Made by a program: the position numbers and the translations under genes
Notes under the pieces: model-generated
The model's input: the letters and a program-made list of their open reading frames with translations, nothing else
Told to the model about the DNA's origin: nothing
Database searches by the model: none
Assembly: GCA_965204745.1 (NCBI GenBank)
Contig: OZ242010.1
Span: 2,560,001 to 2,624,000 of the forward strand
Source of the DNA: Candidatus Latescibacterota bacterium
GTDB taxonomy: Bacteria > Latescibacterota > UBA2968
Length of the DNA stretch: 64,000 bases
Direction of reading: 5' to 3'
Shown here: positions 1 to 64,000 of the stretch, piece after piece
How the letters are laid out: every line of letters starts with the position of its first letter
Position numbering within the stretch: position 1 is the stretch's first letter

Positions 1-102
1 GAAAATTCAAAACGAGCAGGCGTCATGCGAAGCAAAGCAAAGCATCTCTTACCTTCTCATCACACGAATGCGAATTGCGAATTGGGGTGGCGTGGGGCAT
101 TC

Positions 103-541
103 TTATACCAATTTGATTTTATGTTGTTCGCATCCTGCCTCATGATGAATGAGGAACAGACGTTCTATACAAATCATGCGTTGCTCGTCTCAAGCGTTTG
201 GTCCTACAGCCTCGTTGGTTGCCTCCGATGCCTTCGGCGACTTACTTTTTTTCAACAGCAAAAAAAAGTAAGCAAAAAATGCCGCTCTCAAACGCCGAGA
301 GGCTTGCACAGCGCAAAGCGCTTTTGTAATCGTACGACATGTGCCGGCCTGCAAAGTGGGTTGCATAATGGATGTTGGTTGCGAGACGGACTTGCGCGCT
401 GTGCGTGATGGCTTTAGCTGATGGGCTTTTGCGATGGCAGGGGTGCCATGGCTTCGCGGAATGACTGCGGAACGTCAAGCGAATCATTTGCTATCTGCAT
501 ATCGCATCGCATTGGGACAACCGCAATTCAATTTGGTATTA
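103..541. mobile_element. ~440-bp MITE-like element, copy 1
   Basis: Ends TTATACCAATTTGA...TCAATTTGGTATTA form terminal inverted repeats; internal hairpin CTTACTTTTTTTCAACAGCAAAAAAAAGTAAG (241-272); diverged reverse-complement copy at 4181-4622; no credible CDS. Confidence 0.75.
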
Positions 542-596
542 ATTCCCAATTCTTGATTCCTCATTCATCCTTGATGGGACGCAGGATATAATACCT

Positions 597-3500
597 CTAC
601 CTCGCAATGAGAAAGATCACATCCTTGCTCACTCGTGTTCCCGCATTCAAATCCGTTACGGTGACCTCCAACGCATAGCGTCCCGCCTCTGATCCGCTTA
701 TGTCGATCTCGAGATAATTGTACTCTGTTTGCGCCATCCCCACCTGTTCGTAGGCAATCGTCACCACCTTCTTTTGTTCGATGCCCAAGAGCTTGCCGAC
801 CGCGCGCAAGATCGTCACGGCCAGGGGCTTGCCCTTGCGGGGCGAAATTTTGTAATCCATAAGATAGCGCGTCTGGCCCAACTCGTTGCGCGTCAACCCA
901 TAGACCTCGTAGTAAATCGTCACGGGTTGCCCGGGCAAGTAGGTCTTGGAGGGCATGGGCACGACCTTGCGCCCGCCCTTTGTCGTTAGGGTCGCATCTT
1001 CGGCGACCGAGCCGGCCAATTCGATATCGCTCAATCCCAAGCCATCCTCGGCATAGTCTTCCACCGCCACTTCGCGCGTGTACGCGCCCATCAAATTGCG
1101 ACTGCGGTCGCGCACTTCTACCCCCAGATGGTAATTGCCCGGCGGCACATGAAGCGCGAGTTCGTCGATCAACATGGCGCCGCGTTGCACCTCTGTACCA
1201 TCCGATAGGGCATAAGGCAGTGGGGCGACCTTCCGAAAAACCGGCGTCCAAGTGCTGTCAAACAGGGCAATGCCGCGTTCGACTTCGCCCTGGGTTCGCC
1301 CCGAATCGATCAGCGCGATCAACGGGATGCCGCAATAGACCTCTAAGCGGGTGTGGGGATGCGCGCCGCGAAAGTCTGCCGCGTGAAAATGAAATGCCAA
1401 ATCATCTGTTCGGGGCCGATAAATTTCGGGTTGTCGGCCCACGGCTCGCGCCACCACGCGGTCGGGCCTTTTTGCGGTCCACGCGCTTTGATTGAAGGTC
1501 GATAACACGCGGCCTTGTGGCATGTCGGGAAAATCGAACGCGCCGCGAGAATCCAAAGCCGTAAAGACGACCTCGATACCGCCTGCCACCTCCGGGTAAA
1601 TCCAGTATTCCCAGGGCGTGCCGCTGTCGATGGGAAAGATGGGAAAGCCCCGAATATTGGTCATGCCCGCGTCTCGGTCGCGATGGGAATCCTGCACGTC
1701 GTCGTAGTAGTTGCCATCGTTGCGATCTGCGCCGCCGCCGAAAAACGTGCGGTTGGGATTCGATTCGTAGTCGATAGATTCAAAATCCGCGACGATCAAA
1801 TCGCCGGCATCGTCCCCCTGGTATTGCACGTCCCGCGTGGAAGTCCGCAACCGGCCCATCCGCGCGATAATCTCCTTGTGCGCCTCTGCGGTCAAGCCCA
1901 TCCACAGGCGTTCTTTCACCCGCACCACATCGGCGGCCATCTCGTAGCGGATGTCGACCGCGCGGCTTTTGTGCGCGGGGTCGCCATAGCGAATGTAAAT
2001 CTCCCCGCGCTTGTCCCACGGCGTGCGCCCGGTTGAAAAATGTCGCATCGCGTACAATACCCGGCGATAGTGTTCCACCAGCCGCTCGTTGCCCGGCGTG
2101 GCCGGCGTGGGGTCGCGCCGCTGCCAGAACATCCGAACGAAATCCGCCTGCTTTTCGGGCGACAACGCGTCGTACGCCGCGGCCTCTCGCGGGGTCGCCA
2201 CGGTGCGAATGTCTTGCAAGCGCGTGCGCGTCTCGCCGTCCACCGTGCGTAAATACTCCGCCATCACTGCTTGCGCTTTCCCGGTTTCGCCCATCTTTTG
2301 ATACGCGCCCAAAAGCAGGGGGAGGCATTCCGCGCGCAGTTCGGGCCGCGTGTCCATCAGGTCGCGCCACAGGCGCGTCGCCCGTGCATCCCGCCCTTGC
2401 TTCAACCAAACGCGCGCGAGGCTCAAGCGCGCCCGCGCGTGCATCGGGTTTGTCGCGCTTTGTCGGAGATAGGCTTTCTCGGCGGCTTGCACCTCGCCCG
2501 CGCGCTCGACCACGCGCCCGAGCAAATACAGCAACGAGGGATGATTCGGATGGCTTTCGATAGCTTCCCTCAAAGCGGCTTCTGCGCGTTGTTTGCCCCC
2601 GAGCAACCGGGCGATAGCGCGGTTGACCAGCGCGGGGCCATAGCGGGGCCGAAGCGCGAGGGCCTGATCGCAATGCGCGACTGCCTCGTCCCATCGCTTG
2701 CGCCCCATGTGGGCTAGCCCCGCGCCTAGGTGGGCTTCGGCCGAGGTCGCGTTTAGAAACGCCCGTTCCGCCGAAGGGACGTCGCCCGCAAACAGATGGG
2801 CGTATCCCCGTGCGGTTCGGCCCATCAAATCGCCGCCATCTTCGGAAAGGAGGGCGTCGATCACCTCGAAGGCGGCTCGCGCCATCGCCGGATCGGGCGG
2901 CACTTGGCGCGCTGCATAGCGCGGATCGATGTATTTCGCCATTTCCTTCTGCCTGCCGATTGCCGCGAGGAGTGCCCCGTCCAGATGGGGCGGCGCGCCA
3001 AAGCCGAGCAAGGGATTGTAATACGCCCGCGCGATGAGCGGATTGCGATCCATCCAAAACCCGTAGAGGAATGCGGCCCGATCTGCCCGTCCCAATCCCG
3101 CATAAGTGGATGCGACCCCTGCGCCGCCAAATTGCTTTAACAGGCGCCCGCCTATCTCTGACCGTTGCTCGTCAAAGGCCGACGCGGGAACGGGCGCGTC
3201 GCCCATCACCTCGAATTTTCGGGCCGATGTGAGGGTATCGCGCCCCGCGCTCACGCGAACCCGCAGCGTGTACACGCCCGGCAGCAGGTCATGCGTGGGG
3301 ATGCCCTCGGCAAATTCAACGCCGCCGCGATACCCCGGAAAAGATCGCTGATCGCGCCAAATGCGATGCCCGTAGCGGTCTTCCACTTGCATGGCGACGC
3401 GATGGCTCTGATAGCCCAAATAGTAGAGCTCAAAATACGCGTACAGGGGGGTTCCCCTGCGATATTGCCGAGACGGGTTGGGCATCACCGTGCGCCCGTT

Positions 3501-4046
3501 TTTGCGAAACATCTCGAGGGCTTTGCCCGCGCCTCGTGGGTTGAACCCAGAAGACAAGTACAGATCGCTCATGCCCACCGCGCCCGGATCGTAAGCGGGC
3601 ACCTCGACCGAGAACACGGCCAACCCCGACCGGTCAGCTTGCACATCGCTGAGGGTCAGTTCCCCGCGATACCGGCCCTTGGGCAAGCGCACTTGCACCA
3701 TGTCGTACACCATGCGGTCGGGATCGACCGTGGCCGCTATGGACTCGGCGGTGAGCTGGCTTTCCGCCTCCACTTGCCGCACGACCTCGCCCTCTGCATT
3801 TAAGACCCGTAGCGACGGTTTGTAGCGCGCGAGATACCCACCCGAATCCGCCTGCAAAAACGCGAACTGCGCCACCGGAAAGCGCAGCGTGATCTCTTCA
3901 AACCCCTCGCGGCCGCGATAGCGAAAACTGCACACATCGATCTCAAAAGCCACCGCCCCTTCTCCGCGCGGGGGCAGGTCCGTCTCGCTGGCGCGAAGGT
4001 CACAAACCGCGACCAGCAAACCCAACAACACTGTCGTAAAGCGCAT
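597..4046 (-). CDS. GWxTD-domain protein with TPR repeats, signal peptide
   Basis: Start MRFTTVLLGLL with AGAGGG RBS; TPR-like helices; FWQRRDPTPATPGNERLVEHYRRV and PWDKRGEIYIRYGDP motifs of the GWxTD family; Ig-like N- and C-terminal parts (MPNPSRQY, VPMPSKTY). Confidence 0.85.
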   Translation of the reverse strand: MRFTTVLLGLLVAVCDLRASETDLPPRGEGAVAFEIDVCSFRYRGREGFEEITLRFPVAQFAFLQADSGGYLARYKPSLRVLNAEGEVVRQVEAESQLTAESIAATVDPDRMVYDMVQVRLPKGRYRGELTLSDVQADRSGLAVFSVEVPAYDPGAVGMSDLYLSSGFNPRGAGKALEMFRKNGRTVMPNPSRQYRRGTPLYAYFELYYLGYQSHRVAMQVEDRYGHRIWRDQRSFPGYRGGVEFAEGIPTHDLLPGVYTLRVRVSAGRDTLTSARKFEVMGDAPVPASAFDEQRSEIGGRLLKQFGGAGVASTYAGLGRADRAAFLYGFWMDRNPLIARAYYNPLLGFGAPPHLDGALLAAIGRQKEMAKYIDPRYAARQVPPDPAMARAAFEVIDALLSEDGGDLMGRTARGYAHLFAGDVPSAERAFLNATSAEAHLGAGLAHMGRKRWDEAVAHCDQALALRPRYGPALVNRAIARLLGGKQRAEAALREAIESHPNHPSLLYLLGRVVERAGEVQAAEKAYLRQSATNPMHARARLSLARVWLKQGRDARATRLWRDLMDTRPELRAECLPLLLGAYQKMGETGKAQAVMAEYLRTVDGETRTRLQDIRTVATPREAAAYDALSPEKQADFVRMFWQRRDPTPATPGNERLVEHYRRVLYAMRHFSTGRTPWDKRGEIYIRYGDPAHKSRAVDIRYEMAADVVRVKERLWMGLTAEAHKEIIARMGRLRTSTRDVQYQGDDAGDLIVADFESIDYESNPNRTFFGGGADRNDGNYYDDVQDSHRDRDAGMTNIRGFPIFPIDSGTPWEYWIYPEVAGGIEVVFTALDSRGAFDFPDMPQGRVLSTFNQSAWTAKRPDRVVARAVGRQPEIYRPRTDDLAFHFHAADFRGAHPHTRLEVYCGIPLIALIDSGRTQGEVERGIALFDSTWTPVFRKVAPLPYALSDGTEVQRGAMLIDELALHVPPGNYHLGVEVRDRSRNLMGAYTREVAVEDYAEDGLGLSDIELAGSVAEDATLTTKGGRKVVPMPSKTYLPGQPVTIYYEVYGLTRNELGQTRYLMDYKISPRKGKPLAVTILRAVGKLLGIEQKKVVTIAYEQVGMAQTEYNYLEIDISGSEAGRYALEVTVTDLNAGTRVSKDVIFLIAR

Positions 4047-4180
4047 GGTACCCTCTTTGAATTTGAGCAAACTGCAAGCGAACTTGGCGAGATGGTTTGC
4101 GAAGTAAAATAACACAAAACAAGCGCGATTTCAACCCGATAGCCCCGATGGAATTTTCAGAAAGGCGTTCACGCATGCGA

Positions 4181-4622
4181 TAATACCAAATTGATTTTCT
4201 GTTGGTCTAATGTGATGCGATACGCTAAGAGCAAACGATTCACTTGGCGTTCCGCAGTCATTCAGAAAAGCCATTGCAACCATGCCATCACAAAAGACCA
4301 TCAGATAAAGCCATCACGCACAGCGCGCAAGTCCATTGGCAACCCACATCCATCTTGCAACCCACCTTGCAGGCTGTCTCATGTCGTACTGCTACAAAAG
4401 CGATTTGCGCTGTGCAAGCCCCTCGGCGTTTGAGAGCGGCATTTTTGAACTGCTGGGGCAGTTGTACCCCGCTCGCTTACTTTTTTTTGCTGTTGAAAAA
4501 AAGTAAGTCGCCGAAGGCATCGAAGGCAACAATTGAGGATTTAGAACCAAACGCTTGAGACAAGCAACACATGATCCTTGATGGGGGCAGGATACGGACA
4601 AGCTAAAATCAAATTGGTATAA
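4181..4622. mobile_element. ~440-bp MITE-like element, copy 2 (inverted relative to copy 1)
   Basis: TAATACCAAATTGA...AAAATCAAATTGGTATAA ends; colinear with the reverse complement of 103-541. Confidence 0.75.
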
Positions 4623-4743
4623 TTTCATCCATACCCTCGCTTTTAGGTTGCATGTTGTGACGTAGGGGATATATTTCCCGTGTCGTAAGACTTATCGCCT
4701 CGGGGTTCTTCATCAATCGCAATCCCCTCACAAAAAGGAGTCC

Positions 4744-6024
4744 ATGATGAATTCGTTGAACCGACGTGCGTTTTTGCGAGGTGCTGGTGTGTGTTTGGCC
4801 TTGCCGTTTTTGGACGCGATGTTGCCCGTGGGGCCTGCCGCGAGCAAAGCGTTTGCCCTTGCCCGTGCCGAGGCGGCCAAGCGGTTGGTGTGCATTGGCA
4901 ATCCGTTTGGGATGATTCCCGAGCGGTTTTTCCCCACGGAGGCCGGTGCGGATTACGCGCTTTCGCCCCTGTTGCAACCGTTAGAGGCGCATCGGCGAGA
5001 TTTTACCGTGTTTTCCAATTTGGACCACGGCGTGACCGGCGGGCATCGCACCGCGCACACGTTTTTGAGCGGGATCCGCATTAAAGATGCCGCGATGATG
5101 CCCGAGAGCAATATCTCTATCGACCAGAAGGCCGCAGAGCATGTGGGCGTGGCGACGCGCTTCCCCTCGCTGAATGTGAGCATCAACGGGCACTGCGAAA
5201 TGTGCTGGACGCGCACGGGCGTTCGCGTGCCGCCGATCAACAATCCGCGCAAGGTGTTTCAGGCGTTGTTCGTGGATGCGAATGCCAAAGAAAAGGAACG
5301 GCGCGCGGTAGCACTCGATCAGCACGGCAGCATTTTGGACGCGGTGATGGGCGAGGCGCGGATGTTTGAGCGCAAGTTGGGCCGGCAAGACCGAGAAAAG
5401 TTGGACGAGTATCTGACCTCGGTGCGCTCGGTGGAGAAGAAGTTGGGCATGTCCAAGGTGTGGTTGGACAAACCCAAGCCCAAAGTGGAGATGGACATGC
5501 CGCAAAACGGCACCTTTGTCGAGACCCTGCCGCTGATGTACGATCTCATCGCGCTGGCACTCCAAACGGATTCGACTCGGGTCGCCACGCTGGAAATCGG
5601 GCAGGGGATCAAGACCACGGATTTGGGATTGAATACGAATTACCACAAGTATTCCCACCACGGCAAGTTGCCCGAACTGATCGACGGGCTGACCATCATC
5701 GAGAAGTACCAGATGAAACACCTCGGCCTGTTTTTCGACAAGCTCAAAGCCGTGGAAGACCCGGCGGGCGGGACCTTGTTCGACCACACTATGATCATCT
5801 CCGGCAGTGGCATGGGCAATGGCAGCTCGCATACGAATAAGAATTTGCCCGTTTTGCTCGCGGGCGGCGGGTTCGCACACGGGCAACACATGGTGTTTCC
5901 CGAAGCAAAGCCCAAGCGCGTTCCCCTGAGCAATTTGTACGTGACGCTGTTGCAGAATTTTGGCTTGGAAATCGATCAGTTCGGCCAAAGCACGGGCACG
6001 TTGCGGGGATTGGAGAGCACATGA
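4744..6024 (+). CDS. DUF1552 domain protein
   Basis: AAGGAG RBS; LNRRAFLRGAGVCLALPFLDAM N-terminus, SIDQ, DSTRVAT, HxxSHH and NGSSHTNKNLP motifs typical of DUF1552. Confidence 0.9.
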   Translation: MMNSLNRRAFLRGAGVCLALPFLDAMLPVGPAASKAFALARAEAAKRLVCIGNPFGMIPERFFPTEAGADYALSPLLQPLEAHRRDFTVFSNLDHGVTGGHRTAHTFLSGIRIKDAAMMPESNISIDQKAAEHVGVATRFPSLNVSINGHCEMCWTRTGVRVPPINNPRKVFQALFVDANAKEKERRAVALDQHGSILDAVMGEARMFERKLGRQDREKLDEYLTSVRSVEKKLGMSKVWLDKPKPKVEMDMPQNGTFVETLPLMYDLIALALQTDSTRVATLEIGQGIKTTDLGLNTNYHKYSHHGKLPELIDGLTIIEKYQMKHLGLFFDKLKAVEDPAGGTLFDHTMIISGSGMGNGSSHTNKNLPVLLAGGGFAHGQHMVFPEAKPKRVPLSNLYVTLLQNFGLEIDQFGQSTGTLRGLEST

Positions 6025-8519
6025 AAAAGTCAGTGACGAGTTTCCACCCCCTCGTGGGGCTTTGGGCAACGGCCTGTTTGTTCGTCCTGTTGGCTGCTAC
6101 GAGTGCGCGGGCCGAGGGCGATGCGAAGTACAAAGAGGTCGTGCGCCCGTTTTTGGCACAGCGGTGTTTTCGCTGTCACGGCGCAGAGCTTCAAAAGGCC
6201 GATTTGCGGTTCGATACCCTGACGTTGAATTTGCAAGATGAAGACGTGTTGCTGACTTGGCAGAATATGGTGGATATGTTGAACTTGGGATTGATGCCGC
6301 CCTACGAGGAGCCGCAACCCGAGTTGGAGGAGTTGAAGCCGGTGGTCGATTGGATTACGGCCACGCTCAAGGCGCATTACGACCGCGAGGAGAGCACGGG
6401 CGGGCAAACGGTGTTGCGCCGTCTCAACCGCAAGGAGTACCGCAATACCGTGCGGGATTTGCTGCATTTGGATATGACGATGTTCGACCCCACCGATGCG
6501 TTTCCGCAAGACGACGAAGAACACGGGTTTGACAATATCGGTCAGACCCTCGTGATGTCGGGGTTTTTGGTCGAAAAATACCTCGATGCCGCGGATCAAA
6601 TCGTGAATCACGCCGTGTTGCCCGGCGCGCGCCCCGAGGTGAAAACGCACGCCTTTCAACCGCCGATCATGCGGAGCGGCGGCGGGTTTCTGGCACCTGC
6701 GAGCCGCCGCTTAAACCAGGGATACGACGAGTTGTTCCGCCGCCCCGACGACCGGTGGGGGTATATGTCTATCGACGCGTTCCGCAAGGGCGCGCCGCAG
6801 TCTGGGCTGTATCGCATGCGCGTTCGCGCATCCGCGCACAACCAGAGCCATCCCTACGACCAAGGGGCGCGTACGGATGAGGACGAACCCCTGCGAATGG
6901 GCATCGTGGCCGCGTCCGGGCGTTATGGCGATTTGCGACAGCGCAATACGTCCGATGTGGCGCTGGCGGAATTTGAAATGATCGCCGATGGCGAGGCGCG
7001 CGATTACGAATGCGAACTCTATCTGGACGAGTCTTACATGCCGCGCATCACCTATCCAAATGGGCCGCTCAATCTCTTTTGGGGCAATATTCTGCGGCGG
7101 TATCACCCCGAACTCTACGACAAAACGGATAGGCGCAAGTTGCCGGCAAAGGAGGATCGGGACCTCGTTTTTCGGCAGACAGAGGTCGCGGTGAAAAATT
7201 ATTTGGGGCCGTCGATCCGCGTGTATGAAATCGAACTCGAAGGCCCGTTTTACGAGCAGTGGCCGCCGCGTTCCCACACGAGTGTTTTCGGCAATCGCAA
7301 TCCCAACAAGGTCAAGCCCTACGATGTGTTGACGCGCTTTGCAACGCGCGCGTACCGCCGCCCGGTCAAGTCCAGCGAGATCGCGCATATTCTCGATTTG
7401 GTCGCGCAACGCGAACGGGCCGGGGCAACGCGCCTTCAGGCGATTAAGATGGGCATGAAAGCCATTCTCTGTTCGCCCAATTTTTTGTACTTGTACGAAA
7501 ATGAGGGGGCTTTAGACGATTACGCCCTCGCGTCCAAGTTGTCGTATTTTCTCTGGTCGTCCATGCCGGATGACGAGTTGTTCGAGGTGGCGCGGAAAAA
7601 GCGGTTGCGCGACCCGGCGGTGTTGCGGGCGCAGATCAATCGCATGTTGAAAGACCCCAAGGCGCGGGCATTTGTCGAGAATTTTACAGAACGCTGGTTG
7701 GCCCTGTACAAGATCGGCGAGATGCCGCCGGATCCGCGCAATTTCCGGTTGTATTACGAGGCGCAGCTCGAAGATGCGATCAAGACGGAGACGCACGAAT
7801 TTTTTCAGCATCTCCTCCACGAGAATATGAGCATCGCGCATTTCATCGATTCGGATTTTACGTTTGTCAATCGGGACTTGGGGGCGTTGTACAAGTTGGA
7901 GGGCATCGAGGGCCGGGCGTTTCGCAAGGTGCAGTTGAATGATCCCAAACGCGGCGGCCTGTTGGGTCATGCCAGCGTGTTGACCGCGACCTCCAATGGC
8001 ATCGAAACATCGCCTGTGGTGCGCGGGGTATGGATTTTGGAGAATATCTTGGGCACGCCACCCGCGCCCCCACCGCCGGATGTGGAGCCGCTCGAGCCGG
8101 ATATTCGGGGGTCTAAGACGATCCGCGAGCAGTTGGCAAACCATCGCAAAATCGCCACCTGCAACGAATGCCATCGCAACATCGATCCCCTGGGTTTCGC
8201 GCTGGAGAATTACGACCCCATCGGCATGTGGCGGTACAATTACGGACGGAATAAGCCGAAAGTGGATGCGTCTGATGTCATGGCAGACGGCAGCGAGTTC
8301 AACGGCATTGTAAGTTTTAAGAAAATCCTCTTGGAAAAACAGGATCAATTCGCCCAATGCCTCGCGGAAAAGATGCTGACCTACGCGACCGGGCGCACGC
8401 TAGAAGCCACAGACCGCCCCGAAGTAGAGCGCATTGTGAACGAACTGAAAGATCGAGGCTACGGCCTCAAAGACTTGGTGATGCTGGTGGCAACGAGCGA
8501 GCCGTTTCTGACGAAATAG
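6021..8519 (+). CDS. DUF1592/DUF1588/DUF1587-type protein with planctomycete cytochrome c domain
   Basis: Signal peptide; CFRCH and CNECH heme-binding motifs; LRRLNRKEYRNTVRDLL, LSYFLWSSMPD, TSPVVRGVWIL, IDPLGFALENYD; ATGA overlap with the DUF1552 gene. Confidence 0.9.
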   Translation: MKKSVTSFHPLVGLWATACLFVLLAATSARAEGDAKYKEVVRPFLAQRCFRCHGAELQKADLRFDTLTLNLQDEDVLLTWQNMVDMLNLGLMPPYEEPQPELEELKPVVDWITATLKAHYDREESTGGQTVLRRLNRKEYRNTVRDLLHLDMTMFDPTDAFPQDDEEHGFDNIGQTLVMSGFLVEKYLDAADQIVNHAVLPGARPEVKTHAFQPPIMRSGGGFLAPASRRLNQGYDELFRRPDDRWGYMSIDAFRKGAPQSGLYRMRVRASAHNQSHPYDQGARTDEDEPLRMGIVAASGRYGDLRQRNTSDVALAEFEMIADGEARDYECELYLDESYMPRITYPNGPLNLFWGNILRRYHPELYDKTDRRKLPAKEDRDLVFRQTEVAVKNYLGPSIRVYEIELEGPFYEQWPPRSHTSVFGNRNPNKVKPYDVLTRFATRAYRRPVKSSEIAHILDLVAQRERAGATRLQAIKMGMKAILCSPNFLYLYENEGALDDYALASKLSYFLWSSMPDDELFEVARKKRLRDPAVLRAQINRMLKDPKARAFVENFTERWLALYKIGEMPPDPRNFRLYYEAQLEDAIKTETHEFFQHLLHENMSIAHFIDSDFTFVNRDLGALYKLEGIEGRAFRKVQLNDPKRGGLLGHASVLTATSNGIETSPVVRGVWILENILGTPPAPPPPDVEPLEPDIRGSKTIREQLANHRKIATCNECHRNIDPLGFALENYDPIGMWRYNYGRNKPKVDASDVMADGSEFNGIVSFKKILLEKQDQFAQCLAEKMLTYATGRTLEATDRPEVERIVNELKDRGYGLKDLVMLVATSEPFLTK

Positions 8520-8549
8520 CCGCAATATCAACTTCTATGGAGTGAGATT

Positions 8550-8843
8550 ATGGCGGAAGAGAGCATGCGAACAGAGATCACGACAGTGCATGGGGAAATA
8601 CGCGAGGGCTTTGCACGAGTCGATGCGAAATTTGCCGAGATGAATGGCAAGATGGATGCGGGCTTTGAGCGCGTGGATAGAGAAATCGCAACACTGCGAG
8701 GGGAAATGCACGAAGGCTTTGCACGAGTCGATGCGAAAATTGAGCGGGCGATCAAGACCTTGCTCTATGCGATAGTCAGCATAGGAGGTGCGATTGTCCT
8801 TGGGATGATAACCGCGCTCATCAGACTTTGGACGATGCAGTAG
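8550..8843 (+). CDS. Small coiled-coil protein with C-terminal TM helix (DUF1640/CCDC90-like)
   Basis: Internal repeat EGFARVDAK x2, hydrophobic C-terminus, GGAG upstream. Confidence 0.65.
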   Translation: MAEESMRTEITTVHGEIREGFARVDAKFAEMNGKMDAGFERVDREIATLRGEMHEGFARVDAKIERAIKTLLYAIVSIGGAIVLGMITALIRLWTMQ

Positions 8844-8982
8844 GGCCTTTGATCCAGTGTGGCACGGAGGTGCTTTTGAAGGTCGGCCTTTCTTACAGGA
8901 AGGAGATTTGCCTATGGTTTTGAGGATTCGGTAGGTGTTTCGTCAGCAGGTAGGCAACAAACCGCGAAGGAGGAGGTCGTTT

Positions 8983-9690
8983 ATGAAGCAACTTGTGGCA
9001 TTGTTGTTGGGACTGGCCCTCATGGGGCCGGGGGCGGCGATTGCCGAGGTCAATGGCACCTGGGCTGTTGGGGTGACCGGGCAATACGATTTGCCGCTGT
9101 TTAAGCTGAAGAACTGGTTTCCCTCGGGCGGAATCGACTTTGGAGGAACGGTCTCGCGCATCAACAACGAGACGTGGACCTTTGAATTAGACGCTCGGTA
9201 CGCCAAATACGGATCTGGCGAATTGGAGAACCGATCATTCTTGTGGTCGGTCGATCAGCAAGACCACGATAGCCCCCAAGCCAAATCCGAAATGACGTGG
9301 CTGACCCTGACGGCCAATTATCTCTACCATTTCAAGGGCGGAGGTGCAAAACTGCAAACCGGGGGCGGCGCGCCGTATTTCTCGATTGGCGCGGGTTTTT
9401 ACCGGTACGAAAACAAAATCAGCGGGTTGATCTATCCCGGGCAAAGCGGCACGCTAAATTCCAGTTTGATTCAGCGGCCCGAGGCAGATGTTCGCACGGC
9501 GTTGGGCATAAACGCGGGATTGGGCATCGAGTATTTCGCGTCGCAGAATTTTGCGGTTGACGTGCGGGCGCAATACCACGTCATCTGGGGCCACGTGCGG
9601 CCTCTTGAGGCCTGGGGCTTGCAAGAGGCATTTCCGTTTCACAAACTCAACTTGGGCGTCCGGCTCAAGTTGTATTTTCCAAATCATTAA
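8983..9690 (+). CDS. Outer-membrane beta-barrel protein (OmpA/OmpW-like TM domain)
   Basis: AGGAGG RBS, signal peptide, amphipathic strands (APYFSIGAG, GINAGLGIEYF, LNLGVRLKLYF). Confidence 0.8.
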   Translation: MKQLVALLLGLALMGPGAAIAEVNGTWAVGVTGQYDLPLFKLKNWFPSGGIDFGGTVSRINNETWTFELDARYAKYGSGELENRSFLWSVDQQDHDSPQAKSEMTWLTLTANYLYHFKGGGAKLQTGGGAPYFSIGAGFYRYENKISGLIYPGQSGTLNSSLIQRPEADVRTALGINAGLGIEYFASQNFAVDVRAQYHVIWGHVRPLEAWGLQEAFPFHKLNLGVRLKLYFPNH

Positions 9691-9702
9691 CGGAGGTTCA
9701 AC

Positions 9703-12700
9703 ATGCGTTTGAACATGCGTTTGAGTTGTCTCCTGATCGCGGTCGGAGTGGTGTTCGCCTCCTTTCCCGGCAACGGGGTGGCAGCCACGACGGGCAAAGT
9801 CACGGGGGTGGTGAAAGATGCACAAGATGACCCCCTGCCTGGCGTCAATGTGGTGGTGAAAGGCACGCGGCGCGGCGCCACGACCGATGCGGATGGCTAT
9901 TTTCTGATTCTGGCCGTGGATCCGGGGGTGCATCAACTCGAAGCGTCTTTGGTGGGCTACCGCACCGAGACCGTCCAAAACGTGCTGGTGCAGGTGGAAT
10001 TGACCACCACAGTCGATATGGTGTTGCAAGAGGCCGCGGTCGAACTCGGGGAATTGGTCGTCATTGCCGAGCGGCCGGCCGTGGAGCCAGACAAGACCGT
10101 GAGCCGGTACATCGTGGGCGTAGAGCAGGTGGAGCAAGTGCCCTTGGCGCGCAATGCCGCGGAAGTGATCGAGTTGCAACCGGGCGTGTCGTTGGATGGC
10201 GCGATGCGGATTCGCGCGAGCCACACCGCGTCTGTCACCAACGGCACCAACGAGGTCTTCGTAGAAATCGACGGCATCCGCTTGTCCAATGACGACGGCG
10301 TGGCAGAGAACAACACGGCGGCGCAGGTGAACAGCTTGGCGCGCGGCGCGCTGCAAGAAGTCGCGGTCGTCACCGGCGGGATGAATGCCGAATACGGCAA
10401 TGCCCAAGGCGGCGTGATCAGCCTGGTCAGCCGCGAGGCCAAAGAACGCTATGGCGGCCTGGGCGAATACCGCCTGACCCTGCCGGGCCGGAAGCACTGG
10501 GGCGCGAATGTCTATAACAGCCCGCTTTTGGAGGGCAAAGTGCCCGCGCTCGTTGCACAGCCTTCCAATTACGACGAGGTGCTCGGGCATTTTGTCGAGG
10601 GCAATATTTCCGGGCCGATCAACCGGCAACTCGGGTTTTTTCTCAGTTCCTATACGGATCGGCAAGCCTCGGTGTTTCCCGGCCCGGCCAATCACGCGCC
10701 CTTCAACTTGAACACCTCGGCCAATGTCACGTACCGGCCCAGGGATGCTTACAAGTTTAAGCTGGGCACGACTTGGGTGTATAAAGACGGGTTCAACAAT
10801 GGCTCGACCAATGTGGTGCGCGGGCCGGGCGGCGCGACCACGGGCGTTCCCCCGGGCGGGGTGCGCGGCATTTCGGAAAACGGGCTCAACTTATTTTTGC
10901 CCGAGGGCTACAGCTCCTCTGGCAAATCCCCGCGCACGGATCAGGTGTTTTACGGCATTTTGACGCACACCATCTCGCCCAAAACATTTTACGAGATCCG
11001 CGTTTCCTTCCAGCGCACGGCCCTCGATACGAGCGGGGTGCCGGGGGAAACCACGGACATCGTGCGGGGCGGGAACGGGTTTTACGACACGCGAAACATC
11101 CACGCCTTTAGCTATGCGCGGCGCACGCGCTTTCTGGTCAAGGGCGATTTGTCCAGCCAGGTGACGCGCGGGCATTTTGTGAAGGCCGGGTTCGAGTACA
11201 TCCGCAACAGCATCGAGCAACAAGACGTGGTGTACAACACGACCCGCGAGCGCAATATCCGCTTGTTGGGCAAGGGCGATCCCATCGTGGGCATGGAGCC
11301 GTTCCATCCCGCGACGTACGCGTTTTACGCGCAGGACAAAATGGAGTTCGAGGGCCTGATCGTGAATGTGGGCGCGCGCTTGGAGATGCTCGCCCCCGGC
11401 GAATCCTTTGGTCGGGCGATGGATCAGGTGATCTGGAACCACTACAATTCGCTGACGCGCTGGCGCAACGTGCCCATTGTCGATTCGCCCACGCAGACGG
11501 CCATCAGCCCGCGCTTGGGCATTTCCCACCCGATAACCGAGCGGTCGACCATCCGGTTTTTCACGGGTCGGTTTCACCAGTTCGTGGGGTTGCAAAGCCT
11601 GTACAACCGCACCTGGCGGGCCACGGGGCCGGACAAGGATTTGAATGGCAACGGGCAGATCGACGAGCGGGAAATTTTCAACGCGCTGGTCTATCCGCTC
11701 GCGGGCGAGTTCGGCAATATCAACATGAAACCCGAGCGCACGACCAATTTTGAAGTGGGGTTCGACTACAATTTTTACGGCGATTACGTGGCGGGTTTGA
11801 CGGCGTTTTACAAGGACCAAGAAGGCACGCTGTCCAGCGGCGGGTCCGACTTTTTCATCGACGAGCCGGTCTTTGGCTTCAACTCGTCCTATACGCATGC
11901 GTTTTTCAACCGCCGCTTTGCCACCTCGCGCGGGTTTGAGTTGTCCTTCCAAAAAAAGTTCGGCCAGATGACCGCGTTTCACGTGGCGTACAACGTCAAC
12001 TGGGCCAAAGCCCACCGCGGCGGCATATCGTCTTGGGAGTGGTTTGTCGTTCCCTCGAGCCGCTATGTCAACAGCGATAAGTTCTTTGCCGGCGTGACCG
12101 TGCAATCCGACGGGCAGGAAGTGCCCCGCGCGCCAACGGCTGAAGAGCGCAGCAGGCTGGCCGCCCAAGCCGATGCCATAGCCCAAAAGTACAAGGCCAA
12201 AGCAGACGTGCGCGAGCCAAAGAGCAATGCGTACTGGGAACAACCGGTGCTGATCGAAGACGGGCTGTATTCCTTCAACATCGCCAACTACAGCATTCCC
12301 ACTTTGGATGGGGGCTTGGACAGGCGCAATTTTGCCAGCGTGCAATTTTTGTTTTCCTCGCCGCCAGATTTCCACATTCGGCCCTTGGCCGGGTTCCGCG
12401 CGACGATGGTTTGGTATATGCAGACCGGCGGCGCGTTTTGGTACACCCCGCCCACGGGGCCGCGCGAGCGGCGCAATGGCCCGCCCACGACCGTGACGGA
12501 TGTCAGCTTTGAAAAGGATTTTGGCCTGGGACAAAGCGCGACCGCCACCACGTTTGTCGAGGTCCGCAATTTGTTTGGACAGCGCGACGACACGAGCACC
12601 GGGTTTCGATGGATCCAGTACGGGCTTCAAAAACCGCCGCCCGGAGACAGCAAGTTCGACACGTTTGGCGATATCGCCGAATTGACCCGGTACAACGGGG

Positions 12701-12750
12701 GCCTGGGCAGGCCCCGAACCATCGTGGCCGGGGCGCGGTTCAAGTTCTAA
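9703..12750 (+). CDS. TonB-dependent receptor with N-terminal carboxypeptidase-regulatory-like domain
   Basis: TTGKVTGVVKD..PLPGVNVVVKGT, plug motif GGMNAEYGNAQGGVI, SPRLGISHPIT, KPERTTNFEVG, C-terminal PRTIVAGARFKF. Confidence 0.92.
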   Translation: MRLNMRLSCLLIAVGVVFASFPGNGVAATTGKVTGVVKDAQDDPLPGVNVVVKGTRRGATTDADGYFLILAVDPGVHQLEASLVGYRTETVQNVLVQVELTTTVDMVLQEAAVELGELVVIAERPAVEPDKTVSRYIVGVEQVEQVPLARNAAEVIELQPGVSLDGAMRIRASHTASVTNGTNEVFVEIDGIRLSNDDGVAENNTAAQVNSLARGALQEVAVVTGGMNAEYGNAQGGVISLVSREAKERYGGLGEYRLTLPGRKHWGANVYNSPLLEGKVPALVAQPSNYDEVLGHFVEGNISGPINRQLGFFLSSYTDRQASVFPGPANHAPFNLNTSANVTYRPRDAYKFKLGTTWVYKDGFNNGSTNVVRGPGGATTGVPPGGVRGISENGLNLFLPEGYSSSGKSPRTDQVFYGILTHTISPKTFYEIRVSFQRTALDTSGVPGETTDIVRGGNGFYDTRNIHAFSYARRTRFLVKGDLSSQVTRGHFVKAGFEYIRNSIEQQDVVYNTTRERNIRLLGKGDPIVGMEPFHPATYAFYAQDKMEFEGLIVNVGARLEMLAPGESFGRAMDQVIWNHYNSLTRWRNVPIVDSPTQTAISPRLGISHPITERSTIRFFTGRFHQFVGLQSLYNRTWRATGPDKDLNGNGQIDEREIFNALVYPLAGEFGNINMKPERTTNFEVGFDYNFYGDYVAGLTAFYKDQEGTLSSGGSDFFIDEPVFGFNSSYTHAFFNRRFATSRGFELSFQKKFGQMTAFHVAYNVNWAKAHRGGISSWEWFVVPSSRYVNSDKFFAGVTVQSDGQEVPRAPTAEERSRLAAQADAIAQKYKAKADVREPKSNAYWEQPVLIEDGLYSFNIANYSIPTLDGGLDRRNFASVQFLFSSPPDFHIRPLAGFRATMVWYMQTGGAFWYTPPTGPRERRNGPPTTVTDVSFEKDFGLGQSATATTFVEVRNLFGQRDDTSTGFRWIQYGLQKPPPGDSKFDTFGDIAELTRYNGGLGRPRTIVAGARFKF

Positions 12751-12765
12751 AGGAGGAACATCGCT

Positions 12766-15102
12766 ATGTTTCTGAAAAGTCTGAATAAATACGGGTGTCT
12801 GACCGCGCTGTGCCTGGTTTTGATCGGCGCGATGGATTTGCAAGCGCAGGTGGTGTACAGCGCGTCTCGGCACATGACGCGGTCGCAGGTGTGGCTCTCG
12901 TTCACCAATTCCGGCACGTCGAGCATGCACTATCAGGTCACGCCGTCTCGGGTGATGATGCGAATGTCCTACCCGGGCGATTTGTACGCCCTGTACGCCT
13001 TGCTCGGCACCGAAGAATTTGTGGAGTACTGGGGCGACAAGGCCTGGGGCTCGTCTCAGCAAAAGGCATTTGCAAACATGCACTCGGCCGGCGAAGGCGT
13101 GTTGGTCTTGACCCAGGTGGGCGGCGAGAAGTACGTGTCGGTCACCGGCCCGCGCACGCCCACCGAAGACGTGGTGCCGCTGAATTACGACATCGCCAAT
13201 GCCAAAGAGGCGTCGTGGGGGGTTCAGTCTATCGTGCCCAACCGCGGGGTGGGCACCGGCACGGTCAAATCCAACTATTGGCAGGGCGCCGCGCCCCAAT
13301 CGGCAGATCCGGCCAATTTGCGGCCCTACGAGATTCACAATTTCGACTACGGCATTTACCCCCCCGTGCAAAATGCGGGCGAGGAAATCCACATCACGCA
13401 GTGGCGGACGCAACACGATGTGGTGGTCACGCGCAAAGCCCATGCGTGGAGCCATCAGGATTTCGACGATTTTTTCATTTTGGAACTCGAGTTTGAAAAC
13501 CGCGGCGGGCAACAACTCGACGACACGTATTTTGGCGTGATGAACTCGATGTACGTCAACAATGCGGGCACGTCTTATCGCTGGGGGCACGAAGGCGGGC
13601 TGATCACCTATCGCCGCACGCAGGCATTGGACGATCACTATCGGTACAGCGAGGCGCCCAATTTTGAGAACAACGCATTGAGCGGGTTGTCCCCTGCGGA
13701 TTTTCAGGGCAAGTACATCATGTACCAGTGGGATGGCAATTCCCCGTCCAGCTTTGAGGAAGACACGGGGGACCCGTATTATTCCGACGTGGAGGTCACG
13801 GCGTTTCCGGGCAGCAAGAGCAGGCCCGAGGGCATGCCCATCGCACCGGCCTATCAGTTTATGGCCCCGCTGGCCTTTCGCAATGCCGGGCCGAGTCACA
13901 CGTTCAATGCCGCAGACATGGCCGAGCGCTATGTCGAACCGCAGGGCGAACCCCTGTCGCACTGGTACGAGGTGCACGGTCGGCGCAACATCGACGATCC
14001 CACGCGGGGCGCGCTGAGCATGGCCGACCAGTACGATTTTTTCACGTCGCCCACCATGGACAACCCCACCTCTGAACAGATGCAGTGGGAAGACCTGATC
14101 TTTGGGCCTTACGACTTGGGGCCGGGGCAAAAGGCCAAGATCGTGCTGGTCTATGGCTTTGGCTCTGCCGCAGAGTTCGACATCAACGCGCAGACCGGCT
14201 ATGCCAACGACATTACCATGTGGTCGTGGAACGTGGGCGATATTGGCTCGGATGCCCGCAAATCCCTGCTGGCCAAGGGCGAGCAGGCGATGTTGCAACA
14301 TTTGGAGCACGCGCAATTTGCGTACGACAACGAGTACCAAATCCCCAACGCGCCCCCGGACGTGGACTTTTTCCAGGGCAGCAATGCCCAAGCCAAGATC
14401 ACGCTGACGTGGTCGGACGCCGCGGAAAAGGCCGTCAATCCGGAATACGGCGAAGCCGACGTGGTGAGCTACCGCATCTACCGCTCGACCTGGCAAGAGA
14501 CCGGCCCGTGGGAATTGGTGGGCGAGGTGCAAGCGGGCAGCAGTCAGGGCGGCACGTACACATGGGTGGATGAGAACTCGCTGGCCGGGTTCCAGTTCGC
14601 GTACAATGTGCGCTCTGTTGCGCGGCCCAAAACGACCTGGACCGAGGGTTCTAAAACGCTAGACGATTTGCCCGAGACCGTGCACCAACACCTCACCGGA
14701 AACGGATTGGAGAGCGGCTGGTCCGCGGCCGAACAGCGCATGATCGTGCCCGGTAGCCCGATTTTGGCGGCCAATGACGCGGCGGACAAGCTCGAACAAC
14801 CCGTGCTCGTGGTGCCCAATCCCTTCAGTTTGGCGCAGGCACAATCCAATTACCAAGGCACGCTCAAGTTGCGCTTTGTGGGGGTGCCACACCAAGCCAG
14901 AATTTCCATTTTCACGGTTTCGGGAGATTTGGTTGCCGTGATCAATCACAACGACCCAACCGCAGGGGAAGCGCAGTGGCTGTTGAAAGATCGCTTCCTC
15001 ACCGGCGAGGCCACGTCGTCCGCGTATTTTTACGTGGTCGAATCGCTCGTGCCTGCAAGTCTCGGGCGCAAGACCAAGGGCGCGTTTGTGATCAACCGTT
15101 AG
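12766..15102 (+). CDS. Secreted protein with Fn3-like domain and T9SS-type C-terminal sorting domain
   Basis: AGGAGG RBS, signal peptide; ITLTWS..YRIYRST Fn3-like segment; C-terminal VVPNPF..LRFVGVP..ISIFTVSGDLV..YFYVVE. Confidence 0.75.
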   Translation: MFLKSLNKYGCLTALCLVLIGAMDLQAQVVYSASRHMTRSQVWLSFTNSGTSSMHYQVTPSRVMMRMSYPGDLYALYALLGTEEFVEYWGDKAWGSSQQKAFANMHSAGEGVLVLTQVGGEKYVSVTGPRTPTEDVVPLNYDIANAKEASWGVQSIVPNRGVGTGTVKSNYWQGAAPQSADPANLRPYEIHNFDYGIYPPVQNAGEEIHITQWRTQHDVVVTRKAHAWSHQDFDDFFILELEFENRGGQQLDDTYFGVMNSMYVNNAGTSYRWGHEGGLITYRRTQALDDHYRYSEAPNFENNALSGLSPADFQGKYIMYQWDGNSPSSFEEDTGDPYYSDVEVTAFPGSKSRPEGMPIAPAYQFMAPLAFRNAGPSHTFNAADMAERYVEPQGEPLSHWYEVHGRRNIDDPTRGALSMADQYDFFTSPTMDNPTSEQMQWEDLIFGPYDLGPGQKAKIVLVYGFGSAAEFDINAQTGYANDITMWSWNVGDIGSDARKSLLAKGEQAMLQHLEHAQFAYDNEYQIPNAPPDVDFFQGSNAQAKITLTWSDAAEKAVNPEYGEADVVSYRIYRSTWQETGPWELVGEVQAGSSQGGTYTWVDENSLAGFQFAYNVRSVARPKTTWTEGSKTLDDLPETVHQHLTGNGLESGWSAAEQRMIVPGSPILAANDAADKLEQPVLVVPNPFSLAQAQSNYQGTLKLRFVGVPHQARISIFTVSGDLVAVINHNDPTAGEAQWLLKDRFLTGEATSSAYFYVVESLVPASLGRKTKGAFVINR

Positions 15103-15117
15103 ACCTCAAACACAAGG

Positions 15118-16098
15118 ATGGATGCGATGAAATTTGCGGTGCATATCGTTTTGATGATGATGCTCGTCCTGCCGGCCTCGGCACAGGATCTCTTCCCGGA
15201 AGCCGAGGAGATTTTGAATCCCGAGGGCCGCAGCAAGATCAAGCCCTCCACATTCAATTTTTTGAAGACGACCACGCACGCGCGCATCGCGGGCATGGGC
15301 GATGCGTTCACCGCCGTGTCCAATGGGATGGACGGCATCGTTTGGAACCCGGCCGGGCTGACCAAAGTGGATCGGTTCGGGTACAGCTTTGGGTACACGC
15401 AATGGCTCGTCGATTCCCGGTTCGTGACCGGGGCCCTGGCGTACAATACCCGGCGATGGGGCGTGATCGGCGTGTCCTTTGTGAACTTTTCCCTGCCCGA
15501 TATGGTCGAGACGACCACGCAACAGCCCGATGGCACGGGCAATATGGTGGCTTCGGGCGACCTCGCGGTCGGGGTGGTCTATGCCTATCAGTTGACTGAC
15601 AAGTTGTCCGCGGCGGCCTCACTGCGCTTTGTCCAATCCGCGCTCGGCCCGGAAACGCTCAGCGCGGTTTCGGTCAATGTCAGTTCCCTGATGTACACCG
15701 GCTTTCGCAGCCTGCGGATCGGCATGAACATGAAGAACCTGGGCGGCGAGCAGGAGATCGTGAGCGAAAAATCCGAGATGCCCCTGGTGTTCCACACCGG
15801 CATTGCGATGGAGGTGTTCGGCAATTTGGGCGACCCCGTGTCTCTGACCGGCTCGTTTGAAGGCGCGTTTTTCACGGACAGGGAACAGCGTTGGAACCTG
15901 GGCGGCGAGTTGTGGATCCAGAATTTGGTCGCGCTTCGGGCCGGCTATAAGTTCAAGTACGACGCGGAAACGTGGAGTGTGGGCGGCGGCCTCAAGGGAA
16001 CATTCGGCGGCCGGAGCATTGCCCTCGACGTGTCGTATAGCAATTTCGGCGATCTGTTCGACGCGCCCCTGCGCTTGAATCTGTCTGGCTCGTTGTAA
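15118..16098 (+). CDS. PorV/PorQ (UPF0164) family outer-membrane barrel
   Basis: FLK...ARIAGMGDAFTAV...WNPAGL signature; LRAGYK; C-terminal beta strands. Confidence 0.85.
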   Translation: MDAMKFAVHIVLMMMLVLPASAQDLFPEAEEILNPEGRSKIKPSTFNFLKTTTHARIAGMGDAFTAVSNGMDGIVWNPAGLTKVDRFGYSFGYTQWLVDSRFVTGALAYNTRRWGVIGVSFVNFSLPDMVETTTQQPDGTGNMVASGDLAVGVVYAYQLTDKLSAAASLRFVQSALGPETLSAVSVNVSSLMYTGFRSLRIGMNMKNLGGEQEIVSEKSEMPLVFHTGIAMEVFGNLGDPVSLTGSFEGAFFTDREQRWNLGGELWIQNLVALRAGYKFKYDAETWSVGGGLKGTFGGRSIALDVSYSNFGDLFDAPLRLNLSGSL

Positions 16099-16268
16099 CC
16101 TACCCCCCTGGCGCTTCCTTACGAGGAGGGGGGAACTGAAGCCTCCGCTCCCGCCTCGGGGAAGGCCAGGGGCAGAATCGCAGCAGGATCGATTTTTTCG
16201 CATACCCCGCCGGAATCGGAGAGCAACCCGTGTTCCGCGCGGGGTGTGCCATTTTGAAGGAGAAAGGC

Positions 16269-18254
16269 TTGGCCGCAGAACGACACACAGATCGCGCAGA
16301 TCATCCCGCGAGGGACCGGGGCGTGACGCTTCGCGCAGTTGTGCTCGGCATTGGGATCGTGGTGTTCATCAACCTGTGGGTGACGCACGCCGAAACCGTG
16401 GTGAAGACCTCTCGCCTGAATTTGAGCGTGTTCCAAATCACGCTGCTAGCCGTTTTTATCGCGCTGATCAGCGTGGTCAATCCGCTGCTCAAAGCCGCGA
16501 ATCGGCGGTATGTGTTCGCGCCTTCGGAGTTGCTGGCCGTGGTGGCGATAGGCATTGTGGGTTGCGTCGTGCCCACGTCGGGCATTACGGGATTTTTGAT
16601 CGGGGTCATTTCTACCCCGTTTTATTTTGCCACGCCGGAAAATGGCTGGGCCGAGTTTTACCATCCCCACCTAAATTCGTGGGTCGTGCCCACGGATCGA
16701 GACGCGGTGCGCGCTTTTTACGAGGGGCTGTTGCCCGGCAGGTCGATCCCTTGGCGCGTGTGGGTGGCCCCGCTGGCGTGGTGGGGCAGTTTGGTCGTGG
16801 CCGTGTTCGCGGTGTCCGCGAGTTTGATGGTCATTTTGCGAAAGCAATGGGTGGAATACGAAAAGCTGGCCTATCCCATTGCCGCGGTGCCCATCGAGAT
16901 GTCGCAAGACGCCCTGTCCGCGCGAGTGTTGCCCGGGTTCATGCGCGGCCCCATGTTCTGGATCGCCGCGGCGGTGCCGTTTGTGATTTTTGTGTGGCAT
17001 TCCCTGTCCTGGGCCTATCCCCTGTTGCCGAGCATCGGCATCCTCCCGCACGGGGGGTATTTTCGCTTTACGCGCTATTCGCCGGGCATGTACATCCAGC
17101 CCATGCAATTTTTGACCATTGGATTTGCGTATTTTGCCAATACGCAGGTCTTGTTTTCCGTGTGGTTTTTCTTTTTGTTGCACGTCGTCGAGGGCGGGGT
17201 TTTTAACCGCTTGGGCTATCAAATCGAGCGATCCACGGATTCGTTCAGCGCGGACCCGCCCACCGAGGCGTGGCAGTGCTTCGGCGCGCTGGCCTGTTTG
17301 GTACTGTGGCGATTGTGGGTGGCGCGGCGGCACTTGCGCGATGTGTTCCGAAAGGCATGCGATGAGAATTATCCGATAGACGACCGAGAGGAAATTCTCT
17401 CGTACCGGGCCGCGGTTTTGATTTTGGGGGCCGGGCTGATCTACGCGTTGTTCTGGCTGCTGTGCATTGGGATGGACGCGACCACCGCGCTGATTTTCAT
17501 GGCCGGCGTGGCGATCATCTACATCGGCATTGCGCGGGTCGTGTCCGAGGCCGGGGTCGTGTATTCGGGCGCGACCGTGACGCCGCAGGCTTTTGTGATG
17601 GATCTGCGCGGCACGCACGCCATTTCCGGGGGCGGCCTGACCGCCCTTGCCCTGTCCTATTCCCTGATCGATTACATGCGCGGCCTGTTCACCCCGGGCC
17701 TCGCACAGTCGATTAAATTGGGCGATCTGATTCGCGGGAATCGCCGGTTGTTGTTTTACTGCGTGGGCATTGGGGTGCTGGCGGGATTCGTCTCGTCCGT
17801 GGGCCTGATGCTCTATTTGGGGTACGCGTACGGCGCGTACAACTTTCCGCGCTTTCCGTTTTTCAGCGGGGACCCCAAAGGGATTTACGGCTCCACCCTG
17901 ACGATGATGCGGACGCCCAAAGCGCCGGATCCCAACCGCATCGTCTTTTTTGCTATCGGCGCGGGCCTGATGGCCTTGCTGACCTTTTTGAGATACCGAT
18001 TTGCCCGCTGGCCCATCAATCCCATCGGCCTGACCATTTCCGCTGCGGACAACACGGCGTCGCTGGTGATGCCCGTGTTTATCGCCTGGGCGTGCAAGGC
18101 GAGTTTGCTCCGCATCGGCGGCGTGAATCTCTACCGCAAAGCCAAGCCCCTGTTCTTGGGCCTGCTCGTGGGCTATACCGCAGGGGTCGTCTGGTCGTTT
18201 CTCATCGACGCGATCTGGTGGCCCGGCCAAGGGCATTCGGTGCATTGGTGGTAG
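16269..18254 (+). CDS. DUF6785/DUF6784-type polytopic membrane protein (putative transporter)
   Basis: AGGAG then TTG start; many TM helices; GVTLRAVVLG, RKQWVEYEKLAYPI, WPINPIG motifs. Confidence 0.75.
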   Translation: MAAERHTDRADHPARDRGVTLRAVVLGIGIVVFINLWVTHAETVVKTSRLNLSVFQITLLAVFIALISVVNPLLKAANRRYVFAPSELLAVVAIGIVGCVVPTSGITGFLIGVISTPFYFATPENGWAEFYHPHLNSWVVPTDRDAVRAFYEGLLPGRSIPWRVWVAPLAWWGSLVVAVFAVSASLMVILRKQWVEYEKLAYPIAAVPIEMSQDALSARVLPGFMRGPMFWIAAAVPFVIFVWHSLSWAYPLLPSIGILPHGGYFRFTRYSPGMYIQPMQFLTIGFAYFANTQVLFSVWFFFLLHVVEGGVFNRLGYQIERSTDSFSADPPTEAWQCFGALACLVLWRLWVARRHLRDVFRKACDENYPIDDREEILSYRAAVLILGAGLIYALFWLLCIGMDATTALIFMAGVAIIYIGIARVVSEAGVVYSGATVTPQAFVMDLRGTHAISGGGLTALALSYSLIDYMRGLFTPGLAQSIKLGDLIRGNRRLLFYCVGIGVLAGFVSSVGLMLYLGYAYGAYNFPRFPFFSGDPKGIYGSTLTMMRTPKAPDPNRIVFFAIGAGLMALLTFLRYRFARWPINPIGLTISAADNTASLVMPVFIAWACKASLLRIGGVNLYRKAKPLFLGLLVGYTAGVVWSFLIDAIWWPGQGHSVHWW

Positions 18255-18599
18255 GGGAGGAGAGTTGGCAGTAATCAGTTGGCAGTTGGCAGTCCCCACC
18301 CTTTCCCCCACAATGTATGTGCTAACCGATTGTTTTGCTGACTGCTAAGATACAAGAGGATCGGCGATGAGCGGTCAGTCCCAAACACCAAACCGTAGGG
18401 GCGATGGCCCCGTGCTCGCGAGGAAGGGGGAACTGTGAGCGATTTTGCGAGGGTATTGATGAGGGATTTTTAATCGCTTATGCCCTATCGGGACCTACCC
18501 CCTTGGCCCCCCTTCCTACAAGGAAGGGGGAACGAGGATCGGTTTTGCTACCGCGCTCAATCGGGACCTATCCCCGTTAAACAAAAGGAGATGATGAAC

Positions 18600-19727
18600 A
18601 TGGACAAAAGTCGGCAAATCTACGAAGACCTGGGCGTCGCGCCCGTGATCAACGCCGCGGGATATCAGACGCTCATCGGTGGGTCGAGGATCGGCCCAGA
18701 AGTGCAGGCCGCAATGGCGACCGCGAACCGCTATTTTGCGGACATGGAAGACCTGCTCAAAAAAACCGGGGCGATCATCGCGGACATCCTCGGCACGGAA
18801 GCCGCGCTGGTCACGCCCGGATGCGCGGCGGCATTGGCCCTTGCCTCGGCCGCGTGCATGTCGGGTAGCGATCCGCAAAAAATGGAACAACTGCCGGATA
18901 CCACGGGCGTGAAGCACCGCATTTTGATTCAAAAAAAACAGCGGTATCACTACGACCGCGTGCTGACCATCTTCGGGGCGAAGCTCGTCGAAGTCGGCGA
19001 TGAAACCGGCACGACCGCAGCTCAACTCGAGGCCGCCATTTCAGACGAGACCGCGGCCATCCACTATTTCGCGCCCGGGAATCAGGATGGCGTTTTGCCC
19101 GCCCAAGATGTGATCCGCATCGCGCATGCCAATGGCGTCCCGGTGATTGTCGATGCGGCGAGTCAGGTTTATCCGCTCGAGGTCATGCGCCGGTACCCAG
19201 ACATGGGCGCGGACTTGATCGGGTACGGCGCGAAATACATCGGCGCGTGTCATTCCACGGGCATTTTGTGCGGGCGCGCAGACCTGATTGACGCGGCGTA
19301 TCTGCACTCGTTCATCGGCTACGAGACCTGCCCCTACGACACTTTGGGCCGTCCGCTGAAGGTGGATCGCCAAGAAGTGATCGCGGTCGTCGTCGCCCTG
19401 CGCGAATGGTTCAGCGCGGATCACCAAGCGCGTTTGGCCTCGTACGAGCGCGAAGCCGAAGCCCTCCTCGCGGACTTGGCGGACATTCCCCACATTGCGA
19501 CCGCGGTTGCAACCGACGCGCGAAGCCTGAGCAATGGCGTGCAAATTACAGTGGATGAAGCCGCGCTGGGCAAAACCGCAGTGCAAATCATCGACGAACT
19601 CAAGCGGGGCAATCCGTCCGTGTGGGTGCGCGGCAGCGGAAATGCGTTTCGCGTCGCGGTGACCAATTTCATCGAAGACGACCGCGAAATCGTGGCATCC
19701 CGCCTGCGCGAAGTGTTGGCGAAGTAA
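18600..19727 (+). CDS. SelA-like / DgaE-family PLP-dependent enzyme
   Basis: AAGGAG RBS; LGVAPVINAAG, VIVDAAS, GADLIGYGAK (PLP lysine), GRPLKVDRQE. Confidence 0.85.
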   Translation: MDKSRQIYEDLGVAPVINAAGYQTLIGGSRIGPEVQAAMATANRYFADMEDLLKKTGAIIADILGTEAALVTPGCAAALALASAACMSGSDPQKMEQLPDTTGVKHRILIQKKQRYHYDRVLTIFGAKLVEVGDETGTTAAQLEAAISDETAAIHYFAPGNQDGVLPAQDVIRIAHANGVPVIVDAASQVYPLEVMRRYPDMGADLIGYGAKYIGACHSTGILCGRADLIDAAYLHSFIGYETCPYDTLGRPLKVDRQEVIAVVVALREWFSADHQARLASYEREAEALLADLADIPHIATAVATDARSLSNGVQITVDEAALGKTAVQIIDELKRGNPSVWVRGSGNAFRVAVTNFIEDDREIVASRLREVLAK

Positions 19728-19868
19728 GAGGTAAGAGGCAAGACGGGAGATGGAAGTTTAGCCACGAGCGGGGTACAACTAGCGATAGCCAGTTCAAAGG
19801 CACAAAAACACAAAAGACGATCAGTGTGTGTAGGGGCGATGCCCTCGTGCTCGCCCATCCGCCCCGCC

Positions 19869-20044
19869 GTGTCTGAATCGCGGATTAAACGGATTACGCA
19901 GATTGCGCGGATTACCCCACACCGCCCTACCACCTGTGCGTTCCCGTCCCGTCCCTACCCCGCCGCCCTGCGTGCCCGTCCGCGCCGCCCAACCGTGTCT
20001 GAATCGCGGATTAAACGGATTACGCGGATTACGCGGATTACCCC
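19869..20044 (+). repeat. Two copies of a ~50-bp GTGTCTGAATCGCGGATTAAACGGATTACGC repeat with 9-bp GGATTA periodicity
   Basis: Copies at ~19869-19917 and ~19995-20044; reverse-complement copies at ~35379-35430 and ~60390-60438; partial at ~50313-50330. Confidence 0.85.
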
Positions 20045-20106
20045 ACCGCCCAACCACCGCTTCATCGTTCCCATCCACTTCGCCCTTCGCACGCCCTGTC
20101 GCCATA

Positions 20107-20545
20107 GCCCTATCCCCCCGGTCCCCGTTATTCGCTTCGCTCATTGTAGGCTACGCCTGTGCCTACGAGGAAAGGGGGAGCGCATGGCTTTCTTGAAGGT
20201 TTGCATCCAGGGCTGTTTTGATGGCTTTGGGCGAATGGAGCACGCCATGCAAATCCAAAAACCCTTACACACAATCCCTCGCAAAACCTTTCGCCATTCC
20301 CCCTTCCTCGCAAGCCCTATCCCCCCGGCCCCCTTTCCTACAAGGAAAGGGGGAGCGCATGGCTTTCTTAAAGGTTTGTATCCCTGGCTGTTTTGATGGC
20401 TTTGGGCGAATGGAGCACGCCATGCAAATCCAAAAACCCTTACACACAATCCCTCGCACAACCTCTCGCCATTCCCCCTTCCTCGCAGGCACAGGCGTAG
20501 CCTACAACGAAGCGTAGCGAGTAACGGGGCCAGGGGGTAGGTCCC
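20107..20545. repeat. Modular palindromic REP/MITE-like element with internal ~180-bp tandem duplication
   Basis: CCCCCTTTCC..GGAAAGGGGG hairpins, GTAGGCTACGCCTGTG module, GGGGTAGGTCCC end; related to 35105-35311, 60128-60368, 62339-62752. Confidence 0.85.
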
Positions 20546-20598
20546 CCTCGCATGCCTTATCGCTTGACTGACCACCGATCCCACCGTCATTTTACCGC

Positions 20599-20628
20599 TT
20601 GACAAACAAGAGCGTAATGTTGTATTTT
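20599..20628 (+). promoter_or_regulatory. Putative sigma70 promoter of adhesin 1
   Basis: TTGACA-N18-TATTTT; paralogous adhesin 2 has TTGACA-N18-TAACTT in the same position. Confidence 0.5.
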
Positions 20629-20858
20629 TTCCCGTTCACGATTTCGATTTTGAGCGCGGAGGAAAAGCCGCGCCCGGTCTGCGCGATAGCTTTGCAAAGG
20701 AGGCTCCAGATGATCACCGCCATTTTCAAACGCTGTTTGAACCTCATTTGGTCCTATGTTCCCACCGCGAAAAGTGGCGTTCATATCGCCCATCCCCGTC
20801 TTGGAGTGTGGTTCTATTTTATTGCAAAACAATCTGTTAGGATGATCAGTACAGTGTA

Positions 20859-20883
20859 CCCCCCCCCCCCCCCCCCCCCCCCC
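20859..20883 (+). repeat. Poly-C tract (C25)
   Basis: 25 consecutive C immediately upstream of the adhesin RBS/start. Confidence 0.95.
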
Positions 20884-20899
20884 TCGAGAGGGGGACAAA

Positions 20900-23800
20900 A
20901 TGATGCCCCGCTACGCTCACTTGTTGGCCCTGGTCGTGCTGGCCATGCTGGTGGCATCGGGGCCGGCTTTTGCCCAAACCGACTACGACACGGACAACGA
21001 CAACCTGATTGACGTCACCTCCTTGGCGCAACTCAATGCCATTCGCTGGGATCTCAATGGCGATGGTGCCATAGACGCAAGTGCCTCGACCAGCGATACG
21101 ACCGCCTACAACGCCGCCTTTCCCAACGCCATGTCGGGCATGGGGTGCCAGTCCACCTGCACCGGCTACGAGTTGCTCAACAACTTGGACTTTGACGAGA
21201 ACAGCGACAACGAAATCACCTCAGCAGACGCCACCTACTGGAACAGCGGCGCAGGCTGGGCGCCCATCGGCAACAGCGAGACGAAATACACCGGCACCTT
21301 CCACGGCAACGACAATACCATCTCCAACCTGTTTATCGACCGCTCTGCCGCCAACGACATCGGGCTGTTCGGCTTTGCCGAGGGCGGCACGATTCGCAAT
21401 TTGAGCCTGGTGAACGCCGATGTGACCGGCAATGCTGAAACCGCCGTCCTTGTTGGCGAAGGCAACAGGCTTCATCTCCTGCACATCCGCGTCACCGGAC
21501 AGGTCGGCGGGTTTGCACGAAGCGCCGGCCTGGTGGGCACGCTGGCGCACGGCAACTCGACCATTACCGCCTGTCGTTCCGAGGTGGATGTCACGGGGAG
21601 TTTCGCCCCTACTGGACGCGATTTTCAAGGTAGCAGTCAAAGTGGAACCTTCGGCGGCTTGGTGGGCTGGAATAGCGGCACGATAACCGCTAGCTATGCT
21701 ACCGGCACAGTCATCGGCTACTCCCACGTCGGTGGCTTGGTGGGCTTCAACGGCAACACCATCGAGCCGCGTGCTAGCATACGCGCCAGCTATGCCACCG
21801 GCGCAGCCACCGGCAGAGGCAACGTCGGTGGCTTGGTCGGTAGCAACTTCTATTCGAGCACGATAACCGGGAGCTATGCCATCGGCCCGTCCATTAGCAC
21901 GGCTAACTTTACATCGGTTGGTGGCTTGGTGGGCTTCAACTTTGGTTCAACAGTTAACCACAGCTACTACGATAGTACCGCCACCGGACGTAGCGACGCC
22001 GGACGCGGTGCCCCCCAGACCACCGCCGATCTCCAAACGCCCACCCGCTACACCGGCATCTACCAAACCTGGAACCTGAATCTGGACGGGCAACCGGGCG
22101 GCGATGATCCGTGGACCTTTGGCGCGACGGATCAGTATCCTGTCTTGAAGTATGCCGGCATGGACACCACCGCGCAGTATAACTTGCAACCGCCGAGCAT
22201 TCCGACAAGTGTGACCATGACGATAAAAGCGGACACCTTGGATGTGCGTTGGCGTGCGGTGAGTGGTGCGACGGGGTACAAGGTGCAGTGGAAATCCGGC
22301 ACGCAGAGCTACGACACCGCCTCGCGTGAAGCCACCACCACGGATACGCGCCACAAGATTCCCAACTTGACGTTTGGGACGACCTACACAGTGCGTGTCA
22401 TTGCCACCAAGACCGGTGTGCGCGATGGTCTGCCCTCAGCAGATCAGTCCCTCTTTATCTCGTTGGGCAGTCCGACTGTGATGGCGAGTGCGAAGATGGA
22501 CACGCTGACCGTGACTTGGAATGCGGTGCCCATCGCAACCGGGTATAAGGTGCAGTGGAAATCCGGGGTAGCGACTTATCCCACCGCCGATCTGACGTCC
22601 GCCGCCACGCACGGGCAAGCCACCATCGTAGGCGGGAGCACCACGACCTACAAAATCTCCAATGTGACCGCAGGGACGACCTACACGGTTCGCGTCATCG
22701 CCACGAGTACCAATGTCAATATCGCCGACAGTGACCCTTCGGAGGAAGTCATGGTGACTGCGGCGACAAACAAGCCCACCAATGTGCGCCTGACGCCTGG
22801 GCATCTCCAACTCCTCGTGGCTTGGAGCGAGGCGACCGGCGCGACAGGGTACAAAGTGCAGTGGAAGTCCGGTGGACAAAGCTACGACCCCTCTTCTCGC
22901 CAGGCGACAGTCTTTGGGATGAGCACCACGACCCACGCGATAGAGAACCTAACTTTTGGCACGACCTACACGGTGCGCGTCTTTGCCACCCTGGCAGGTG
23001 GGTCCGATAGCGATCCCTCGGACGAGCTCATGGGCGTGCCCCTCGGGATCGATTACGATGGCGATGGCGATGGCCTCATCGACATTACGACGCTGGCGCA
23101 ACTCAATGCCATCCGCTACGACCTAGATGGCAACGGCGACGCTACCCACGCCGTTTATGCCGCCGCTTTTCCCAGCCGCGATACCACCAGTAGCATCCGG
23201 ATGGGTTGCCCTTCCGGGACATGCACCGGCTACGAATTGCTCAACAACCTCGACTTTGACGAGAATGGCGACGGCGAAATTACCTCAGCAGACGCCACCT
23301 ACTGGAATGGCAACGCTGGTTGGCCCCCTATTGGGGGGACTTATACTGGCACGTTCAAGGGCAATAACAAGACCATCTCCAACCTGTACATCAACCGTCT
23401 CACTGCGGAGCTTGGTGGGGTTGAGGTTGGGCTGTTCGGCAGTGTCAGCGGCAACATTTCCGGTCTGGGGCTGAAAAATGTCAATGTAAATGGCGCCTAT
23501 GAAGTGGGTGGGTTGGTCGGTGAACAGGTGGGTGGTCGCATCCTGGGCTGTTTTGTCACAGGTCGCGTTGAGGCTCATTTTTCCGACTCCGGGCGGCATG
23601 GTGCGGGCGGTTTGGTGGGTATTTCAAGTCTTGGCCGTGACACTGCTCCTAGCGTCATCGCGGCCAGCTATGCCAATGCTGAGGTCATCTTCCGGAATGC
23701 TCGGGCGGCGGGCGGTTTGGTGGGCGCCACAGGCCAGATAACTCAGATAATAGCGTCCTACGCCATCGGGCCGGCGACTGGCTGGAGAGCGGTAGGCGGT

Positions 23801-26800
23801 CTGGGTGGGAATACTGGTACTGGTACTACTATTTCGGCTAGCTATGCCACGGGGACAGTCACTGGCACTAACTCCGAGCTGAATATACAACAAGCATACT
23901 TAGGTGGATTGGTGGGGTCGCGGGGCGTAAGCAGTGATCCGCTTGAGCGACGCCGTGCCGGAACGACTAGTAGCTATTGGGATACGGAAAGTAGCGGTAT
24001 CTCAGTCAGTCCTGCCGGCACGGGCCAGACCACCAGCGCGTTGCAGTCGGAAACGTCATACGACGGCATCTACGCCAGTTGGGATGTGGATGTCGATGGC
24101 AGGCCTGGCAATGACGCTCCGTGGACCTTTGGCGCGGCTGATCAGTATCCGGTCTTGAAGTATGCCGGCATGGACACCACCGTGCAATTTGCAATGCAAC
24201 CGCCGGGCATTCCGACAAGTGTGACCGTGACGCCACAAGGGAGCACCTTGGACGTGCGTTGGACTGCGGCGAGTTATGCGATGGGGTACAAGGTGCAGTG
24301 GAAATCCGGCATGCAGAGCTACGACGCCTCGCGTGAGGCCATCACCACGGATACGCGCACAAGGATCCCTAACTTGGCGGTTGGGACGACCTACACAGTG
24401 CGTGTCATTGCCACCAAGACCGGTGCCCGCGATGGCAGGCCCTCGGCAGAGCAGACCGGCGTTATCTTCGTGCTGGGCAGTCCGACTGTGATGGTGGCGG
24501 CGAAGTTGGACACGTTGACCGTGACTTGGAATATGGTGACCAGCGCAACCGGATATAAGGTGCAGTGGAAATCCGGGTCAGAGACTTATCCCAATGCCGA
24601 TGAGGAGTCCGCCTTGCGCGGGCAAGCCACCCTCGTAGGCGGGAGCACCACGACCTACAAAATTCCCAATGTGACCACAGGGACGACCTACACGGTTCGC
24701 GTCATCGCCACGCGTACCAATGTAGCCGACAGTGCCCCCTCGGAGGAAGTAACCGTGCTGGTTAGCCCGACGGGTGTGATGGTGCGTGCGACGGTGGACA
24801 CGCTGACCGTGACTTGGAATGCGGTGGACGATGCCACCGGGTATAAGGTGCAGTGGAAGTCCGGGTCAGAGACTTATCCCAACGCCGATTCTCAGGCCGC
24901 CACGCACGGGCAAGCTACCATCTCTGACGGGGGCACCACGACCTACGATATTTCTGGGCTGACCGCAGGGACGACCTACACGGTTCGGATCATCGCCACG
25001 AGTACCAATAGCAATGTAGCCGACAGTGTCCCTTCGGAGGAAGTGACCGGCGTTCCTCTGCTAGGCAGTCCGCCGGGTGTGGATGTGAGTGCGACGGTGG
25101 ACACGCTGACCGTGACTTGGAATGCGGTGGACGATGCCACCGGGTATAAGGTGCAGTGGAAGTCCGGGTCAGAGACTTATCCCAACGCCGATTCTCAGGC
25201 CGCCACGCACGGGCAAGCCACCATCACTGGCGGGAGTGCCACGACCTACGATATTTCTGGGCTGACCGCAGGGACGACCTACACGATTCGCGTCATCGCC
25301 ACGCACACCAATGTAGCCGACAGTGCCCCCTCGGAGGAAGTGACCGGCGTTCCCGTGCTGGATAGCCCGACTGTGATGGTGGCGGCGACGGTGGACACGC
25401 TGACCGTGACTTGGAATGTGGTGGACGATGCCACCGGGTATAAGGTGCAGTGGAAATCCGGGTTAGAGACTTATCCCAATGCCGATCTGGCGTCCGCCTT
25501 GCGCGGGCAAGCCACCCTCGTAGGCGGGAGCACCACGACCTACAAAATTCCCAATGTGACCACAGGGACGACCTACACGGTTCGCGTCATCGCCACGCGT
25601 ACCAATGTAGCCGACAGTGCCCCCTCGGAGGAAGTGACCGGCGTTCCCGTGCTGGGTAGCCCGACTGTGGAGGTGAGTGCGACGGTGGACACGCTGACCG
25701 TGACTTGGAATGTGGTGGACGATGCCACCGGGTATAAGGTGCAGTGGAAATCCGGGTCAGAGACTTATCCCAATGCCGATGAGGAGTCCGCCTTGCGCGG
25801 GCAAGCCACCCTCGTAGGCGGGAGCACCACGACCTACAAAATTCCCAATGTGACCACAGGGACGACCTACACGGTTCGCGTCATCGCCACGCGTACCAAT
25901 GTAGCCGACAGTGCCCCCTCGGAGGAAGTAACCGTGCTGGTTAGCCCGACGGGTGTGATGGTGCGTGCGACGGTGGACACGCTGACCGTGACTTGGAATG
26001 CGGTGAACGGGGCGACCGGCTACAAAGTGCAGTGGAAATCCGGGTCAGAGACTTATCCCGCCGCCGATCTGGAGTCCGCCACGCGCGGGCAAGCCACAAT
26101 CGCTGGCGGGAGTGCCACGACCTACAAAATTTCTGGGCTGACCACAGGGACGACCTACACGATTCGGATCATCGCCACGAGTACCAATAGCAATGTAGCC
26201 GACAGTGTCCCCTCGGCAGAGCAGACCGGCGTTCCCGTGCTGGGTAGCCCGACGGGTGTGGATGTTGTGCGTGTGAAGGTGGACACGCTGACCGTGACAT
26301 GGAATGCGGTGGACGATGCCACCGGGTATAAGGTGCAGTGGAAGTCCGGGGCAGCGACTTATCCCAACGCCGATCTGACGTTGGCCACGCACGGGCAAGC
26401 CACAATCGCTGGCCGGCGCACCACGACCTACAAAATTTCTGGGCTGACCGCAGGGACGACCTACACGATTCGGATCATCGCCACGCGTACCAATGTAGCC
26501 GACAGTGCCCCCTCGGCAGAGCAGACCGGCGTTCCCGTGCTGGGTAGCCCGACTGTGATGGTGAGTGCGACGGTGGACACGCTGACCGTGACCTGGAATG
26601 CGGTGCCCCTCGCAACCGGGTATAAGGTGCAGTGGAAATCCGGGTCAGAGACTTATCCCCCCTCCGATGAGGAGTCCGCCACGCACGGGCAAGCCACAAT
26701 CGCTGGCGGGAGTGCCACGACCTACAAAATTTCTGGGCTGACCGCAGGGACGACCTACACGGTTCGCGTCATCGCCACGCGTACCAATGTAGCCGACAGT

Positions 26801-29800
26801 GCCCCCTCGGCAGAGCAGACCGGCGTTCCCGTGCTGGGTAGCCCGACTGTGATGGTGGCGGCGAAGGTGGACACGCTGACCGTGACTTGGAATGCGGTGA
26901 ACGGGGCGACCGGCTACAAAGTGCAGTGGAAATCCGGGGCAGAGACTTATCCCACCTCCGATGAGGAGTCCGCCACGCGCGGGCAAGCCACAATCGCTGG
27001 CAGGAGTGCCACGACCTACAAAATTTCTGGGCTGACCGCAGGGACGCCCTACACGATTCGCGTCATCGCCACGCGTACCAATGTAGCCGACAGTGCCCCC
27101 TCGGCCGAAGTCATGGTGACCTCGGCGACCACCAGGCCCACCAATGTGCGCGTGACGTCGGGGCAGCTCCAACTCATTGTGGCTTGGACCGAGGCAACCG
27201 GCGCGAGGGGGTACAAGGTGCAGTGGAAGTCCGGTGGACAAAGCTATAACACGACGACTCGTCAGGTGGGGGTTTCTATGAACACCAGGACCTCCACGAT
27301 TGTGAACCTGACTTTTGGCACGACCTACACGGTTCGCGTCCTTGCCACCCTGGCAGGTGGGCTTAATAGCGATCCCTCGGACGAGGTCATGGGCACGCCC
27401 CAAGCGATCAATTACGACAGCGATGGCGATGGCCTCATCAATATTGAGACGCTGGCGCAACTGCATGCCATCCGCTGGGATCTCAACGGCGATGGGGTCG
27501 TCGCCGATAGTGATGCCGCGAACTACAACGCCGCCTTTCCCTACCGAGATACCACCAGCAATGTCCGGATGGGTTGTCCTTCCGGGACATGCACCGGCTA
27601 CGAACTGCTCAACAACCTAAATTTCGACACCGACGGGAGCGGGAGCATAACCTCTGCCGACACCTACCCCAACTGGACGCCCATCGGCAACTACTCGGCA
27701 ACGTTCAAAGGCAACAACAAGACGATCTCCAACCTGCACATCAACCGTGGCAGTTGGGATGATGTTGGGCTGTTTAGCCAGGTCGGCGGCAACATTTCCG
27801 GTCTGGGGCTGAAAAGTGTCAATGTAAGAGGCAGAAATCGAGTGGGTGGGTTGGTCGGTAATCAGGTGGGGGGGCGCATCCTGGGCTGTTTTGTCACGGG
27901 TCGCGTTGAGGGTACTGGTTACCATGTGGGCGGTTTGGTGGGTCATTCAATCGGCAATAATACCGTCATCGCGGTCAGCTATGCCAATGCTGAGGTCTCC
28001 GGAGGGCGGCTTCAAGAAGGGGTCGGCGGTTTGGTGGGCAGACTATATGCTACGGTGATAGCGTCCTACGCCATCGGGCCGGTGACTGGAAATAACAGGG
28101 TCGGCGGTTTGGTGGGGAGGTTGGACATTCCTCCTAGTTCGGTTAGTACCAGCTATGCCACGGGGGCAGTCACTGGGAACAACCAATCATCCACCTTTCT
28201 AGGCGGATTGATCGGGAGGGCACGAACCGGAGTGTCCCATAGTTACTGGGATAGGGAAAGTAGCGGTATCTCATCCAGTGATCGCGGCACGAGCCAGACC
28301 ACCAGCGCGTTGCAGTCAGAAACGGATTACAACGGCATCTACGCCACTTGGAATGTGGATGTCGATGGCAGGCCTGGCAATGACGATCCGTGGACCTTTG
28401 GCGCGGCGGATCAGTATCCGGTGTTGAAATATGCCGGCATGGACACCACCGCGCAATTTGCAATGCAACCGCCGGGCATTCCGACCAGTGTGACCGTGAC
28501 GCCACAAGGGGACACCTTGGACGTGCGTTGGACTGCGGCGAGTTATGCGACGGGGTACAAGGTGCAGTGGAAATCCGGCGGGCAGAACTACGCCGCCTCG
28601 CGTCAGGCCATCACCACGGATACGCGCTACAAGATCGCCAACTTGATCGGCGGGACGACTTACACAGTGCGTGTCATTGCCACCAAGACCGGTGTCCGCG
28701 ATGGTCGGCCCTCGGCAGAGCAGACCGGCGTTCTGCTGGGCATTCCGGCTGTGATGGTGGCGGCGACGGTGGACACGCTGACCGTGACTTGGAATGCGGT
28801 GGACGATGCCACCGGGTATAAGGTGCAGTGGAAATCGGGGTCAGAGACTTATCCTAACGCCGATGTGGCGTTGGCCACGCACGGGCAAGCTACTATCGCT
28901 GGCGGGCGCACCACGACCTACAAAATTTCTGGGCTGACCGCAGGGACGACCTACGCGATTCAAGTCATCGCCACGCGTACCAATGTAGCCGACAGTGCTC
29001 CTTCGGACGCGGTCATGGTGACCTTGGCGACAAACAAGCCCACCAATGTGAGCGTGACCCCGGGGCCGGTCCAACTCATTGTGCGTTGGACCGAGGCAAC
29101 CAGCGCGACAGGATACAAGGTGCAGTGGAAGTCCGGCGGACAAAGCTACAACACTTCTGATCGCCAGGCGACGGTCTCTGGGATGAGCACCACGACCTAC
29201 ACGATAGAGAACCTGACTTTTGGCACGACCTACACGGTGCGCGTCACTGCTACCCTGGCAGGTGGGACCGATAGCACGCCCTCGGACGAGGTCATGGGCA
29301 CGCCCTACGCGATCAATTACGACAGCGATGGCGATGGCCTCATCGACATTAAGACGCTGGCGCAACTGCATGCCATCCGCTGGGATCTCAACGGCGATGG
29401 GGTCGTCGCCGATACTGATACCACGAACTACAACGCCGCCTTTCCCAACCGCGATACCACCAGCAACGTCCGGATGGGTTGCCCTTCCGGAACCTGTACC
29501 GGCTACGAACTGCTCAACAACCTCAACTTTGACGAGAATGGCGACGGCGCAATCACCCAAGCAGACACTACCTACTGGAACGGCGGCACGGGTTGGGTAC
29601 CTATTGGGACTTACACCGGTACGTTCAAAGGTAATAACAAGACCATCTCCAATCTGTATATATCCTACCGATATCCAAGCCGAAGCTACAATGTTGGGCT
29701 GTTTTCAAACGTGAGTGGCGATATTTCTGGGGTTGGATTGCTCAATGTCAATGTACACGCGGAAGATGTCGTTGGTGGGTTAGTTGGTACTCTGAACGGC

Positions 29801-32800
29801 GGGCGCATAACGGGTTGTTATGTCACCGGTTTTGTTGAGGGTGGTCGTCTCGGCGTGGGCGGTTTGGCCGGCCGGGCGGTGAGCAGTGGTCACATCGCGG
29901 CCTGCTATTCCCATGCCACCGTGAGAAAGTGGCCACCTTATGTGTATAACATCCTCTATAAAGTCGGCGGGTTGGTCGGTCACCTGGGTAGCGGTGCTTC
30001 AGTGACAGCGTCCTATGCCACCGGGCCGGTGTCGGGACACGGGGGAGGGAGCCATGTCAAATCAGCGAATGGCGGTCTCGTGGGTCAGAATGACGGTACG
30101 ATTACGGCAAGCTACGCCACGGGGACGGCGACGGCGGATTCGAACGACCTGACAGGCGGTCTGTACGCTACCGGTTCTGGCACAAGCCCCGCTAGCTATT
30201 GGGATACGGAAAGTAGCAGTCTCTCAACTAGTGCTGGCGGCACGGGCCAGACCACCAGCGCGTTGCAGTCGGAAACGGACTACGACGGCATCTACGCCAA
30301 TTGGAATGTGGATGTCGATGGCAGGCCTGGCAATGACGACCCGTGGACCTTCGGTGCGGCGGATCAGTATCCCGTGTTGAAATATGCCGGCATGGATACC
30401 ACCGTGCAATTTCAACGCCAAGAAGAAGTGGCGCAGGTGACGTTGGTTTTATCTCCGGCGTCGATTGCGGAGACGGGCGCAGTTTCGACCGTAACGGCGA
30501 CGCTGGATCGCCGCGCGAGCGCGGCGACGACGATCACGGTTTCAGCGGAGGCTGTGTCGCCTGCGGTTGCGAGTGCCTTCACGCTATCGAACGCGAAAAC
30601 GCTGACCATCGCGGCGAATGCGACGACGAGCACGGGCACCGTGACGATCACAGCGGTGAACGACATGACCGATGCGCCGGACAAGCACGTGACCGTGTCT
30701 GCAACGGTGCAGGGTGGCAATGGGGCGTCGCTATCGTCTGCCGCGACATTGACGATCACAGACGATGACGCCGCGCCGGACGTGGCACTGACGCTGTCGC
30801 CCGCGTCCATCTCGGAGGCCGGCGGTGTCTCGACGGTGACTGCGACGCTGTCTCATGCGTCAAGCGCGGCGACGACGATCACGGTGCGCCCGGTGGCGGA
30901 TGCCTACACGGTGGGGTCGGATTCGACGATCATCATCGCGGCCGGGAGCACGGCGAACGCGACGGACACCGTGGTCATTACAGCGGTGAACAACACCCAA
31001 GACGCGCCTAATCGCGACGTGACCGTGTCCGGTGTGGCTGGCAACGCCCAAGGCGTGGGCAGTGTGACCGAGGCGACCTTGACGCTGGAGGACGATGACG
31101 CCGCGCCGGACGTGACGCTAATGCTGTCGCCCGCGTCCATCTCGGAGGCCGGCGGTGTCTCGACGGTGACTGCGACGCTGTCTCATGCGTCAAGCGCGGC
31201 GACGACGATCACGGTGCGCCCGGTGGCTGGTGCCTACACGGTGGGTTCGGATACGACGATCACCATCGCGGCCGGGAGTACGACGAACGCGTCGGACACG
31301 GTGGTGATCACGGCCGTGGACAACACCCGAGACGAGCCTGCGCGCGACGTGCCCGTGTCCGGTGTGGCACGCAACGCCCAAGGCGCAGGCAGGGTGATCG
31401 CGACATTGACGCTCATGGACGACGACGCTGCGCCCATAGCGACGTTGGCGGCGTCACCGTTGTCGATTTCGGAGAACCTCGGTGTTTCGACGATCACGGC
31501 GACGCTATCGCGTCCATCGAGCTCGGCAACGACGATCACAGTGCGCCCGGTGGCGGGGGCTTACACGGTGGCGGCGGATTCGACGATCACCATCGCGGCC
31601 GGGAGTACGGCGAACGCGTCGGACACGGTGGTCATCACAGCGGTGAACAATACCCAAGACGCGCCTAATCGCGACGTGGACATGTCCGTTGTGGCGGGCA
31701 ACGCCCAAGGCGCGAGGGTGACCACGACTTTGACTTTGACGCTGGAGGACGACGACCCTGCACCAACAGCGACGTTGGCGGCGTCACCGGCGTCGATTTC
31801 GGAGAACGGCGCGGTTTCGACGATCACGGCGTCACTATCGCGTCCGTCGAGCGCGGCGACGACGATCACGGTGCGCCCGGTGGCGGGTGCTTACACGGTG
31901 GGGTCGGATACGACGATCACCATCGCGGCCGGGGACACGACGAACGCGTCGGACACGGTGGTCATTACAGCGGTGGACAATCCCCAAGACGCGCCTAATC
32001 GCAGCGCGACCGTGTCCGGTGTGGCGCGCAACGCCCAAGGCGCGGGCAGTGTGACCGGGGTGACTTTGACGCTGACGGACGATGACGATGCGCCGGACGT
32101 GACGATGGTTGTATCGCCTGCGTCAATTTCAGAGAACGGCGCGATTTCGACGGTGACCGCGACCCTGTCTCACACGTCGAGCGCGGCGACGACGGTCACG
32201 GTTTCCGTGCCTACATCATCCGACTACACATTGAGCACGGCGACCACGCTGACCGTCGCGGCGGGCGAGACGACGAGCACGGGCACCGTGACGATCACGA
32301 CGGTGGACAACAGCATATCTTCGGGGAACAAGACGGTGACCGTGACGAGTACGGTAGGCAACAGCGTGGGCACGGGATCGGTCACTGATGCGACGCTGAC
32401 GATTATCGATGACGAAGTGGCGCAGGTGATGTTGATTTTGTCTCCGGCGTCGATTGCAGAGACTGGCGCGGTTTCAACAGTAACGGCGACGCTAAATCGC
32501 CCCGAGAACGCGGCGACGACGATCACGGTTTCAGCGATGGCTGTGTCGCCTGCGGATGCGAATGACTTCATGCTATCGAGCACGAACACGTTGACTATCG
32601 CGGCGAGTGCGACGACGAGCACGGGCACCGTGACGATCACAGCGGTGAACGACATGACCGATGCGCCGGACAAGGAAGTGACCGTGTCTGCAACGGTGCA
32701 GGGTGGCAATATGGCGTCGCTATCGTCTGCCGTGACATTGACGATCACAGACGATGAGGCCGCGCCGACGGTGACGCTGTCGCTGTCACCCGCGTCGATT

Positions 32801-34837
32801 TCGGAGGCGAGCGGTGTTTCGACGATCACGGCAACCCTGTCGCATCGGTCAAGCGCGGCAATGACGATCACAGTGCGCCCTGTGGCGGGTGCTTATACCG
32901 TGGGGTCGGATTCGACGATCACCATCGCGGCCGGGAGCACGGCGAACGCGACGGACACCGTGGTCATTACAGCGGTGAACAACACCCAAGACGAGCCTGA
33001 TCGCAGCGAGACCGTGTCCGTTGTGGCACGCAACGCCCATAGCACGGGCAGTGTGACCGAGGCGACCTTGACGCTGGAGGACGATGACGCCGCGCCGGAC
33101 GTGACACTAATGCTGTCGCCCGCGTCTATCTCGGAGGCCGGCGGCATGAGCACGGTGAGCGCGACGCTGACACACCCGTCGAGCGCGGCGACAACGATCA
33201 CGGTGCGCCCGGTGGCGAATGCCTACACAGTGGGGTCGGATTCGACGATCACCATCGCGGCCGGGAGCACGACGAACGCGACGGACACAGTAGAGATCAC
33301 AGCGGTGGACAACACCCAAGACGCGCCTAATCGCAATGTGACCGTGTCCGGTGTAGCGAACAACGACCAAGGCGCGGGCAGTGTGACCGGCGCGGCTTTG
33401 ACGATCACAGACGATGACGCGGCCCCGGACGTGACGATGATGGTGGCACCGGCGTTGATTTCTGAAGCTGGCGCGGTTTCGACCGTGACAGCGACCCTCT
33501 CGCACCCATCGAGCGCGGCGACGACGATCACGGTTTCCGCGTCGGCTGTGTCGCCTGCGGTTCCGGGCGACTTCACGCTATCGGGCACGGCCACGCTGAC
33601 CGTCGCGGCGGGCGCGACGACGAGCACGGGCACCGTGACGATCACGACGGTGGACAACAGCATGTCTTCGGGGAACAAGACGGTGACCGTGTCGGCGAGC
33701 ACGGTGGGCAACAGCATAGGCACGGGATCGGTCACTGATGCGACGCTGACGATTATCGATGACGACGTGGCACAGGTGACGTTGGTTTTGTCTCCGGCGT
33801 CGATTTCTGAGGCAGGCGCGGTTTCAACAGTAACGGCAACGCTAAATCGCACCGTGACCGCGGCGACGACGATCACGGTTTCAGCGATGGCTGTGTCCCC
33901 TGCGGTTGCGGGCGATTTCACGCTATCGAGCACGAACACGCTGACCGTCGCGGCGAGTGTGACGACGAGCACGGGCACCGTGACGATCACATCGGTGAAT
34001 AATACGACCGATGCACCGGACAAGCGCGTGACCGTGGCTGCAACGGTGGCAGGTGGCAATGGGGCGTCGCTATCGTCTGCCGTGACCCTGACGATCACAG
34101 ACGATGACGCCGCGCCGACCGTGACGTTGGTACTGATGCCCTCGTCCATCTCGGAAAACGCCGAGGTTTCCACGATCACGGCGACCCTATCGCATCCATC
34201 GAGCGCGGTTACGACGATCACGGTCTCTGCTACGCCTGTGTCCCCTGCAACTGCGAGCGACTTCACGCTATCGAGTGCAGACACGCTGATCATCGCGGCG
34301 ACGGCCACAACGAGCACGGACACCGTGACGATCACCGCCGTGGACAACCCCGACCAGGCGGACGATAAGACGGTCACGGTGTCTGCAACCGCAAACAATG
34401 CCCAAGGCATCACCGCACCCTCACCCGTGACCCTGACCCTGACCGATGACGACGCACCGAGTGCCAACTTGGATGTGGATGGCGATGGCCGGGTGAGATT
34501 GTTCTCGGATATAATCCTGGTCATTCGATATGTCCTCTTCTTCCGGGAAGAGGCCCTCCTCAGAGGGAACGTCATCGAGCCAACTGCCACGCGCATGACC
34601 GCTCAAGAAATTGAACCCTACCTCGACACGTTGGTCAATCAGAACATTCTCGATGTGGATGGCGATGGCGATGTGAGGCTGTTCTCGGATATAATCCTGA
34701 TCATTCGATACGTCCTCTTCTTCCGGAACGAGGCCCTCGTCAGAGGGAACGTCATCGAGCAAAATGCTACGCGCACGACCGCTCAAGCCATTGAACCCTA
34801 CATCCGAAGCCTCTATCCCGACTCCCACTTCCAATGA
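20900..34837 (+). CDS. Giant modular surface protein/adhesin 1 (4645 aa): GLUG-like modules, Fn3 repeats, Ig-like repeats, duplicated dockerin/EF-hand-like tail
   Basis: Signal peptide ending AFA-Q; four modules rich in VGGLVG/SYATG; many VTWNAV..ATGYKVQWKSG..GTTYTVRVIAT Fn3 units; ~110-aa SPASISE..TITDDD repeats; C-terminal LDVDGDG..LFSDIILxIRY x2. Confidence 0.92.
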   Translation: MMPRYAHLLALVVLAMLVASGPAFAQTDYDTDNDNLIDVTSLAQLNAIRWDLNGDGAIDASASTSDTTAYNAAFPNAMSGMGCQSTCTGYELLNNLDFDENSDNEITSADATYWNSGAGWAPIGNSETKYTGTFHGNDNTISNLFIDRSAANDIGLFGFAEGGTIRNLSLVNADVTGNAETAVLVGEGNRLHLLHIRVTGQVGGFARSAGLVGTLAHGNSTITACRSEVDVTGSFAPTGRDFQGSSQSGTFGGLVGWNSGTITASYATGTVIGYSHVGGLVGFNGNTIEPRASIRASYATGAATGRGNVGGLVGSNFYSSTITGSYAIGPSISTANFTSVGGLVGFNFGSTVNHSYYDSTATGRSDAGRGAPQTTADLQTPTRYTGIYQTWNLNLDGQPGGDDPWTFGATDQYPVLKYAGMDTTAQYNLQPPSIPTSVTMTIKADTLDVRWRAVSGATGYKVQWKSGTQSYDTASREATTTDTRHKIPNLTFGTTYTVRVIATKTGVRDGLPSADQSLFISLGSPTVMASAKMDTLTVTWNAVPIATGYKVQWKSGVATYPTADLTSAATHGQATIVGGSTTTYKISNVTAGTTYTVRVIATSTNVNIADSDPSEEVMVTAATNKPTNVRLTPGHLQLLVAWSEATGATGYKVQWKSGGQSYDPSSRQATVFGMSTTTHAIENLTFGTTYTVRVFATLAGGSDSDPSDELMGVPLGIDYDGDGDGLIDITTLAQLNAIRYDLDGNGDATHAVYAAAFPSRDTTSSIRMGCPSGTCTGYELLNNLDFDENGDGEITSADATYWNGNAGWPPIGGTYTGTFKGNNKTISNLYINRLTAELGGVEVGLFGSVSGNISGLGLKNVNVNGAYEVGGLVGEQVGGRILGCFVTGRVEAHFSDSGRHGAGGLVGISSLGRDTAPSVIAASYANAEVIFRNARAAGGLVGATGQITQIIASYAIGPATGWRAVGGLGGNTGTGTTISASYATGTVTGTNSELNIQQAYLGGLVGSRGVSSDPLERRRAGTTSSYWDTESSGISVSPAGTGQTTSALQSETSYDGIYASWDVDVDGRPGNDAPWTFGAADQYPVLKYAGMDTTVQFAMQPPGIPTSVTVTPQGSTLDVRWTAASYAMGYKVQWKSGMQSYDASREAITTDTRTRIPNLAVGTTYTVRVIATKTGARDGRPSAEQTGVIFVLGSPTVMVAAKLDTLTVTWNMVTSATGYKVQWKSGSETYPNADEESALRGQATLVGGSTTTYKIPNVTTGTTYTVRVIATRTNVADSAPSEEVTVLVSPTGVMVRATVDTLTVTWNAVDDATGYKVQWKSGSETYPNADSQAATHGQATISDGGTTTYDISGLTAGTTYTVRIIATSTNSNVADSVPSEEVTGVPLLGSPPGVDVSATVDTLTVTWNAVDDATGYKVQWKSGSETYPNADSQAATHGQATITGGSATTYDISGLTAGTTYTIRVIATHTNVADSAPSEEVTGVPVLDSPTVMVAATVDTLTVTWNVVDDATGYKVQWKSGLETYPNADLASALRGQATLVGGSTTTYKIPNVTTGTTYTVRVIATRTNVADSAPSEEVTGVPVLGSPTVEVSATVDTLTVTWNVVDDATGYKVQWKSGSETYPNADEESALRGQATLVGGSTTTYKIPNVTTGTTYTVRVIATRTNVADSAPSEEVTVLVSPTGVMVRATVDTLTVTWNAVNGATGYKVQWKSGSETYPAADLESATRGQATIAGGSATTYKISGLTTGTTYTIRIIATSTNSNVADSVPSAEQTGVPVLGSPTGVDVVRVKVDTLTVTWNAVDDATGYKVQWKSGAATYPNADLTLATHGQATIAGRRTTTYKISGLTAGTTYTIRIIATRTNVADSAPSAEQTGVPVLGSPTVMVSATVDTLTVTWNAVPLATGYKVQWKSGSETYPPSDEESATHGQATIAGGSATTYKISGLTAGTTYTVRVIATRTNVADSAPSAEQTGVPVLGSPTVMVAAKVDTLTVTWNAVNGATGYKVQWKSGAETYPTSDEESATRGQATIAGRSATTYKISGLTAGTPYTIRVIATRTNVADSAPSAEVMVTSATTRPTNVRVTSGQLQLIVAWTEATGARGYKVQWKSGGQSYNTTTRQVGVSMNTRTSTIVNLTFGTTYTVRVLATLAGGLNSDPSDEVMGTPQAINYDSDGDGLINIETLAQLHAIRWDLNGDGVVADSDAANYNAAFPYRDTTSNVRMGCPSGTCTGYELLNNLNFDTDGSGSITSADTYPNWTPIGNYSATFKGNNKTISNLHINRGSWDDVGLFSQVGGNISGLGLKSVNVRGRNRVGGLVGNQVGGRILGCFVTGRVEGTGYHVGGLVGHSIGNNTVIAVSYANAEVSGGRLQEGVGGLVGRLYATVIASYAIGPVTGNNRVGGLVGRLDIPPSSVSTSYATGAVTGNNQSSTFLGGLIGRARTGVSHSYWDRESSGISSSDRGTSQTTSALQSETDYNGIYATWNVDVDGRPGNDDPWTFGAADQYPVLKYAGMDTTAQFAMQPPGIPTSVTVTPQGDTLDVRWTAASYATGYKVQWKSGGQNYAASRQAITTDTRYKIANLIGGTTYTVRVIATKTGVRDGRPSAEQTGVLLGIPAVMVAATVDTLTVTWNAVDDATGYKVQWKSGSETYPNADVALATHGQATIAGGRTTTYKISGLTAGTTYAIQVIATRTNVADSAPSDAVMVTLATNKPTNVSVTPGPVQLIVRWTEATSATGYKVQWKSGGQSYNTSDRQATVSGMSTTTYTIENLTFGTTYTVRVTATLAGGTDSTPSDEVMGTPYAINYDSDGDGLIDIKTLAQLHAIRWDLNGDGVVADTDTTNYNAAFPNRDTTSNVRMGCPSGTCTGYELLNNLNFDENGDGAITQADTTYWNGGTGWVPIGTYTGTFKGNNKTISNLYISYRYPSRSYNVGLFSNVSGDISGVGLLNVNVHAEDVVGGLVGTLNGGRITGCYVTGFVEGGRLGVGGLAGRAVSSGHIAACYSHATVRKWPPYVYNILYKVGGLVGHLGSGASVTASYATGPVSGHGGGSHVKSANGGLVGQNDGTITASYATGTATADSNDLTGGLYATGSGTSPASYWDTESSSLSTSAGGTGQTTSALQSETDYDGIYANWNVDVDGRPGNDDPWTFGAADQYPVLKYAGMDTTVQFQRQEEVAQVTLVLSPASIAETGAVSTVTATLDRRASAATTITVSAEAVSPAVASAFTLSNAKTLTIAANATTSTGTVTITAVNDMTDAPDKHVTVSATVQGGNGASLSSAATLTITDDDAAPDVALTLSPASISEAGGVSTVTATLSHASSAATTITVRPVADAYTVGSDSTIIIAAGSTANATDTVVITAVNNTQDAPNRDVTVSGVAGNAQGVGSVTEATLTLEDDDAAPDVTLMLSPASISEAGGVSTVTATLSHASSAATTITVRPVAGAYTVGSDTTITIAAGSTTNASDTVVITAVDNTRDEPARDVPVSGVARNAQGAGRVIATLTLMDDDAAPIATLAASPLSISENLGVSTITATLSRPSSSATTITVRPVAGAYTVAADSTITIAAGSTANASDTVVITAVNNTQDAPNRDVDMSVVAGNAQGARVTTTLTLTLEDDDPAPTATLAASPASISENGAVSTITASLSRPSSAATTITVRPVAGAYTVGSDTTITIAAGDTTNASDTVVITAVDNPQDAPNRSATVSGVARNAQGAGSVTGVTLTLTDDDDAPDVTMVVSPASISENGAISTVTATLSHTSSAATTVTVSVPTSSDYTLSTATTLTVAAGETTSTGTVTITTVDNSISSGNKTVTVTSTVGNSVGTGSVTDATLTIIDDEVAQVMLILSPASIAETGAVSTVTATLNRPENAATTITVSAMAVSPADANDFMLSSTNTLTIAASATTSTGTVTITAVNDMTDAPDKEVTVSATVQGGNMASLSSAVTLTITDDEAAPTVTLSLSPASISEASGVSTITATLSHRSSAAMTITVRPVAGAYTVGSDSTITIAAGSTANATDTVVITAVNNTQDEPDRSETVSVVARNAHSTGSVTEATLTLEDDDAAPDVTLMLSPASISEAGGMSTVSATLTHPSSAATTITVRPVANAYTVGSDSTITIAAGSTTNATDTVEITAVDNTQDAPNRNVTVSGVANNDQGAGSVTGAALTITDDDAAPDVTMMVAPALISEAGAVSTVTATLSHPSSAATTITVSASAVSPAVPGDFTLSGTATLTVAAGATTSTGTVTITTVDNSMSSGNKTVTVSASTVGNSIGTGSVTDATLTIIDDDVAQVTLVLSPASISEAGAVSTVTATLNRTVTAATTITVSAMAVSPAVAGDFTLSSTNTLTVAASVTTSTGTVTITSVNNTTDAPDKRVTVAATVAGGNGASLSSAVTLTITDDDAAPTVTLVLMPSSISENAEVSTITATLSHPSSAVTTITVSATPVSPATASDFTLSSADTLIIAATATTSTDTVTITAVDNPDQADDKTVTVSATANNAQGITAPSPVTLTLTDDDAPSANLDVDGDGRVRLFSDIILVIRYVLFFREEALLRGNVIEPTATRMTAQEIEPYLDTLVNQNILDVDGDGDVRLFSDIILIIRYVLFFRNEALVRGNVIEQNATRTTAQAIEPYIRSLYPDSHFQ

Positions 34838-35028
34838 AAGTCTGTTCCCTGACCGCCACAGATGGCAATGGCGATGGCAATGCGAATTTCGCCGACTTCT
34901 TGACCTTTGCCAGCAAGTTCGGCTCGCGGCCCGGTCAGGAGCGATATGACACCCGGTGCGATCTCAATGGCGATGGTCAAATTGACTCTGCCGATTTCTT
35001 CATCTTCGCCGCCGACTTTGGCACCTAA
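34834..35028 (+). CDS. Stand-alone dockerin/EF-hand-like mini-ORF (64 aa) or relic of a former C-terminal domain
   Basis: DGNGDGNANFADFLTFASKFG...DLNGDGQIDSADFFIFAADFG, a paired DxNGDG repeat; ATGA overlap with adhesin stop. Confidence 0.55.
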   Translation: MKVCSLTATDGNGDGNANFADFLTFASKFGSRPGQERYDTRCDLNGDGQIDSADFFIFAADFGT

Positions 35029-35059
35029 GGCTGACAACTGCGAAAGATGCGAAAAAACA

Positions 35060-35097
35060 AAAGCCCGGGTTCACAGGGAACTCGGGCTTTACTTTTT
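35060..35097 (+). terminator. Rho-independent terminator after adhesin 1
   Basis: AAAGCCCGGGTTC-ACAGG-GAACTCGGGCTTT followed by T-run, A-run upstream. Confidence 0.8.
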
Positions 35098-35104
35098 GGA
35101 ATTG

Positions 35105-35311
35105 GGACCTACCCCCTAGCCCCGTTACTCGCTACGCTTCGTTGTAGGCTACGCCTGTGCCTACGAGGAAGGGGGAAATGGCGAGAGGTTTTTTTGGGGT
35201 TCATGGCGTGATTCATTCGCTCAAAGCCATCAGAACAGCCAGGGATACAAACCTTCAAAAAGCCATGCGCTCCCCCTTTCCTTGTAGGAAAGGGGGCCGG
35301 GGGGATAGGTC
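35105..35311. repeat. Modular palindromic REP/MITE-like element
   Basis: GGGACCTACCCCC...GGGGATAGGTCTC inverted ends with two internal hairpins. Confidence 0.85.
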
Positions 35312-35547
35312 TCTATGGCGACAGGGCATGCGAAGGACACAGCGGAGTGGGAAGGACGAAGCGGCGGCAGGGATGTGTGGGGTAATCCGCGTAATCTGCG
35401 TAATCCGTTTAATCCGCGATTCAGACACGGTGGGACGGGATGGGCACGCATCAGGTGCTAAAAACGGTTGATTTATTTTTTTCGCATCGTAGATTTAGGC
35501 GATGCTAATTTTTTGTGTTCTGCCGTTACGTGATCAATGGCCCGACC

Positions 35548-36318
35548 ATGACCCGGTTATTCGCATTTCTCGGCGGGCAACTCGCCGAGTTCTTCATTCA
35601 GAATTTTCAGATGTTCCGCCATTTCGTGCAGTGCTTGGCGGAGCTGTGGCACATCTATCTGTATCGACAGCAGATTCTCGCGCAGTGTTATACCATTGGC
35701 GTTGGGTCTTTGTCCTTGGTCTGTCTGATTTCGGCTTTTAGCGGCATGGCGGTCGCCATTCAGACCGCGTACCAGATGGAAGAGTACGTGCCCGATTACA
35801 TGGTTGGCGCGCTTATCGTGCGTTCCGTGATCTTGGTGTTGTCGCCGATTTTGATGGGGCTCGTGCTCGCGGGCCGGGTGGGCGCGGGCGTTGCGTCGGA
35901 GGTCGGCACGATGAAGGTTTCAGAGCAAGTCGACGCGCTCACGTCTTTGGCGGTCGATCCGGTGGGCTATCTCATGTTGCCTCGGGTGGTCGCGGGCGTG
36001 TTCATGCTTCCGGTTCTCGTGGTGTATTCTTTTCTCGTGGCGATTGCGTGCGGGTTTGTCATGTCGATCATCAGGATGGACATTACGCCCTCGGATTTGA
36101 TCAAGGGCATGAAACTCTATTTTCAACTTTACGACGTTTTTGTCGGGTTGGTTAAATCGGCTGTTTACGGCGGGTTGCTGGCGTTTATGGGGGCTTATAT
36201 GGGCCTTTGCACGCAAGGGGGCGCGCAGGGCGTTGGACGGGCTGCCACGGCCGCGGTCGTGGTTTCTTCCGCGCTCATTCTCATTCTCGATTATTTTCTC
36301 ACCCACGCGCTGTTGTGA
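35548..36318 (+). CDS. mlaE: MlaE-family ABC permease
   Basis: AGRVGAGVASEVGTMKVSEQVDAL, GGAQGVGRAAT motifs; exact start uncertain. Confidence 0.92.
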   Translation: MTRLFAFLGGQLAEFFIQNFQMFRHFVQCLAELWHIYLYRQQILAQCYTIGVGSLSLVCLISAFSGMAVAIQTAYQMEEYVPDYMVGALIVRSVILVLSPILMGLVLAGRVGAGVASEVGTMKVSEQVDALTSLAVDPVGYLMLPRVVAGVFMLPVLVVYSFLVAIACGFVMSIIRMDITPSDLIKGMKLYFQLYDVFVGLVKSAVYGGLLAFMGAYMGLCTQGGAQGVGRAATAAVVVSSALILILDYFLTHALL

Positions 36319-37067
36319 TGACCAAAAAAACAAAAACGGCCATTGCGTTTTCCGGGGTGTTCAAGTCATTTGACGGGCATCCCGTGCTCAAGGGATTGCA
36401 CCTCCAGATCCCTCGGGGTGGGATTACGACCATTTTGGGGCCGAGTGGCTGCGGCAAAAGCGTGACCCTGAAGCACGTAATCGGCATCGAGCGGGCGGAT
36501 AGGGGCGAGGTCGTTGTGGATGGGCACGACATGGGGCGCATCCGCCGGCGCGAACTGATCGCACTGCGGAAGCGCATCGGGTTTTTATTTCAATCTTCGG
36601 CCCTGTTCGATTCGATGACGGTGAAGGAAAATGTGGCATTCGGGTTGCGGATGCACACCAAGATGGGCGAAGGGGAAATCGCAGAGCGGGTACACGTCTG
36701 CTTGGACGCGGTGCGACTGGCGGGCATCGAGGCCAAGATGCCGGTCGAATTGTCCGGCGGCATGAAAAAACGCGCGGCCCTGGCGCGGGCCATTGCCATG
36801 CAACCGGATTTTATTTTGTACGATGAACCCACAACCGGGCTGGATCCCAACACGTCTAGCGTGGTGGGCGACTACATTCTCAAATTGCAATCGGAACTCG
36901 ACGTGACCTCTGTGGTCGTCACGCACGACATGCCCTTGGCGCGGCGCGTGTCGGACCATCTCGCCCTGCTCTACGATGGCGAGGCGGTGGTGCAGGGGTC
37001 GCTGGCCGAGGTCGAAGCGACGGGCAACGCGGTGTTTGAACGCTTTATTCAAGGCAGGTTGGGATAA
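36318..37067 (+). CDS. mlaF: MlaF-family ABC ATPase
   Basis: GPSGCGKS, FQSSALFDSMTV, LSGGMKKR, LYDEPTTGLDP; TGATG coupling to mlaE. Confidence 0.92.
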   Translation: MTKKTKTAIAFSGVFKSFDGHPVLKGLHLQIPRGGITTILGPSGCGKSVTLKHVIGIERADRGEVVVDGHDMGRIRRRELIALRKRIGFLFQSSALFDSMTVKENVAFGLRMHTKMGEGEIAERVHVCLDAVRLAGIEAKMPVELSGGMKKRAALARAIAMQPDFILYDEPTTGLDPNTSSVVGDYILKLQSELDVTSVVVTHDMPLARRVSDHLALLYDGEAVVQGSLAEVEATGNAVFERFIQGRLG

Positions 37068-37969
37068 TGGGCAATCGCGAGCGAGAAATTCTTTTGGGCG
37101 CGGTCATCTTTTTTTCTGTCGTTATTTTGGTGGTCGGCACGTTGTGGCTTTCGGATCGGTATGCGGGCGCCGCGGGCGGGTATCGCCTCCACGTCAAGTT
37201 CGACAGGGTGCCGGGCCTGCAAGTGGGCAATCCGGTGACGTTTCGCGGGGTGCGCGTGGGCAAGGTGCTGGCGATTTTTTTGGACGAAGGCCGACCGGTT
37301 GCCGCGCTCGGGTTTTCCGAGGTGGCTGATTTGCCAGTGGATTCGCGGTTTCTGCTCAAGTCCGATGGCTTGCTCGGGGGGCAGATGATCGAGGTGCATT
37401 TGGGGCAGTCCGAGCAACATCTCGCGGATGGCGCGGTCGTGCATGGCATTTCCGATTCGGGTCTCGATGCGGTGGTGGCCCAAGGCGAGCAGACGATTGA
37501 GCACTTGCGCGGGGCCATTGACAGCATTGCCAGCGCGGACAATCTCGCGCATCTCAACAGCATGCTCGCGCGCGTCGATACCACCACTCGGCATCTCAAC
37601 CGGCTGTTGAGCGATCCAAAACTCGAGGCGATGATCGACAGCTTGGCATTGGCCGCAGACGATACCCGCGCGTTGATGCGGGATAACCGCGAAACGTTGA
37701 CCCTTGCCGTGACCGACTTGGCCGCGACCTTGGCGACGCTCGCACGGGTTTCCGCGCAGGTGGAGACGACTGCGGTTGCGTTGCAAAAGACATTTGCCAA
37801 CCTCGATACCATTTCCGCGCAAATACGCGCTGGGCACGGCACGGTTGGGCGGCTGGTTCACGACGATGCGGTGTACGAGCATTTGGGCCGCACGCTGACG
37901 TCTGTGGACAGCCTGGTGGAAGACATTCGGCGCAATCCCAAACGCTATTTCAGCTTCAGTGTTTTTTGA
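37067..37969 (+). CDS. mlaD: MlaD/MCE-family protein
   Basis: N-terminal TM, GLQVGNPVTFRGVRVGKV MCE motif, helical C-terminus ending DIRRNPKRY. Confidence 0.9.
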   Translation: MGNREREILLGAVIFFSVVILVVGTLWLSDRYAGAAGGYRLHVKFDRVPGLQVGNPVTFRGVRVGKVLAIFLDEGRPVAALGFSEVADLPVDSRFLLKSDGLLGGQMIEVHLGQSEQHLADGAVVHGISDSGLDAVVAQGEQTIEHLRGAIDSIASADNLAHLNSMLARVDTTTRHLNRLLSDPKLEAMIDSLALAADDTRALMRDNRETLTLAVTDLAATLATLARVSAQVETTAVALQKTFANLDTISAQIRAGHGTVGRLVHDDAVYEHLGRTLTSVDSLVEDIRRNPKRYFSFSVF

Positions 37970-37979
37970 GGAGATCAGC

Positions 37980-38861
37980 ATGGTCAGGTGGATTTTGCTT
38001 TTGCTCGTTGCCATCGTTGCCACGGTCTCGGCGACCGATCTGATGTGGTTGCATTGGCAAAACGATGACGCCATCTCCTTTGGGGGATTTGTCGCCGAGA
38101 TGCGGGCGGTCAAAGCCATTGCGGAAACAGACGACGCGCCCGCGCGCATCGTGTACGGAGACCGACAGGGCGTGGTTCACATGTTGGAGATGCAAGACGG
38201 GCGTTTTCGGGAGGTGTGGAACAGCCCCCCGCTGCGGGCGGCGATTTCAGAGGTTTTCGTGCTGGATATCGATGTGGATGACGAACTCGAGATCGTGGCC
38301 TACACCGAGTCGGGCGATATCGCGTTTTATCGCGCCAGCGATTTTCAGCAACTCTGGCGAAGTACGGACGATGAGTTTGCCTCTGTGTCTGCGATGGTCA
38401 TTGAAAATATCGACGACGATCCGCAACTCGAGTTGGTGTTTTGCGGCGAGGATGTGGCAGACACGCGAAATTATCGGGCGCCGGGCGGGGTGCGCGACAA
38501 TGCCGATCAAGAGCGCGCATCGCAAGTGGGCCGCCTGTTCGTGTTCGATAGCAAAAATCTGTTTTTGGAATGGCGCAGCGAGCAAGGGCTGTGGGGCGGA
38601 AGTATGGCGGTGGGCGATCTCGACGACGATGGCGAACTCGAGATCGCGCTCAATACGGGTTTTGTCATCGACGCCACTTACCAGCGCGTGGAGTGGGAAT
38701 ACCGCGGGGGCTTTGGCGAGAAGGTCGGGTACGCGGACCTCGATGGGGATGGCATCCCCGAATTGATCGGCGAATATTACAACGCGACTCGCCCGCGGCG
38801 GTTTATTCGCATTTTTGATGTGGATCTGCAATCCGAAAGTTTTCTCAGTTCCGGCAGATAA
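37980..38861 (+). CDS. Secreted FG-GAP/VCBS-like repeat protein
   Basis: Signal peptide; DIDVDDELEI, NIDDDPQLEL, GDLDDDGELEI, ADLDGDGIPEL repeats. Confidence 0.75.
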   Translation: MVRWILLLLVAIVATVSATDLMWLHWQNDDAISFGGFVAEMRAVKAIAETDDAPARIVYGDRQGVVHMLEMQDGRFREVWNSPPLRAAISEVFVLDIDVDDELEIVAYTESGDIAFYRASDFQQLWRSTDDEFASVSAMVIENIDDDPQLELVFCGEDVADTRNYRAPGGVRDNADQERASQVGRLFVFDSKNLFLEWRSEQGLWGGSMAVGDLDDDGELEIALNTGFVIDATYQRVEWEYRGGFGEKVGYADLDGDGIPELIGEYYNATRPRRFIRIFDVDLQSESFLSSGR

Positions 38862-38865
38862 GTGC

Positions 38866-38894
38866 TTGACGCCCTTTGGCAAAATGGGTAACTT
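38866..38894 (+). promoter_or_regulatory. sigma70 promoter of tRNA-Pro
   Basis: TTGACG-N17-TAACTT upstream of the tRNA. Confidence 0.65.
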
Positions 38895-38921
38895 GTCTGC
38901 CAACCAAAAAAGCTATCCGGT

Positions 38922-38998
38922 CGGAGCGTAGCGCAGCTCGGTAGCGCACCATCTTGGGGTGATGGGGGTCGCTGGTTCAAATCCAGTCGCTCCGACCA
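38922..38998 (+). tRNA. tRNA-Pro(GGG)
   Basis: CGGAGCG/CGCTCCG acceptor stem, CCATC-TTGGGGT-GATGG anticodon arm, GGTTCAAATCC T-loop, encoded CCA. Confidence 0.97.
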
Positions 38999-39008
38999 TA
39001 AAACAGCG

Positions 39009-39041
39009 GGGGCTATGCAACGCGGCATAGCCCCTTGTTTT
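39009..39041 (+). terminator. Terminator after tRNA-Pro
   Basis: GGGGCTATGC-AACGCG-GCATAGCCCC then TTGTTTT. Confidence 0.8.
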
Positions 39042-39168
39042 GTACTTGCCAAACCGCGGATGATATGATAGATAAAGACAACCTTTTCACAATCCGCCAC
39101 ACAAGGGTAAAAAAAATGTTCGAATCATCGAAGTTGTCGCCACATTTCCTCGAAAGGAGCGTTGTGCC

Positions 39169-40881
39169 ATGTTAGATACGTTTTCAAGCGACATAACCGC
39201 CCATGCGAATAAGTTGCGCTGCGCCGCGGTCTTTGCGTTTATGGATCTCGACTATATCCAAACAGTGGTCAAACGCGCGGTTCTTTCACACAAGAAGGCG
39301 GCGAAAGAAGCGCGAGAGATGTTCGAGTCCGCAGTGAACAAACCTGGGTTGGTGAAAGTGTCCCGGTTTCCCAATCAGCCCTCAAAGGCGCCGCCGCCCT
39401 TTCTCGTAGAGCCGGTTTTGAAAGCCGTGATGCGGTCGGACAAGTTGGCGGGCGCGATTCTGAAAATCTGGGCAGAGTCCCACGAGGCACTCAACGAAGT
39501 GGTCGTGAAGCATCTGGGCAATTTGGCCATGCCGGCCGAGTATCCGGATTTTTCAGAGTTTCGATTTCGAAGTGCGTGGTTTAGCGATGCGTGGACGCGC
39601 GAGCGGGATAGTATTCTCGAGCAACACAGCGAGTTTAACAAAGACGATGTGGCCCTGATGCTGTGCTATGTGTCGGGCAAAATCCCCGGGCCTCGGGAAA
39701 GCGCGAAAAACGACGCGCTGTCTCGGTGTCTCAAATACATGCGGGCACTGCCGGCCAATGCGCCGGAATGGGAACGGGGGATTTCGGATTTTGTTGCAGA
39801 ACTCGAAGCCATCCGGAAGGTGAAATCAACGCAGCGCAGTCAAGCATCTGGTATTGACGTTGCGATTGGCGAGATCAAGGATGTGTTTTCGGGAACCTTG
39901 ACCTTTTTTCAGCGGGATGCCACGTCTTGGTCCGTGGCGCATCTGGATCCGGACGTGGACTTGGCTGACGCGCTGAAAGAGATAGAGAATTTGCAGTCGT
40001 TGCTGACCGAGTATCAACCCATTGCCGATATGGCTGCGATTTTGACCGAAGAGCGGGTGAGACGGCAGAAGCGGGTGGGGTTGGAGAATCGCATTTTGCC
40101 GGTTATGGATCGCATAGACGAACTGATGTGCGGGGATCCCGAGTCCGGGGAGGCCCTGCTGGCAGAATTGCGAGAGAGAAAAGAACAACCGGCAGCGGAT
40201 GAGAAGCGCGCTGATCAGCCGGATGACGACCCAGTTCCTGAACAGCCGGAGGAGAGCCGCAGGTTTTCGGATGAGGATTACGAGTCGTTGCAATCGGAAA
40301 ACCAACACCTCGGTCGCGAGGTCAAGTCGTTGCACGACAAGTTGCGCGAGGTTCAAAATGAGATGGAGAGTTGGCGCGTGGCCTATATTGAGGCGGCGAG
40401 CAAGGCGCCGGCAAGTGCAGACGAAGAAGAAACCCTGCCCATTGAGAACGTGCATGACGCTGTCGAACTCGCCAAAGAAAAGTACGGAGACGCGCTTTTG
40501 TTCCAACTCAATGCGAAGTCGCGGGTCGAAGACAATCCGTTCAGGCATCCCAAAGCCGTGTGGGACGCGCTGACCTGGCTGGCGACCACGTATTACGAGT
40601 ACCGCAAGGGCGAGCGCGAGTTGCCGAACATCGACCAGTCCGTGCGCGAAGCCTGTAGGTGGTGGTACAGAGGCCACCAGAGCAATATGACGATGAACAA
40701 GTACAAAGACTGGTACACCACCAAAGTCAATGGGCAGATTTGCTGGCTGCATACGCACATCGGCACGGGGCGCAACAAAAATGCGCGCTTCACCATTCGG
40801 ATCGGCTTTGACTGGGACAAGGACAGCGACCGCGTGATCGTGGGCTTCATCGGTCAACACCAACAGACGGATGCGACATGA
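39169..40881 (+). CDS. Hypothetical protein, helical/coiled-coil with putative C-terminal RelE-like nuclease domain
   Basis: AAGGAG RBS, 570-aa ORF, coiled coil near aa 370-410, C-terminal HIGTG..FTIRIGFDWD..VIVGFIGQH; function inferred. Confidence 0.7.
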   Translation: MLDTFSSDITAHANKLRCAAVFAFMDLDYIQTVVKRAVLSHKKAAKEAREMFESAVNKPGLVKVSRFPNQPSKAPPPFLVEPVLKAVMRSDKLAGAILKIWAESHEALNEVVVKHLGNLAMPAEYPDFSEFRFRSAWFSDAWTRERDSILEQHSEFNKDDVALMLCYVSGKIPGPRESAKNDALSRCLKYMRALPANAPEWERGISDFVAELEAIRKVKSTQRSQASGIDVAIGEIKDVFSGTLTFFQRDATSWSVAHLDPDVDLADALKEIENLQSLLTEYQPIADMAAILTEERVRRQKRVGLENRILPVMDRIDELMCGDPESGEALLAELRERKEQPAADEKRADQPDDDPVPEQPEESRRFSDEDYESLQSENQHLGREVKSLHDKLREVQNEMESWRVAYIEAASKAPASADEEETLPIENVHDAVELAKEKYGDALLFQLNAKSRVEDNPFRHPKAVWDALTWLATTYYEYRKGERELPNIDQSVREACRWWYRGHQSNMTMNKYKDWYTTKVNGQICWLHTHIGTGRNKNARFTIRIGFDWDKDSDRVIVGFIGQHQQTDAT

Positions 40882-40893
40882 GGAAGGAAGAGG

Positions 40894-40960
40894 GGAGAGG
40901 CAAGAGGCAAGACGTAAGAGGCAAGAGGCAAGAGGCAAGAGGTAAGAGGCAAGAGGTAAG
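40894..40960 (+). repeat. Heptamer array (GAGGCAA/GAGGTAA)n, insertion site of IS110
   Basis: Direct reading; inverted related units (GTCTTGCCTCT) lie beyond the other IS end at 42257-42340 in a 43-bp tandem duplication. Confidence 0.9.
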
Positions 40961-40976
40961 ATACTCTCTTAAAAGG

Positions 40977-41984
40977 TCAAGGGGTTTTCGGGGTGATTCG
41001 ATAGAATTTTTCGCCCTCAAAATCTTGGTCATGGCGCAACATGCCCCAGATCGAATGGAGCAACTTTCGCATCACCGCAACGATAGCCTGCAAAGGTTTC
41101 TTGCCGCGGGCGATGAGTTGGTCATAGAAGGCTTTGACATGGCCTTCGTGTCTGATGGCCACCCAGGCAGGCATATAGAGGGCATGGCGGAGGTACTTAT
41201 TCCCGGTTTTCGAGATGCGTCTTTGTGGATTGGCGGTTCCGGATTGTTTGGGTTTGGGATCCAGGCCTGCATGTGCGACCCACTGGGGCGGTTGCATCTC
41301 CTCTGGCAAAAGGGTCAACTCGGCCAAGAGCCGCAAGGCACTCGTTTGCGCGATGCCAGGCGTCGAGCAGAGGCGTTGGTAGGCACGCTTGAGGGGCTCA
41401 TCGTGCAAAACGAGATCGAGGGCTTGGCTTTCCAAGTATGCAATCCGGCGTTTGAAGTGTCGAATATTCACCTGAATATCGCGTGCGATGAGACGTGTGC
41501 TGCGGATGTGGTAGCTCTGCGCGTGGTTGCGGCTCTGTTCGCGGATGATCTCCTGCTTGAGTTGGTCAATGCGTCTGGTGAGGGCTTGCAGTTGAAGCCG
41601 TTGCTCGCTCGGCGCTTGCCAAGGCACAAAAGGCATGCGCTCGGCATAGTCGAGGATCAACAACGCATCCTTCGCATCCGTCTTCGCCCGTTGCATGCAG
41701 GCTTGGGCGTACTTGCTCATCGCTTTGGGATTGACGACCATGACCTTTGTGTGGCGATGCCGATGCAAGGCCAAGGCCACCCCCAAACTGTAAAGCCCGG
41801 TCGCTTCGAGGCACACAGAGACCATGTGCCCGCCCTTCGTGAGCCACTTCAGCAACCGCTTATGCGCTTGGGGATCATTGGCAAAGGTCGCTTGCATGAC
41901 AGCTTGTCCGGGTCTGGACAGGGCAACGGACAACGTGCGGGCACTGACATCAATGCCGGCAAAAGCGGGGTGAGATTTCGACAT
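40977..41984 (-). CDS. IS110-family DEDD recombinase/transposase
   Basis: CAGGAGG RBS; AGIDVS, CLEATG, KTDAKDA (DEDD), PGIA, AGLDP..QSG (catalytic Ser), ISKTGNKYLR, AVMRKL. Confidence 0.96.
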   Translation of the reverse strand: MSKSHPAFAGIDVSARTLSVALSRPGQAVMQATFANDPQAHKRLLKWLTKGGHMVSVCLEATGLYSLGVALALHRHRHTKVMVVNPKAMSKYAQACMQRAKTDAKDALLILDYAERMPFVPWQAPSEQRLQLQALTRRIDQLKQEIIREQSRNHAQSYHIRSTRLIARDIQVNIRHFKRRIAYLESQALDLVLHDEPLKRAYQRLCSTPGIAQTSALRLLAELTLLPEEMQPPQWVAHAGLDPKPKQSGTANPQRRISKTGNKYLRHALYMPAWVAIRHEGHVKAFYDQLIARGKKPLQAIVAVMRKLLHSIWGMLRHDQDFEGEKFYRITPKTP

Positions 41985-42054
41985 GGGGGCCTCCTGTGAT
42001 GAGGGGGTTGTAAGGGATCTGGTGCGCGCTCGGGGTCGCGTCCCGACCATTGAC

Positions 42055-42235
42055 GCCAAGTCTACCGGTCTTGTATATGCAGCCTCAAGGGGCTTAGATA
42101 CTCTTCGGCATAGACCCGGCGGTCGGGGGGCCTATCTTACCTACAAGGTCATCGCCTTCAAGAGGGGCCGGCCTTCCCCGAGCCGGGCATCAAGATGGCT
42201 TATCTCGATACGAGGGCGCAACTCCTAATTAACCC
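42055..42235 (-). ncRNA. Putative bridge RNA of IS110 (ends approximate)
   Basis: Two internal loops whose strands match the reconstructed target (CCCCTCT at 42161-42167, AGGTAAG at 42136-42142) and donor (AGAGTATCT at 42096-42104, ATACAAG at 42070-42076). Confidence 0.85.
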
Positions 42236-42700
42236 TTACTTCCAAGATACAAGAGGGGTGGCCTTCTCACGTCTTGCCTCTACCTTCTTACCTTTTTAAG
42301 GTGGCCTTCTCACGTCTTGCCTCTACCTTCTCACCTTTTTGGGTGTAGGGGCGTTGCCCCGTGCCTGCCCAAAGGCATGGGCTGACCTGCTGTTGGTCAG
42401 TATGCTTGTTGTTCAGCATCCAAGGAGTAAAAGCGAGAGGCGAGAGGGCCATTACGGTCTTCTCGCCTTTTGCGTACTGAATAAAGTCATTTCAGTTTTT
42501 GAAGGGCTTTTGCACAGGTTTATTTTTTTTGGTCGCGTTGCGTGGGTTGCAGAGTTCAATACCCACTGGGGTAAATGTCGCCATCCATGCTTGCTCGATC
42601 TCAGGATCTTTTGTGGGCCACTTTTCGATAAAAATGACCCACAACGAATTTTGTGGGACATAAATGTCCAACAAAACCCGCGCTGATGTGTAAATCAGCA

Positions 42701-43174
42701 TCAAAACACCTCGTGTCCCTCCACGACATTGACGAGTTCAAAGAACGCCAGAACGTTTGATCTCCGGCCGCTTCCGCGAAAAATTACCCGCAGAACATCT
42801 CCTTTGCACAAGGCGTCCAGAATCCGGCGTGCTGTCTTTGCCGGAATGCCCGCTTCGGCAACAAAGAGCGAACTCGAAAAGACCGGACGCTCAAATTGAA
42901 TGTCGTCGCGGCGTTCGGGCGACGCCATCTCTCGTCCCGCCTCAAATTCCAACACCTCGCCCATCGTGGCTTGCGTGCCTTCAATGCGCGAGGACAGCAC
43001 GGCCTCTCGAGTCGTGAGCGGCGAGCGTAAAACGCCGGGGTTCGGGATGGCAGAAAGCATGCCGTCGTAACGCGCCACCGCCCCGGCCGCCGGGCCGATC
43101 AGTAGAATCAGCACTTGCCAGTCAAGGTTTGCGGGGGGAAACTGCCCCGCGTGGTAATGGATTGCTACCATCAT
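42701..43174 (-). pseudogene. Internally deleted Fic-family gene
   Basis: Fic N-terminus (AVARYDG..EAVLSSRIEGTQAT) joined directly to a C-terminal wHTH; HPFxDGNGR catalytic core absent. Confidence 0.75.
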
Positions 43175-43424
43175 CGCGCCCTTCGGACAATGCGAACTGA
43201 CCGATGAGTTATTCTGCAAATCGAGTTATCTTTCAAAGTTCGGGTTTCATCATACTCAGGGTTTGCCATTTCTTCAAGGACTTTTTTGATTTTCGCCCCA
43301 GCTTGATCGCCATGCATGTTTTGGCATTGCAACGCATTTGGGTTTGTCTTATTATTTTGACGACTTCGCCTCCCGTCCGCATTAGGGGTAGATATTTGCA
43401 CGATACAACTGTGGAGTTGAGAAA

Positions 43425-44822
43425 ATGAAAATACGAATAAAAAACCTCGGAATCTTAAAGCAGGCTGAATTTTCGCTGGGCGATTTGACCATCATCTGCG
43501 GCGAAAATAACACCGGCAAAACGTATATGGCTTACGCGCTGTATGATTTCTTACGGTCTTGGCACGAATTTATCCCTGTTCCGGTAAGCGATGCCCAGAT
43601 CCAAAATTTGATTGCAGACGGTGTCCTCAATATCGGATTAAAACAATATGTCAAAAAAGCCGATCAGATGCTCGCGGCGGCATGCGGGAAGTACAAGGAT
43701 AAACTGGACGCTGTTTTTGCAGCACCCGAAGGCAGGTTTGATAACAGTGAATTTCAAATTCAGGTAAAAATTCCCGATGATATTTTACAAAAAGAAATAA
43801 CAGGAAACACGCCGTTCATTACCTTTTTAAAGAGAAAAGGGTATGAAGAATTGATGGTTACTTTAGAAGAAAAAAAACAAGAAAAAAATAGGGATTCCTT
43901 TATTCAGAGCATTCAAAAAGCCGCATATATAGAAAGGTTCATTGGTTTGATTATCAGTAGGGTTATTTTTGGTGATTCCTTTCCCCGGCCCTTTATCGCT
44001 TCAGCCGAGCGCACTGGCGTAGCTATTTTTCGCAAAGAATTGAATTTTGCCCGCAACCGCCTGCTTGACGAAATAGCCCAAGCAGAAAAAAAAATTGATC
44101 CGAGACAGTTGCTATTCAAAGAGTACCAAAATTACCCTTCGCCAATAGAAGCCACTGTGGAATTTACGCGCCAACTTGAAGATGTTGCAAAAAGAAAAAG
44201 CTTTATCACGAAAGAACACCCGGAAGTGTTGGAAGACTTGGCCGATATTATAGGTGGGGATTACAGTCTGCTACAAAATGACCGACTCTACTATAAACCC
44301 AAAGGGACGCGGGTTTGGTTGACGATGGTCGAGAGTTCTAGTGCGGTGCGTTCATTGCTGGATATGGGGGTTTATCTGCGCCATGTCGCTCAAAAGGGGG
44401 ACCTGTTGATGGTAGATGAGCCGGAGTTAAACCTTCATCCAGAAAACCAACGCCGCATTGCCAGGCTGTTTGCGCGGCTGGTAAATGTGGGGGTAAAGGT
44501 CTTTATCACCACCCACAGCGATTACATCGTCAAAGAACTGAATACCCTCATCATGCTCAATCACGACAAGCCACACCTAAAAAGAATTGCCGAAGAAAAC
44601 GGCTATCGGGATGTCGAATTGCTCAGGCCAGATCAGATCAAAGTATATACGGCTCAAGAGGCGTTGATGCCCTTAGAAGAAGGGCAAAAGAGACGCCGCA
44701 GAGGTCACACACTCGTGGCGGCTGAAATTGACCCCGAACTCGGCATTGAGGCCCCTAGCTTTGACGAGACGATTAATGACATGAACAGGATTCAGGAAGA
44801 CATTATTTGGGGAGCGGAGTAA
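43425..44822 (+). CDS. ABC-type ATPase (AAA_15/AAA_21-like)
   Basis: IKNLG, Walker A GENNTGKT, AERTG, SSSAVRS signature, LMVDEPELNLHP, ITTHS; AT-richer than flanks. Confidence 0.9.
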   Translation: MKIRIKNLGILKQAEFSLGDLTIICGENNTGKTYMAYALYDFLRSWHEFIPVPVSDAQIQNLIADGVLNIGLKQYVKKADQMLAAACGKYKDKLDAVFAAPEGRFDNSEFQIQVKIPDDILQKEITGNTPFITFLKRKGYEELMVTLEEKKQEKNRDSFIQSIQKAAYIERFIGLIISRVIFGDSFPRPFIASAERTGVAIFRKELNFARNRLLDEIAQAEKKIDPRQLLFKEYQNYPSPIEATVEFTRQLEDVAKRKSFITKEHPEVLEDLADIIGGDYSLLQNDRLYYKPKGTRVWLTMVESSSAVRSLLDMGVYLRHVAQKGDLLMVDEPELNLHPENQRRIARLFARLVNVGVKVFITTHSDYIVKELNTLIMLNHDKPHLKRIAEENGYRDVELLRPDQIKVYTAQEALMPLEEGQKRRRRGHTLVAAEIDPELGIEAPSFDETINDMNRIQEDIIWGAE

Positions 44823-44827
44823 GCGGC

Positions 44828-45379
44828 ATGGAAGATATTGAAATATTGCGAGAAATGCTCATCGCCGATGTTCGAGTTCCGCTACAACCGAGGCAGGGTA
44901 GGCCGGCTGTTGAACTTACAGATGAACAGAGCAAAACAATTGTGGAAATAAAAGGGCTACCTCATGACTCTGTTGTTATCAAAGCGGAGGCTTTTGAAGG
45001 CCCTCTGAACATCTTTCGAGGTTCAAAAATGGAACGCAGGCGGGCTGATTTTGTGATTGTATCCAATGAGGATACAAAGAAGTGGATTGTCTGCATTGAA
45101 ATCCAAGCGGGGAATAGCAAAAAGGCAACGCACATTAAAGCGCAATTAAAAGGCGCGCAATGCTTTATGGGTTACTGCAAATGTATCGGAAGGTCATTTT
45201 GGGAATCGAAAAATTTTCTCGACAACTACCAATACCGGTTCGTGTGCATGGCAAATATCAACCAGGACAAAAGACCGACACGTCCCAATAGGCAACCATT
45301 ACACGACAGCCCCGAGAAGTTTCTGAAACTTCCTGGCAACGCTCACCATTTTAATAAATTGATCTGGCGAGAATCTTGA
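44828..45379 (+). CDS. Putative PD-(D/E)xK-fold nuclease, partner of the ATPase
   Basis: RRADFVIV...CIEIQ...QLKGA pattern; 5 bp downstream of ATPase stop. Confidence 0.65.
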   Translation: MEDIEILREMLIADVRVPLQPRQGRPAVELTDEQSKTIVEIKGLPHDSVVIKAEAFEGPLNIFRGSKMERRRADFVIVSNEDTKKWIVCIEIQAGNSKKATHIKAQLKGAQCFMGYCKCIGRSFWESKNFLDNYQYRFVCMANINQDKRPTRPNRQPLHDSPEKFLKLPGNAHHFNKLIWRES

Positions 45380-45401
45380 TGGCCCTGCCTCAAAGGAGTC
45401 A

Positions 45402-46521
45402 ATGACCATGACATTACAAGCGGGAATCGTTGGGTGCGGGAACATCAGCCGAAGCCATGCAGCAGCTTATACAGGCTTGAACGATGTGGCCCTCGTCGCG
45501 ATGTGCGATGTGGATGTCGAGGCATGCAAGACGCGCGGAGACGAACATGGCGTGCGTGCATGCTACGCGGATTACGAGGAGATGTTTGCGGCGGAAAATT
45601 TGGATCTCGTCAGCATTTGCACCCACGCGCCCCTGCACGCGCCCATTGCCATGGCCGCTGCAAAAGCCGGCGTTCACGTTCTGTGTGAAAAGCCCTTGTC
45701 CATTGATCTGCAAAGTGCCGATGCCATGATCGCGGCCTGTCGCGAGGCCGAGGTGCGACTGGCCGTGAGTCACCAATATCGGTTTAGCCCGCTGTATCGG
45801 CGCGCCAAGGCCTGGATCGCATCAGGGCGGATCGGCCAGTTGCGCGCCATCCGCGAGATCGGCAAGGGCCGCGAGGCGGGTTTCGAGTTGATGGAAATGG
45901 GGGTTCACTACTTCGACGAGATGGATTTTTTTATGGAGGGCATTGCGTGGGTTCACGCGCAAATCACCTATCGGGGCCGTGAAGCCGGCGTTGAAGACAT
46001 CATGCACAGCAGCGAATTGTGCAAGACAGACCGGCGCGACAATGGCATGGTCGCCGGCGACGCGATGATGATCCATGTAGGCGGACGGGATGGGACTTCG
46101 GGGATGGTCGAACTCTACCGCCGCACGTCTCGAGCAGGGTGGCTGGCAGGCCCCCACATTTTAGGGGATGAGGGGCAGATGATGATCAAACCCAATCCCA
46201 CGAGCGGCAGGGTCGAAATGTGGTATTGCCCCTTTGACGTGTCATTCGCGGCCCACACGCCGCAATGGGAGCAGGTGGAACTAGAAGCGGAAGCCTTTGT
46301 CATTGATGGCAAGGCATGGCCTGCCCTGCATTCGATCTGGAGCGTGCGAGATATGGTACGCGCCATCCGAGAAGGCCGGCAACCCGAACGAACTCGGCGG
46401 CGCGAAAGCATGCGTGTCCTTGGCGTGCGTCAGTGCGGTGTACGAGTCGCACTTCACCGGCAGGCGAGCCTATTTGCCGCTGCGAGACCGCAGCCATCCG
46501 CTCGTCGCACGGCTGCGATGA
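45402..46521 (+). pseudogene. Gfo/Idh/MocA oxidoreductase with frameshift near 3' end
   Basis: GIVGCGNIS, HVLCEKP; CGAA duplication at 46385-46392 shifts the frame, natural tail (LGGAKACVSL..AVYESHFTGRRAYLPL) continues in another frame to TGA 46521. Confidence 0.8.
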
Positions 46522-46536
46522 GGAAAGCCGCAAGAC

Positions 46537-48192
46537 TCATAGCAAGCACACCTTGGCTTGTAATTCATCCACGAGGACTTTTTGGTTCTCCGAATAATCC
46601 ACGGGGATGTCGACGACATGCACGCCGCCGGTGGCGTAGCACTGGGTCAGCAGGGGGGCGATCATTTCCGTGGCGGTTACGCGGTGCCCGTGCGCGCCGT
46701 AGCTCTTGGCGTAGGTGACGAAATCCGGGTTGCCAAATTCCAGACCAAAATCCGGAAGCCCCATGTCGTATTGTTTCCAGCGAATCATGCCGTACGCATC
46801 GTCTCTTAAAATCAGGACGACGAGGTCGAGGTCGAGGCGGACAGCGGTTTCCAACTCTTGGCTGTTCATCATAAACCCCCCGTCGCCGCAAATCGCCATC
46901 ACCCGTCGGTGGGGATAAAACCGCGTGGCCTCAATGGCCGAGGGCAATCCCGCGCCCATCGTCGCCAAGGCATTGTCTAACAGCACGGTATTGGGTTGCG
47001 TGGTGGGGTAGTTGCGCGCAAACCAGATTTTGTACACGCCGTTGTCCAGCGCGATGATGCCGTCTTCGGGCATGGCTTTTCGCACGTCCCAAACCAAGCG
47101 TTGGGGCTTGACCGGAAAGCCGTTGTCGTCTTCGCCGATGTGAATGTGTTCTTGGATTTGTTCGCGGATACGCATGTAATAGTCAAAATCGTGCGCCTCG
47201 GTTTTGCCGGCTCTGTCGGCGAGGCGGCGCATCGTGTTGGCAATGTCGCCCACCACTTCCAGTTGTGGAAAATACACATTGTCCACCACCGCGGATTTGA
47301 AGTTGATGTGGATCACGCGGGTTGCCCCCTCATCGTGCGACATGAAAAAGGGCGGCTTTTCCACCACGTCGTGCCCGACATTGAGGATCAGATCTGCGCG
47401 GTCAATGGCGCAGTGGAGATAGTCGCCATCGGACAATGCCGCCGTGCCCAAATACAGGGGATGGCGGTCGCCCACAACGCCCTTGCCGAGTTGGGTATTG
47501 AAAAAGGGAATGCCGGTTTTGTCGAGAAAGCGCGCGATGGATTCCCAGATGCGCTTGCGATTGGTGCCCGCGCCCAAGAGCATCAAGGGCCGCACGGCGT
47601 CTTTGATCATGTCCACGGCATTGTCAATGGCGCGGTCATTGGCGTCCCCGCGCAAGCAAGTGCTGATGTTGAAGATCGGCGTGGTGTGTTCGTCGACGGG
47701 CTCTAACGCCACATCTTCCGGCAATTCCAGATGCACGGCCCCCGGGCGTTCTTCTTGTGCGAGCCGAAATGCCTCCCGCACTATCGAGGGGATCATGCCC
47801 ACATTGACAATTTGCCGGGTGTACTTGGTCAGGGGTTCCATCATCCGCACCACGTCGATGATCTGAAATTGGCCTTGCTTGCTCTTTTTGATCGGCTTTT
47901 GGCCCGTGATCATGAGCAAGGGCATGCCGCCCAACTGGGCATAGGCCGCGCCGGTCACAAAATTGGTCGCGCCGGGCCCGAGGGTGGCAAGGCAAACGCC
48001 GGCCTTCCCGGTCAGACGCCCATAAGTCGCCGCCATAAACGCCGCGCCCTGTTCGTGCCGCGTCAAAATGAGTTGGATGCGCGATTTGCGAAGGGCCTCG
48101 AGAAAAGCGAGATTTTCTTCGCCCGGCACCCCGTAAATATGCGTCACGCCTTCGTTTTCCAATGCTTTGACAAACAAATCCGAAGCGTTCAT
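46537..48192 (-). CDS. ilvB: Acetolactate synthase large subunit (ThDP enzyme)
   Basis: GVPGEEN, RHEQGAAFMA, TLGPGATN, GDGGFMMN ThDP motif; no small subunit adjacent. Confidence 0.9.
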   Translation of the reverse strand: MNASDLFVKALENEGVTHIYGVPGEENLAFLEALRKSRIQLILTRHEQGAAFMAATYGRLTGKAGVCLATLGPGATNFVTGAAYAQLGGMPLLMITGQKPIKKSKQGQFQIIDVVRMMEPLTKYTRQIVNVGMIPSIVREAFRLAQEERPGAVHLELPEDVALEPVDEHTTPIFNISTCLRGDANDRAIDNAVDMIKDAVRPLMLLGAGTNRKRIWESIARFLDKTGIPFFNTQLGKGVVGDRHPLYLGTAALSDGDYLHCAIDRADLILNVGHDVVEKPPFFMSHDEGATRVIHINFKSAVVDNVYFPQLEVVGDIANTMRRLADRAGKTEAHDFDYYMRIREQIQEHIHIGEDDNGFPVKPQRLVWDVRKAMPEDGIIALDNGVYKIWFARNYPTTQPNTVLLDNALATMGAGLPSAIEATRFYPHRRVMAICGDGGFMMNSQELETAVRLDLDLVVLILRDDAYGMIRWKQYDMGLPDFGLEFGNPDFVTYAKSYGAHGHRVTATEMIAPLLTQCYATGGVHVVDIPVDYSENQKVLVDELQAKVCLL

Positions 48193-48576
48193 AAGTTCCC
48201 CTTTGCGTTATGGCTTCACCGCCACCGCCGCACAGAGTTTGTGGTCGTGCGGTTGTATATTATCACAAATTTCCAAATATACGGAAAACTTTGAAAAAAA
48301 TTAGGGAATTATATACTTAACGAAACGAGGATATGTTGTTATATTCCTCTAAGCAACTGGTTAAAGGGGAAGCAAAGGGCATTGGGTTGATCCAAGTATA
48401 TAATCCCCTATTTTTATTTTTCAAAAAATTATTTTGGAATTATCGGGACCTACCCCCTAACTTAGTTATCCGCTCCGCTATGCTCGGGGTATATGAGGTT
48501 TAACCTGCGAAAAGCGAATGCTTTTGTGACTATTCAAGTTATCTCAGTACGTCGGGTTTTGGGGCTGTTGTGCGGA

Positions 48577-48656
48577 CTGGACTGACTGACACTGACCACT
48601 GACTACTGACTACTGACCACTGACCACTGACTACTGACCACTGACCACTGACCACC
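48577..48656 (+). repeat. Heptamer array (CTGACYA)n
   Basis: Direct reading; opposite-orientation arrays at 49939-49979, 53055-53180, 62156-62226. Confidence 0.9.
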
Positions 48657-48673
48657 AATACGGAGATATCCAA

Positions 48674-49936
48674 ATGTCCGATACACACCCGGGGCTAATC
48701 GCGCCCCACGGCGGTTTGGCGACACCAGTCAATCGCACGGTTGCAGATGTCGAATCCTTTTTGACCGAGGCGTGCAAATTGTCGCGCATTTTGGTCAGCG
48801 ATGCCGATTTGTCCTCGGTGTATCGCTTTGGCGATGGCGGGTTGAGCCCGCTCACCGGGCCGATGGACGCACAGACGTATCATCGGGTGCTGGATGAAGC
48901 GGTCATTGAAGTCGATGGCACGCGCTATGCGTGGACCATTCCCATCTCCTTGCCCGTGCGCGCCGATGTTGCCAAAACCCTCTCTGTTGGGCAACGCGTC
49001 GCGCTGGAAAACAGATCTGGCGAGATCGTGGCCGCGCTGGATATCAACGACATTTTTGAATGGGACAAACCCACGTACCTCGAGCGCGTTTATTTGACCG
49101 AGCGCACGGATCACCCTGGCGCGGATATGGCGTTGCACGGCGATGCGGACAAGACCCACCTCTTGGGCGGCGAGATTCAAGTGCTTCCCCAACCGCGCAA
49201 TCCGCATTTTGGACAATACGTGCTCGGTCCGCGCGAAGTCAGACGCGCATTGGCACGCAAAGGCTGGGCCCGCGTCGTGGCGTTTCAAACGCGCAATGCC
49301 CTGCACCGGGCGCACGAATACGCGCTGGTCTATGGTTTGGAAACCCTGTTGCGCCAAGGCCACAACGCAGGAGCCTGCCTCAACCCGCTGGTGGGCGAAA
49401 CCAAATCGGACGACGTGCCCGCCGATGTTCGCATGCAAACCTACGAAGCCCTGATCGCAGAGCGGGGGTTGGGCGAGGGCGATAGCGATGCGGCCCTGTG
49501 GGAAGCGCGCGGGGAATCCGTCTCGGACCGGGTGATCTTGTTGGGCTTGGATATCAAGATGTTTTACGCCGGCCCCAAAGAAGCCGTAATGCACGCGATC
49601 TACCGGCAGAACTTTGGATTTACCGACATCATCATCGGCCGCAAGCACGCAGACGCGCCCTATCACGACGGCAGCGCGATTTGGGGGGATTTCGATGCCC
49701 AAGCCATTTTCGATCACCTCGACGGCGACCTACAGATCCAACCCGTGAACGTGGGATTCGCCGCTTATTACGAGTCCATTGGCCGCGTGGATTTAATGGA
49801 ACACCACGCCGATGAAACGCCGGTCTTCATCTCCGGCTCGCAAGTGCGCGAGACCCTCGGCAAGGGCGAGCAAGTCGATCCCCGCATCATGCGCCCGAGC
49901 ACATCCGAGATTTTGAGCAGAGCGATGAAGGGGTAG
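48674..49936 (+). CDS. sat: Sulfate adenylyltransferase (ATP sulfurylase)
   Basis: [53 protein letters not shown]. Confidence 0.93.
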
Positions 49937-50379
49937 GGATCAGTAGTCAGTAGTCAGTAGTCAGTTGTCAGTTGTCAGTCCCCACACCGCCCTACCGCAT
50001 TCCCCAACCGCCCGTGCGTGCCCAGCCGCTCTAACCATCCACCCGTGCGTGCCCGTCCCGTCCCCACCCCGCCGTGTGCGTGACCCACCGCCCTGCCGCC
50101 GCTTCATCGTTTCCCTCGCAAAACCTCTCGCCATTCCCCCGTCCTCTCCTGTGCATGCCCATCTCATCTCGCCCTTTTGTGTTTTGAACTGGTTGTACCC
50201 CGCTCGTGCCTTTGAACTGGCTGTCGCCAGTTGTACCTCGCTCGTGGCTAATCGCATCTCTCCTCTTGTATCTTTCCACAGGGGCATCGCCCGCCATCTC
50301 TGTCGGTTGGGAATTGCGCGGATTACCCCCTCCGCTTTTGGTCCGATCCTTTTCTGCGCCCTTCGCCCTACCTTCGTCC

Positions 50380-51681
50380 TCAATCCGCGATCCGCCTCTG
50401 CATGCACGCGGCAAAAACGCCATCATTGCCGGTTTGGTGGGGTAGCAGTTGGAGGTGGGGATGGGTGAGGTGAAAGTGTGGGTGGTCGCGCAAAAAGGCT
50501 TCGACAACGCGCTCGTTTTCTTCGGGTTCGAGGGTGCAGGTACTGTACACGAGGACGCCGCCCGGGGATACGAACTGGGTAGCGTGGGTGAGGAGGGTGC
50601 GTTGCAGGCGTGCGAGTTCCGGGATATCCGATGCCCGGCGGTGCCAGCGCAGGTCCGGATGGTGGCTGAGGATGCCCAAAGCAGAACAGGGCGCATCGAT
50701 GAGCACGCGGTCAAACAGGCGGTTGAGGGCCAAACGCCGCGCATCGGTTGCGATGGGATGGACGCAGGTGATGCCGAGCCGATGCACGTTTTGCTTCAGG
50801 ATGTCGAGCCGGGACCGAAAGCGGTCCGCGGCGAGGATAAAACCGCGATTTGCCATGCGTTCGGCCATGGCCATCGTTTTGCCGCCCGGCGCGCTACACA
50901 AATCGAGAATGGCCTCTCCGGGTTGCGGATCGAGCAGGGGAACGACCAGTGCCGCGCCCGCGCCTTGCACGCTGAACAGGCCATTGCAATACGCACGGGT
51001 TTGAAAGAGATGGCCCGCATGGGATACGGCGAGGAGATGGGGGCCGGCAACTCGCGCGTCAATCCCTTCAGCTACGAGGTGTTCGCGCAACGCATCGGCC
51101 GATGTTCGCAACGCATTGGGGCGGATGGTGAGGGCGGGTTGGGCATTGTTGCTTTCGCACAAGGCGTGCGTTTCATCCAGGCCATAGCGGTCGACCCAGC
51201 GTGCGACGAGCCACTGCGGATGGGATGTGGTGAGGGCGAGGTGTTGGATGGGGTCGATTTGGGGATCGGGAAAGACGATGGGGTTGCGGTTTTCAGCCAC
51301 GCCGCGCAAGACCGCATTGACCAACTTGGCGATGCGTGCGCCGAGGAGGTGACGGGCGAGGGTGACGGCTTCCGAGACGACCGCATACGCCGGCACGCGG
51401 TCGAGGTGCTGGAGTTGGTACGCGCCCAAGCGCAGGAGATTGCGTAATTTGGGATGCTGTTTGGACAGGGGTTTGGCGAGATAGGCCGCGAGGGCGTGAT
51501 CCAACCGCGCCCGATAGGTCAGCGTGCCCATCACGAGGTGGTGCAACAAATTGCCGTCGCGTGCGGGGAGTCGCCCGCGCTGCACGTCAATCAAACGATT
51601 CGCGTACGCGCCCCGTTCAACGCGGCAGAGAATATCGAGCGCGAGATGGCGCGGATTTTTGGACGCAACAGACAAATTCAC
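50380..51681 (-). CDS. rsmB: 16S rRNA m5C967 methyltransferase
   Basis: NusB-like N-terminus (LRLGAYQL, LVNAVLR), DLCSAPGGK, DAPCS, VYSTCT. Confidence 0.93.
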   Translation of the reverse strand: MNLSVASKNPRHLALDILCRVERGAYANRLIDVQRGRLPARDGNLLHHLVMGTLTYRARLDHALAAYLAKPLSKQHPKLRNLLRLGAYQLQHLDRVPAYAVVSEAVTLARHLLGARIAKLVNAVLRGVAENRNPIVFPDPQIDPIQHLALTTSHPQWLVARWVDRYGLDETHALCESNNAQPALTIRPNALRTSADALREHLVAEGIDARVAGPHLLAVSHAGHLFQTRAYCNGLFSVQGAGAALVVPLLDPQPGEAILDLCSAPGGKTMAMAERMANRGFILAADRFRSRLDILKQNVHRLGITCVHPIATDARRLALNRLFDRVLIDAPCSALGILSHHPDLRWHRRASDIPELARLQRTLLTHATQFVSPGGVLVYSTCTLEPEENERVVEAFLRDHPHFHLTHPHLQLLPHQTGNDGVFAACMQRRIAD

Positions 51682-52994
51682 TTCCCGCTAAACGCCACAT
51701 TCTCAAACACCAATGTGGGCGTCCGCATGCTGGAATAGGCATTGGGATCATCGCCCACGGCAACGAGATTTTGCAGCAGGTCGAGGAAATTGCCCGCGAT
51801 GTTCATTTCGGACACGGGGCCTGTTTTCCTGCCGTTGGCAATGCGGAACCCACGAAACCCGTAAGAAAAATCCCCGGTCGTGGCGTCGGCATTGCCGCCG
51901 AGCCAAGACGTGACGTGAAAGCCGTTTGTCACCTGCGAGATCAGGGCGTGGAGGTCGTTGTCCCCGGGCGCGAAAACGAGGTTGGACGACGTGCCCGTCG
52001 TGGGTTGCCAGCCGAGTTTGCGCGCGTAATACGTGTCGATGTAATACGTTTGCAAAACGCCCTGATCGATGATGGGCACGCGCTTTGCCGAAATGCCTTC
52101 GCTGTCGTAATGCCGAGACGCAGGCCCGCGCACCAGCAGGGGATCGTCCGTCACGGTGAGGAGCGAACTGGCGATTTGCGCGTCTTTCTCGTCCGCTAAA
52201 AACGAGCGGTTCTGCTGGATGCTGCGCGCTTGCAACGCCCCCCAAATCGCGCTGATCAACCGGCCGCCGGCTTCGGGATCGACCACCATAGTGGCCCGCA
52301 CGCTCGGCACTTTTTCACTGCCCAACCGGGACAAGGCGCGGTGCAAGCCCTGTCGCGCAACGGTTTGGGGATCCGGCAAATCCGACAAATGGCGCGCCCG
52401 CACGTACCGGTGATCTTCCGGCCGGCCGTGCGCGCCCTCTTTGAGCGTCACACTCGCGCCATAGCCTATTGACGTGCCGCGTTGCGTGCCCGAAAATCCA
52501 TTTGAACTCGCCCGCGCTGACGTGTGCCAGCCATAGTACACATCGGCGGTCGCGCTGACCACGCGGTCGTCTGCGTGCGTGATGGCGTCCATTGTCTTGA
52601 GCCAATCCACACACGCTTCGCGGGGCAAATCGCGGATGGTGGGATCGTCCGATTGCAGATCGACATCCGGGCGATTTTCGTACAGCACGGGATCTGGAAT
52701 CACGCGAAAGGGATCCTCGGCCAAGTGCCGCGTGAGGGCCACCGCGTCGTCGACAAATCGGGCCACAGACTCAGGGCGCAAATCCGTGGTCTGATGCGTG
52801 GAATAACGCCCATCGACATACAACTGAATGCCCATGCCGCGACTCGCGCTCTGTTGCACTTGCTCGATGTTCCCGTCTCGATACGAGTATTCCGTGCTGT
52901 TTTCATCGCGCACCCGAGCCACCGCATCATCGGCCCCGGCCCTTCGCGCCTGCTCAACCGCCTGCTCCGCGCGTCTGAGAAGTTCCCGTTCCAT
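51678..52994 (-). CDS. pmbA: TldD/PmbA-family protein (PmbA/TldE-like)
   Basis: DDP..GPASRHYDSEG, TGDFS, EMNIAGN; no HExxH motif, so the non-catalytic subunit type. Confidence 0.85.
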   Translation of the reverse strand: MERELLRRAEQAVEQARRAGADDAVARVRDENSTEYSYRDGNIEQVQQSASRGMGIQLYVDGRYSTHQTTDLRPESVARFVDDAVALTRHLAEDPFRVIPDPVLYENRPDVDLQSDDPTIRDLPREACVDWLKTMDAITHADDRVVSATADVYYGWHTSARASSNGFSGTQRGTSIGYGASVTLKEGAHGRPEDHRYVRARHLSDLPDPQTVARQGLHRALSRLGSEKVPSVRATMVVDPEAGGRLISAIWGALQARSIQQNRSFLADEKDAQIASSLLTVTDDPLLVRGPASRHYDSEGISAKRVPIIDQGVLQTYYIDTYYARKLGWQPTTGTSSNLVFAPGDNDLHALISQVTNGFHVTSWLGGNADATTGDFSYGFRGFRIANGRKTGPVSEMNIAGNFLDLLQNLVAVGDDPNAYSSMRTPTLVFENVAFSGK

Positions 52995-53394
52995 AATATC
53001 CCTCTTGTAGCACATACATCGCCTTGGGGTGGCAGGGTGGGGACTGACTACTGATAGTAGTCAGTTCCCCACCTGACCCCACCGCCCAAGTAGTCAGTGG
53101 TCAGTCCCCGCCCACTCCCCACCGCTGACAGTAGTCAGTCCCCACCTGACCCTACCGCCCAAGTAGTCAGTGGTCAGTCCCGCCCACTCCCCACCGCTAT
53201 GTTCGTTAGAATTAGACAACTGACAATGCGAATTAAGAGTAGAAAGCGAGTAAGAAGCAAGCCGCGGTCAATCATCCAAAGACATGAACGAGTCATCCAT
53301 TATAGAATTGCCCTTGAACTTGTCTTAAAACGAACGATGGATGCCCCTCCTCCGGCTCTTTCCCGCAACGGAGAGATGTTATTCCCCCTTGTAT

Positions 53395-54094
53395 CTTCCT
53401 CGTAGGCACAGGCGTAGCCTACAACGAAGCGTAGCGAGTAACGGGGCTAGGGGGTAGGTCCCAATTCCAAAAAGTAAAGCCTGAGTTCCCTGTGAACCCG
53501 GGCTTTACTTTTTTTGTTTTTCGTCGTTCAGCCTGTCGAGCCAAAGTCGGCGACGAAGATGAGGAAATCGGAGAATCCAATCTCGCCATCGCCATCGCAC
53601 CGGGGGTCATATCGCTCCTGACCGAGCCGCGATCCGAACTTATCCGCAAAGGTCAAGAAGTCGGGCGAAATTCACATCGGCATCTTCATCTGTGGCGGTC
53701 AGGGAACAGGCTTTCATTGGAAGTGGGAGGCGGGATAGAGGCTTCGGATGTAGGGTTCAATTTCTTGAGCGGTCGTGCGCGTAGCAGTTGGCTCGATGAC
53801 GTTCCCTCTGAGGAGGGCCTCGTTCCGGAAGAAGAGGACGTATCGAATGATCAGGATTATATCCGAGAACAGCCTCACATCGCCATCGCCATCCACATCG
53901 AGAATGTTCTGATTGACCAACGTGTCGAGGTAGGGTTCAATTTCTTGAGCGGTCATGCGCGTGGCAGTTGGCTCGATGACGTTCCCTCTGAGGAGGGCCT
54001 CTTCCCGGAAGAAGAGGACATATCGAATGACCAGGATTATATCCGAGAACAATCTCACCCGGCCATCGCCATCCACATCCAAGTTGGCACTCGG
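53395..54094 (-). repeat. Inverted copy of 34457-35171 (adhesin tail, dockerin relic, terminator, REP end)
   Basis: Near-identical coding tail PSANLDVDGDG...YIRSLYPxSHFQ plus homologous downstream DNA. Confidence 0.92.
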
Positions 54095-57000
54095 GCTTTC
54101 GTCATCGATAATCGTCCCTGTGCCTTGCGCCGTGCTTATGGTCGCATTGGTCGCACTGCTCAGCGTCACGATCACGGTCTCGTTCGGCTCATCATCCGAG
54201 TCGTCGGTCACAGAAACAGGGATGGTCTGGATGGTATCGCCTACCGCGAAGGTCAGGGTCCCTGCGGTGAGCGCGGTGTAATCCGTCCCCGAAGTCGCGG
54301 TGCCCGTGCCCGCGTCTGCATACCCCACCGTCACTTGTAACGTGTTGTGCGCCGGGCTTAGGTACACCCGAAAGGTCAGGGTCGCGGTCGCGCCTTCAAT
54401 CACGCTTGGCGAACCGATACTCAGCGCAGGCATGCCATCGTCATCGATAATCGTCCCTGTGCCTTGCGCCGTGCTTATGATCGCATTGGTCGCACTGCTC
54501 AGCGTCACGATCACGGTCTCGTTCTGCTCATTATCCGTGTCGCCGGTCACAGTAACAGCGATGGTCTGGCTGGTCACGCCTGCCGCGAAGGTCAGGGTCC
54601 CTGCGGTGAGCGCGGTGTAGTCCGTCCCCGAAGTCGCGCTACCCGTGCCCGCGTCTGCATACGCCACCGTCACCGCCTTGCCGCTCCCCGCATTCAATCT
54701 AACGGTGAACGTCAGGGCAGTGCCCTCAACCGCACTCGGCGAACTGATCGAGAGCCTCGGCGGCGGGTCATCATCGGTGAGCGTCAAAGTTGTCCCGGTC
54801 ACCCTGCCCGAGACTTGGCTATTGTGCATCACAACGGGCATGGTCACGGGGCGATTAGGCTCGTCTTGGGTGTTGTTCACCGCGGTGATGACCACCGTAT
54901 CCGACGCGTTCGCGGTTTGCCCAGCCGGTATGGTGATCGTCGAATCCGCCGGCACCGTGTAAGCACCCGCCACAGGACGCACCGTGATCGTCGTCGCCGC
55001 GCTCAACGACCGTGCCAGCGTCGCGGTCACGGTACTCATCCCGCCGTTTTCCGAGATCGACGAGGGCGTCAGTGACAACGTCACGACCACGGGTTGGAGA
55101 TTAAATTGCACGGTGGTGTCCATGCCGGCATACTTCAAGGCCGGATACTGATTCGTCGCGCCAAAGTACCACGGATCGTCGTTGCCGGCTTGTCCGTCGA
55201 TGTTGGCGTTCCAACTGGAGTAGATGCCGATGTAGTCGTTGGGGCGCTGGAGGTCGGCGGTGGCGTAGCCCGTGCCGCCTGCGCTGGTGTTATGGTAGCT
55301 GAGGAAGGTGTCCCAGTAGCTGTTGGACACGCTGCCCGGGGAAACAACATTGCCTATTAGCCCACCGACATTGCTTCCTGTGCCGCTGACCCTGCCTGTG
55401 GAATACGAGTTTGTTATAGAACCGCCAAACCGAGCTCCCACCAGACCGCCAGTATTGCTCTCTCCGCTGAGGGAGGCATTGGAGTAGCTAGTGGAGATGG
55501 TTCCATTATACAGGTAGCCTACCAATCCGCCGCTGGAAGTGCCGGTGGCGCTGACCTTGCCTGTGGTGTAACAGGCGACGACTTCGCCGCGCATGGTGCC
55601 TACCAGAATGCCGACCCATTTCCACGCCGCAACGTCGCCATCGATTACGCCCAAGGATTCGATGCGGGAGGTGTTGGAGATTGCGCCGAACAGCCCGACG
55701 TCGGTGACGCCGCTACGGCTGATGAGCAGGTTGTGGATGGTAAAGCCGTTGCCCTTGAAATCGGCTGTGTAATTGTTGCCGGAGTCGTCGCCGATTGGCT
55801 CCCAGCCTTGGCCGCTGTTCCAGTAGGTGGCGTCTGCTGAGGTGATTGCGCCATCGTTGTTCTCGTCAAAGTCCAGGTCGCTGAGCAGTTCGTAGCCGGT
55901 GCAACCGGTGGCAGGGCAACCCTTTGAGACTGAAGCGTCGGGAAAGGCGGCGTTGTAGGCGGTTCTATCGTTGGCCGAGGCTCTTGCGTCTATGGCACCA
56001 TCGCCATCCAAATCCCAGCGCACGACGTTGAGTTGTGCCAAGGACGAGACCTCGATGAAGCCATCGCTATCCGTGTCGTAATGCCTGGGTTGGGCATCGA
56101 ACTGCGCCGTGGTGTCCATGTCGGCATACTTCAACACCGGATACTGATTCGTCGTGCCAAAGGTCCAGGGAGCATCATCGCTGGTCCCGATAGCATCTAT
56201 GGTCAGACCGTCCCAAATGTTATAGATGCCTGTCGCAGACGTGACCGATTGTAAGTCAACAGTCGGCTCGCCCTCTGGCATAGCCGTATCGGCATCGTCG
56301 GCAATGCCGCTTTCTTGTGTGTCCCAGTAGCTATCGACCACTGAACCAGCCGAAGTGCCCACCAAACCGCCTGTTGTGCCAGCACCCGTGACCCGCCCTA
56401 TCGAGTAGCTGGCGGTCACGCCACTGCCGCTCGCGAGTTCACCCACCAACCCGCCGCCCACCCCGCTACTGTGCCCCACGAACACCGGGCCCAGGGCATA
56501 AGACGCCACCACCTCGGTCTGAATTCTCAGCCAACCCACCAACCCGCCAACCTTCCCGTCACTCGTCACAGTCGCAGGAACGCTCACAGAGACGTTCGCG
56601 TAGCTACTCACAATGCGGTTGGTGCCCGAAGTGCGATAAGATTGACCGATCAAACCACCCACACCCCACTTCGACCCCGAAACGCTACCCGTCACATAAC
56701 ACGACGAGATGGTGCTCCCACCACCCTGAGCACCGGCCAGAGCACCCACGCGGTCATTGCCGGTCACATCCACATTCAACAACCCCAACCCCGAAACATT
56801 GCCCTCAACCGACTGGAACAATCCTGCATTATGCCGAGTCCCCCGGTCGATGAACAGGTGGGAGATCGTATTGTTGTTGCCTTGGAAAGTACCGGTGTAA
56901 GTCCCAGTAGGGTTCCAGCCTGCGCCGCTGTTCCAGTAGGTGGCGTCTGTTGCGGTGATCTCGCCATCGTTGTTCTCGTCAAAGTCCAGGTCGGCGAGCA

Positions 57001-60000
57001 GTTCGTAGCCGGTGCATCCCGAGAGGCAGCCCATGCGGGTGGCGGTGTCCCGGCTTGGAAAGGCGGTGTTGTAGGCGGTCGTATCGGCGGTCGTGGCAAA
57101 TGCGTCTATGGCCCCATCGCCGTTGAGATCCCAGCGGATGGCGTTGAGTTGCGCCAGCGTGGTGATAGCGATGAGGCCATCGCCATCGGTATCGTAATTG
57201 GTGAGACCTGGAGCGCGCATGACCTCGCCCGAGATTCCATCGCGCACACCGGTCTTGCTGGCAATGACGCGCACTGTGTAGGTCGTCCCCGACGTCAAGG
57301 GAATCTTGTAGCGCGTAGCCGTGGTGGTGGCCTCACGCGCGGCGGCGTAGCTTTGCACTCCGGATTTCCACTGCACGGTGTATCCCGTCGCTTGACTCGC
57401 CGCACGCCAGCCCACGTACAAGGTGTCCCCATTGGACGTCACTGCCACACCCGCCGGTATGCTCGGTTGCAACGCAAGTTGCGCGGTGGTATCCAGGCCG
57501 GCATACTTCAACACGGGGTACTGATTCGTCGCGCCAAAGTACCACGGATCGTCGTTGCCCGTTTGCCCATCCAGATTTTGGTTCCAGTTGGCGTAGATGC
57601 TACCGGTGGTATAGCCGGTGATGCTTTGGAGGGCACTGGTGGTTTGAGCGCCCGCGAAGAAGGAGGAGGTGCCAGCGGTGGTGCTCTGCCCGGAGGTTTG
57701 GGTGTCCCAGTAGCTGTTGGTCATCGGGGTGGCTGAACCCGTCTGTAGTCCCGCCAAGCCGCCGGTGAATGTGGTGCCGGTGGCGGTGTTGGAAACAGCG
57801 CCGATAGCATAGACAGCGCTTATCGAGTTCGCGTCAGTGACCTGCACTTGACCTATCAGACCGCCCGCTCTGACGCCGCTACCGCTACCAGAAACGGTCC
57901 CGGTTGCGTAGCTGGAGCGCAGGTATTCGCTACCACTGAGATTTACCTCCCCCATCAGGCCGCCCACTCTGAGGCTTAGGGCGTTGGTGGAACCGTTACC
58001 GGTGCCGTTCCCGGAAACGTTCCCGGTCGCGTAGTTGGCGTAGCTGGGACCTAAGATTCTCCCTATCAGGCCGCCCACTCTGCCTATGCCGTTCCCGGAA
58101 ACGTTCCCTGTCGCGTAGCTGACGCTGACCCGGCCCCAGGCCGTACCGGTCAGGCCACCGGCGGCGGTGCCGGTGCCGGTGCCGGTGACCGTGACCGTCC
58201 CAGTGGCGTAGGTGGAGTCGACGGTACCGGTGGTTTCCCCGATCAGGCCGCCGGCAGAAAGCGCTCCATTGTTCGTTCCGCTCACATTGCAGGTGGCGTA
58301 GCTGTCGCTGACGGGCGCAGTGGCGTAGCCCAACAGACAGCCGGCAGTGCCATTACTGGTACTGCTGGTGTTGTGGGTTACGGAGCCGCCAGCAACGTAG
58401 CTCCCGCGCACCGCGCCGCCACTGAGGCGACCCGCCAAGGCACCGGTTCGACCAATGTTGTTCGAACTGGCGGTGGAAGTGCGGGTGTTGGTGATATTCA
58501 CGTCCAACAAGCCCACATCTCTAATCGTGCCGGTGACATCGCCGAACAGACCGACGAAACCGCCGCCGGTGGCGGTGCTGGTGCTGTCAGCGATAAACAA
58601 GTTGGAAATGGTGTTGTCATTGCCGTCAAAGGTGGCAGAGAAGACGGTTGCAGCGCCGCTGGCCGCAACACCGATGGGCGTCCAGCCAGCGCCGCTGTTC
58701 CAGTAGGTGGCGTCTGCTGAGGTGATCTGGTCATCGTTGTTCTCGTCAAAGTCCAGGTTGTTCATCAACTCGTAGCCGGTGCAACCGCCGGTGGCCGGGC
58801 AACCCATCCGGCCGCTACTGGCGGTAATGTCGCCGCCGGGAAAGGCGTTAGCATAGGCGATGGTGTCGGCGTGGGTACCGGTGGGCAGGCCATCGCCGTT
58901 CAAGTCGTAGCGGATGGCATTTAACTGCAACAGGGAAGTCACGTCAATCAGGCCGTTGTTGTCGCTGTCGTGGTCAACTACCCGCTGGCTGGGGGTTCTC
59001 AGGGTTGGGTACTGGCTGGTGGTGCCGAAGTTCCACGGGTTGTCGGGTACGCGATCACCGTCCATATCTACGTTCCAGTTGGCGTAGATGCCGGTGTAGC
59101 CGGTGGGAGATTGGAGCGCGTTGGTGAGTTGTCCCGTGCCGGCGTCGCTGTTCCCCAAGTTGCTGGTTTGGGTGTCCCAGTAGCTAGCGATTGCGTTGGC
59201 CCCTATGGAGCCGCCTAACAGGCCGCCGACTTCGGCGCTCCCGCTGACTCTGCCGGTGGCGTAGGAGTTTGTTATAGAGCCGGCACGCTAAATCCCACAA
59301 GGCCGCCGACTTCGGTAGTTCCGCTGACGGATGCAGTGGAGTAGCTTGTGGTGATAGACCCTCGGTTCAGGTATCCGACCAATCCGCCGCTGCCGAAGCC
59401 GCGGGCGGTGACCGAGCCGGTGGTGTAACAGGCGACGACGGCGGCGCCGCGGTTATAGCCTACCAAGATGGCACTATTTTGCCTCCCCGTTATGGTGGCG
59501 TTGGTTACGCCTAGGGTTTCGACACGGCTACCGGATTCAATCTCGCCGAACAGCCCTATGTAGTTGGTGTTTTGGCGGTTGATGAACAGGTTGTCGATGG
59601 TGAAGCCGTTGCCTTTGAAATCGCCTGTGTACTTGTTGGAGTCGTTGCCGATGGGCTGCCAGCCGGAGCCGCTGTTCCAGTATGCGTCGGCGGAGTTGGC
59701 GGAGCCGCCGCCGTCGGTGTCTAAGTCAATGTTGGCGGTGAGTTCGTAGCCGGTGCAGGTGGAGGCGCAACCCATGGCCGAGGCGGCGTTGGGAAAGGCG
59801 TCGTTGTAGGCCACGGTATCCGCAGCGGCTACGGTACCATCGCCATTGAGGTCATAGCGAATGGCGTTGAGTTGGGCGTGGGTGGACACCTCAATGTAGT
59901 TGTCGTTGTCGGTGTCGTAGTCGGTTTGGGCAAAAGCCGGCCCCGATGCCACCAGCATGCCCAGCGCGATCAGGGCCAACAAGCGAGATCTGAAAATGGC

Positions 60001-60009
60001 GGGAATCAT
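53714..60009 (-). pseudogene. Modular surface protein/adhesin 2 (~2100 aa), split by one frameshift
   Basis: GGAGG RBS, ATG 60009, signal ..VASGPAFA-QTDYDTDND as in adhesin 1; frame break at ~59285; four GLUG-like modules, one Fn3, one Ig-like, two Calx-beta domains, same tail as adhesin 1. Confidence 0.88.
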
Positions 60010-60088
60010 CTGAAGCCTCCGAAAAAAATATAACGAGTTGTGCAGGCAGGGCTTTTGCCTGCGGGAAAAAAATAACGACGGTGGATAC

Positions 60089-60118
60089 AAGTTAAGGTAC
60101 CATGTCGTTGCTTGTCAA
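60089..60118 (-). promoter_or_regulatory. Putative sigma70 promoter of adhesin 2
   Basis: TTGACA-N18-TAACTT on the minus strand. Confidence 0.55.
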
Positions 60119-60127
60119 GGGGAATTG

Positions 60128-60368
60128 GGACCTATGGACCTACCCCCCTAGCCCCCCTTCCTCACAGGAAGGGGGGAATGGCGAGAGGTCTAGCGAGGGA
60201 TTGTGTGTAAGGGTTTTTGGATTTTCATGGCGTGATCCATTCGGTCAAAGCCATCAGAACAGCCATGGATGCAAACCTTTAAGAAAGCCATGCGCTCCCC
60301 CTTTCCTTGTAGGCACAGGCGTAGCCTACAATGAGCGAAGCGAATAACGGGGGCCGGGGGGATAGGGC
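60128..60368. repeat. Modular palindromic REP/MITE-like element
   Basis: GGACCTACCCCCC...GGGGGATAGGG; reverse complement of the unit at 20107-20310. Confidence 0.85.
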
Positions 60369-60547
60369 TATGGTGGTAGGGTGGTGGGTGGTAATCCGCG
60401 CAATCCGCGTAATCCGTTTAATCCGCGATTCAGACACGGCAGGGTGGCGAGGTGAGGCCGCACGGGCAACGGGGTGGAGCGGATGGGCGCGCACGCACGG
60501 AATAAACCGCGCAATTCAGTTGCATGGCTCGTAAATGTCAACACAAC

Positions 60548-60943
60548 CTAGCTACCAAACCCGCCTTCGCGCGCTTGGCGTGCCATTTCCCTTGCGAGTT
60601 TGGGCGCGGGGTCTTCCCATCCTTCGGGCTTGAGTATCTTGCCATCTGCGCGGCGAATCGCTTTGCCATTCACCACCTTTTGCATGTTCGCGCTGTGGAC
60701 AATCTCAAAAAGCGGGTCGAGATTGACGCCGTTTCGCACGGCAAAATCGCAGATGTAGTAAATGGCGTCCACGAGTGCGTCTGCTTGTTCCACAACGGTT
60801 TGCGCGGCCGCCAATTCGTCGAGTTCATCATCGACCATCTGTCGGATAAACGCAATGCCCTGTTCTGTCATGTGTTGCGGACGCGCTGGCAGGTCGTCGT
60901 TGCAAGCCATTGTGAAGTGGCGCACCTGAGCGGTGTATCCCAT
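60548..60943 (-). CDS. MazG-like / PRA-PH family nucleotide pyrophosphohydrolase
   Basis: DELDEL, DALVDAIY, VHSANMQK, RADGKILKPEGW; GAGG RBS. Confidence 0.85.
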   Translation of the reverse strand: MGYTAQVRHFTMACNDDLPARPQHMTEQGIAFIRQMVDDELDELAAAQTVVEQADALVDAIYYICDFAVRNGVNLDPLFEIVHSANMQKVVNGKAIRRADGKILKPEGWEDPAPKLAREMARQAREGGFGS

Positions 60944-60952
60944 GCGGCCTCC

Positions 60953-62026
60953 TCATGCGATAGTCACATCGGGACAGAGATAAACGTCTTGAATGTCGTT
61001 GAGCAACTGGATCCCCTCGCGCATGGGGCGTTGAAATGCCTTGCGCCCCGAGATGAGGCCCGTGCCGCCCGCGCGTTTGTTGATCACCGCCGTGCGAACC
61101 GCTTCGGCGTAGTCACTCGCGCCCGAAGACGCGCCGCCGGAGTTGATCAGCCCGGCTTTGCCCATGTAGCAGTTGACGACTTGGTAGCGGCACAGGTCTA
61201 TGGGGTGATCGGACGTGAGGTCCGTATAGACTTTGTCGTGCGTGCGCCCAAAGTTCAAGGCTGTGTACCCACCGTTGTCGGTCGGCAATTTTTGTTTGAT
61301 GATGTCCGCGCCAATGGTGACGCCGAGGTGGTTGGCCTGACCGGTCAGGTCCGCGGCTTCGTGGTAATCCACCTCTTCGGTCGCAAATGCCGCGTTCCGC
61401 AAATAGCACCACAGCACGGTGAACATTCCCAAGTCGTGGGCGCGGGCAAAGGCTTCGCTGATTTCGACGATTTGTCGGTTGGATTCTGCCGATCCAAAAT
61501 AGATCGTGGCACCCACGCCGGCACATCCCATTTCCCACGCTTGTTCGACTTGCCCAAAGATGACTTGGTCGTATTGAGGGGGATAGGTGAGCAACTGGTT
61601 GTGGTTGAATTTGAGGATGAAGGGGATTTTGTGGGCGTATTTGCGCGCCACCATTCCCAGAACGCCCAAGGTGGTTGCCACGGCATTGCACCCTCCGTCA
61701 ATGGCGAGTTTGACGATGTTTGCCGGGTCAAAGTAGATGGGGTTGGGCGCGAAGGACGCACCGCCGGAATGCTCGATGCCCTGATCGATAGGGAGGATGG
61801 AAACGTAGCCCGTGCCCGCGAGCCGGCCCGCGCTGTACAGGCGTTGCAAGTTGTTGAGCACGGGAATGGCGCGGTCAGAATCCGCAAACACCCGGTCGAT
61901 GAAGTCCGAACCCGGCAACGCGAGCAAGTCCTTAGGGACCACTGCGTTGTGTGTGAGCAAATCGTCGGCGTCATCGCCGAGGTAGTCTGCGATTTTGCCA
62001 ATGCCATTTTGAACATCAACTGCCAT
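60953..62026 (-). CDS. fbaB: Class I fructose-bisphosphate aldolase
   Basis: [55 protein letters not shown]. Confidence 0.95.
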
Positions 62027-62123
62027 GAGAGAACTCCTTTTGACTAGAGGGTTGTCAGGTTGAGGCAACCGAGAGGCCGATGAAGCGTCTATTACCCATG
62101 AACGGCTACAACTGCGAGCGAAA

Positions 62124-62152
62124 AAGATACATGCGGACGGGTTGCTTGTCAA
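62124..62152 (-). promoter_or_regulatory. sigma70 promoter of fbaB operon
   Basis: TTGACA-N17-TATCTT on the minus strand. Confidence 0.6.
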
Positions 62153-62223
62153 TGCGTGAGTGGTCAGTGGTCAGTAGTCAGTGGTCAGCGGTCAGTGGTC
62201 AGTGGTCAGTGGTCAGTGGTCAG

Positions 62224-62849
62224 TAGGTTGTGTTGATATTTACGAGCCATGCAACGGCTTGAGCGGTTTATCGAGAAAATCAAGCCCTATCGCAGAATAT
62301 GCTCTCGGTTTGAGAAACTGGAATAGTCGCTCCTTATCGGGACCTACCCCCCTAGCCCCCGTTACTCGCTACGCTTCGTTGTAGGCTACGCCTGTGCCTG
62401 CGAGGAAGGGGGGAACTGTGAGCGGTTTTGCGAGGGGATTGATGAGGGATATTTAATCGCTTTATGCCCTCGCAAAACGCCATCAGAGCAACCAGATCGA
62501 GAAGCCATCAAAGGCACTTTACTCCCCTTTCCTCGTAGGAAAGGGGCCGGGGGATAGGTCCCCCTCGCAAAACGCCATCAGAGCACCCAGAGCGAGAAGC
62601 CATTAAAGGCACTTTACTCCCCTTTCCTCGTAGGAAAGGGGCCGGGGGATAGGTCCCCCTCGCAAAACGCCATCAGAGCACCCAGAGCGAGAAGCCATTA
62701 AAGGCACTTTACTCCCCTTTCCTCGTAGGAAAGGGGCCGGGGGATAGGTCCCAAAAGCCATCAAAGGACCAAACGCCTTAAATGAGCAAGAAGCAACACC
62801 TTTGCTAATCTGTGCGTAACGTAAAAAAATAAAATGTCAACACAACCTA
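62224..62849 (+). mobile_element. IS5-family-derived non-autonomous element carrying nested repeats
   Basis: TA-GGTTGTGTTGATATTT ... AAATGTCAACACAACC-TA inverted ends; relic ERFIEKIKPYRRICSRFEKL at ~62261-62320 resembles the IS5 transposase C-terminus. Confidence 0.75.
62467..62751 (+). repeat. 3 x 95-bp tandem repeat with hairpin CCCCTTTCCT-CGT-AGGAAAGGGG
   Basis: Units start at 62467, 62562, 62657 and are near identical. Confidence 0.92.
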
Positions 62850-62876
62850 ACAGTTGATTTTCCATTGGAGGTTCTT

Positions 62877-64000
62877 ATGCGTGCGATATGGACATGTGCG
62901 GGGTTCCTGCTGGTGTGTGCGTTGAGCGGGAACCTGTGGGCAGGCGATTTTGACAATCCGCTGTTGGTGCAGGCGGTCGAGGCGCAGACGGTTCGGGACT
63001 ATGCGAAAGCGCAGGCCCTGTTTGAAGACTACATCGCCACCTTGCCGGAAAAGGAGCAATCCCTGTACCGCGATCTCGCGCAAGTGGCATTGCCCGATGA
63101 TTTGGAGATTTACCGCGATGCGAGCAAAGAGAAACGCGCTGAACTGGCGGATCGGTTTTGGCAGCGCGTGGATCCATCGCCTTTGACAAAGGCCAACGAA
63201 CGCCTCATCGAGCATTATCGGCGCGTGGCGTATGCGCGCCACCAATACGGTCAGGTGGCGTTTCCGTGGGATGATCGCGGGGAGGTGTACGTGCGCTTTG
63301 GCGCGCCCGATCACGCGAGCAAGTCGGGCGATATTCAAAATGAGATGGATAGGGAGATACAGGATGCGCGACAAAATTACGTGAACCGCAGGCGCATCGC
63401 CCTGCGAATCAGGCCCGGGCAGCCCATTTTTCCGGTGCCATCGCTGTCGTGGTGGGAGTATTGGGTGTACGCGGATTTGGCCGGGGGCACGGAGTTTGAC
63501 TTCGTGCGCCGAGGCAAAGGGAGCGTGTATGAATTCGCGCCGATGCCCGATGGCTTGGGCATTGCGTTGACGACGGATTTGATCGAGTATCAGAGCGAGA
63601 TGGTTTTGCGACAGGTCGCCGTGCATCAGCCCTCTGTGTACGAGGTGGATTTTGCCGATCTGCCCATTGACTTTTTTTACTATCCCGCGGGATTTCGCGG
63701 CGAAGATGGGATGACGCGATTGGAGATCTATTACGGGTTGCCCGCGTCCGAGATGGCGCGGTTGCCCGTGGATGACGAGACCGATCAGGTGCTGTTAGAT
63801 CGCGGCCTGGCCCTGTTTGACAGCTTGTGGACAGAGGTCTATCGCGTGCAGGATCAGTTGACATTCCAAGCCCCGTCAGATCGGCAAGTCTTGGATGGGG
63901 CATTTATTCCGGGGGTGCTCGCGGTTGAGGTCCGCGCGGGGCTTCACCATCTTTCCTTTCAGATCCGCGATGTGGTGTCGGGCAAATCGCAGGTGTATCA
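62877..64000 (+). CDS. GWxTD-domain protein (3' partial; absent from ORF track)
   Basis: GGAGG RBS; MRAIWTCAGFLLVCAL signal; FWQRVDPSPLTKANERLIEHYRRVAYAR..PWDDRGEVYVRFGAP; open to the window end. Confidence 0.88.
   Translation, partial: MRAIWTCAGFLLVCALSGNLWAGDFDNPLLVQAVEAQTVRDYAKAQALFEDYIATLPEKEQSLYRDLAQVALPDDLEIYRDASKEKRAELADRFWQRVDPSPLTKANERLIEHYRRVAYARHQYGQVAFPWDDRGEVYVRFGAPDHASKSGDIQNEMDREIQDARQNYVNRRRIALRIRPGQPIFPVPSLSWWEYWVYADLAGGTEFDFVRRGKGSVYEFAPMPDGLGIALTTDLIEYQSEMVLRQVAVHQPSVYEVDFADLPIDFFYYPAGFRGEDGMTRLEIYYGLPASEMARLPVDDETDQVLLDRGLALFDSLWTEVYRVQDQLTFQAPSDRQVLDGAFIPGVLAVEVRAGLHHLSFQIRDVVSGKSQVY

Follow-up and report, generated by a model that had tools for sequence, protein, structure and literature searches.

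Does a short motif left in intergenic repeats record the past visits of a mobile element? The window analysed here, 64,000 nucleotides of a Candidatus Latescibacterota genome (contig OZ242010.1, positions 2,560,001 to 2,624,000), raises this question because the 10-mer CTTGTATCTT, which forms an IS110's left junction at 42244-42253 (minus strand), recurs at 18347-18356 (minus), 50265-50274 (plus) and 53388-53397 (plus). An earlier note on this DNA had claimed that these recurrences lack any IS body and had proposed that they are excision footprints. The positions were confirmed, as was the claimed 13-nt identity, AAGATACAAGAGG being found at both 18347-18359 and 42244-42256. Four copies of the 10-mer stand against 0.02 expected in the window (none of 100 shuffles reached four), and four copies of the 9-mer CTTGTATCT against 0.17 expected.

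The IS110 element and its guides

The element is a bridge-RNA-guided IS110, with recombinase domains, CT cores, a two-loop RNA and co-variation between guides and flanks. It is IS621-like, 1291 bp long and located at 40961-42251 (minus), with limits common to the 52 full copies in the genome, which are 88.6-100% identical, look active and are flanked by CT on each side in 52/52 cases. The left end starts with TGTATCTTGGAAG at 42251 (minus) and the right end terminates with AAGAGAGTAT at 40961 (minus). The left CT core at 42252-42253 (minus) is a target-derived copy, and the right core lies at 40959-40960 (minus); in every one of the 52 full copies the left junction is ...T-CT-TGTAT and the right one AGAGTAT-CT, the latter followed by T(A/G)CC, TACT, CACC or CCCG. 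The insertion target is an array of CTTGCCT/CTTACCT heptamers (40880-40958, minus), and most of the 52 copies have right flanks of this kind. The recombinase gene (40977-41984, minus) encodes 335 aa with matches to PF01548 (DEDD_Tnp_IS110, E 1.2e-24) and PF02371 (Transposase_20, E 4.8e-20). PF01548 has 57 matches in the genome, and this IS is its only IS110-type gene family.

The bridge-RNA region (41990-42251, minus) was folded with RNAalifold from nine subfamily sequences into two stem-loops, each with an internal loop; Rfam has no family matching it. The guides CCCCUCU/AGGUAAG and AGAGUAUCU/AUACAAG sit in loops of this consensus fold. At the DNA level, the left target guide CCCCTCT (42161-42167, minus) reads in the sense of the left flank, CCCCT-CT, and co-varies with it across subfamilies, and the right target guide AGGTAAG (42136-42142, minus) is the complement of CT-TACCT and co-varies with the right flank. 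Such co-varying pairings were found in at least seven subfamilies across this genome (G000) and those of two further species (G016 and G018). The left donor guide AGAGTATCT (42096-42104, minus) equals the right end plus core and is constant among subfamilies except for a AGCGTATCT variant, and the right donor guide ATACAAG (42070-42076, minus) is the complement of CT-TGTAT. With the donor being AGAGTAT-CT-TGTAT and the guides co-varying with the flanks, the solo motif can be read as a core, the 5-nt right donor arm and a second core. Element limits 7 bp further in were considered and ruled out, since the right donor guide places TGTAT inside the element. The left end, TGTATCT, also holds the second GTATCT pointed out earlier, which is matched exactly in the right end, AGAGTATCT. 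Neither IS copies without their first 7 bp (CCTCTTGGAAGTAAGGG) nor the right-end/left-end circle junction AGTATCTTGTAT had any match in the assembled genome.

Solo motifs across the genome and its relatives

In the 5.48-Mb genome, CTTGTATCT occurs 231 times against 11-25 expected (Markov orders 1-4), far from the background level that the earlier note had asked about. The reversed motif occurs 13 times, single-mismatch variants 1-72 times each, and the right-end-type counterpart CTAGTATCT once. The 231 copies comprise 55-56 IS left ends, ~25 chance-like copies and ~150 solo copies; those outside IS ends number ~175, and the flank statistics below use 174 solo copies. The motif is otherwise a singleton and not arrayed, with one tandem double, CTTGTATCTTGTATCT, in G000 and another in G018 (locus L013). 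Among the relatives searched, G016 has 276 copies and G018 has 306, compared to 5-79 in the other 28, and IS right ends number 55 in G000, 7 in G016 and 20 in G018 compared to 0-3 in the others. The motif is at background in the 12 relatives from other families and scarce across most of the genus. Enrichment is confined to the clade carrying the IS621-like element. A link between the motif and the IS110 is likely.

The suspicion that the motifs are collapsed assembly junctions from which full IS copies were dropped was not borne out, and we regard such an artefact as exceedingly improbable. The genome is a single contig in which 52 full IS copies were assembled, a contig from an independent run (X3, record 7, 50217-51098, no gaps) spans the motif at 50265 without an indel, the same motif context is present in the genomes of two further species, and a residue of exactly 7 bp is not what a collapse would produce.

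The copy at 53388-53397 (plus) interrupts a REP-like A|B junction, TTCCCC-CT-TGTAT-CT-TCCTCG. The repeat at 53381 reads TTATTCCCC-CT-TGTAT-CT-TCCTCG, whereas sister copies at 20465-20490 (plus; ~20480, genome position 2580480) and 35155-35180 (minus; ~35168, genome position 2595168) read TTCCCCCTT-CCTCG without the 7 bp, which confirms the clean insertion at a CT described previously. The insert is present in 15 of 146 copies of the A|B family, and the 53388 copy is one of 11 near-identical members of a subfamily that inherited it. Mapped on the family tree, the insert requires five changes, at least three of them forced by well-supported branches. Elsewhere, a unique tandem paralogue (1417026) displays another clean 7-bp indel, CATGT-CT-CACCT versus CATGT-CTTGTAT-CT-CACCT. 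The insert is seen at CT dinucleotides, and more than once independently. It also sits, at least once, exactly on a target programmed by a bridge RNA, as three old IS remnants have target loops (guides (U)CCCCCU and (U/C)AGGAAG) that specify the A|B junction TTCCCC-CT-TCCT. IS left-end remnants were found at this junction at 921770, 1263485, 1433016 and 2089460, and a right-end remnant at 5088583. Occupied, empty and scarred states are all seen, only among paralogous repeat copies. The occupied alleles that the earlier note had hoped for in relatives were not found: at no site did one genome carry the IS where another carried the scar, intergenic DNA from the nearest species could not be aligned, orthologous G016/G018 regions do not align across motif sites, and in orthologous comparisons composite blocks are wholly present or absent rather than being units bounded at the motif.

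Most solo copies have a different setting. About two thirds in G000 (~99-116 of ~175) lie at the 5' edge of one hairpin repeat; the same placement is seen in G016 and G018, three species in all. In the window, the motif at 50265-50274 (plus) borders a degenerate REP-C hairpin repeat, TTCCACAGGGGCATCGCCC, on its 5' side, and that at 18347-18356 (minus) likewise borders a third repeat, AGCAGTCAGCAAAACAATCGG..., from a family of 10 in which the exact motif occurs in two members and a degenerate one in two or three. The hairpin bodies are nearly alike with or without the motif, which is absent from 48 of 138 good copies, 17 of these 48 reading CT-T(T/C)GGGCG directly. On a hairpin tree built from just 32 columns, motif state changes 29 times, compared to 36.9 in shuffles. 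Given this placement, most copies are not separate insertion records. The insert copies the IS end and mostly borders hairpin repeats, and as such it marks recombinase-linked events.

When the flanks of the 174 solo copies were compared to target loops, as had been suggested, the outcome was mixed. The A|B junction agrees with an old subfamily's target, and the left flank is within one mismatch of CCCCT in 60 of 174 copies (2.1% for CT sites overall), but the right flank is IS-target-like in only 10 of 174. A T follows the motif in 89%. The canonical targets of the resident elements are nearly free of the motif: CTTGTATCT followed by T(A/G)CCT occurs twice in G000 (versus 52 IS copies), followed by CCCGT once in G018 (versus 20), and followed by TTTCT once in G016 (versus 7).

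Possible origins of the insert

We tentatively favor, at slightly less than an even chance, the explanation that CT-TGTAT-CT derives from the end of the resident IS621-like element by insertion followed by nearly precise loss. The insert consists of a CT core, the 5-nt right donor arm (left-end bases 1-5) and a second CT (bases 6-7). A full element would insert at a CT and then be lost between its two direct GTATCT(T) repeats, either through the recombinase, with the pseudo-site in the left end standing in for the left donor arm as a half match (an "LD-only" partial circle), or through host slippage between the repeats; either route would leave X-CT-TGTAT-CT-Y. The earlier proposal of excision at a pseudo-core is upheld as to the composition of the insert, a core plus left-end bases 1-7; as to the agent, recombinase action and host slippage are indistinguishable. 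Most of the ~150 copies would later have been multiplied or retained along with the REP-like repeats that they border. This explanation draws on the identity with the IS end, the enrichment, the clean indels, the A|B target, the tree, the left flank, the co-occurrence by clade and other IS remnants of this genome (2459527 and 2972812) that were made by deletion at 3-4-nt microhomologies, with precedents in one-arm partial circles, half-match recombination and the alternative circles of ISPpu9. Against it stand the right flanks, the nearly motif-free canonical targets, the lack of IS copies without the first 7 bp and of an occupied/scarred orthologous pair, the near-identity of hairpin bodies with and without the motif, and the placement at hairpin 5' edges in three species, which fits the motif as part of the repeat unit. 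The premise that IS110 excision is scarless is out of date: preprints from 2025-2026 report half-match recombination, partial circles and excision in which mostly one strand is copied out and the donor site left intact, the last of which also speaks against this explanation, as does an in vitro LT-RT product ~34-fold rarer than LD-RD.

An excision footprint may be one of three routes to the insert. It is also conceivable, if somewhat unlikely, that the motif is a working left end and that REP-like hairpin units edged by CT-TGTAT are moved in trans by RD-only half-match recombination; such units would resemble the ssr9 passenger of ISPpu9, with bare 7-bp inserts as the zero-cargo case. A 53-copy G016 subfamily, CTTGTATCT-TGCCTTT-TCGGGCG...CCCCTACGTTTCTATCCTCGCAT-CT-T, agrees with this, as in the 20 loci inspected similarity begins exactly at the motif, with unrelated left flanks, and ~60% terminate in ...CGCAT-CT-T. 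At five sites (778454, 950644, 1124174, 2602245 and 2860770) the IS adjoins a left flank of the GAGAAGGCCACCCCT-CT family, which elsewhere adjoins motif plus hairpin (e.g. 2994855), and at 2089401 an IS left end has a motif-plus-hairpin unit joined to it at an internal CAT-CT-T site. Y1/RAYT genes are lacking from the genome, whose sole IS110-type family is this IS, and ssr9-only circles and reintegrating RD-only partial circles provide precedents. In contrast, no passenger accompanies the insert in the A|B, D-type and 1417026 cases, which consist of the 7 bp alone, the right end of the hairpin unit (CTCGCAT/ATCCCAT) agrees with AGAGTAT, the left donor arm, at only 3/7 positions by eye, and the motif-free hairpins and the composite orthologous blocks described above do not fit motif-bounded units. 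A direct micro-transfer, in which no full IS ever occupies the site, the pseudo-site 7 nt into the left end replaces the true right end in a two-step "direct transfer", and second strand transfer at TGTAT-CT copies TGTATCT alone into a new CT site, is very unlikely. A target-like left and a non-target-like right flank would fit a first step led by the left target guide, the direct-transfer preprint reports ~10-fold higher activity for the LT-RD to new-LT step than for the one that follows, and the two tandem doubles are in keeping with it; the pathway is described for full cargo only, and a 7-nt transfer is without precedent in the IS110 transfer and partial-circle literature examined.

Alternatively, the motif could be native to the repeat mosaic, as a variant heptamer CT(T/C)G(T/C)AT or a small signal such as the -10-like TATCTT, with the IS end resembling it because the element adapted to the 7-nt arrays rather than making them. 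We consider this unlikely. The target arrays do consist of 7-nt units (5 nt plus CT) to which the IS ends are alike (AGTAT-CT, TGTAT-CT), related units are found (CTCGCATCT, 50 copies; CTCGTATCT, 40; CTTGCATCT, 38), the hairpin association is kept in three species, and by our own count the left-end TATCTT would fall 18 nt after the right-end TTGACC and form a circle-junction promoter. However, TGTAT is also the right donor arm of IS621 in E. coli and was thus not copied from this clade's repeats. The motif's singleton state, the discrete 7-bp indels that it forms between paralogues collinear in all other respects, and its low numbers outside the clade likewise argue against a native unit.

A further, quite doubtful possibility is that the bridge recombinase can move nothing smaller than the CT-flanked right donor arm, with CT-TGTAT...CT segments from 7 nt up to hairpin units copied by one-armed (half-match) recombination, such that IS110 spreads REP-like repeats. 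If so, IS110 would be the engine of that spread where RAYT is lacking and would shape the clade's 7-nt-periodic intergenic mosaic. If the residue is only a slippage product carried by repeats, the case is an ordinary one. Bridge recombinases are under development for genome editing; their half-match recombination and partial excision were first described in 2025-2026, mostly in vitro. At least seven naturally re-targeted bridge RNAs are found here alongside ~150 end-derived 7-bp residues and 52 active-looking copies; such a genome would offer a fossil record that goes beyond clean insertion, could serve as a test bed for whether the left-end pseudo-core causes by-products, and might account for the spread of REP-like repeats where RAYT is lacking.

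Comparison with known systems

The repeats resemble REP/REPIN sequences in being GTAG-headed, GC-rich intergenic hairpins, present in ~140-210 copies. Unlike REP/REPIN with RAYT, they have no cognate Y1 (RAYT) transposase gene: PF01797 had no match in the genome (97.65% completeness), while control genomes were positive, and a REP/RAYT system was rejected. In the nearly precise excision of Tn10 and Tn5, host slippage between short direct repeats inside the element leaves a remnant of its end; here the repeat would be just 6-7 bp, GTATCT(T), and the remnant just 7 bp.

Half-match recombination and partial circles of IS110 (bioRxiv 10.64898/2026.08.31.748434 and 10.64898/2026.08.14.744561) likewise involve CT cores that recombine when only one arm matches, partial excision products that retain one canonical donor arm, and fragments that reintegrate. 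These preprints report circles and off-target insertions rather than 7-bp or genome-wide residues, and the smallest element in them is ~800 bp. In Pseudomonas putida, the IS110 transposase of ISPpu9 moves the non-coding module ssr9, and duplicate end boxes of ISPpu9 give alternative circles; its crossover at AG is CT on the opposite strand, as here. By the standard of ssr9, which has both end boxes (core plus both donor arms), the candidate passenger has the right-donor-arm side, CT-TGTAT, only, and many inserts are bare 7-bp ones.

The closest likeness is to IS621 of E. coli, with its two-domain recombinase (PF01548 and PF02371), CT core, 5' non-coding RNA with target and donor loops, and insertion into short intergenic repeats. 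Compared to the IS621 donor arms as printed in the methods of a preprint (ACAGTAT.CT.TGTAT), the right arm TGTAT is identical and the left arm AGAGTAT agrees at 6/7 positions. Unlike IS621, the element has no detectable DNA similarity to E. coli genomes and targets 7-nt tandem arrays instead of REP heads, and here it is present in 52 copies and at least seven naturally re-targeted subfamilies.

Copies and contexts of the motif

The motif that the earlier note had singled out, a 7-bp insert at CT reading CT-TGTAT-CT, is present in the window as CTTGTATCTT at 18347 (-), 42244 (-), 50265 (+) and 53388 (+), four matches where 0.02 were expected (for the 9-mer, 4 versus 0.17). At 42244 the motif forms the left junction of a minus-strand, IS621-like IS110 element (window 40961-42251, -), and the three solo copies, those outside IS110 left ends, represent one repeat type each. 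Genome-wide, CTTGTATCT occurs 231 times against 11-25 expected under Markov orders 1-4, and the reversed pattern 13 times. Sorted into context classes of our own, the 231 copies comprise 55 at IS left ends (with one more within the class "other"), 99 at the 5' edge of the hairpin repeat REP-C, T(T/C)GGGCGAGCACGGGGGCATCGCCCCTAC (by eye, about 17 degenerate ones more lie within "other"), 16 at the A|B junction of a second, REP-like repeat, four before a third repeat, nine before heptamer arrays and 48 others, about 25 of which look unique, as many as expected by chance.

Judged by sequence, the left flanks of the motif resemble the left target of the IS: 60 of 174 lie within one mismatch of CCCCT, compared with 2.1% of 243,011 CT sites. 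A T directly follows the motif in 89%. On the right side, only 10/174 flanks match TACCT or TGCCT with at most one mismatch.

Among 138 good REP-C copies, the motif is present with at most one mismatch in 82 and at most two in 8, and is lacking in 48, 17 of which read directly CT-T(T/C)GGGCG; the repeat body is nearly alike with and without it. A REP-C tree required 29 changes versus 36.9 for shuffles, and, being built on 32 columns and not resolved, was left out as evidence for separate gains. The link between motif and hairpin repeat recurs in relatives: counts of CTTGTATCTT(T/C)GG are 92 in this genome (G000), 106 and 205 in the nearest species (G016 and G018, respectively) and 3 in another relative, G001. 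G016 has 53 more copies of CTTGTATCT-TGCCTTT-TCGGGCG; at the 20 such loci inspected, similarity starts at the motif and the left flanks are unrelated, and approximately 60% of the inspected units finish in ...CCTCGCAT-CT-T. Reading the motif as a passenger end is an unlikely account of it on our estimate. No Y1/RAYT transposase gene was found in the whole G000 genome, which harbors two abundant families of GTAG-headed hairpin repeats of about 140-210 copies each.

The IS110 element and its bridge RNA

The G000 genome, one contig of 5,482,115 bases with 56.5% G+C in which the window spans G000:C1:2560001-2624000, contains 52 full copies of the IS by BLAST (identity 88.6-100%) as well as remnants. 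All 52 show the layout X-CT-[TGTAT...AAGAGAGTAT]-CT-Y, in which X is chiefly TCTCCCCT and Y chiefly T(A/G)CCTCT; the insertions therefore fall within arrays of 7-nt units. The 335 aa product matches DEDD_Tnp_IS110 (E 1.2e-24) and Transposase_20 (E 4.8e-20), and every one of the 57 genomic matches to PF01548 comes from this one IS family.

The target arrays are tandem 7-nt units (5 nt + CT), a form shared by the IS ends, and are found at window 40880-40958 and genome-wide. Counted as CT.....CT words, CTTGCCT occurs 758 times, CTCACCT 532 and CTTACCT 341. Arrays vary between species at orthologous sites, as at locus L030, where G018 carries an array and an IS and G000 carries neither. At G000:C1:1121583-1124189 two IS copies stand in direct tandem with only TACCT-CT between them, and the orthologous place in G016 (locus L078) reads CCAT-CT-TACCT without an IS. 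A direct repeat of about 45 bp (GGTGGCCTTCTCACGTCTTGCCTCTACCTTCT.ACCTTTTT, twice) adjoins the IS left junction at window 42254-42343, and the left-flank family with this repeat bears the IS at five genome sites. When the IS ends are joined as in a circle (window 40961-41000 and 42240-42251, -), the right-end TTGACC lies 18 nt before the left-end TATCTT, which, on sequence grounds, looks like a candidate junction promoter; such a promoter would account for the left end keeping TATCTT and hence its second CT. One IS subfamily has TATGTT in place of TATCTT.

In the consensus fold of nine subfamily sequences, the stretch from the left end to the start codon contains two stem-loops, each with an internal loop. 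CCCCUCU, in the same sense as CCCCT-CT, and AGGUAAG, the complement of CT-TACCT, lie in the first loop; the second carries AGAGUAUCU, equal to the right end plus core, and AUACAAG, the complement of the core plus TGTAT. The second loop is constant, and the first-loop guides co-vary with the flanks: UCCCUCU/AGGUGAG occurs with TCCCT-CT-CACCT, CGCCUCU/AAGUAAG with CGCCT-CT-TACTT, ACGGGAG with CT-CCC(G/T)T, UCGCCUCU/AGGGAG with CGCCT-CT-CCCGT (in G018) and UCCUCCU/AGAAAAG with CCTCC-CT-TTTCT (in G016). This pairing of guide and flank is the published bridge-RNA logic. At least seven subfamilies of one IS, differing mainly in the two target-loop guides that match their own flanks, present a case of natural re-targeting (window 41990-42251, -; G000 copies at 1297030, 602776, 921766, 1263481, 845541 and 3989011; loci L018 and L034). 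Rfam returned no bridge-RNA family, its sole hit being a chance miRNA (E 0.98), and distant blastn against E. coli genomes gave no match for the IS.

The guide and donor-loop matches make TGTAT part of the element; merely empty targets is not what the solo motifs are. A placement of the IS limits 7 bp inward, under which the solo motifs would be empty targets, was rejected on the evidence of the donor loop, with ATACAAG as the complement of CT-TGTAT, and of the target-loop guides CCCCTCT/AGGTAAG.

The motif as a 7-bp insert in paralogues, and comparison with relatives

In several settings the motif is an insert. The A|B family carries the additional 7 bp in 15 of 146 copies, the others reading TTCCCC-CT-TCCTCG. 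In three old IS remnants (921766, 1263481 and 1433012) the target-loop guides are (U)CCCCCU and (U/C)AGGAAG, so that the programmed site is exactly TCCCC-CT-TCCT. The A|B junction is occupied by IS left-end remnants, and at 5088583 a right-end remnant adjoins TCCTCGCAGG. Paralogues of one programmed target thus include empty, occupied and 7-bp states. In a unique tandem paralogue of 90% identity, CATGT-CT-CACCT becomes CATGT-CTTGTAT-CT-CACCT. A spanning paralogue was available for 127/177 solo sites, and seven gap columns fall at the motif in 28, several of which are alignment noise.

On a tree of 75 A|B copies, built after the 7 bp had been taken out, the insert requires five changes, at least three of them forced by starred branches (shuffles averaged 13.9, and 0/500 were as low). 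Eleven of the 15 carriers, window 53388 among them, belong to one near-identical group, so the insert at 53388 was probably inherited.

Motif counts are 231 in G000, 276 in G016, 306 in G018 and 5-79 in 28 other relatives; the corresponding tallies of IS right ends are 55, 7, 20 and 0-3. The motif and the IS are found together in one clade, and because the three genomes are kin this amounts to one observation. In an orthologous comparison with G016 and G018, whose genes are about 90% identical, we mapped the flanks of 27 IS copies and of 20 motif sites to G000; at syntenic places the intergenic DNA is non-alignable or whole composite blocks differ. Among these 27 IS and 20 motif loci, no pair of occupied and scar alleles was found. 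Locus L012 in G018 (G018:C1:672000-672700) has CRISPR-like spaced repeats at bases ~505-700 (GTTTCAATCCGCTCCCCTCACTGATG.AAGGGGAGAT).

Public sequencing runs were compared as contigs, four of them against window 36500-56400, and showed no 7-bp polymorphism at the covered places; a contig from an independent run confirms the motif at 50265. Contigs of runs X3 and X9 are about 99% identical to window 36500-56400, so close strains are present in public data, and sponge-metagenome-labelled runs are among the sources. In one contig of X9, 40924 is directly followed by 42299, so that 1374 bases including the IS are missing; another strain may thus carry an IS-free allele here, although the flanking repeats make this join ambiguous.

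Origin of the motif

Summed over routes, a link of the motif to the IS110 machinery is very probable. The specific excision route is unproven: among single explanations, the scar from alternative excision that the earlier note proposed ranks first, at somewhat short of an even chance, and it cannot directly account for the majority of copies, since these are carried along with repeats. Were the motifs residues of canonical insertions of the resident IS, each genome's motifs should precede its own right target, and they do not, with two such cases in G000 (T(A/G)CCT), one in G018 (CCCGT) and one in G016 (TTTCT). In the G000 genome no IS copy is missing the initial 7 bp, and TGTATCT follows no right end. 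Two IS mini-remnants are joined at 3-4-nt microhomologies, one (G000:C1:2459527-2459560) consisting of the 16-bp TGTATCTTGGAAGTAT adjoining a tandem double motif and the other (G000:C1:2972654-2972850) of the first ~190 bp, which include the greater part of the bridge-RNA region and are fused to GTATCT. Host deletion between the GTATCT(T) repeats, which measure 6-7 bp, is hence a viable route. We consider a micro-transfer origin of the motif very improbable. As the readable record of past insertions that had been envisaged, the motif is poor.

Recent IS110 work, in the portions of the papers covered here (PMC13626964, 10.1101/2025.10.25.684509, PMC12288879, PMC11208160 and the three preprints cited below), reports excision mostly as single-strand copy-out, with donor arms alone sufficing and with in vitro target-arm (LT-RT) junctions about 34-fold rarer than donor-arm (LD-RD) ones. 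The same literature describes a two-step direct-transfer pathway, a passenger RNA gene in ISPpu9 along with circles of alternative kinds, insertion at one-arm-matched sites and partial circles with one canonical donor arm that can reintegrate (both 10.64898/2026.08.31.748434 and 10.64898/2026.08.14.744561), and a target-side stem-loop as second specificity determinant (10.64898/2026.03.19.712850). These reports make it plausible that a pseudo-site is used and that CT sites next to hairpins are preferred. Those portions describe no 7-bp residue, and the available text of PMC13626964 has no match for "scar" or "imprecise". Among the papers searched, none contains both "TGTATCT" and "IS110"; supplements, which lie outside such a search, may carry IS621 ends and off-target lists. 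The motif merits a bench test for what it offers as a naturally occurring example of half-match by-products and of natural bridge-RNA re-targeting. The donor of the IS, AGAGTAT-CT-TGTAT, is close to that of IS621, ACAGTAT.CT.TGTAT, as given in the methods of a preprint.

What the first reader, a model, noticed from the sequence alone, without database searches (positions are those of the whole stretch)
40959..42253. IS110 with a fully readable bridge RNA programmed toward the host heptamer repeat
Seen (minus strand): reconstructed target CACCCCT-CT-TACCT and donor AGAGTAT-CT-TGTAT. The left end holds GGCC/CCCCTCT-tg-[AAGG cgatga CCTT]-gt-AGGTAAG-ata-GGCC (target loop, 42170-42129), then GTCTATGCCG-a-AGAGTATCT-a-[AGCC ccttga GGCT]-gcat-ATACAAG-a-CCGGTAGAC (donor loop, 42115-42060). 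Left guides equal the left halves and right guides are reverse complements of the right halves. Circularisation builds TTGACC-N18-TATCTT across the junction. Established: this is the IS621 bridge-RNA architecture (its donor, from memory, is ACAGTATCTTGTAT). New here: an intact divergent ortholog whose target resembles the (CCTCTTR)n intergenic arrays, a safe-harbour strategy and a candidate genome-editing tool.
Basis: partly seen in the sequence, partly recalled or inferred. Interest (0 to 1): 0.85.

Follow-up and report, generated by a model that had tools for sequence, protein, structure and literature searches.

The report
Bridge-RNA insertion sequence targeting heptamer repeats
This is an intact IS110-type jumping gene whose own guide RNA is written to match one particular junction inside the host's seven-base repeat arrays, and its 52 copies sit almost exactly where that guide predicts; it is a clean natural example of a mechanism that is already known.

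Summary
Window 40959-42253 (minus strand) is a 1295-bp IS110-group element. It has a 335-aa DEDD/Ser recombinase, a 269-nt left end, an 18-nt right end and a CT core at both junctions.

The left end carries two stem-loops with internal loops. The first loop reads CCCCTCT and AGGTAAG, which is the target CCCCT-CT-TACCT. The second reads AGAGTATCT and ATACAAG, which is the element's own joined ends.

The genome holds 52 full-length copies, 51 with an intact reading frame.
- Of the 45 copies carrying this target loop, 20 sit at the perfect 12-mer. That is 20 of the 25 such sites in the genome.
- Another 17 sit at the G:U-wobble site, which has 82 sites.
- None sits at the commonest array junction, which has 241 sites.

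Diverged copies and fragments carry changed guides, and their flanks have changed to match. Relatives from several phyla share the scaffold (13 compensatory pairs), the donor ends and a split promoter across the joined ends.

Expression and circle formation were not shown. Interest is moderate.

The parts
40959..42253 (-). Whole IS110-group element, 1295 bp counting the CT core at both junctions
   Evidence: 52 full-length copies share these exact ends and have unrelated flanks.
40977..41984 (-). Recombinase gene: 335 aa, ATG at 41984, TGA stop at 40979-40977
   Evidence: PF01548 at 1.2e-24 and PF02371 at 4.8e-20. Full-length match to ISCro4 (9t56, 7.6e-40) and IS621 (8wt6, 5.8e-36). D12, D103 and S248 are invariant, and E60 and D106 at least 90% conserved, among 18 homologues.
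42042..42243 (-). Predicted bridge RNA. The extent is inferred, running from just after the -10 box to the 3' arm of the closing stem.
   Evidence: Fold. Consensus structure and pair counts on 35 left ends. Both ends of the RNA are inferred, not measured.
42187..42211 (-). 5' stem-loop (10-bp stem, loop AAGCC)
   Evidence: Minimum-energy and centroid folds. It aligns poorly across phyla and was not scored for covariation.
42129..42173 (-). Target-binding loop: GGCC stem, internal loop, AAGG/CCTT hairpin
   Evidence: The stems have compensatory changes in relatives: 2 of 4 pairs in each helix.
42160..42167 (-). Left target guide CCCCTCT plus T, equal to the top-strand left half, the core and the first base of the right half
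   Evidence: It changes together with the flank in variant copies.
42136..42142 (-). Right target guide AGGTAAG, the reverse complement of CT+TACCT
   Evidence: Variant copies have AGGTGAG, AAGTAAG or ACGGGAG, with matching flanks.
42134..42135 (-). Handshake guide AU of the target loop, complementary to donor positions 6-7 (AT)
   Evidence: 'AT' is found at this place in 86 of the 98 left-end/flank combinations examined. The definition comes from passages of PMC11208158.
42060..42115 (-). Donor-binding loop: outer stem, internal loop, AGCC/GGCT hairpin
   Evidence: The outer helix has 8 pairs with changes on both sides.
42096..42104 (-). Left donor guide AGAGTATCT, equal to the last 9 nt of the element
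42070..42076 (-). Right donor guide ATACAAG, the reverse complement of the first 7 nt (CTTGTAT)
42068..42069 (-). Handshake guide AC of the donor loop. The A is complementary to target position 7 (T).
   Evidence: In this genome A faces T in all 10 distinct left ends. In relatives G faces C in 27, G faces T in 13 and C faces C in 2.
42244..42249 (-). -10-like hexamer TATCTT in the left end
   Evidence: The same place is used in 27 of 32 relatives.
40975..40980 (-). -35-like hexamer TTGACC in the right end, overlapping the stop codon
   Evidence: Spacing across the joined ends is 18 nt here and 17 nt in most relatives.
42254..42260 (-). Left half of the target (CACCCCT) at this copy
40885..40958 (-). 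Right half of the target (TACCT) and the heptamer array that follows. The script's 11 units begin 3 nt further left, so they include the last base of the left flank and the CT core. The array ends next to the stop of the 570-aa ORF.

Best explanation
The element is an intact IS110-group insertion sequence that was active recently. Its left end encodes a bridge RNA of the IS621 type.

The inferred cycle follows the published family model:
- The element leaves its site as a circle, which joins the right and left ends at a single CT.
- This join places TTGACC 18 nt upstream of TATCTT. Transcription from that promoter yields an RNA of roughly 190 nt.
- The recombinase binds the RNA.
- The donor loop pairs with the joined ends (AGAGTAT-CT-TGTAT).
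- The target loop pairs with CCCCT-CT-TACCT. This is the junction of a TCTCCCC unit with a TCTTACC unit in the host's TCTYNSS heptamer arrays. TGCCT is tolerated in the right half through a U:G wobble.
- Strand exchange at CT then inserts the element.

Shown here: the anatomy, the site specificity, the covariation between guides and targets, and the conservation of scaffold, ends and split promoter.

Inferred: that the RNA is made, that circles form, and the chemistry of the reaction.
For: (1) Protein.
- Both IS110 domains are present.
- The protein aligns over its full length to the IS621 and ISCro4 recombinases.
- The DEDD residues and the serine are conserved.

(2) Copies.
- There are 52 full-length copies: 30 at 100% identity, 37 at 99% or more, 8 at 96.1%, 1 at 95.8%, 1 at 94.8% and 5 at about 89%.
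- 51 of the 52 have an intact reading frame.
- All IS110-domain matches in the genome lie in this one element family: 57 at E<=0.001, of which 56 exceed the curated cut-off and 1 is a 28.1-bit fragment below it.

(3) Sites.
- In the 37 main copies the flanks read C34 C34 C37 C37 T37, then CT, then T35, A21/G14, C37, C34, T36.
- With the elements removed in silico, the 45 copies carrying this guide occupy 20 of 25 perfect sites and 17 of 82 wobble sites.
- They also occupy 4 of 87 TACCT-CT-TACCT sites and 2 of 10 CCCCT-CT-CCCGT sites.
- They occupy 0 of 241 TGCCT-CT-TGCCT sites, although that is the commonest of the 3092 array junctions.

(4) Natural reprogramming.
- The copy at 1297034 has guides TCCCTCT-C and AGGTGAG and sits at TCCCT-CT-CACCT.
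- The 89% subfamily has CGCCTCT (TGCCTCT in one copy) and AAGTAAG. Four of its five copies sit at sites that fit by Watson-Crick or G:T pairing.
- One fragment has the guide TTCCCC and the flank TTCCCC.

(5) Relatives.
- The ends CTTGTAT and GTATCT are conserved from Latescibacterota to Proteobacteria.
- In 31 of 55 element/flank combinations, at least 12 of 14 guide positions match. Mismatched pairings reach this in 93 of 2632 cases. Many of the 55 come from a single genome, so they are not independent.
- On 35 left ends the stated structure has 89.8% of cells paired, against 21-54% when partners are slid. Thirteen pairs change on both sides, and 0 of 500 shuffles reach the observed covariation score.
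- The split promoter lies at the same place in 27 of 32 relatives.

(6) Handshake positions fit the published rule in 50 of 52 distinct left ends, counting G:T as a fit.

(7) No promoter-like site precedes the RNA in the linear copy. This fits dependence on the junction promoter.
Against: - No RNA data exist for this organism.
- Some copies do not fit their own guide. Eight of the 45 main-guide copies sit at sites with one or two non-wobble mismatches. The copy at 602780 carries guides that do not fit its own flank.
- The copy at 1297034 has a left donor guide with one mismatch to its own right end.
- Position 7 is T in both target and donor, so the first handshake base of each loop can also pair with its own (cognate) DNA. 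In IS621 a donor-loop change that allows this sharply reduced recombination (passages).
- The single-sequence fold is only modestly better than shuffles (z = -2.26).
- Perfect identity among 30 copies could be partly inflated by assembly polishing of a multi-copy repeat.
Confidence: 0.88

Rival explanations
1. The element is a true IS110, but target choice is made by the protein or by a DNA structure of the arrays. On this view the complementarity of the left end to the target is a by-product.
For: Every site lies in one repeat family, so a structural or protein-read feature of the arrays could contribute. An ISPpu10 preprint reports a target-encoded stem-loop as a second determinant of specificity (abstract only). 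About 11 of the 45 main sites share a GGTGGCC-like leader upstream (read from the list).
Against: Guides and flanks change together in at least four guide variants within this genome, and also in relatives whose targets are not arrays at all. The commonest array junctions are never used.
Confidence: 0.04
2. The family is a set of dead relics, or its uniformity is an assembly artefact. It once used a bridge RNA but no longer moves.
For: No circle or empty-site evidence was obtained. The genome appears to be a metagenome-derived single-contig assembly, judging by its nearest relatives. Polishing can homogenise repeats in such assemblies.
Against: 51 of 52 reading frames are intact and 34 left ends are identical, while every copy has a distinct flank. 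Perfect sites are 80% occupied, which implies a recent expansion limited by the supply of sites. Diverged subfamilies and fragments coexist with the uniform copies, so the assembly does not flatten variation in general.
Confidence: 0.06
3. The copies that do not fit their own guide were placed by a bridge RNA from another copy acting in trans, or by half-matched recombination, rather than by sloppy recognition.
For: - The copy at 602780 sits at TCCCT-CT-CACCT, the site specified by the guides of the copy at 1297034.
- The copies at 1927368 and 5150716 sit at CCCCT-CT-CCCGT. This fits the right guide ACGGGAG kept in fragments at 2972659 and 845540.
- Action in trans is shown for IS621 (passages).
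- Half-match insertion is reported for IS621 (abstract).
Against: Gene conversion between copies after insertion would give the same picture. The left end of 602780 looks like a mosaic of two subfamilies. The numbers are small.
Confidence: 0.4

Closest known systems
IS621 of Escherichia coli (bridge RNA; Durrant et al. 2024, PMC11208160; Hiraizumi et al. 2024, PMC11208158; passages read)
   Same: - DEDD/Ser recombinase of similar size, aligned over its full length at E = 5.8e-36.
- Bridge RNA in a long left end, with a short right end.
- The order is 5' stem-loop, then target loop, then donor loop.
- The left guides equal the top strand and the right guides are reverse complements.
- The CT core is present in all four guides.
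- The handshake guide of the target loop is AU in both elements.
- A promoter is split across the joined ends.
- The target is a multi-copy intergenic repeat.
   Different: - The protein is a distant relative: 127.6 bits, with identity not computed.
- The right target guide is 7 nt here and 4 nt in IS621.
- The target is a junction inside tandem heptamer arrays rather than a REP element.
- Target and donor share T at position 7.
- Promoter spacing is 18 nt.
- There are 52 copies in one genome.
- The RNA sequences were not compared directly, because IS621 DNA could not be fetched.
ISCro4 recombinase (PDB 9t56)
   Same: It is the best solved-structure match: E = 7.6e-40, with residues 7-326 aligned.
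   Different: Only the protein was compared. Nothing about its RNA or target was seen here, and the host assignment is recalled, not checked.
Related elements in Latescibacterota metagenome genomes (loci L031-L055, L074)
   Same: - The recombinase is 76-84% identical.
- The scaffold, donor ends and split promoter are the same.
- In one genome (L037-L055) the targets are again heptamer arrays.
   Different: Their guides are written differently. L037-L055 use CGCCTCT with a right guide that fits CT+CCC, at sites such as CGCCT-CT-CCCGT. L031-L036 use AGAAAAG at non-array sites ending CT-TTTCT.
ISPpu10 and ISPpu9 of Pseudomonas putida (IS110 elements in repeated intergenic sequences)
   Same: Insertion is confined to many copies of one intergenic repeat (abstracts).
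   Different: Those targets are palindromic or stem-loop repeats, and a target stem-loop acts as a second determinant. No common stem-loop was seen at the sites here.
CazIS110-1 of Caloranaerobacter azorensis (bioRxiv 10.1101/2025.10.25.684509; passages read)
   Same: It is a bridge-RNA IS110 proposed to move by copy-out, which keeps the donor copy. That would fit the accumulation of 52 copies here. The preprint also describes tandem copies and an RNA holding only the target loop.
   Different: Nothing here tests the pathway. The tandem pair and the 190-bp mini-element seen in this genome are only reminiscent of those features.

Membership tests
IS110 family (DEDD transposase) | N-terminal DEDD/RuvC-like domain plus C-terminal Tnp domain | tested here: met
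   PF01548 at 87.3 bits (cut-off 29) and PF02371 at 72.2 bits (cut-off 21.3).
IS110 family (DEDD transposase) | Catalytic D, E, D, D and Ser residues (IS621 D11, E60, D102, D105, S241) | tested here: met
   The alignment to 8wt6 places D12, E60, D103, D106 and S248 on these residues. The residue list comes from passages of PMC11208158. D12, D103 and S248 are invariant, and E60 and D106 at least 90% conserved, in 18 homologues.
IS110 family (DEDD transposase) | No long terminal inverted repeats, and a 2-bp core shared by element and target instead of a longer duplication | tested here: met
   CT lies at both junctions in 52 of 52 copies.
IS110 group (as against the IS1111 group) | Long left end, short right end, RNA in the left end | tested here: met
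   269 nt lie before the ATG and 18 nt after the stop. The criterion comes from passages of PMC11208160.
IS110 group (as against the IS1111 group) | Short 2-3-bp subterminal inverted repeat flanking the programmable donor | tested here: met
   AAG precedes AGAGTAT-CT-TGTAT, and CTT follows it, across the joined ends (read).
Bridge RNA (IS621 type) | [quoted passage not shown] | tested here: met
   89.8% of cells are paired, 13 pairs change on both sides, and slid controls give 21-54%. The 5' stem-loop is seen only in the single-sequence fold.
Bridge RNA (IS621 type) | First loop: the 5' side equals the left target plus core, and the 3' side is the reverse complement of core plus right target | tested here: met
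   with covariation.
Bridge RNA (IS621 type) | Second loop: the same relation to the element's joined ends | tested here: met
   A 9-nt guide and a 7-nt guide match the ends. The pair arose in 0 of 200,000 shuffles.
Bridge RNA (IS621 type) | Handshake guides pair with the non-cognate DNA (target loop with donor 6-7, donor loop with target 7) | tested here: met
   AU faces donor AT, and A faces target T. 50 of 52 distinct left ends fit when G:T is counted.
Bridge RNA (IS621 type) | Handshake guides do not pair with their own (cognate) DNA | tested here: not met
   Target and donor both have T at position 7, so the first handshake base of each loop can pair with either. The second base distinguishes the two in the target loop only. 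Whether this matters for this orthologue is unknown.
Bridge RNA (IS621 type) | Sigma-70-like promoter rebuilt across the joined ends | tested here: met
   This holds at sequence level only: TTGACC-N18-TATCTT. The same place is used in 27 of 32 relatives, and 23 of those have TTGAC.
Bridge RNA (IS621 type) | The RNA is made, binds the recombinase and is needed for recombination | not testable with these tools
   No RNA run is listed.
Bridge RNA (IS621 type) | Match to a curated or published covariance model of the IS621 RNA | not testable with these tools
   Rfam 15 gave only chance-level hits, with E of 1 or more and all far below gathering scores. The authors' model is not available here.

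The most novel reading that the evidence does not exclude
One genome holds a natural reprogramming series of a single bridge-RNA element.
- At least five different target loops are present, counting fragments. Each matches a different junction type of the host's heptamer arrays.
- The perfect sites of the dominant variant are close to saturation (20 of 25).
- Some copies appear to have been placed by another copy's RNA.

On this reading the arrays are an expandable landing pad. Point changes in the guides open new sets of sites, and the family tolerates a handshake configuration that blocks IS621.
Probability: 0.45. Interest if true: 0.55.

Novelty: new member of a known kind. Interest (0 to 1): 0.4.

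Why it matters
The mechanism itself is established. This locus adds an unusually complete natural data set within a single genome:
- dozens of insertions;
- an occupancy gradient running from perfect sites, through wobble sites, to mismatched sites;
- several guide variants, each with flanks that match.

This gives mismatch-tolerance and reprogramming rules for a 7+7-nt target loop without any experiment. It also provides a compact 335-aa orthologue with natural guide variants ready to test.

The data further show that tandem heptamer arrays, and not only palindromic REP elements, can serve as landing sites. Two full-text searches returned no paper that describes this.

Tried and rejected
- Rfam search of 40800-42500 at E up to 10: five matches, all at chance level, and no bridge-RNA family.
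- Sequencing runs: 20 holders in 8 studies (sponge and marine metagenomes, plus coded organisms), all kept as contigs, with no RNA holder listed.
- Four runs were laid on 40400-42800. The contigs break at the repeats. The few 'skip' joints near the ends have short sides and extra letters between them, and read like junctions of other copies. No circle junction and no clean empty site was seen. This says nothing about expression or activity.
- No orthologous empty site. In 20 related genomes the left-flank gene is about 70-76% identical at the DNA level, but synteny across the element is not kept. In G001 no array follows the gene.
- Fetching IS621 itself for a direct comparison of RNA sequences failed. 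The plasmid protein search gave only 'IS110 family transposase' labels. The best E. coli plasmid hit is a relative of IS621, not IS621 itself (1.9e-70 to 8wt6). A distant DNA search of E. coli genomes with that gene found plasmid relatives only.
- Idea: the arrays supply a -35 box for chromosomal copies. Only 5 of 52 copies have TTG at the right place, so I rejected it.
- The intergenic claim rests on a crude stop-to-stop ORF map, since no gene caller was available. Eighteen of 52 rebuilt empty sites lie in a stop-free frame of 450 nt or more. The arrays contain no stop codons in any frame, so this count neither supports nor refutes gene disruption.
- No covariance model was built. The pair counts on the MAFFT alignment were judged sufficient. 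One 3-bp helix is misaligned by one column in the proteobacterial rows, which lowers its score.
- Supplements were not opened. The lists of predicted orthologues in Durrant et al. might already include this element or its relatives.
Full report
WHAT IS THERE

On the minus strand of window 40959-42253 lies a 1295-bp element.
- It begins CT-TGTAT and ends AGAGTAT-CT.
- It carries one gene, with ATG at 41984 and stop at 40979-40977, encoding 335 aa.
- The protein has both IS110 domains: PF01548 at 1.2e-24 and PF02371 at 4.8e-20.
- It aligns over its full length with the two bridge recombinases that have solved structures: ISCro4 (9t56, 7.6e-40) and IS621 (8wt6, 5.8e-36).
- The residues aligned with the IS621 catalytic set are D12, E60, D103, D106 and S248. 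D12, D103 and S248 are invariant among 18 homologues of 55-95% identity; E60 and D106 are at least 90% conserved.
- 269 nt precede the gene and 18 nt follow it. This is the layout of the IS110 group rather than the IS1111 group (passages of PMC11208160).

THE TWO LOOPS

The first stem-loop (42173-42129) has CCCCTCT(+T) on its 5' side and AGGTAAG on its 3' side.
- These are the top strand of the left flank plus core, and the reverse complement of the core plus right flank.
- The target is therefore CCCCT-CT-TACCT.

The second stem-loop (42115-42060) has AGAGTATCT and ATACAAG.
- These are the last nine bases of the element, and the reverse complement of its first seven.

In 200,000 shuffles of the left end, the first guide pair arose 12 times and the second never.

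Two bases after each right guide sit where IS621 has its handshake guides (passages of PMC11208158).
- AU in the target loop is complementary to donor positions 6-7.
- The A in the donor loop is complementary to target position 7.

COPIES AND SITES

The window lies in a single-contig genome of 5.48 Mb. BLAST finds 52 full-length copies:
- 30 at 100% identity;
- 37 at 99% or more;
- 8 at 96.1%;
- one each at 95.8% and 94.8%;
- 5 at about 89%;
- plus about 20 fragments.

51 of the 52 keep an intact frame. All 57 IS110-domain matches at E<=0.001 in the genome belong to this family; 56 exceed the curated cut-off and one 28.1-bit fragment falls just below it. CT lies at both junctions of all 52 copies.

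For the 37 main copies the flanks read C34 C34 C37 C37 T37, then CT, then T35, A21/G14/C2, C37, C34, T36.

I removed the elements in silico and counted all sites in the genome. The 45 copies with this guide occupy:
- 20 of 25 CCCCT-CT-TACCT sites;
- 17 of 82 CCCCT-CT-TGCCT sites, where the U of the right guide faces G;
- 4 of 87 TACCT-CT-TACCT sites;
- 2 of 10 CCCCT-CT-CCCGT sites;
- 2 single sites;
- 0 of 241 TGCCT-CT-TGCCT sites, the commonest of the 3092 junctions inside arrays.

Site use therefore follows complementarity to the guide, not the abundance of the repeat.

NATURAL REPROGRAMMING

- The 95.8% copy (1297034) differs in the target loop at three positions. Its guides become TCCCTCT-C and AGGTGAG, and it sits at TCCCT-CT-CACCT.
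- The 89% subfamily has CGCCTCT (one copy has TGCCTCT) and AAGTAAG. Its five sites are CGCCT-CT-TACTT (two copies), CACCT-CT-TACTT, TACCT-CT-TACTT and CGCCT-CT-TACCT. Four of the five fit by Watson-Crick or G:T pairs, and one has an A-C mismatch.
- Fragments add further loops. TTCCCC sits beside a TTCCCC flank, and a loop with right guide ACGGGAG also survives.

Not everything fits.
- The 94.8% copy (602780) carries guides that do not match its own flank. That flank matches the guides of copy 1297034.
- Two main copies sit at CCCCT-CT-CCCGT, which fits the ACGGGAG guide rather than their own.
- Action of another copy's RNA in trans, half-matched recombination (abstract) or later gene conversion could each explain these cases. 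I cannot tell which applies.

RELATIVES

Homologues are numerous: 3553 at E of 0.001 or better in the protein search, with the best 120 at 55-95% identity. Eighty loci were fetched from named genomes. The nearest are Latescibacterota metagenome genomes (76-84% identity), followed by proteobacterial and other lineages (45-64%).
- The end motifs CTTGTAT and GTATCT recur at the expected distances in most of them.
- A 35-sequence alignment of left ends shows an invariant scaffold with variable guide positions.
- On a structure stated in advance from the window's sequence, 89.8% of cells pair, against 21-54% when partners are slid by 1-3 columns.
- Thirteen of the 32 pairs change on both sides, and no shuffle of 500 reaches the observed covariation score. 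RNAalifold on its own found 11 such pairs among 25.
- An alignment-free test found at least 12 of 14 guide positions matching the element's own flanks in 31 of 55 cases. Deliberately mismatched pairings reached this in 93 of 2632 cases. Nineteen of the 55 come from one genome, so the cases are not independent.
- That genome's elements (L037-L055) again sit in heptamer arrays, but at CGCCT-CT-CCCGT-type junctions that match their own guide CGCCTCT.
- The nearest relatives (L031-L036) use AGAAAAG and sit at non-array sites ending CT-TTTCT.
- The donor-loop handshake base tracks target position 7. It is A with T in this genome, and in relatives G with C in 27, G with T in 13 and C with C in 2 distinct left ends.

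PROMOTER

Across the joined ends, TTGACC (overlapping the stop codon) would lie 18 nt upstream of TATCTT.
- The best-scoring hexamer pair lies at the same place in 27 of 32 distinct relatives, mostly with 17-nt spacing. Twenty-three of these have TTGAC.
- The linear copy has no promoter-like site ahead of the RNA.
- This matches the published account that excision rebuilds a promoter driving the RNA (passages). Transcription itself was not observed.

THE TARGET ARRAYS

The genome has 643 arrays of three or more TCTYNSS units, totalling 25.7 kb.
- Against a crude stop-to-stop ORF map, 343 arrays lie outside ORFs and 58 lie well inside one. Random intervals give about 71 and 430.
- 48 of the 52 copies have three or more units around them.
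- At the window's own copy, the right flank is an 11-unit array that ends at the stop of a 570-aa ORF. The left half of the target comes from a GGCCACCCCT boundary next to heptamers in the opposite orientation.

COMPARISON WITH WHAT IS KNOWN

In architecture the element is an IS621-type bridge-RNA element in every sequence-level feature that I could test. It passes the membership tests listed, with one exception. Target and donor share T at position 7, so the first handshake base of each loop can also pair with its own DNA. In IS621 a mutation allowing such pairing in the donor loop strongly reduced recombination. The 52 copies show that this orthologue copes with it.

The differences are of degree:
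- a 7-nt right target guide;
- 18-nt promoter spacing;
- tandem heptamer arrays as the target class;
- a very high copy number.

Targeting of multi-copy intergenic repeats is already described for IS110 elements (reference list and passages; abstracts). Two full-text searches found no paper on IS110 elements in heptamer arrays or in Latescibacterota.

VERDICT

The element is a new member of a known kind. Its value lies in the natural series of insertions and guide variants, and as an additional compact orthologue. It does not reveal a new mechanism. Interest 0.4.

Noticed in passing
whole genome G000: Tandem Repeats Finder lists 1195 arrays of period 7. The commonest canonical units are AACTGAC (199), ACCACTG (142), ACTACTG (113), ACCTCTC (111) and AAGAGGC (83). 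The first unit is one base away from the TAACTGA repeats described in Beggiatoaceae and cyanobacteria (abstract of PMC4679880).
   Followed up: partly
whole genome G000, flanks of the TCTYNSS arrays: The arrays are often followed by a G-rich motif (GAAGGGGGTTGGGCGGGG-like). They are often preceded by GGTGGCC or by arrays of the other heptamer families, so the intergenic regions look like composite repeat modules.
   Followed up: no
window 42257-42340: Two 41-nt direct repeats separated by TT lie just left of the element. Each is made of heptamers in the opposite orientation and ends in GGCCACC. The second one supplies the left half of the target.
   Followed up: no
G000:C1:1121591-1124182: A 96.1% copy and a 100% copy lie head to tail with five bases (TACCT) between their CT cores. 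The younger copy inserted one heptamer upstream of the older one.
   Followed up: partly
G000:C1:2972659-2972850: A mini-element of about 190 bp. Its left end runs as far as the right donor guide and is joined directly to the last bases of the right end. It has its own target loop (CCCCTCT and ACGGGAG) and array flanks.
   Followed up: partly
G000:C1:602780-604074 and 1297034-1298326: Copy 602780 has a mosaic left end and guides that do not fit its flank. Copy 1297034 has a left donor guide with one mismatch to its own right end.
   Followed up: partly
window 42704-43219 (minus strand): A 172-aa ORF has a Fic/DOC N-terminal domain (9e-19) and no other Pfam match. The neighbouring 570-aa ORF (39169-40878) has no Pfam match above cut-off.
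   Followed up: no
window 40400-42800 in run X2: Contigs of the element carry word depths of about 2590-2730, while the flanking contigs carry 99-101. The tool warns that depth is not a copy number.
   Followed up: no
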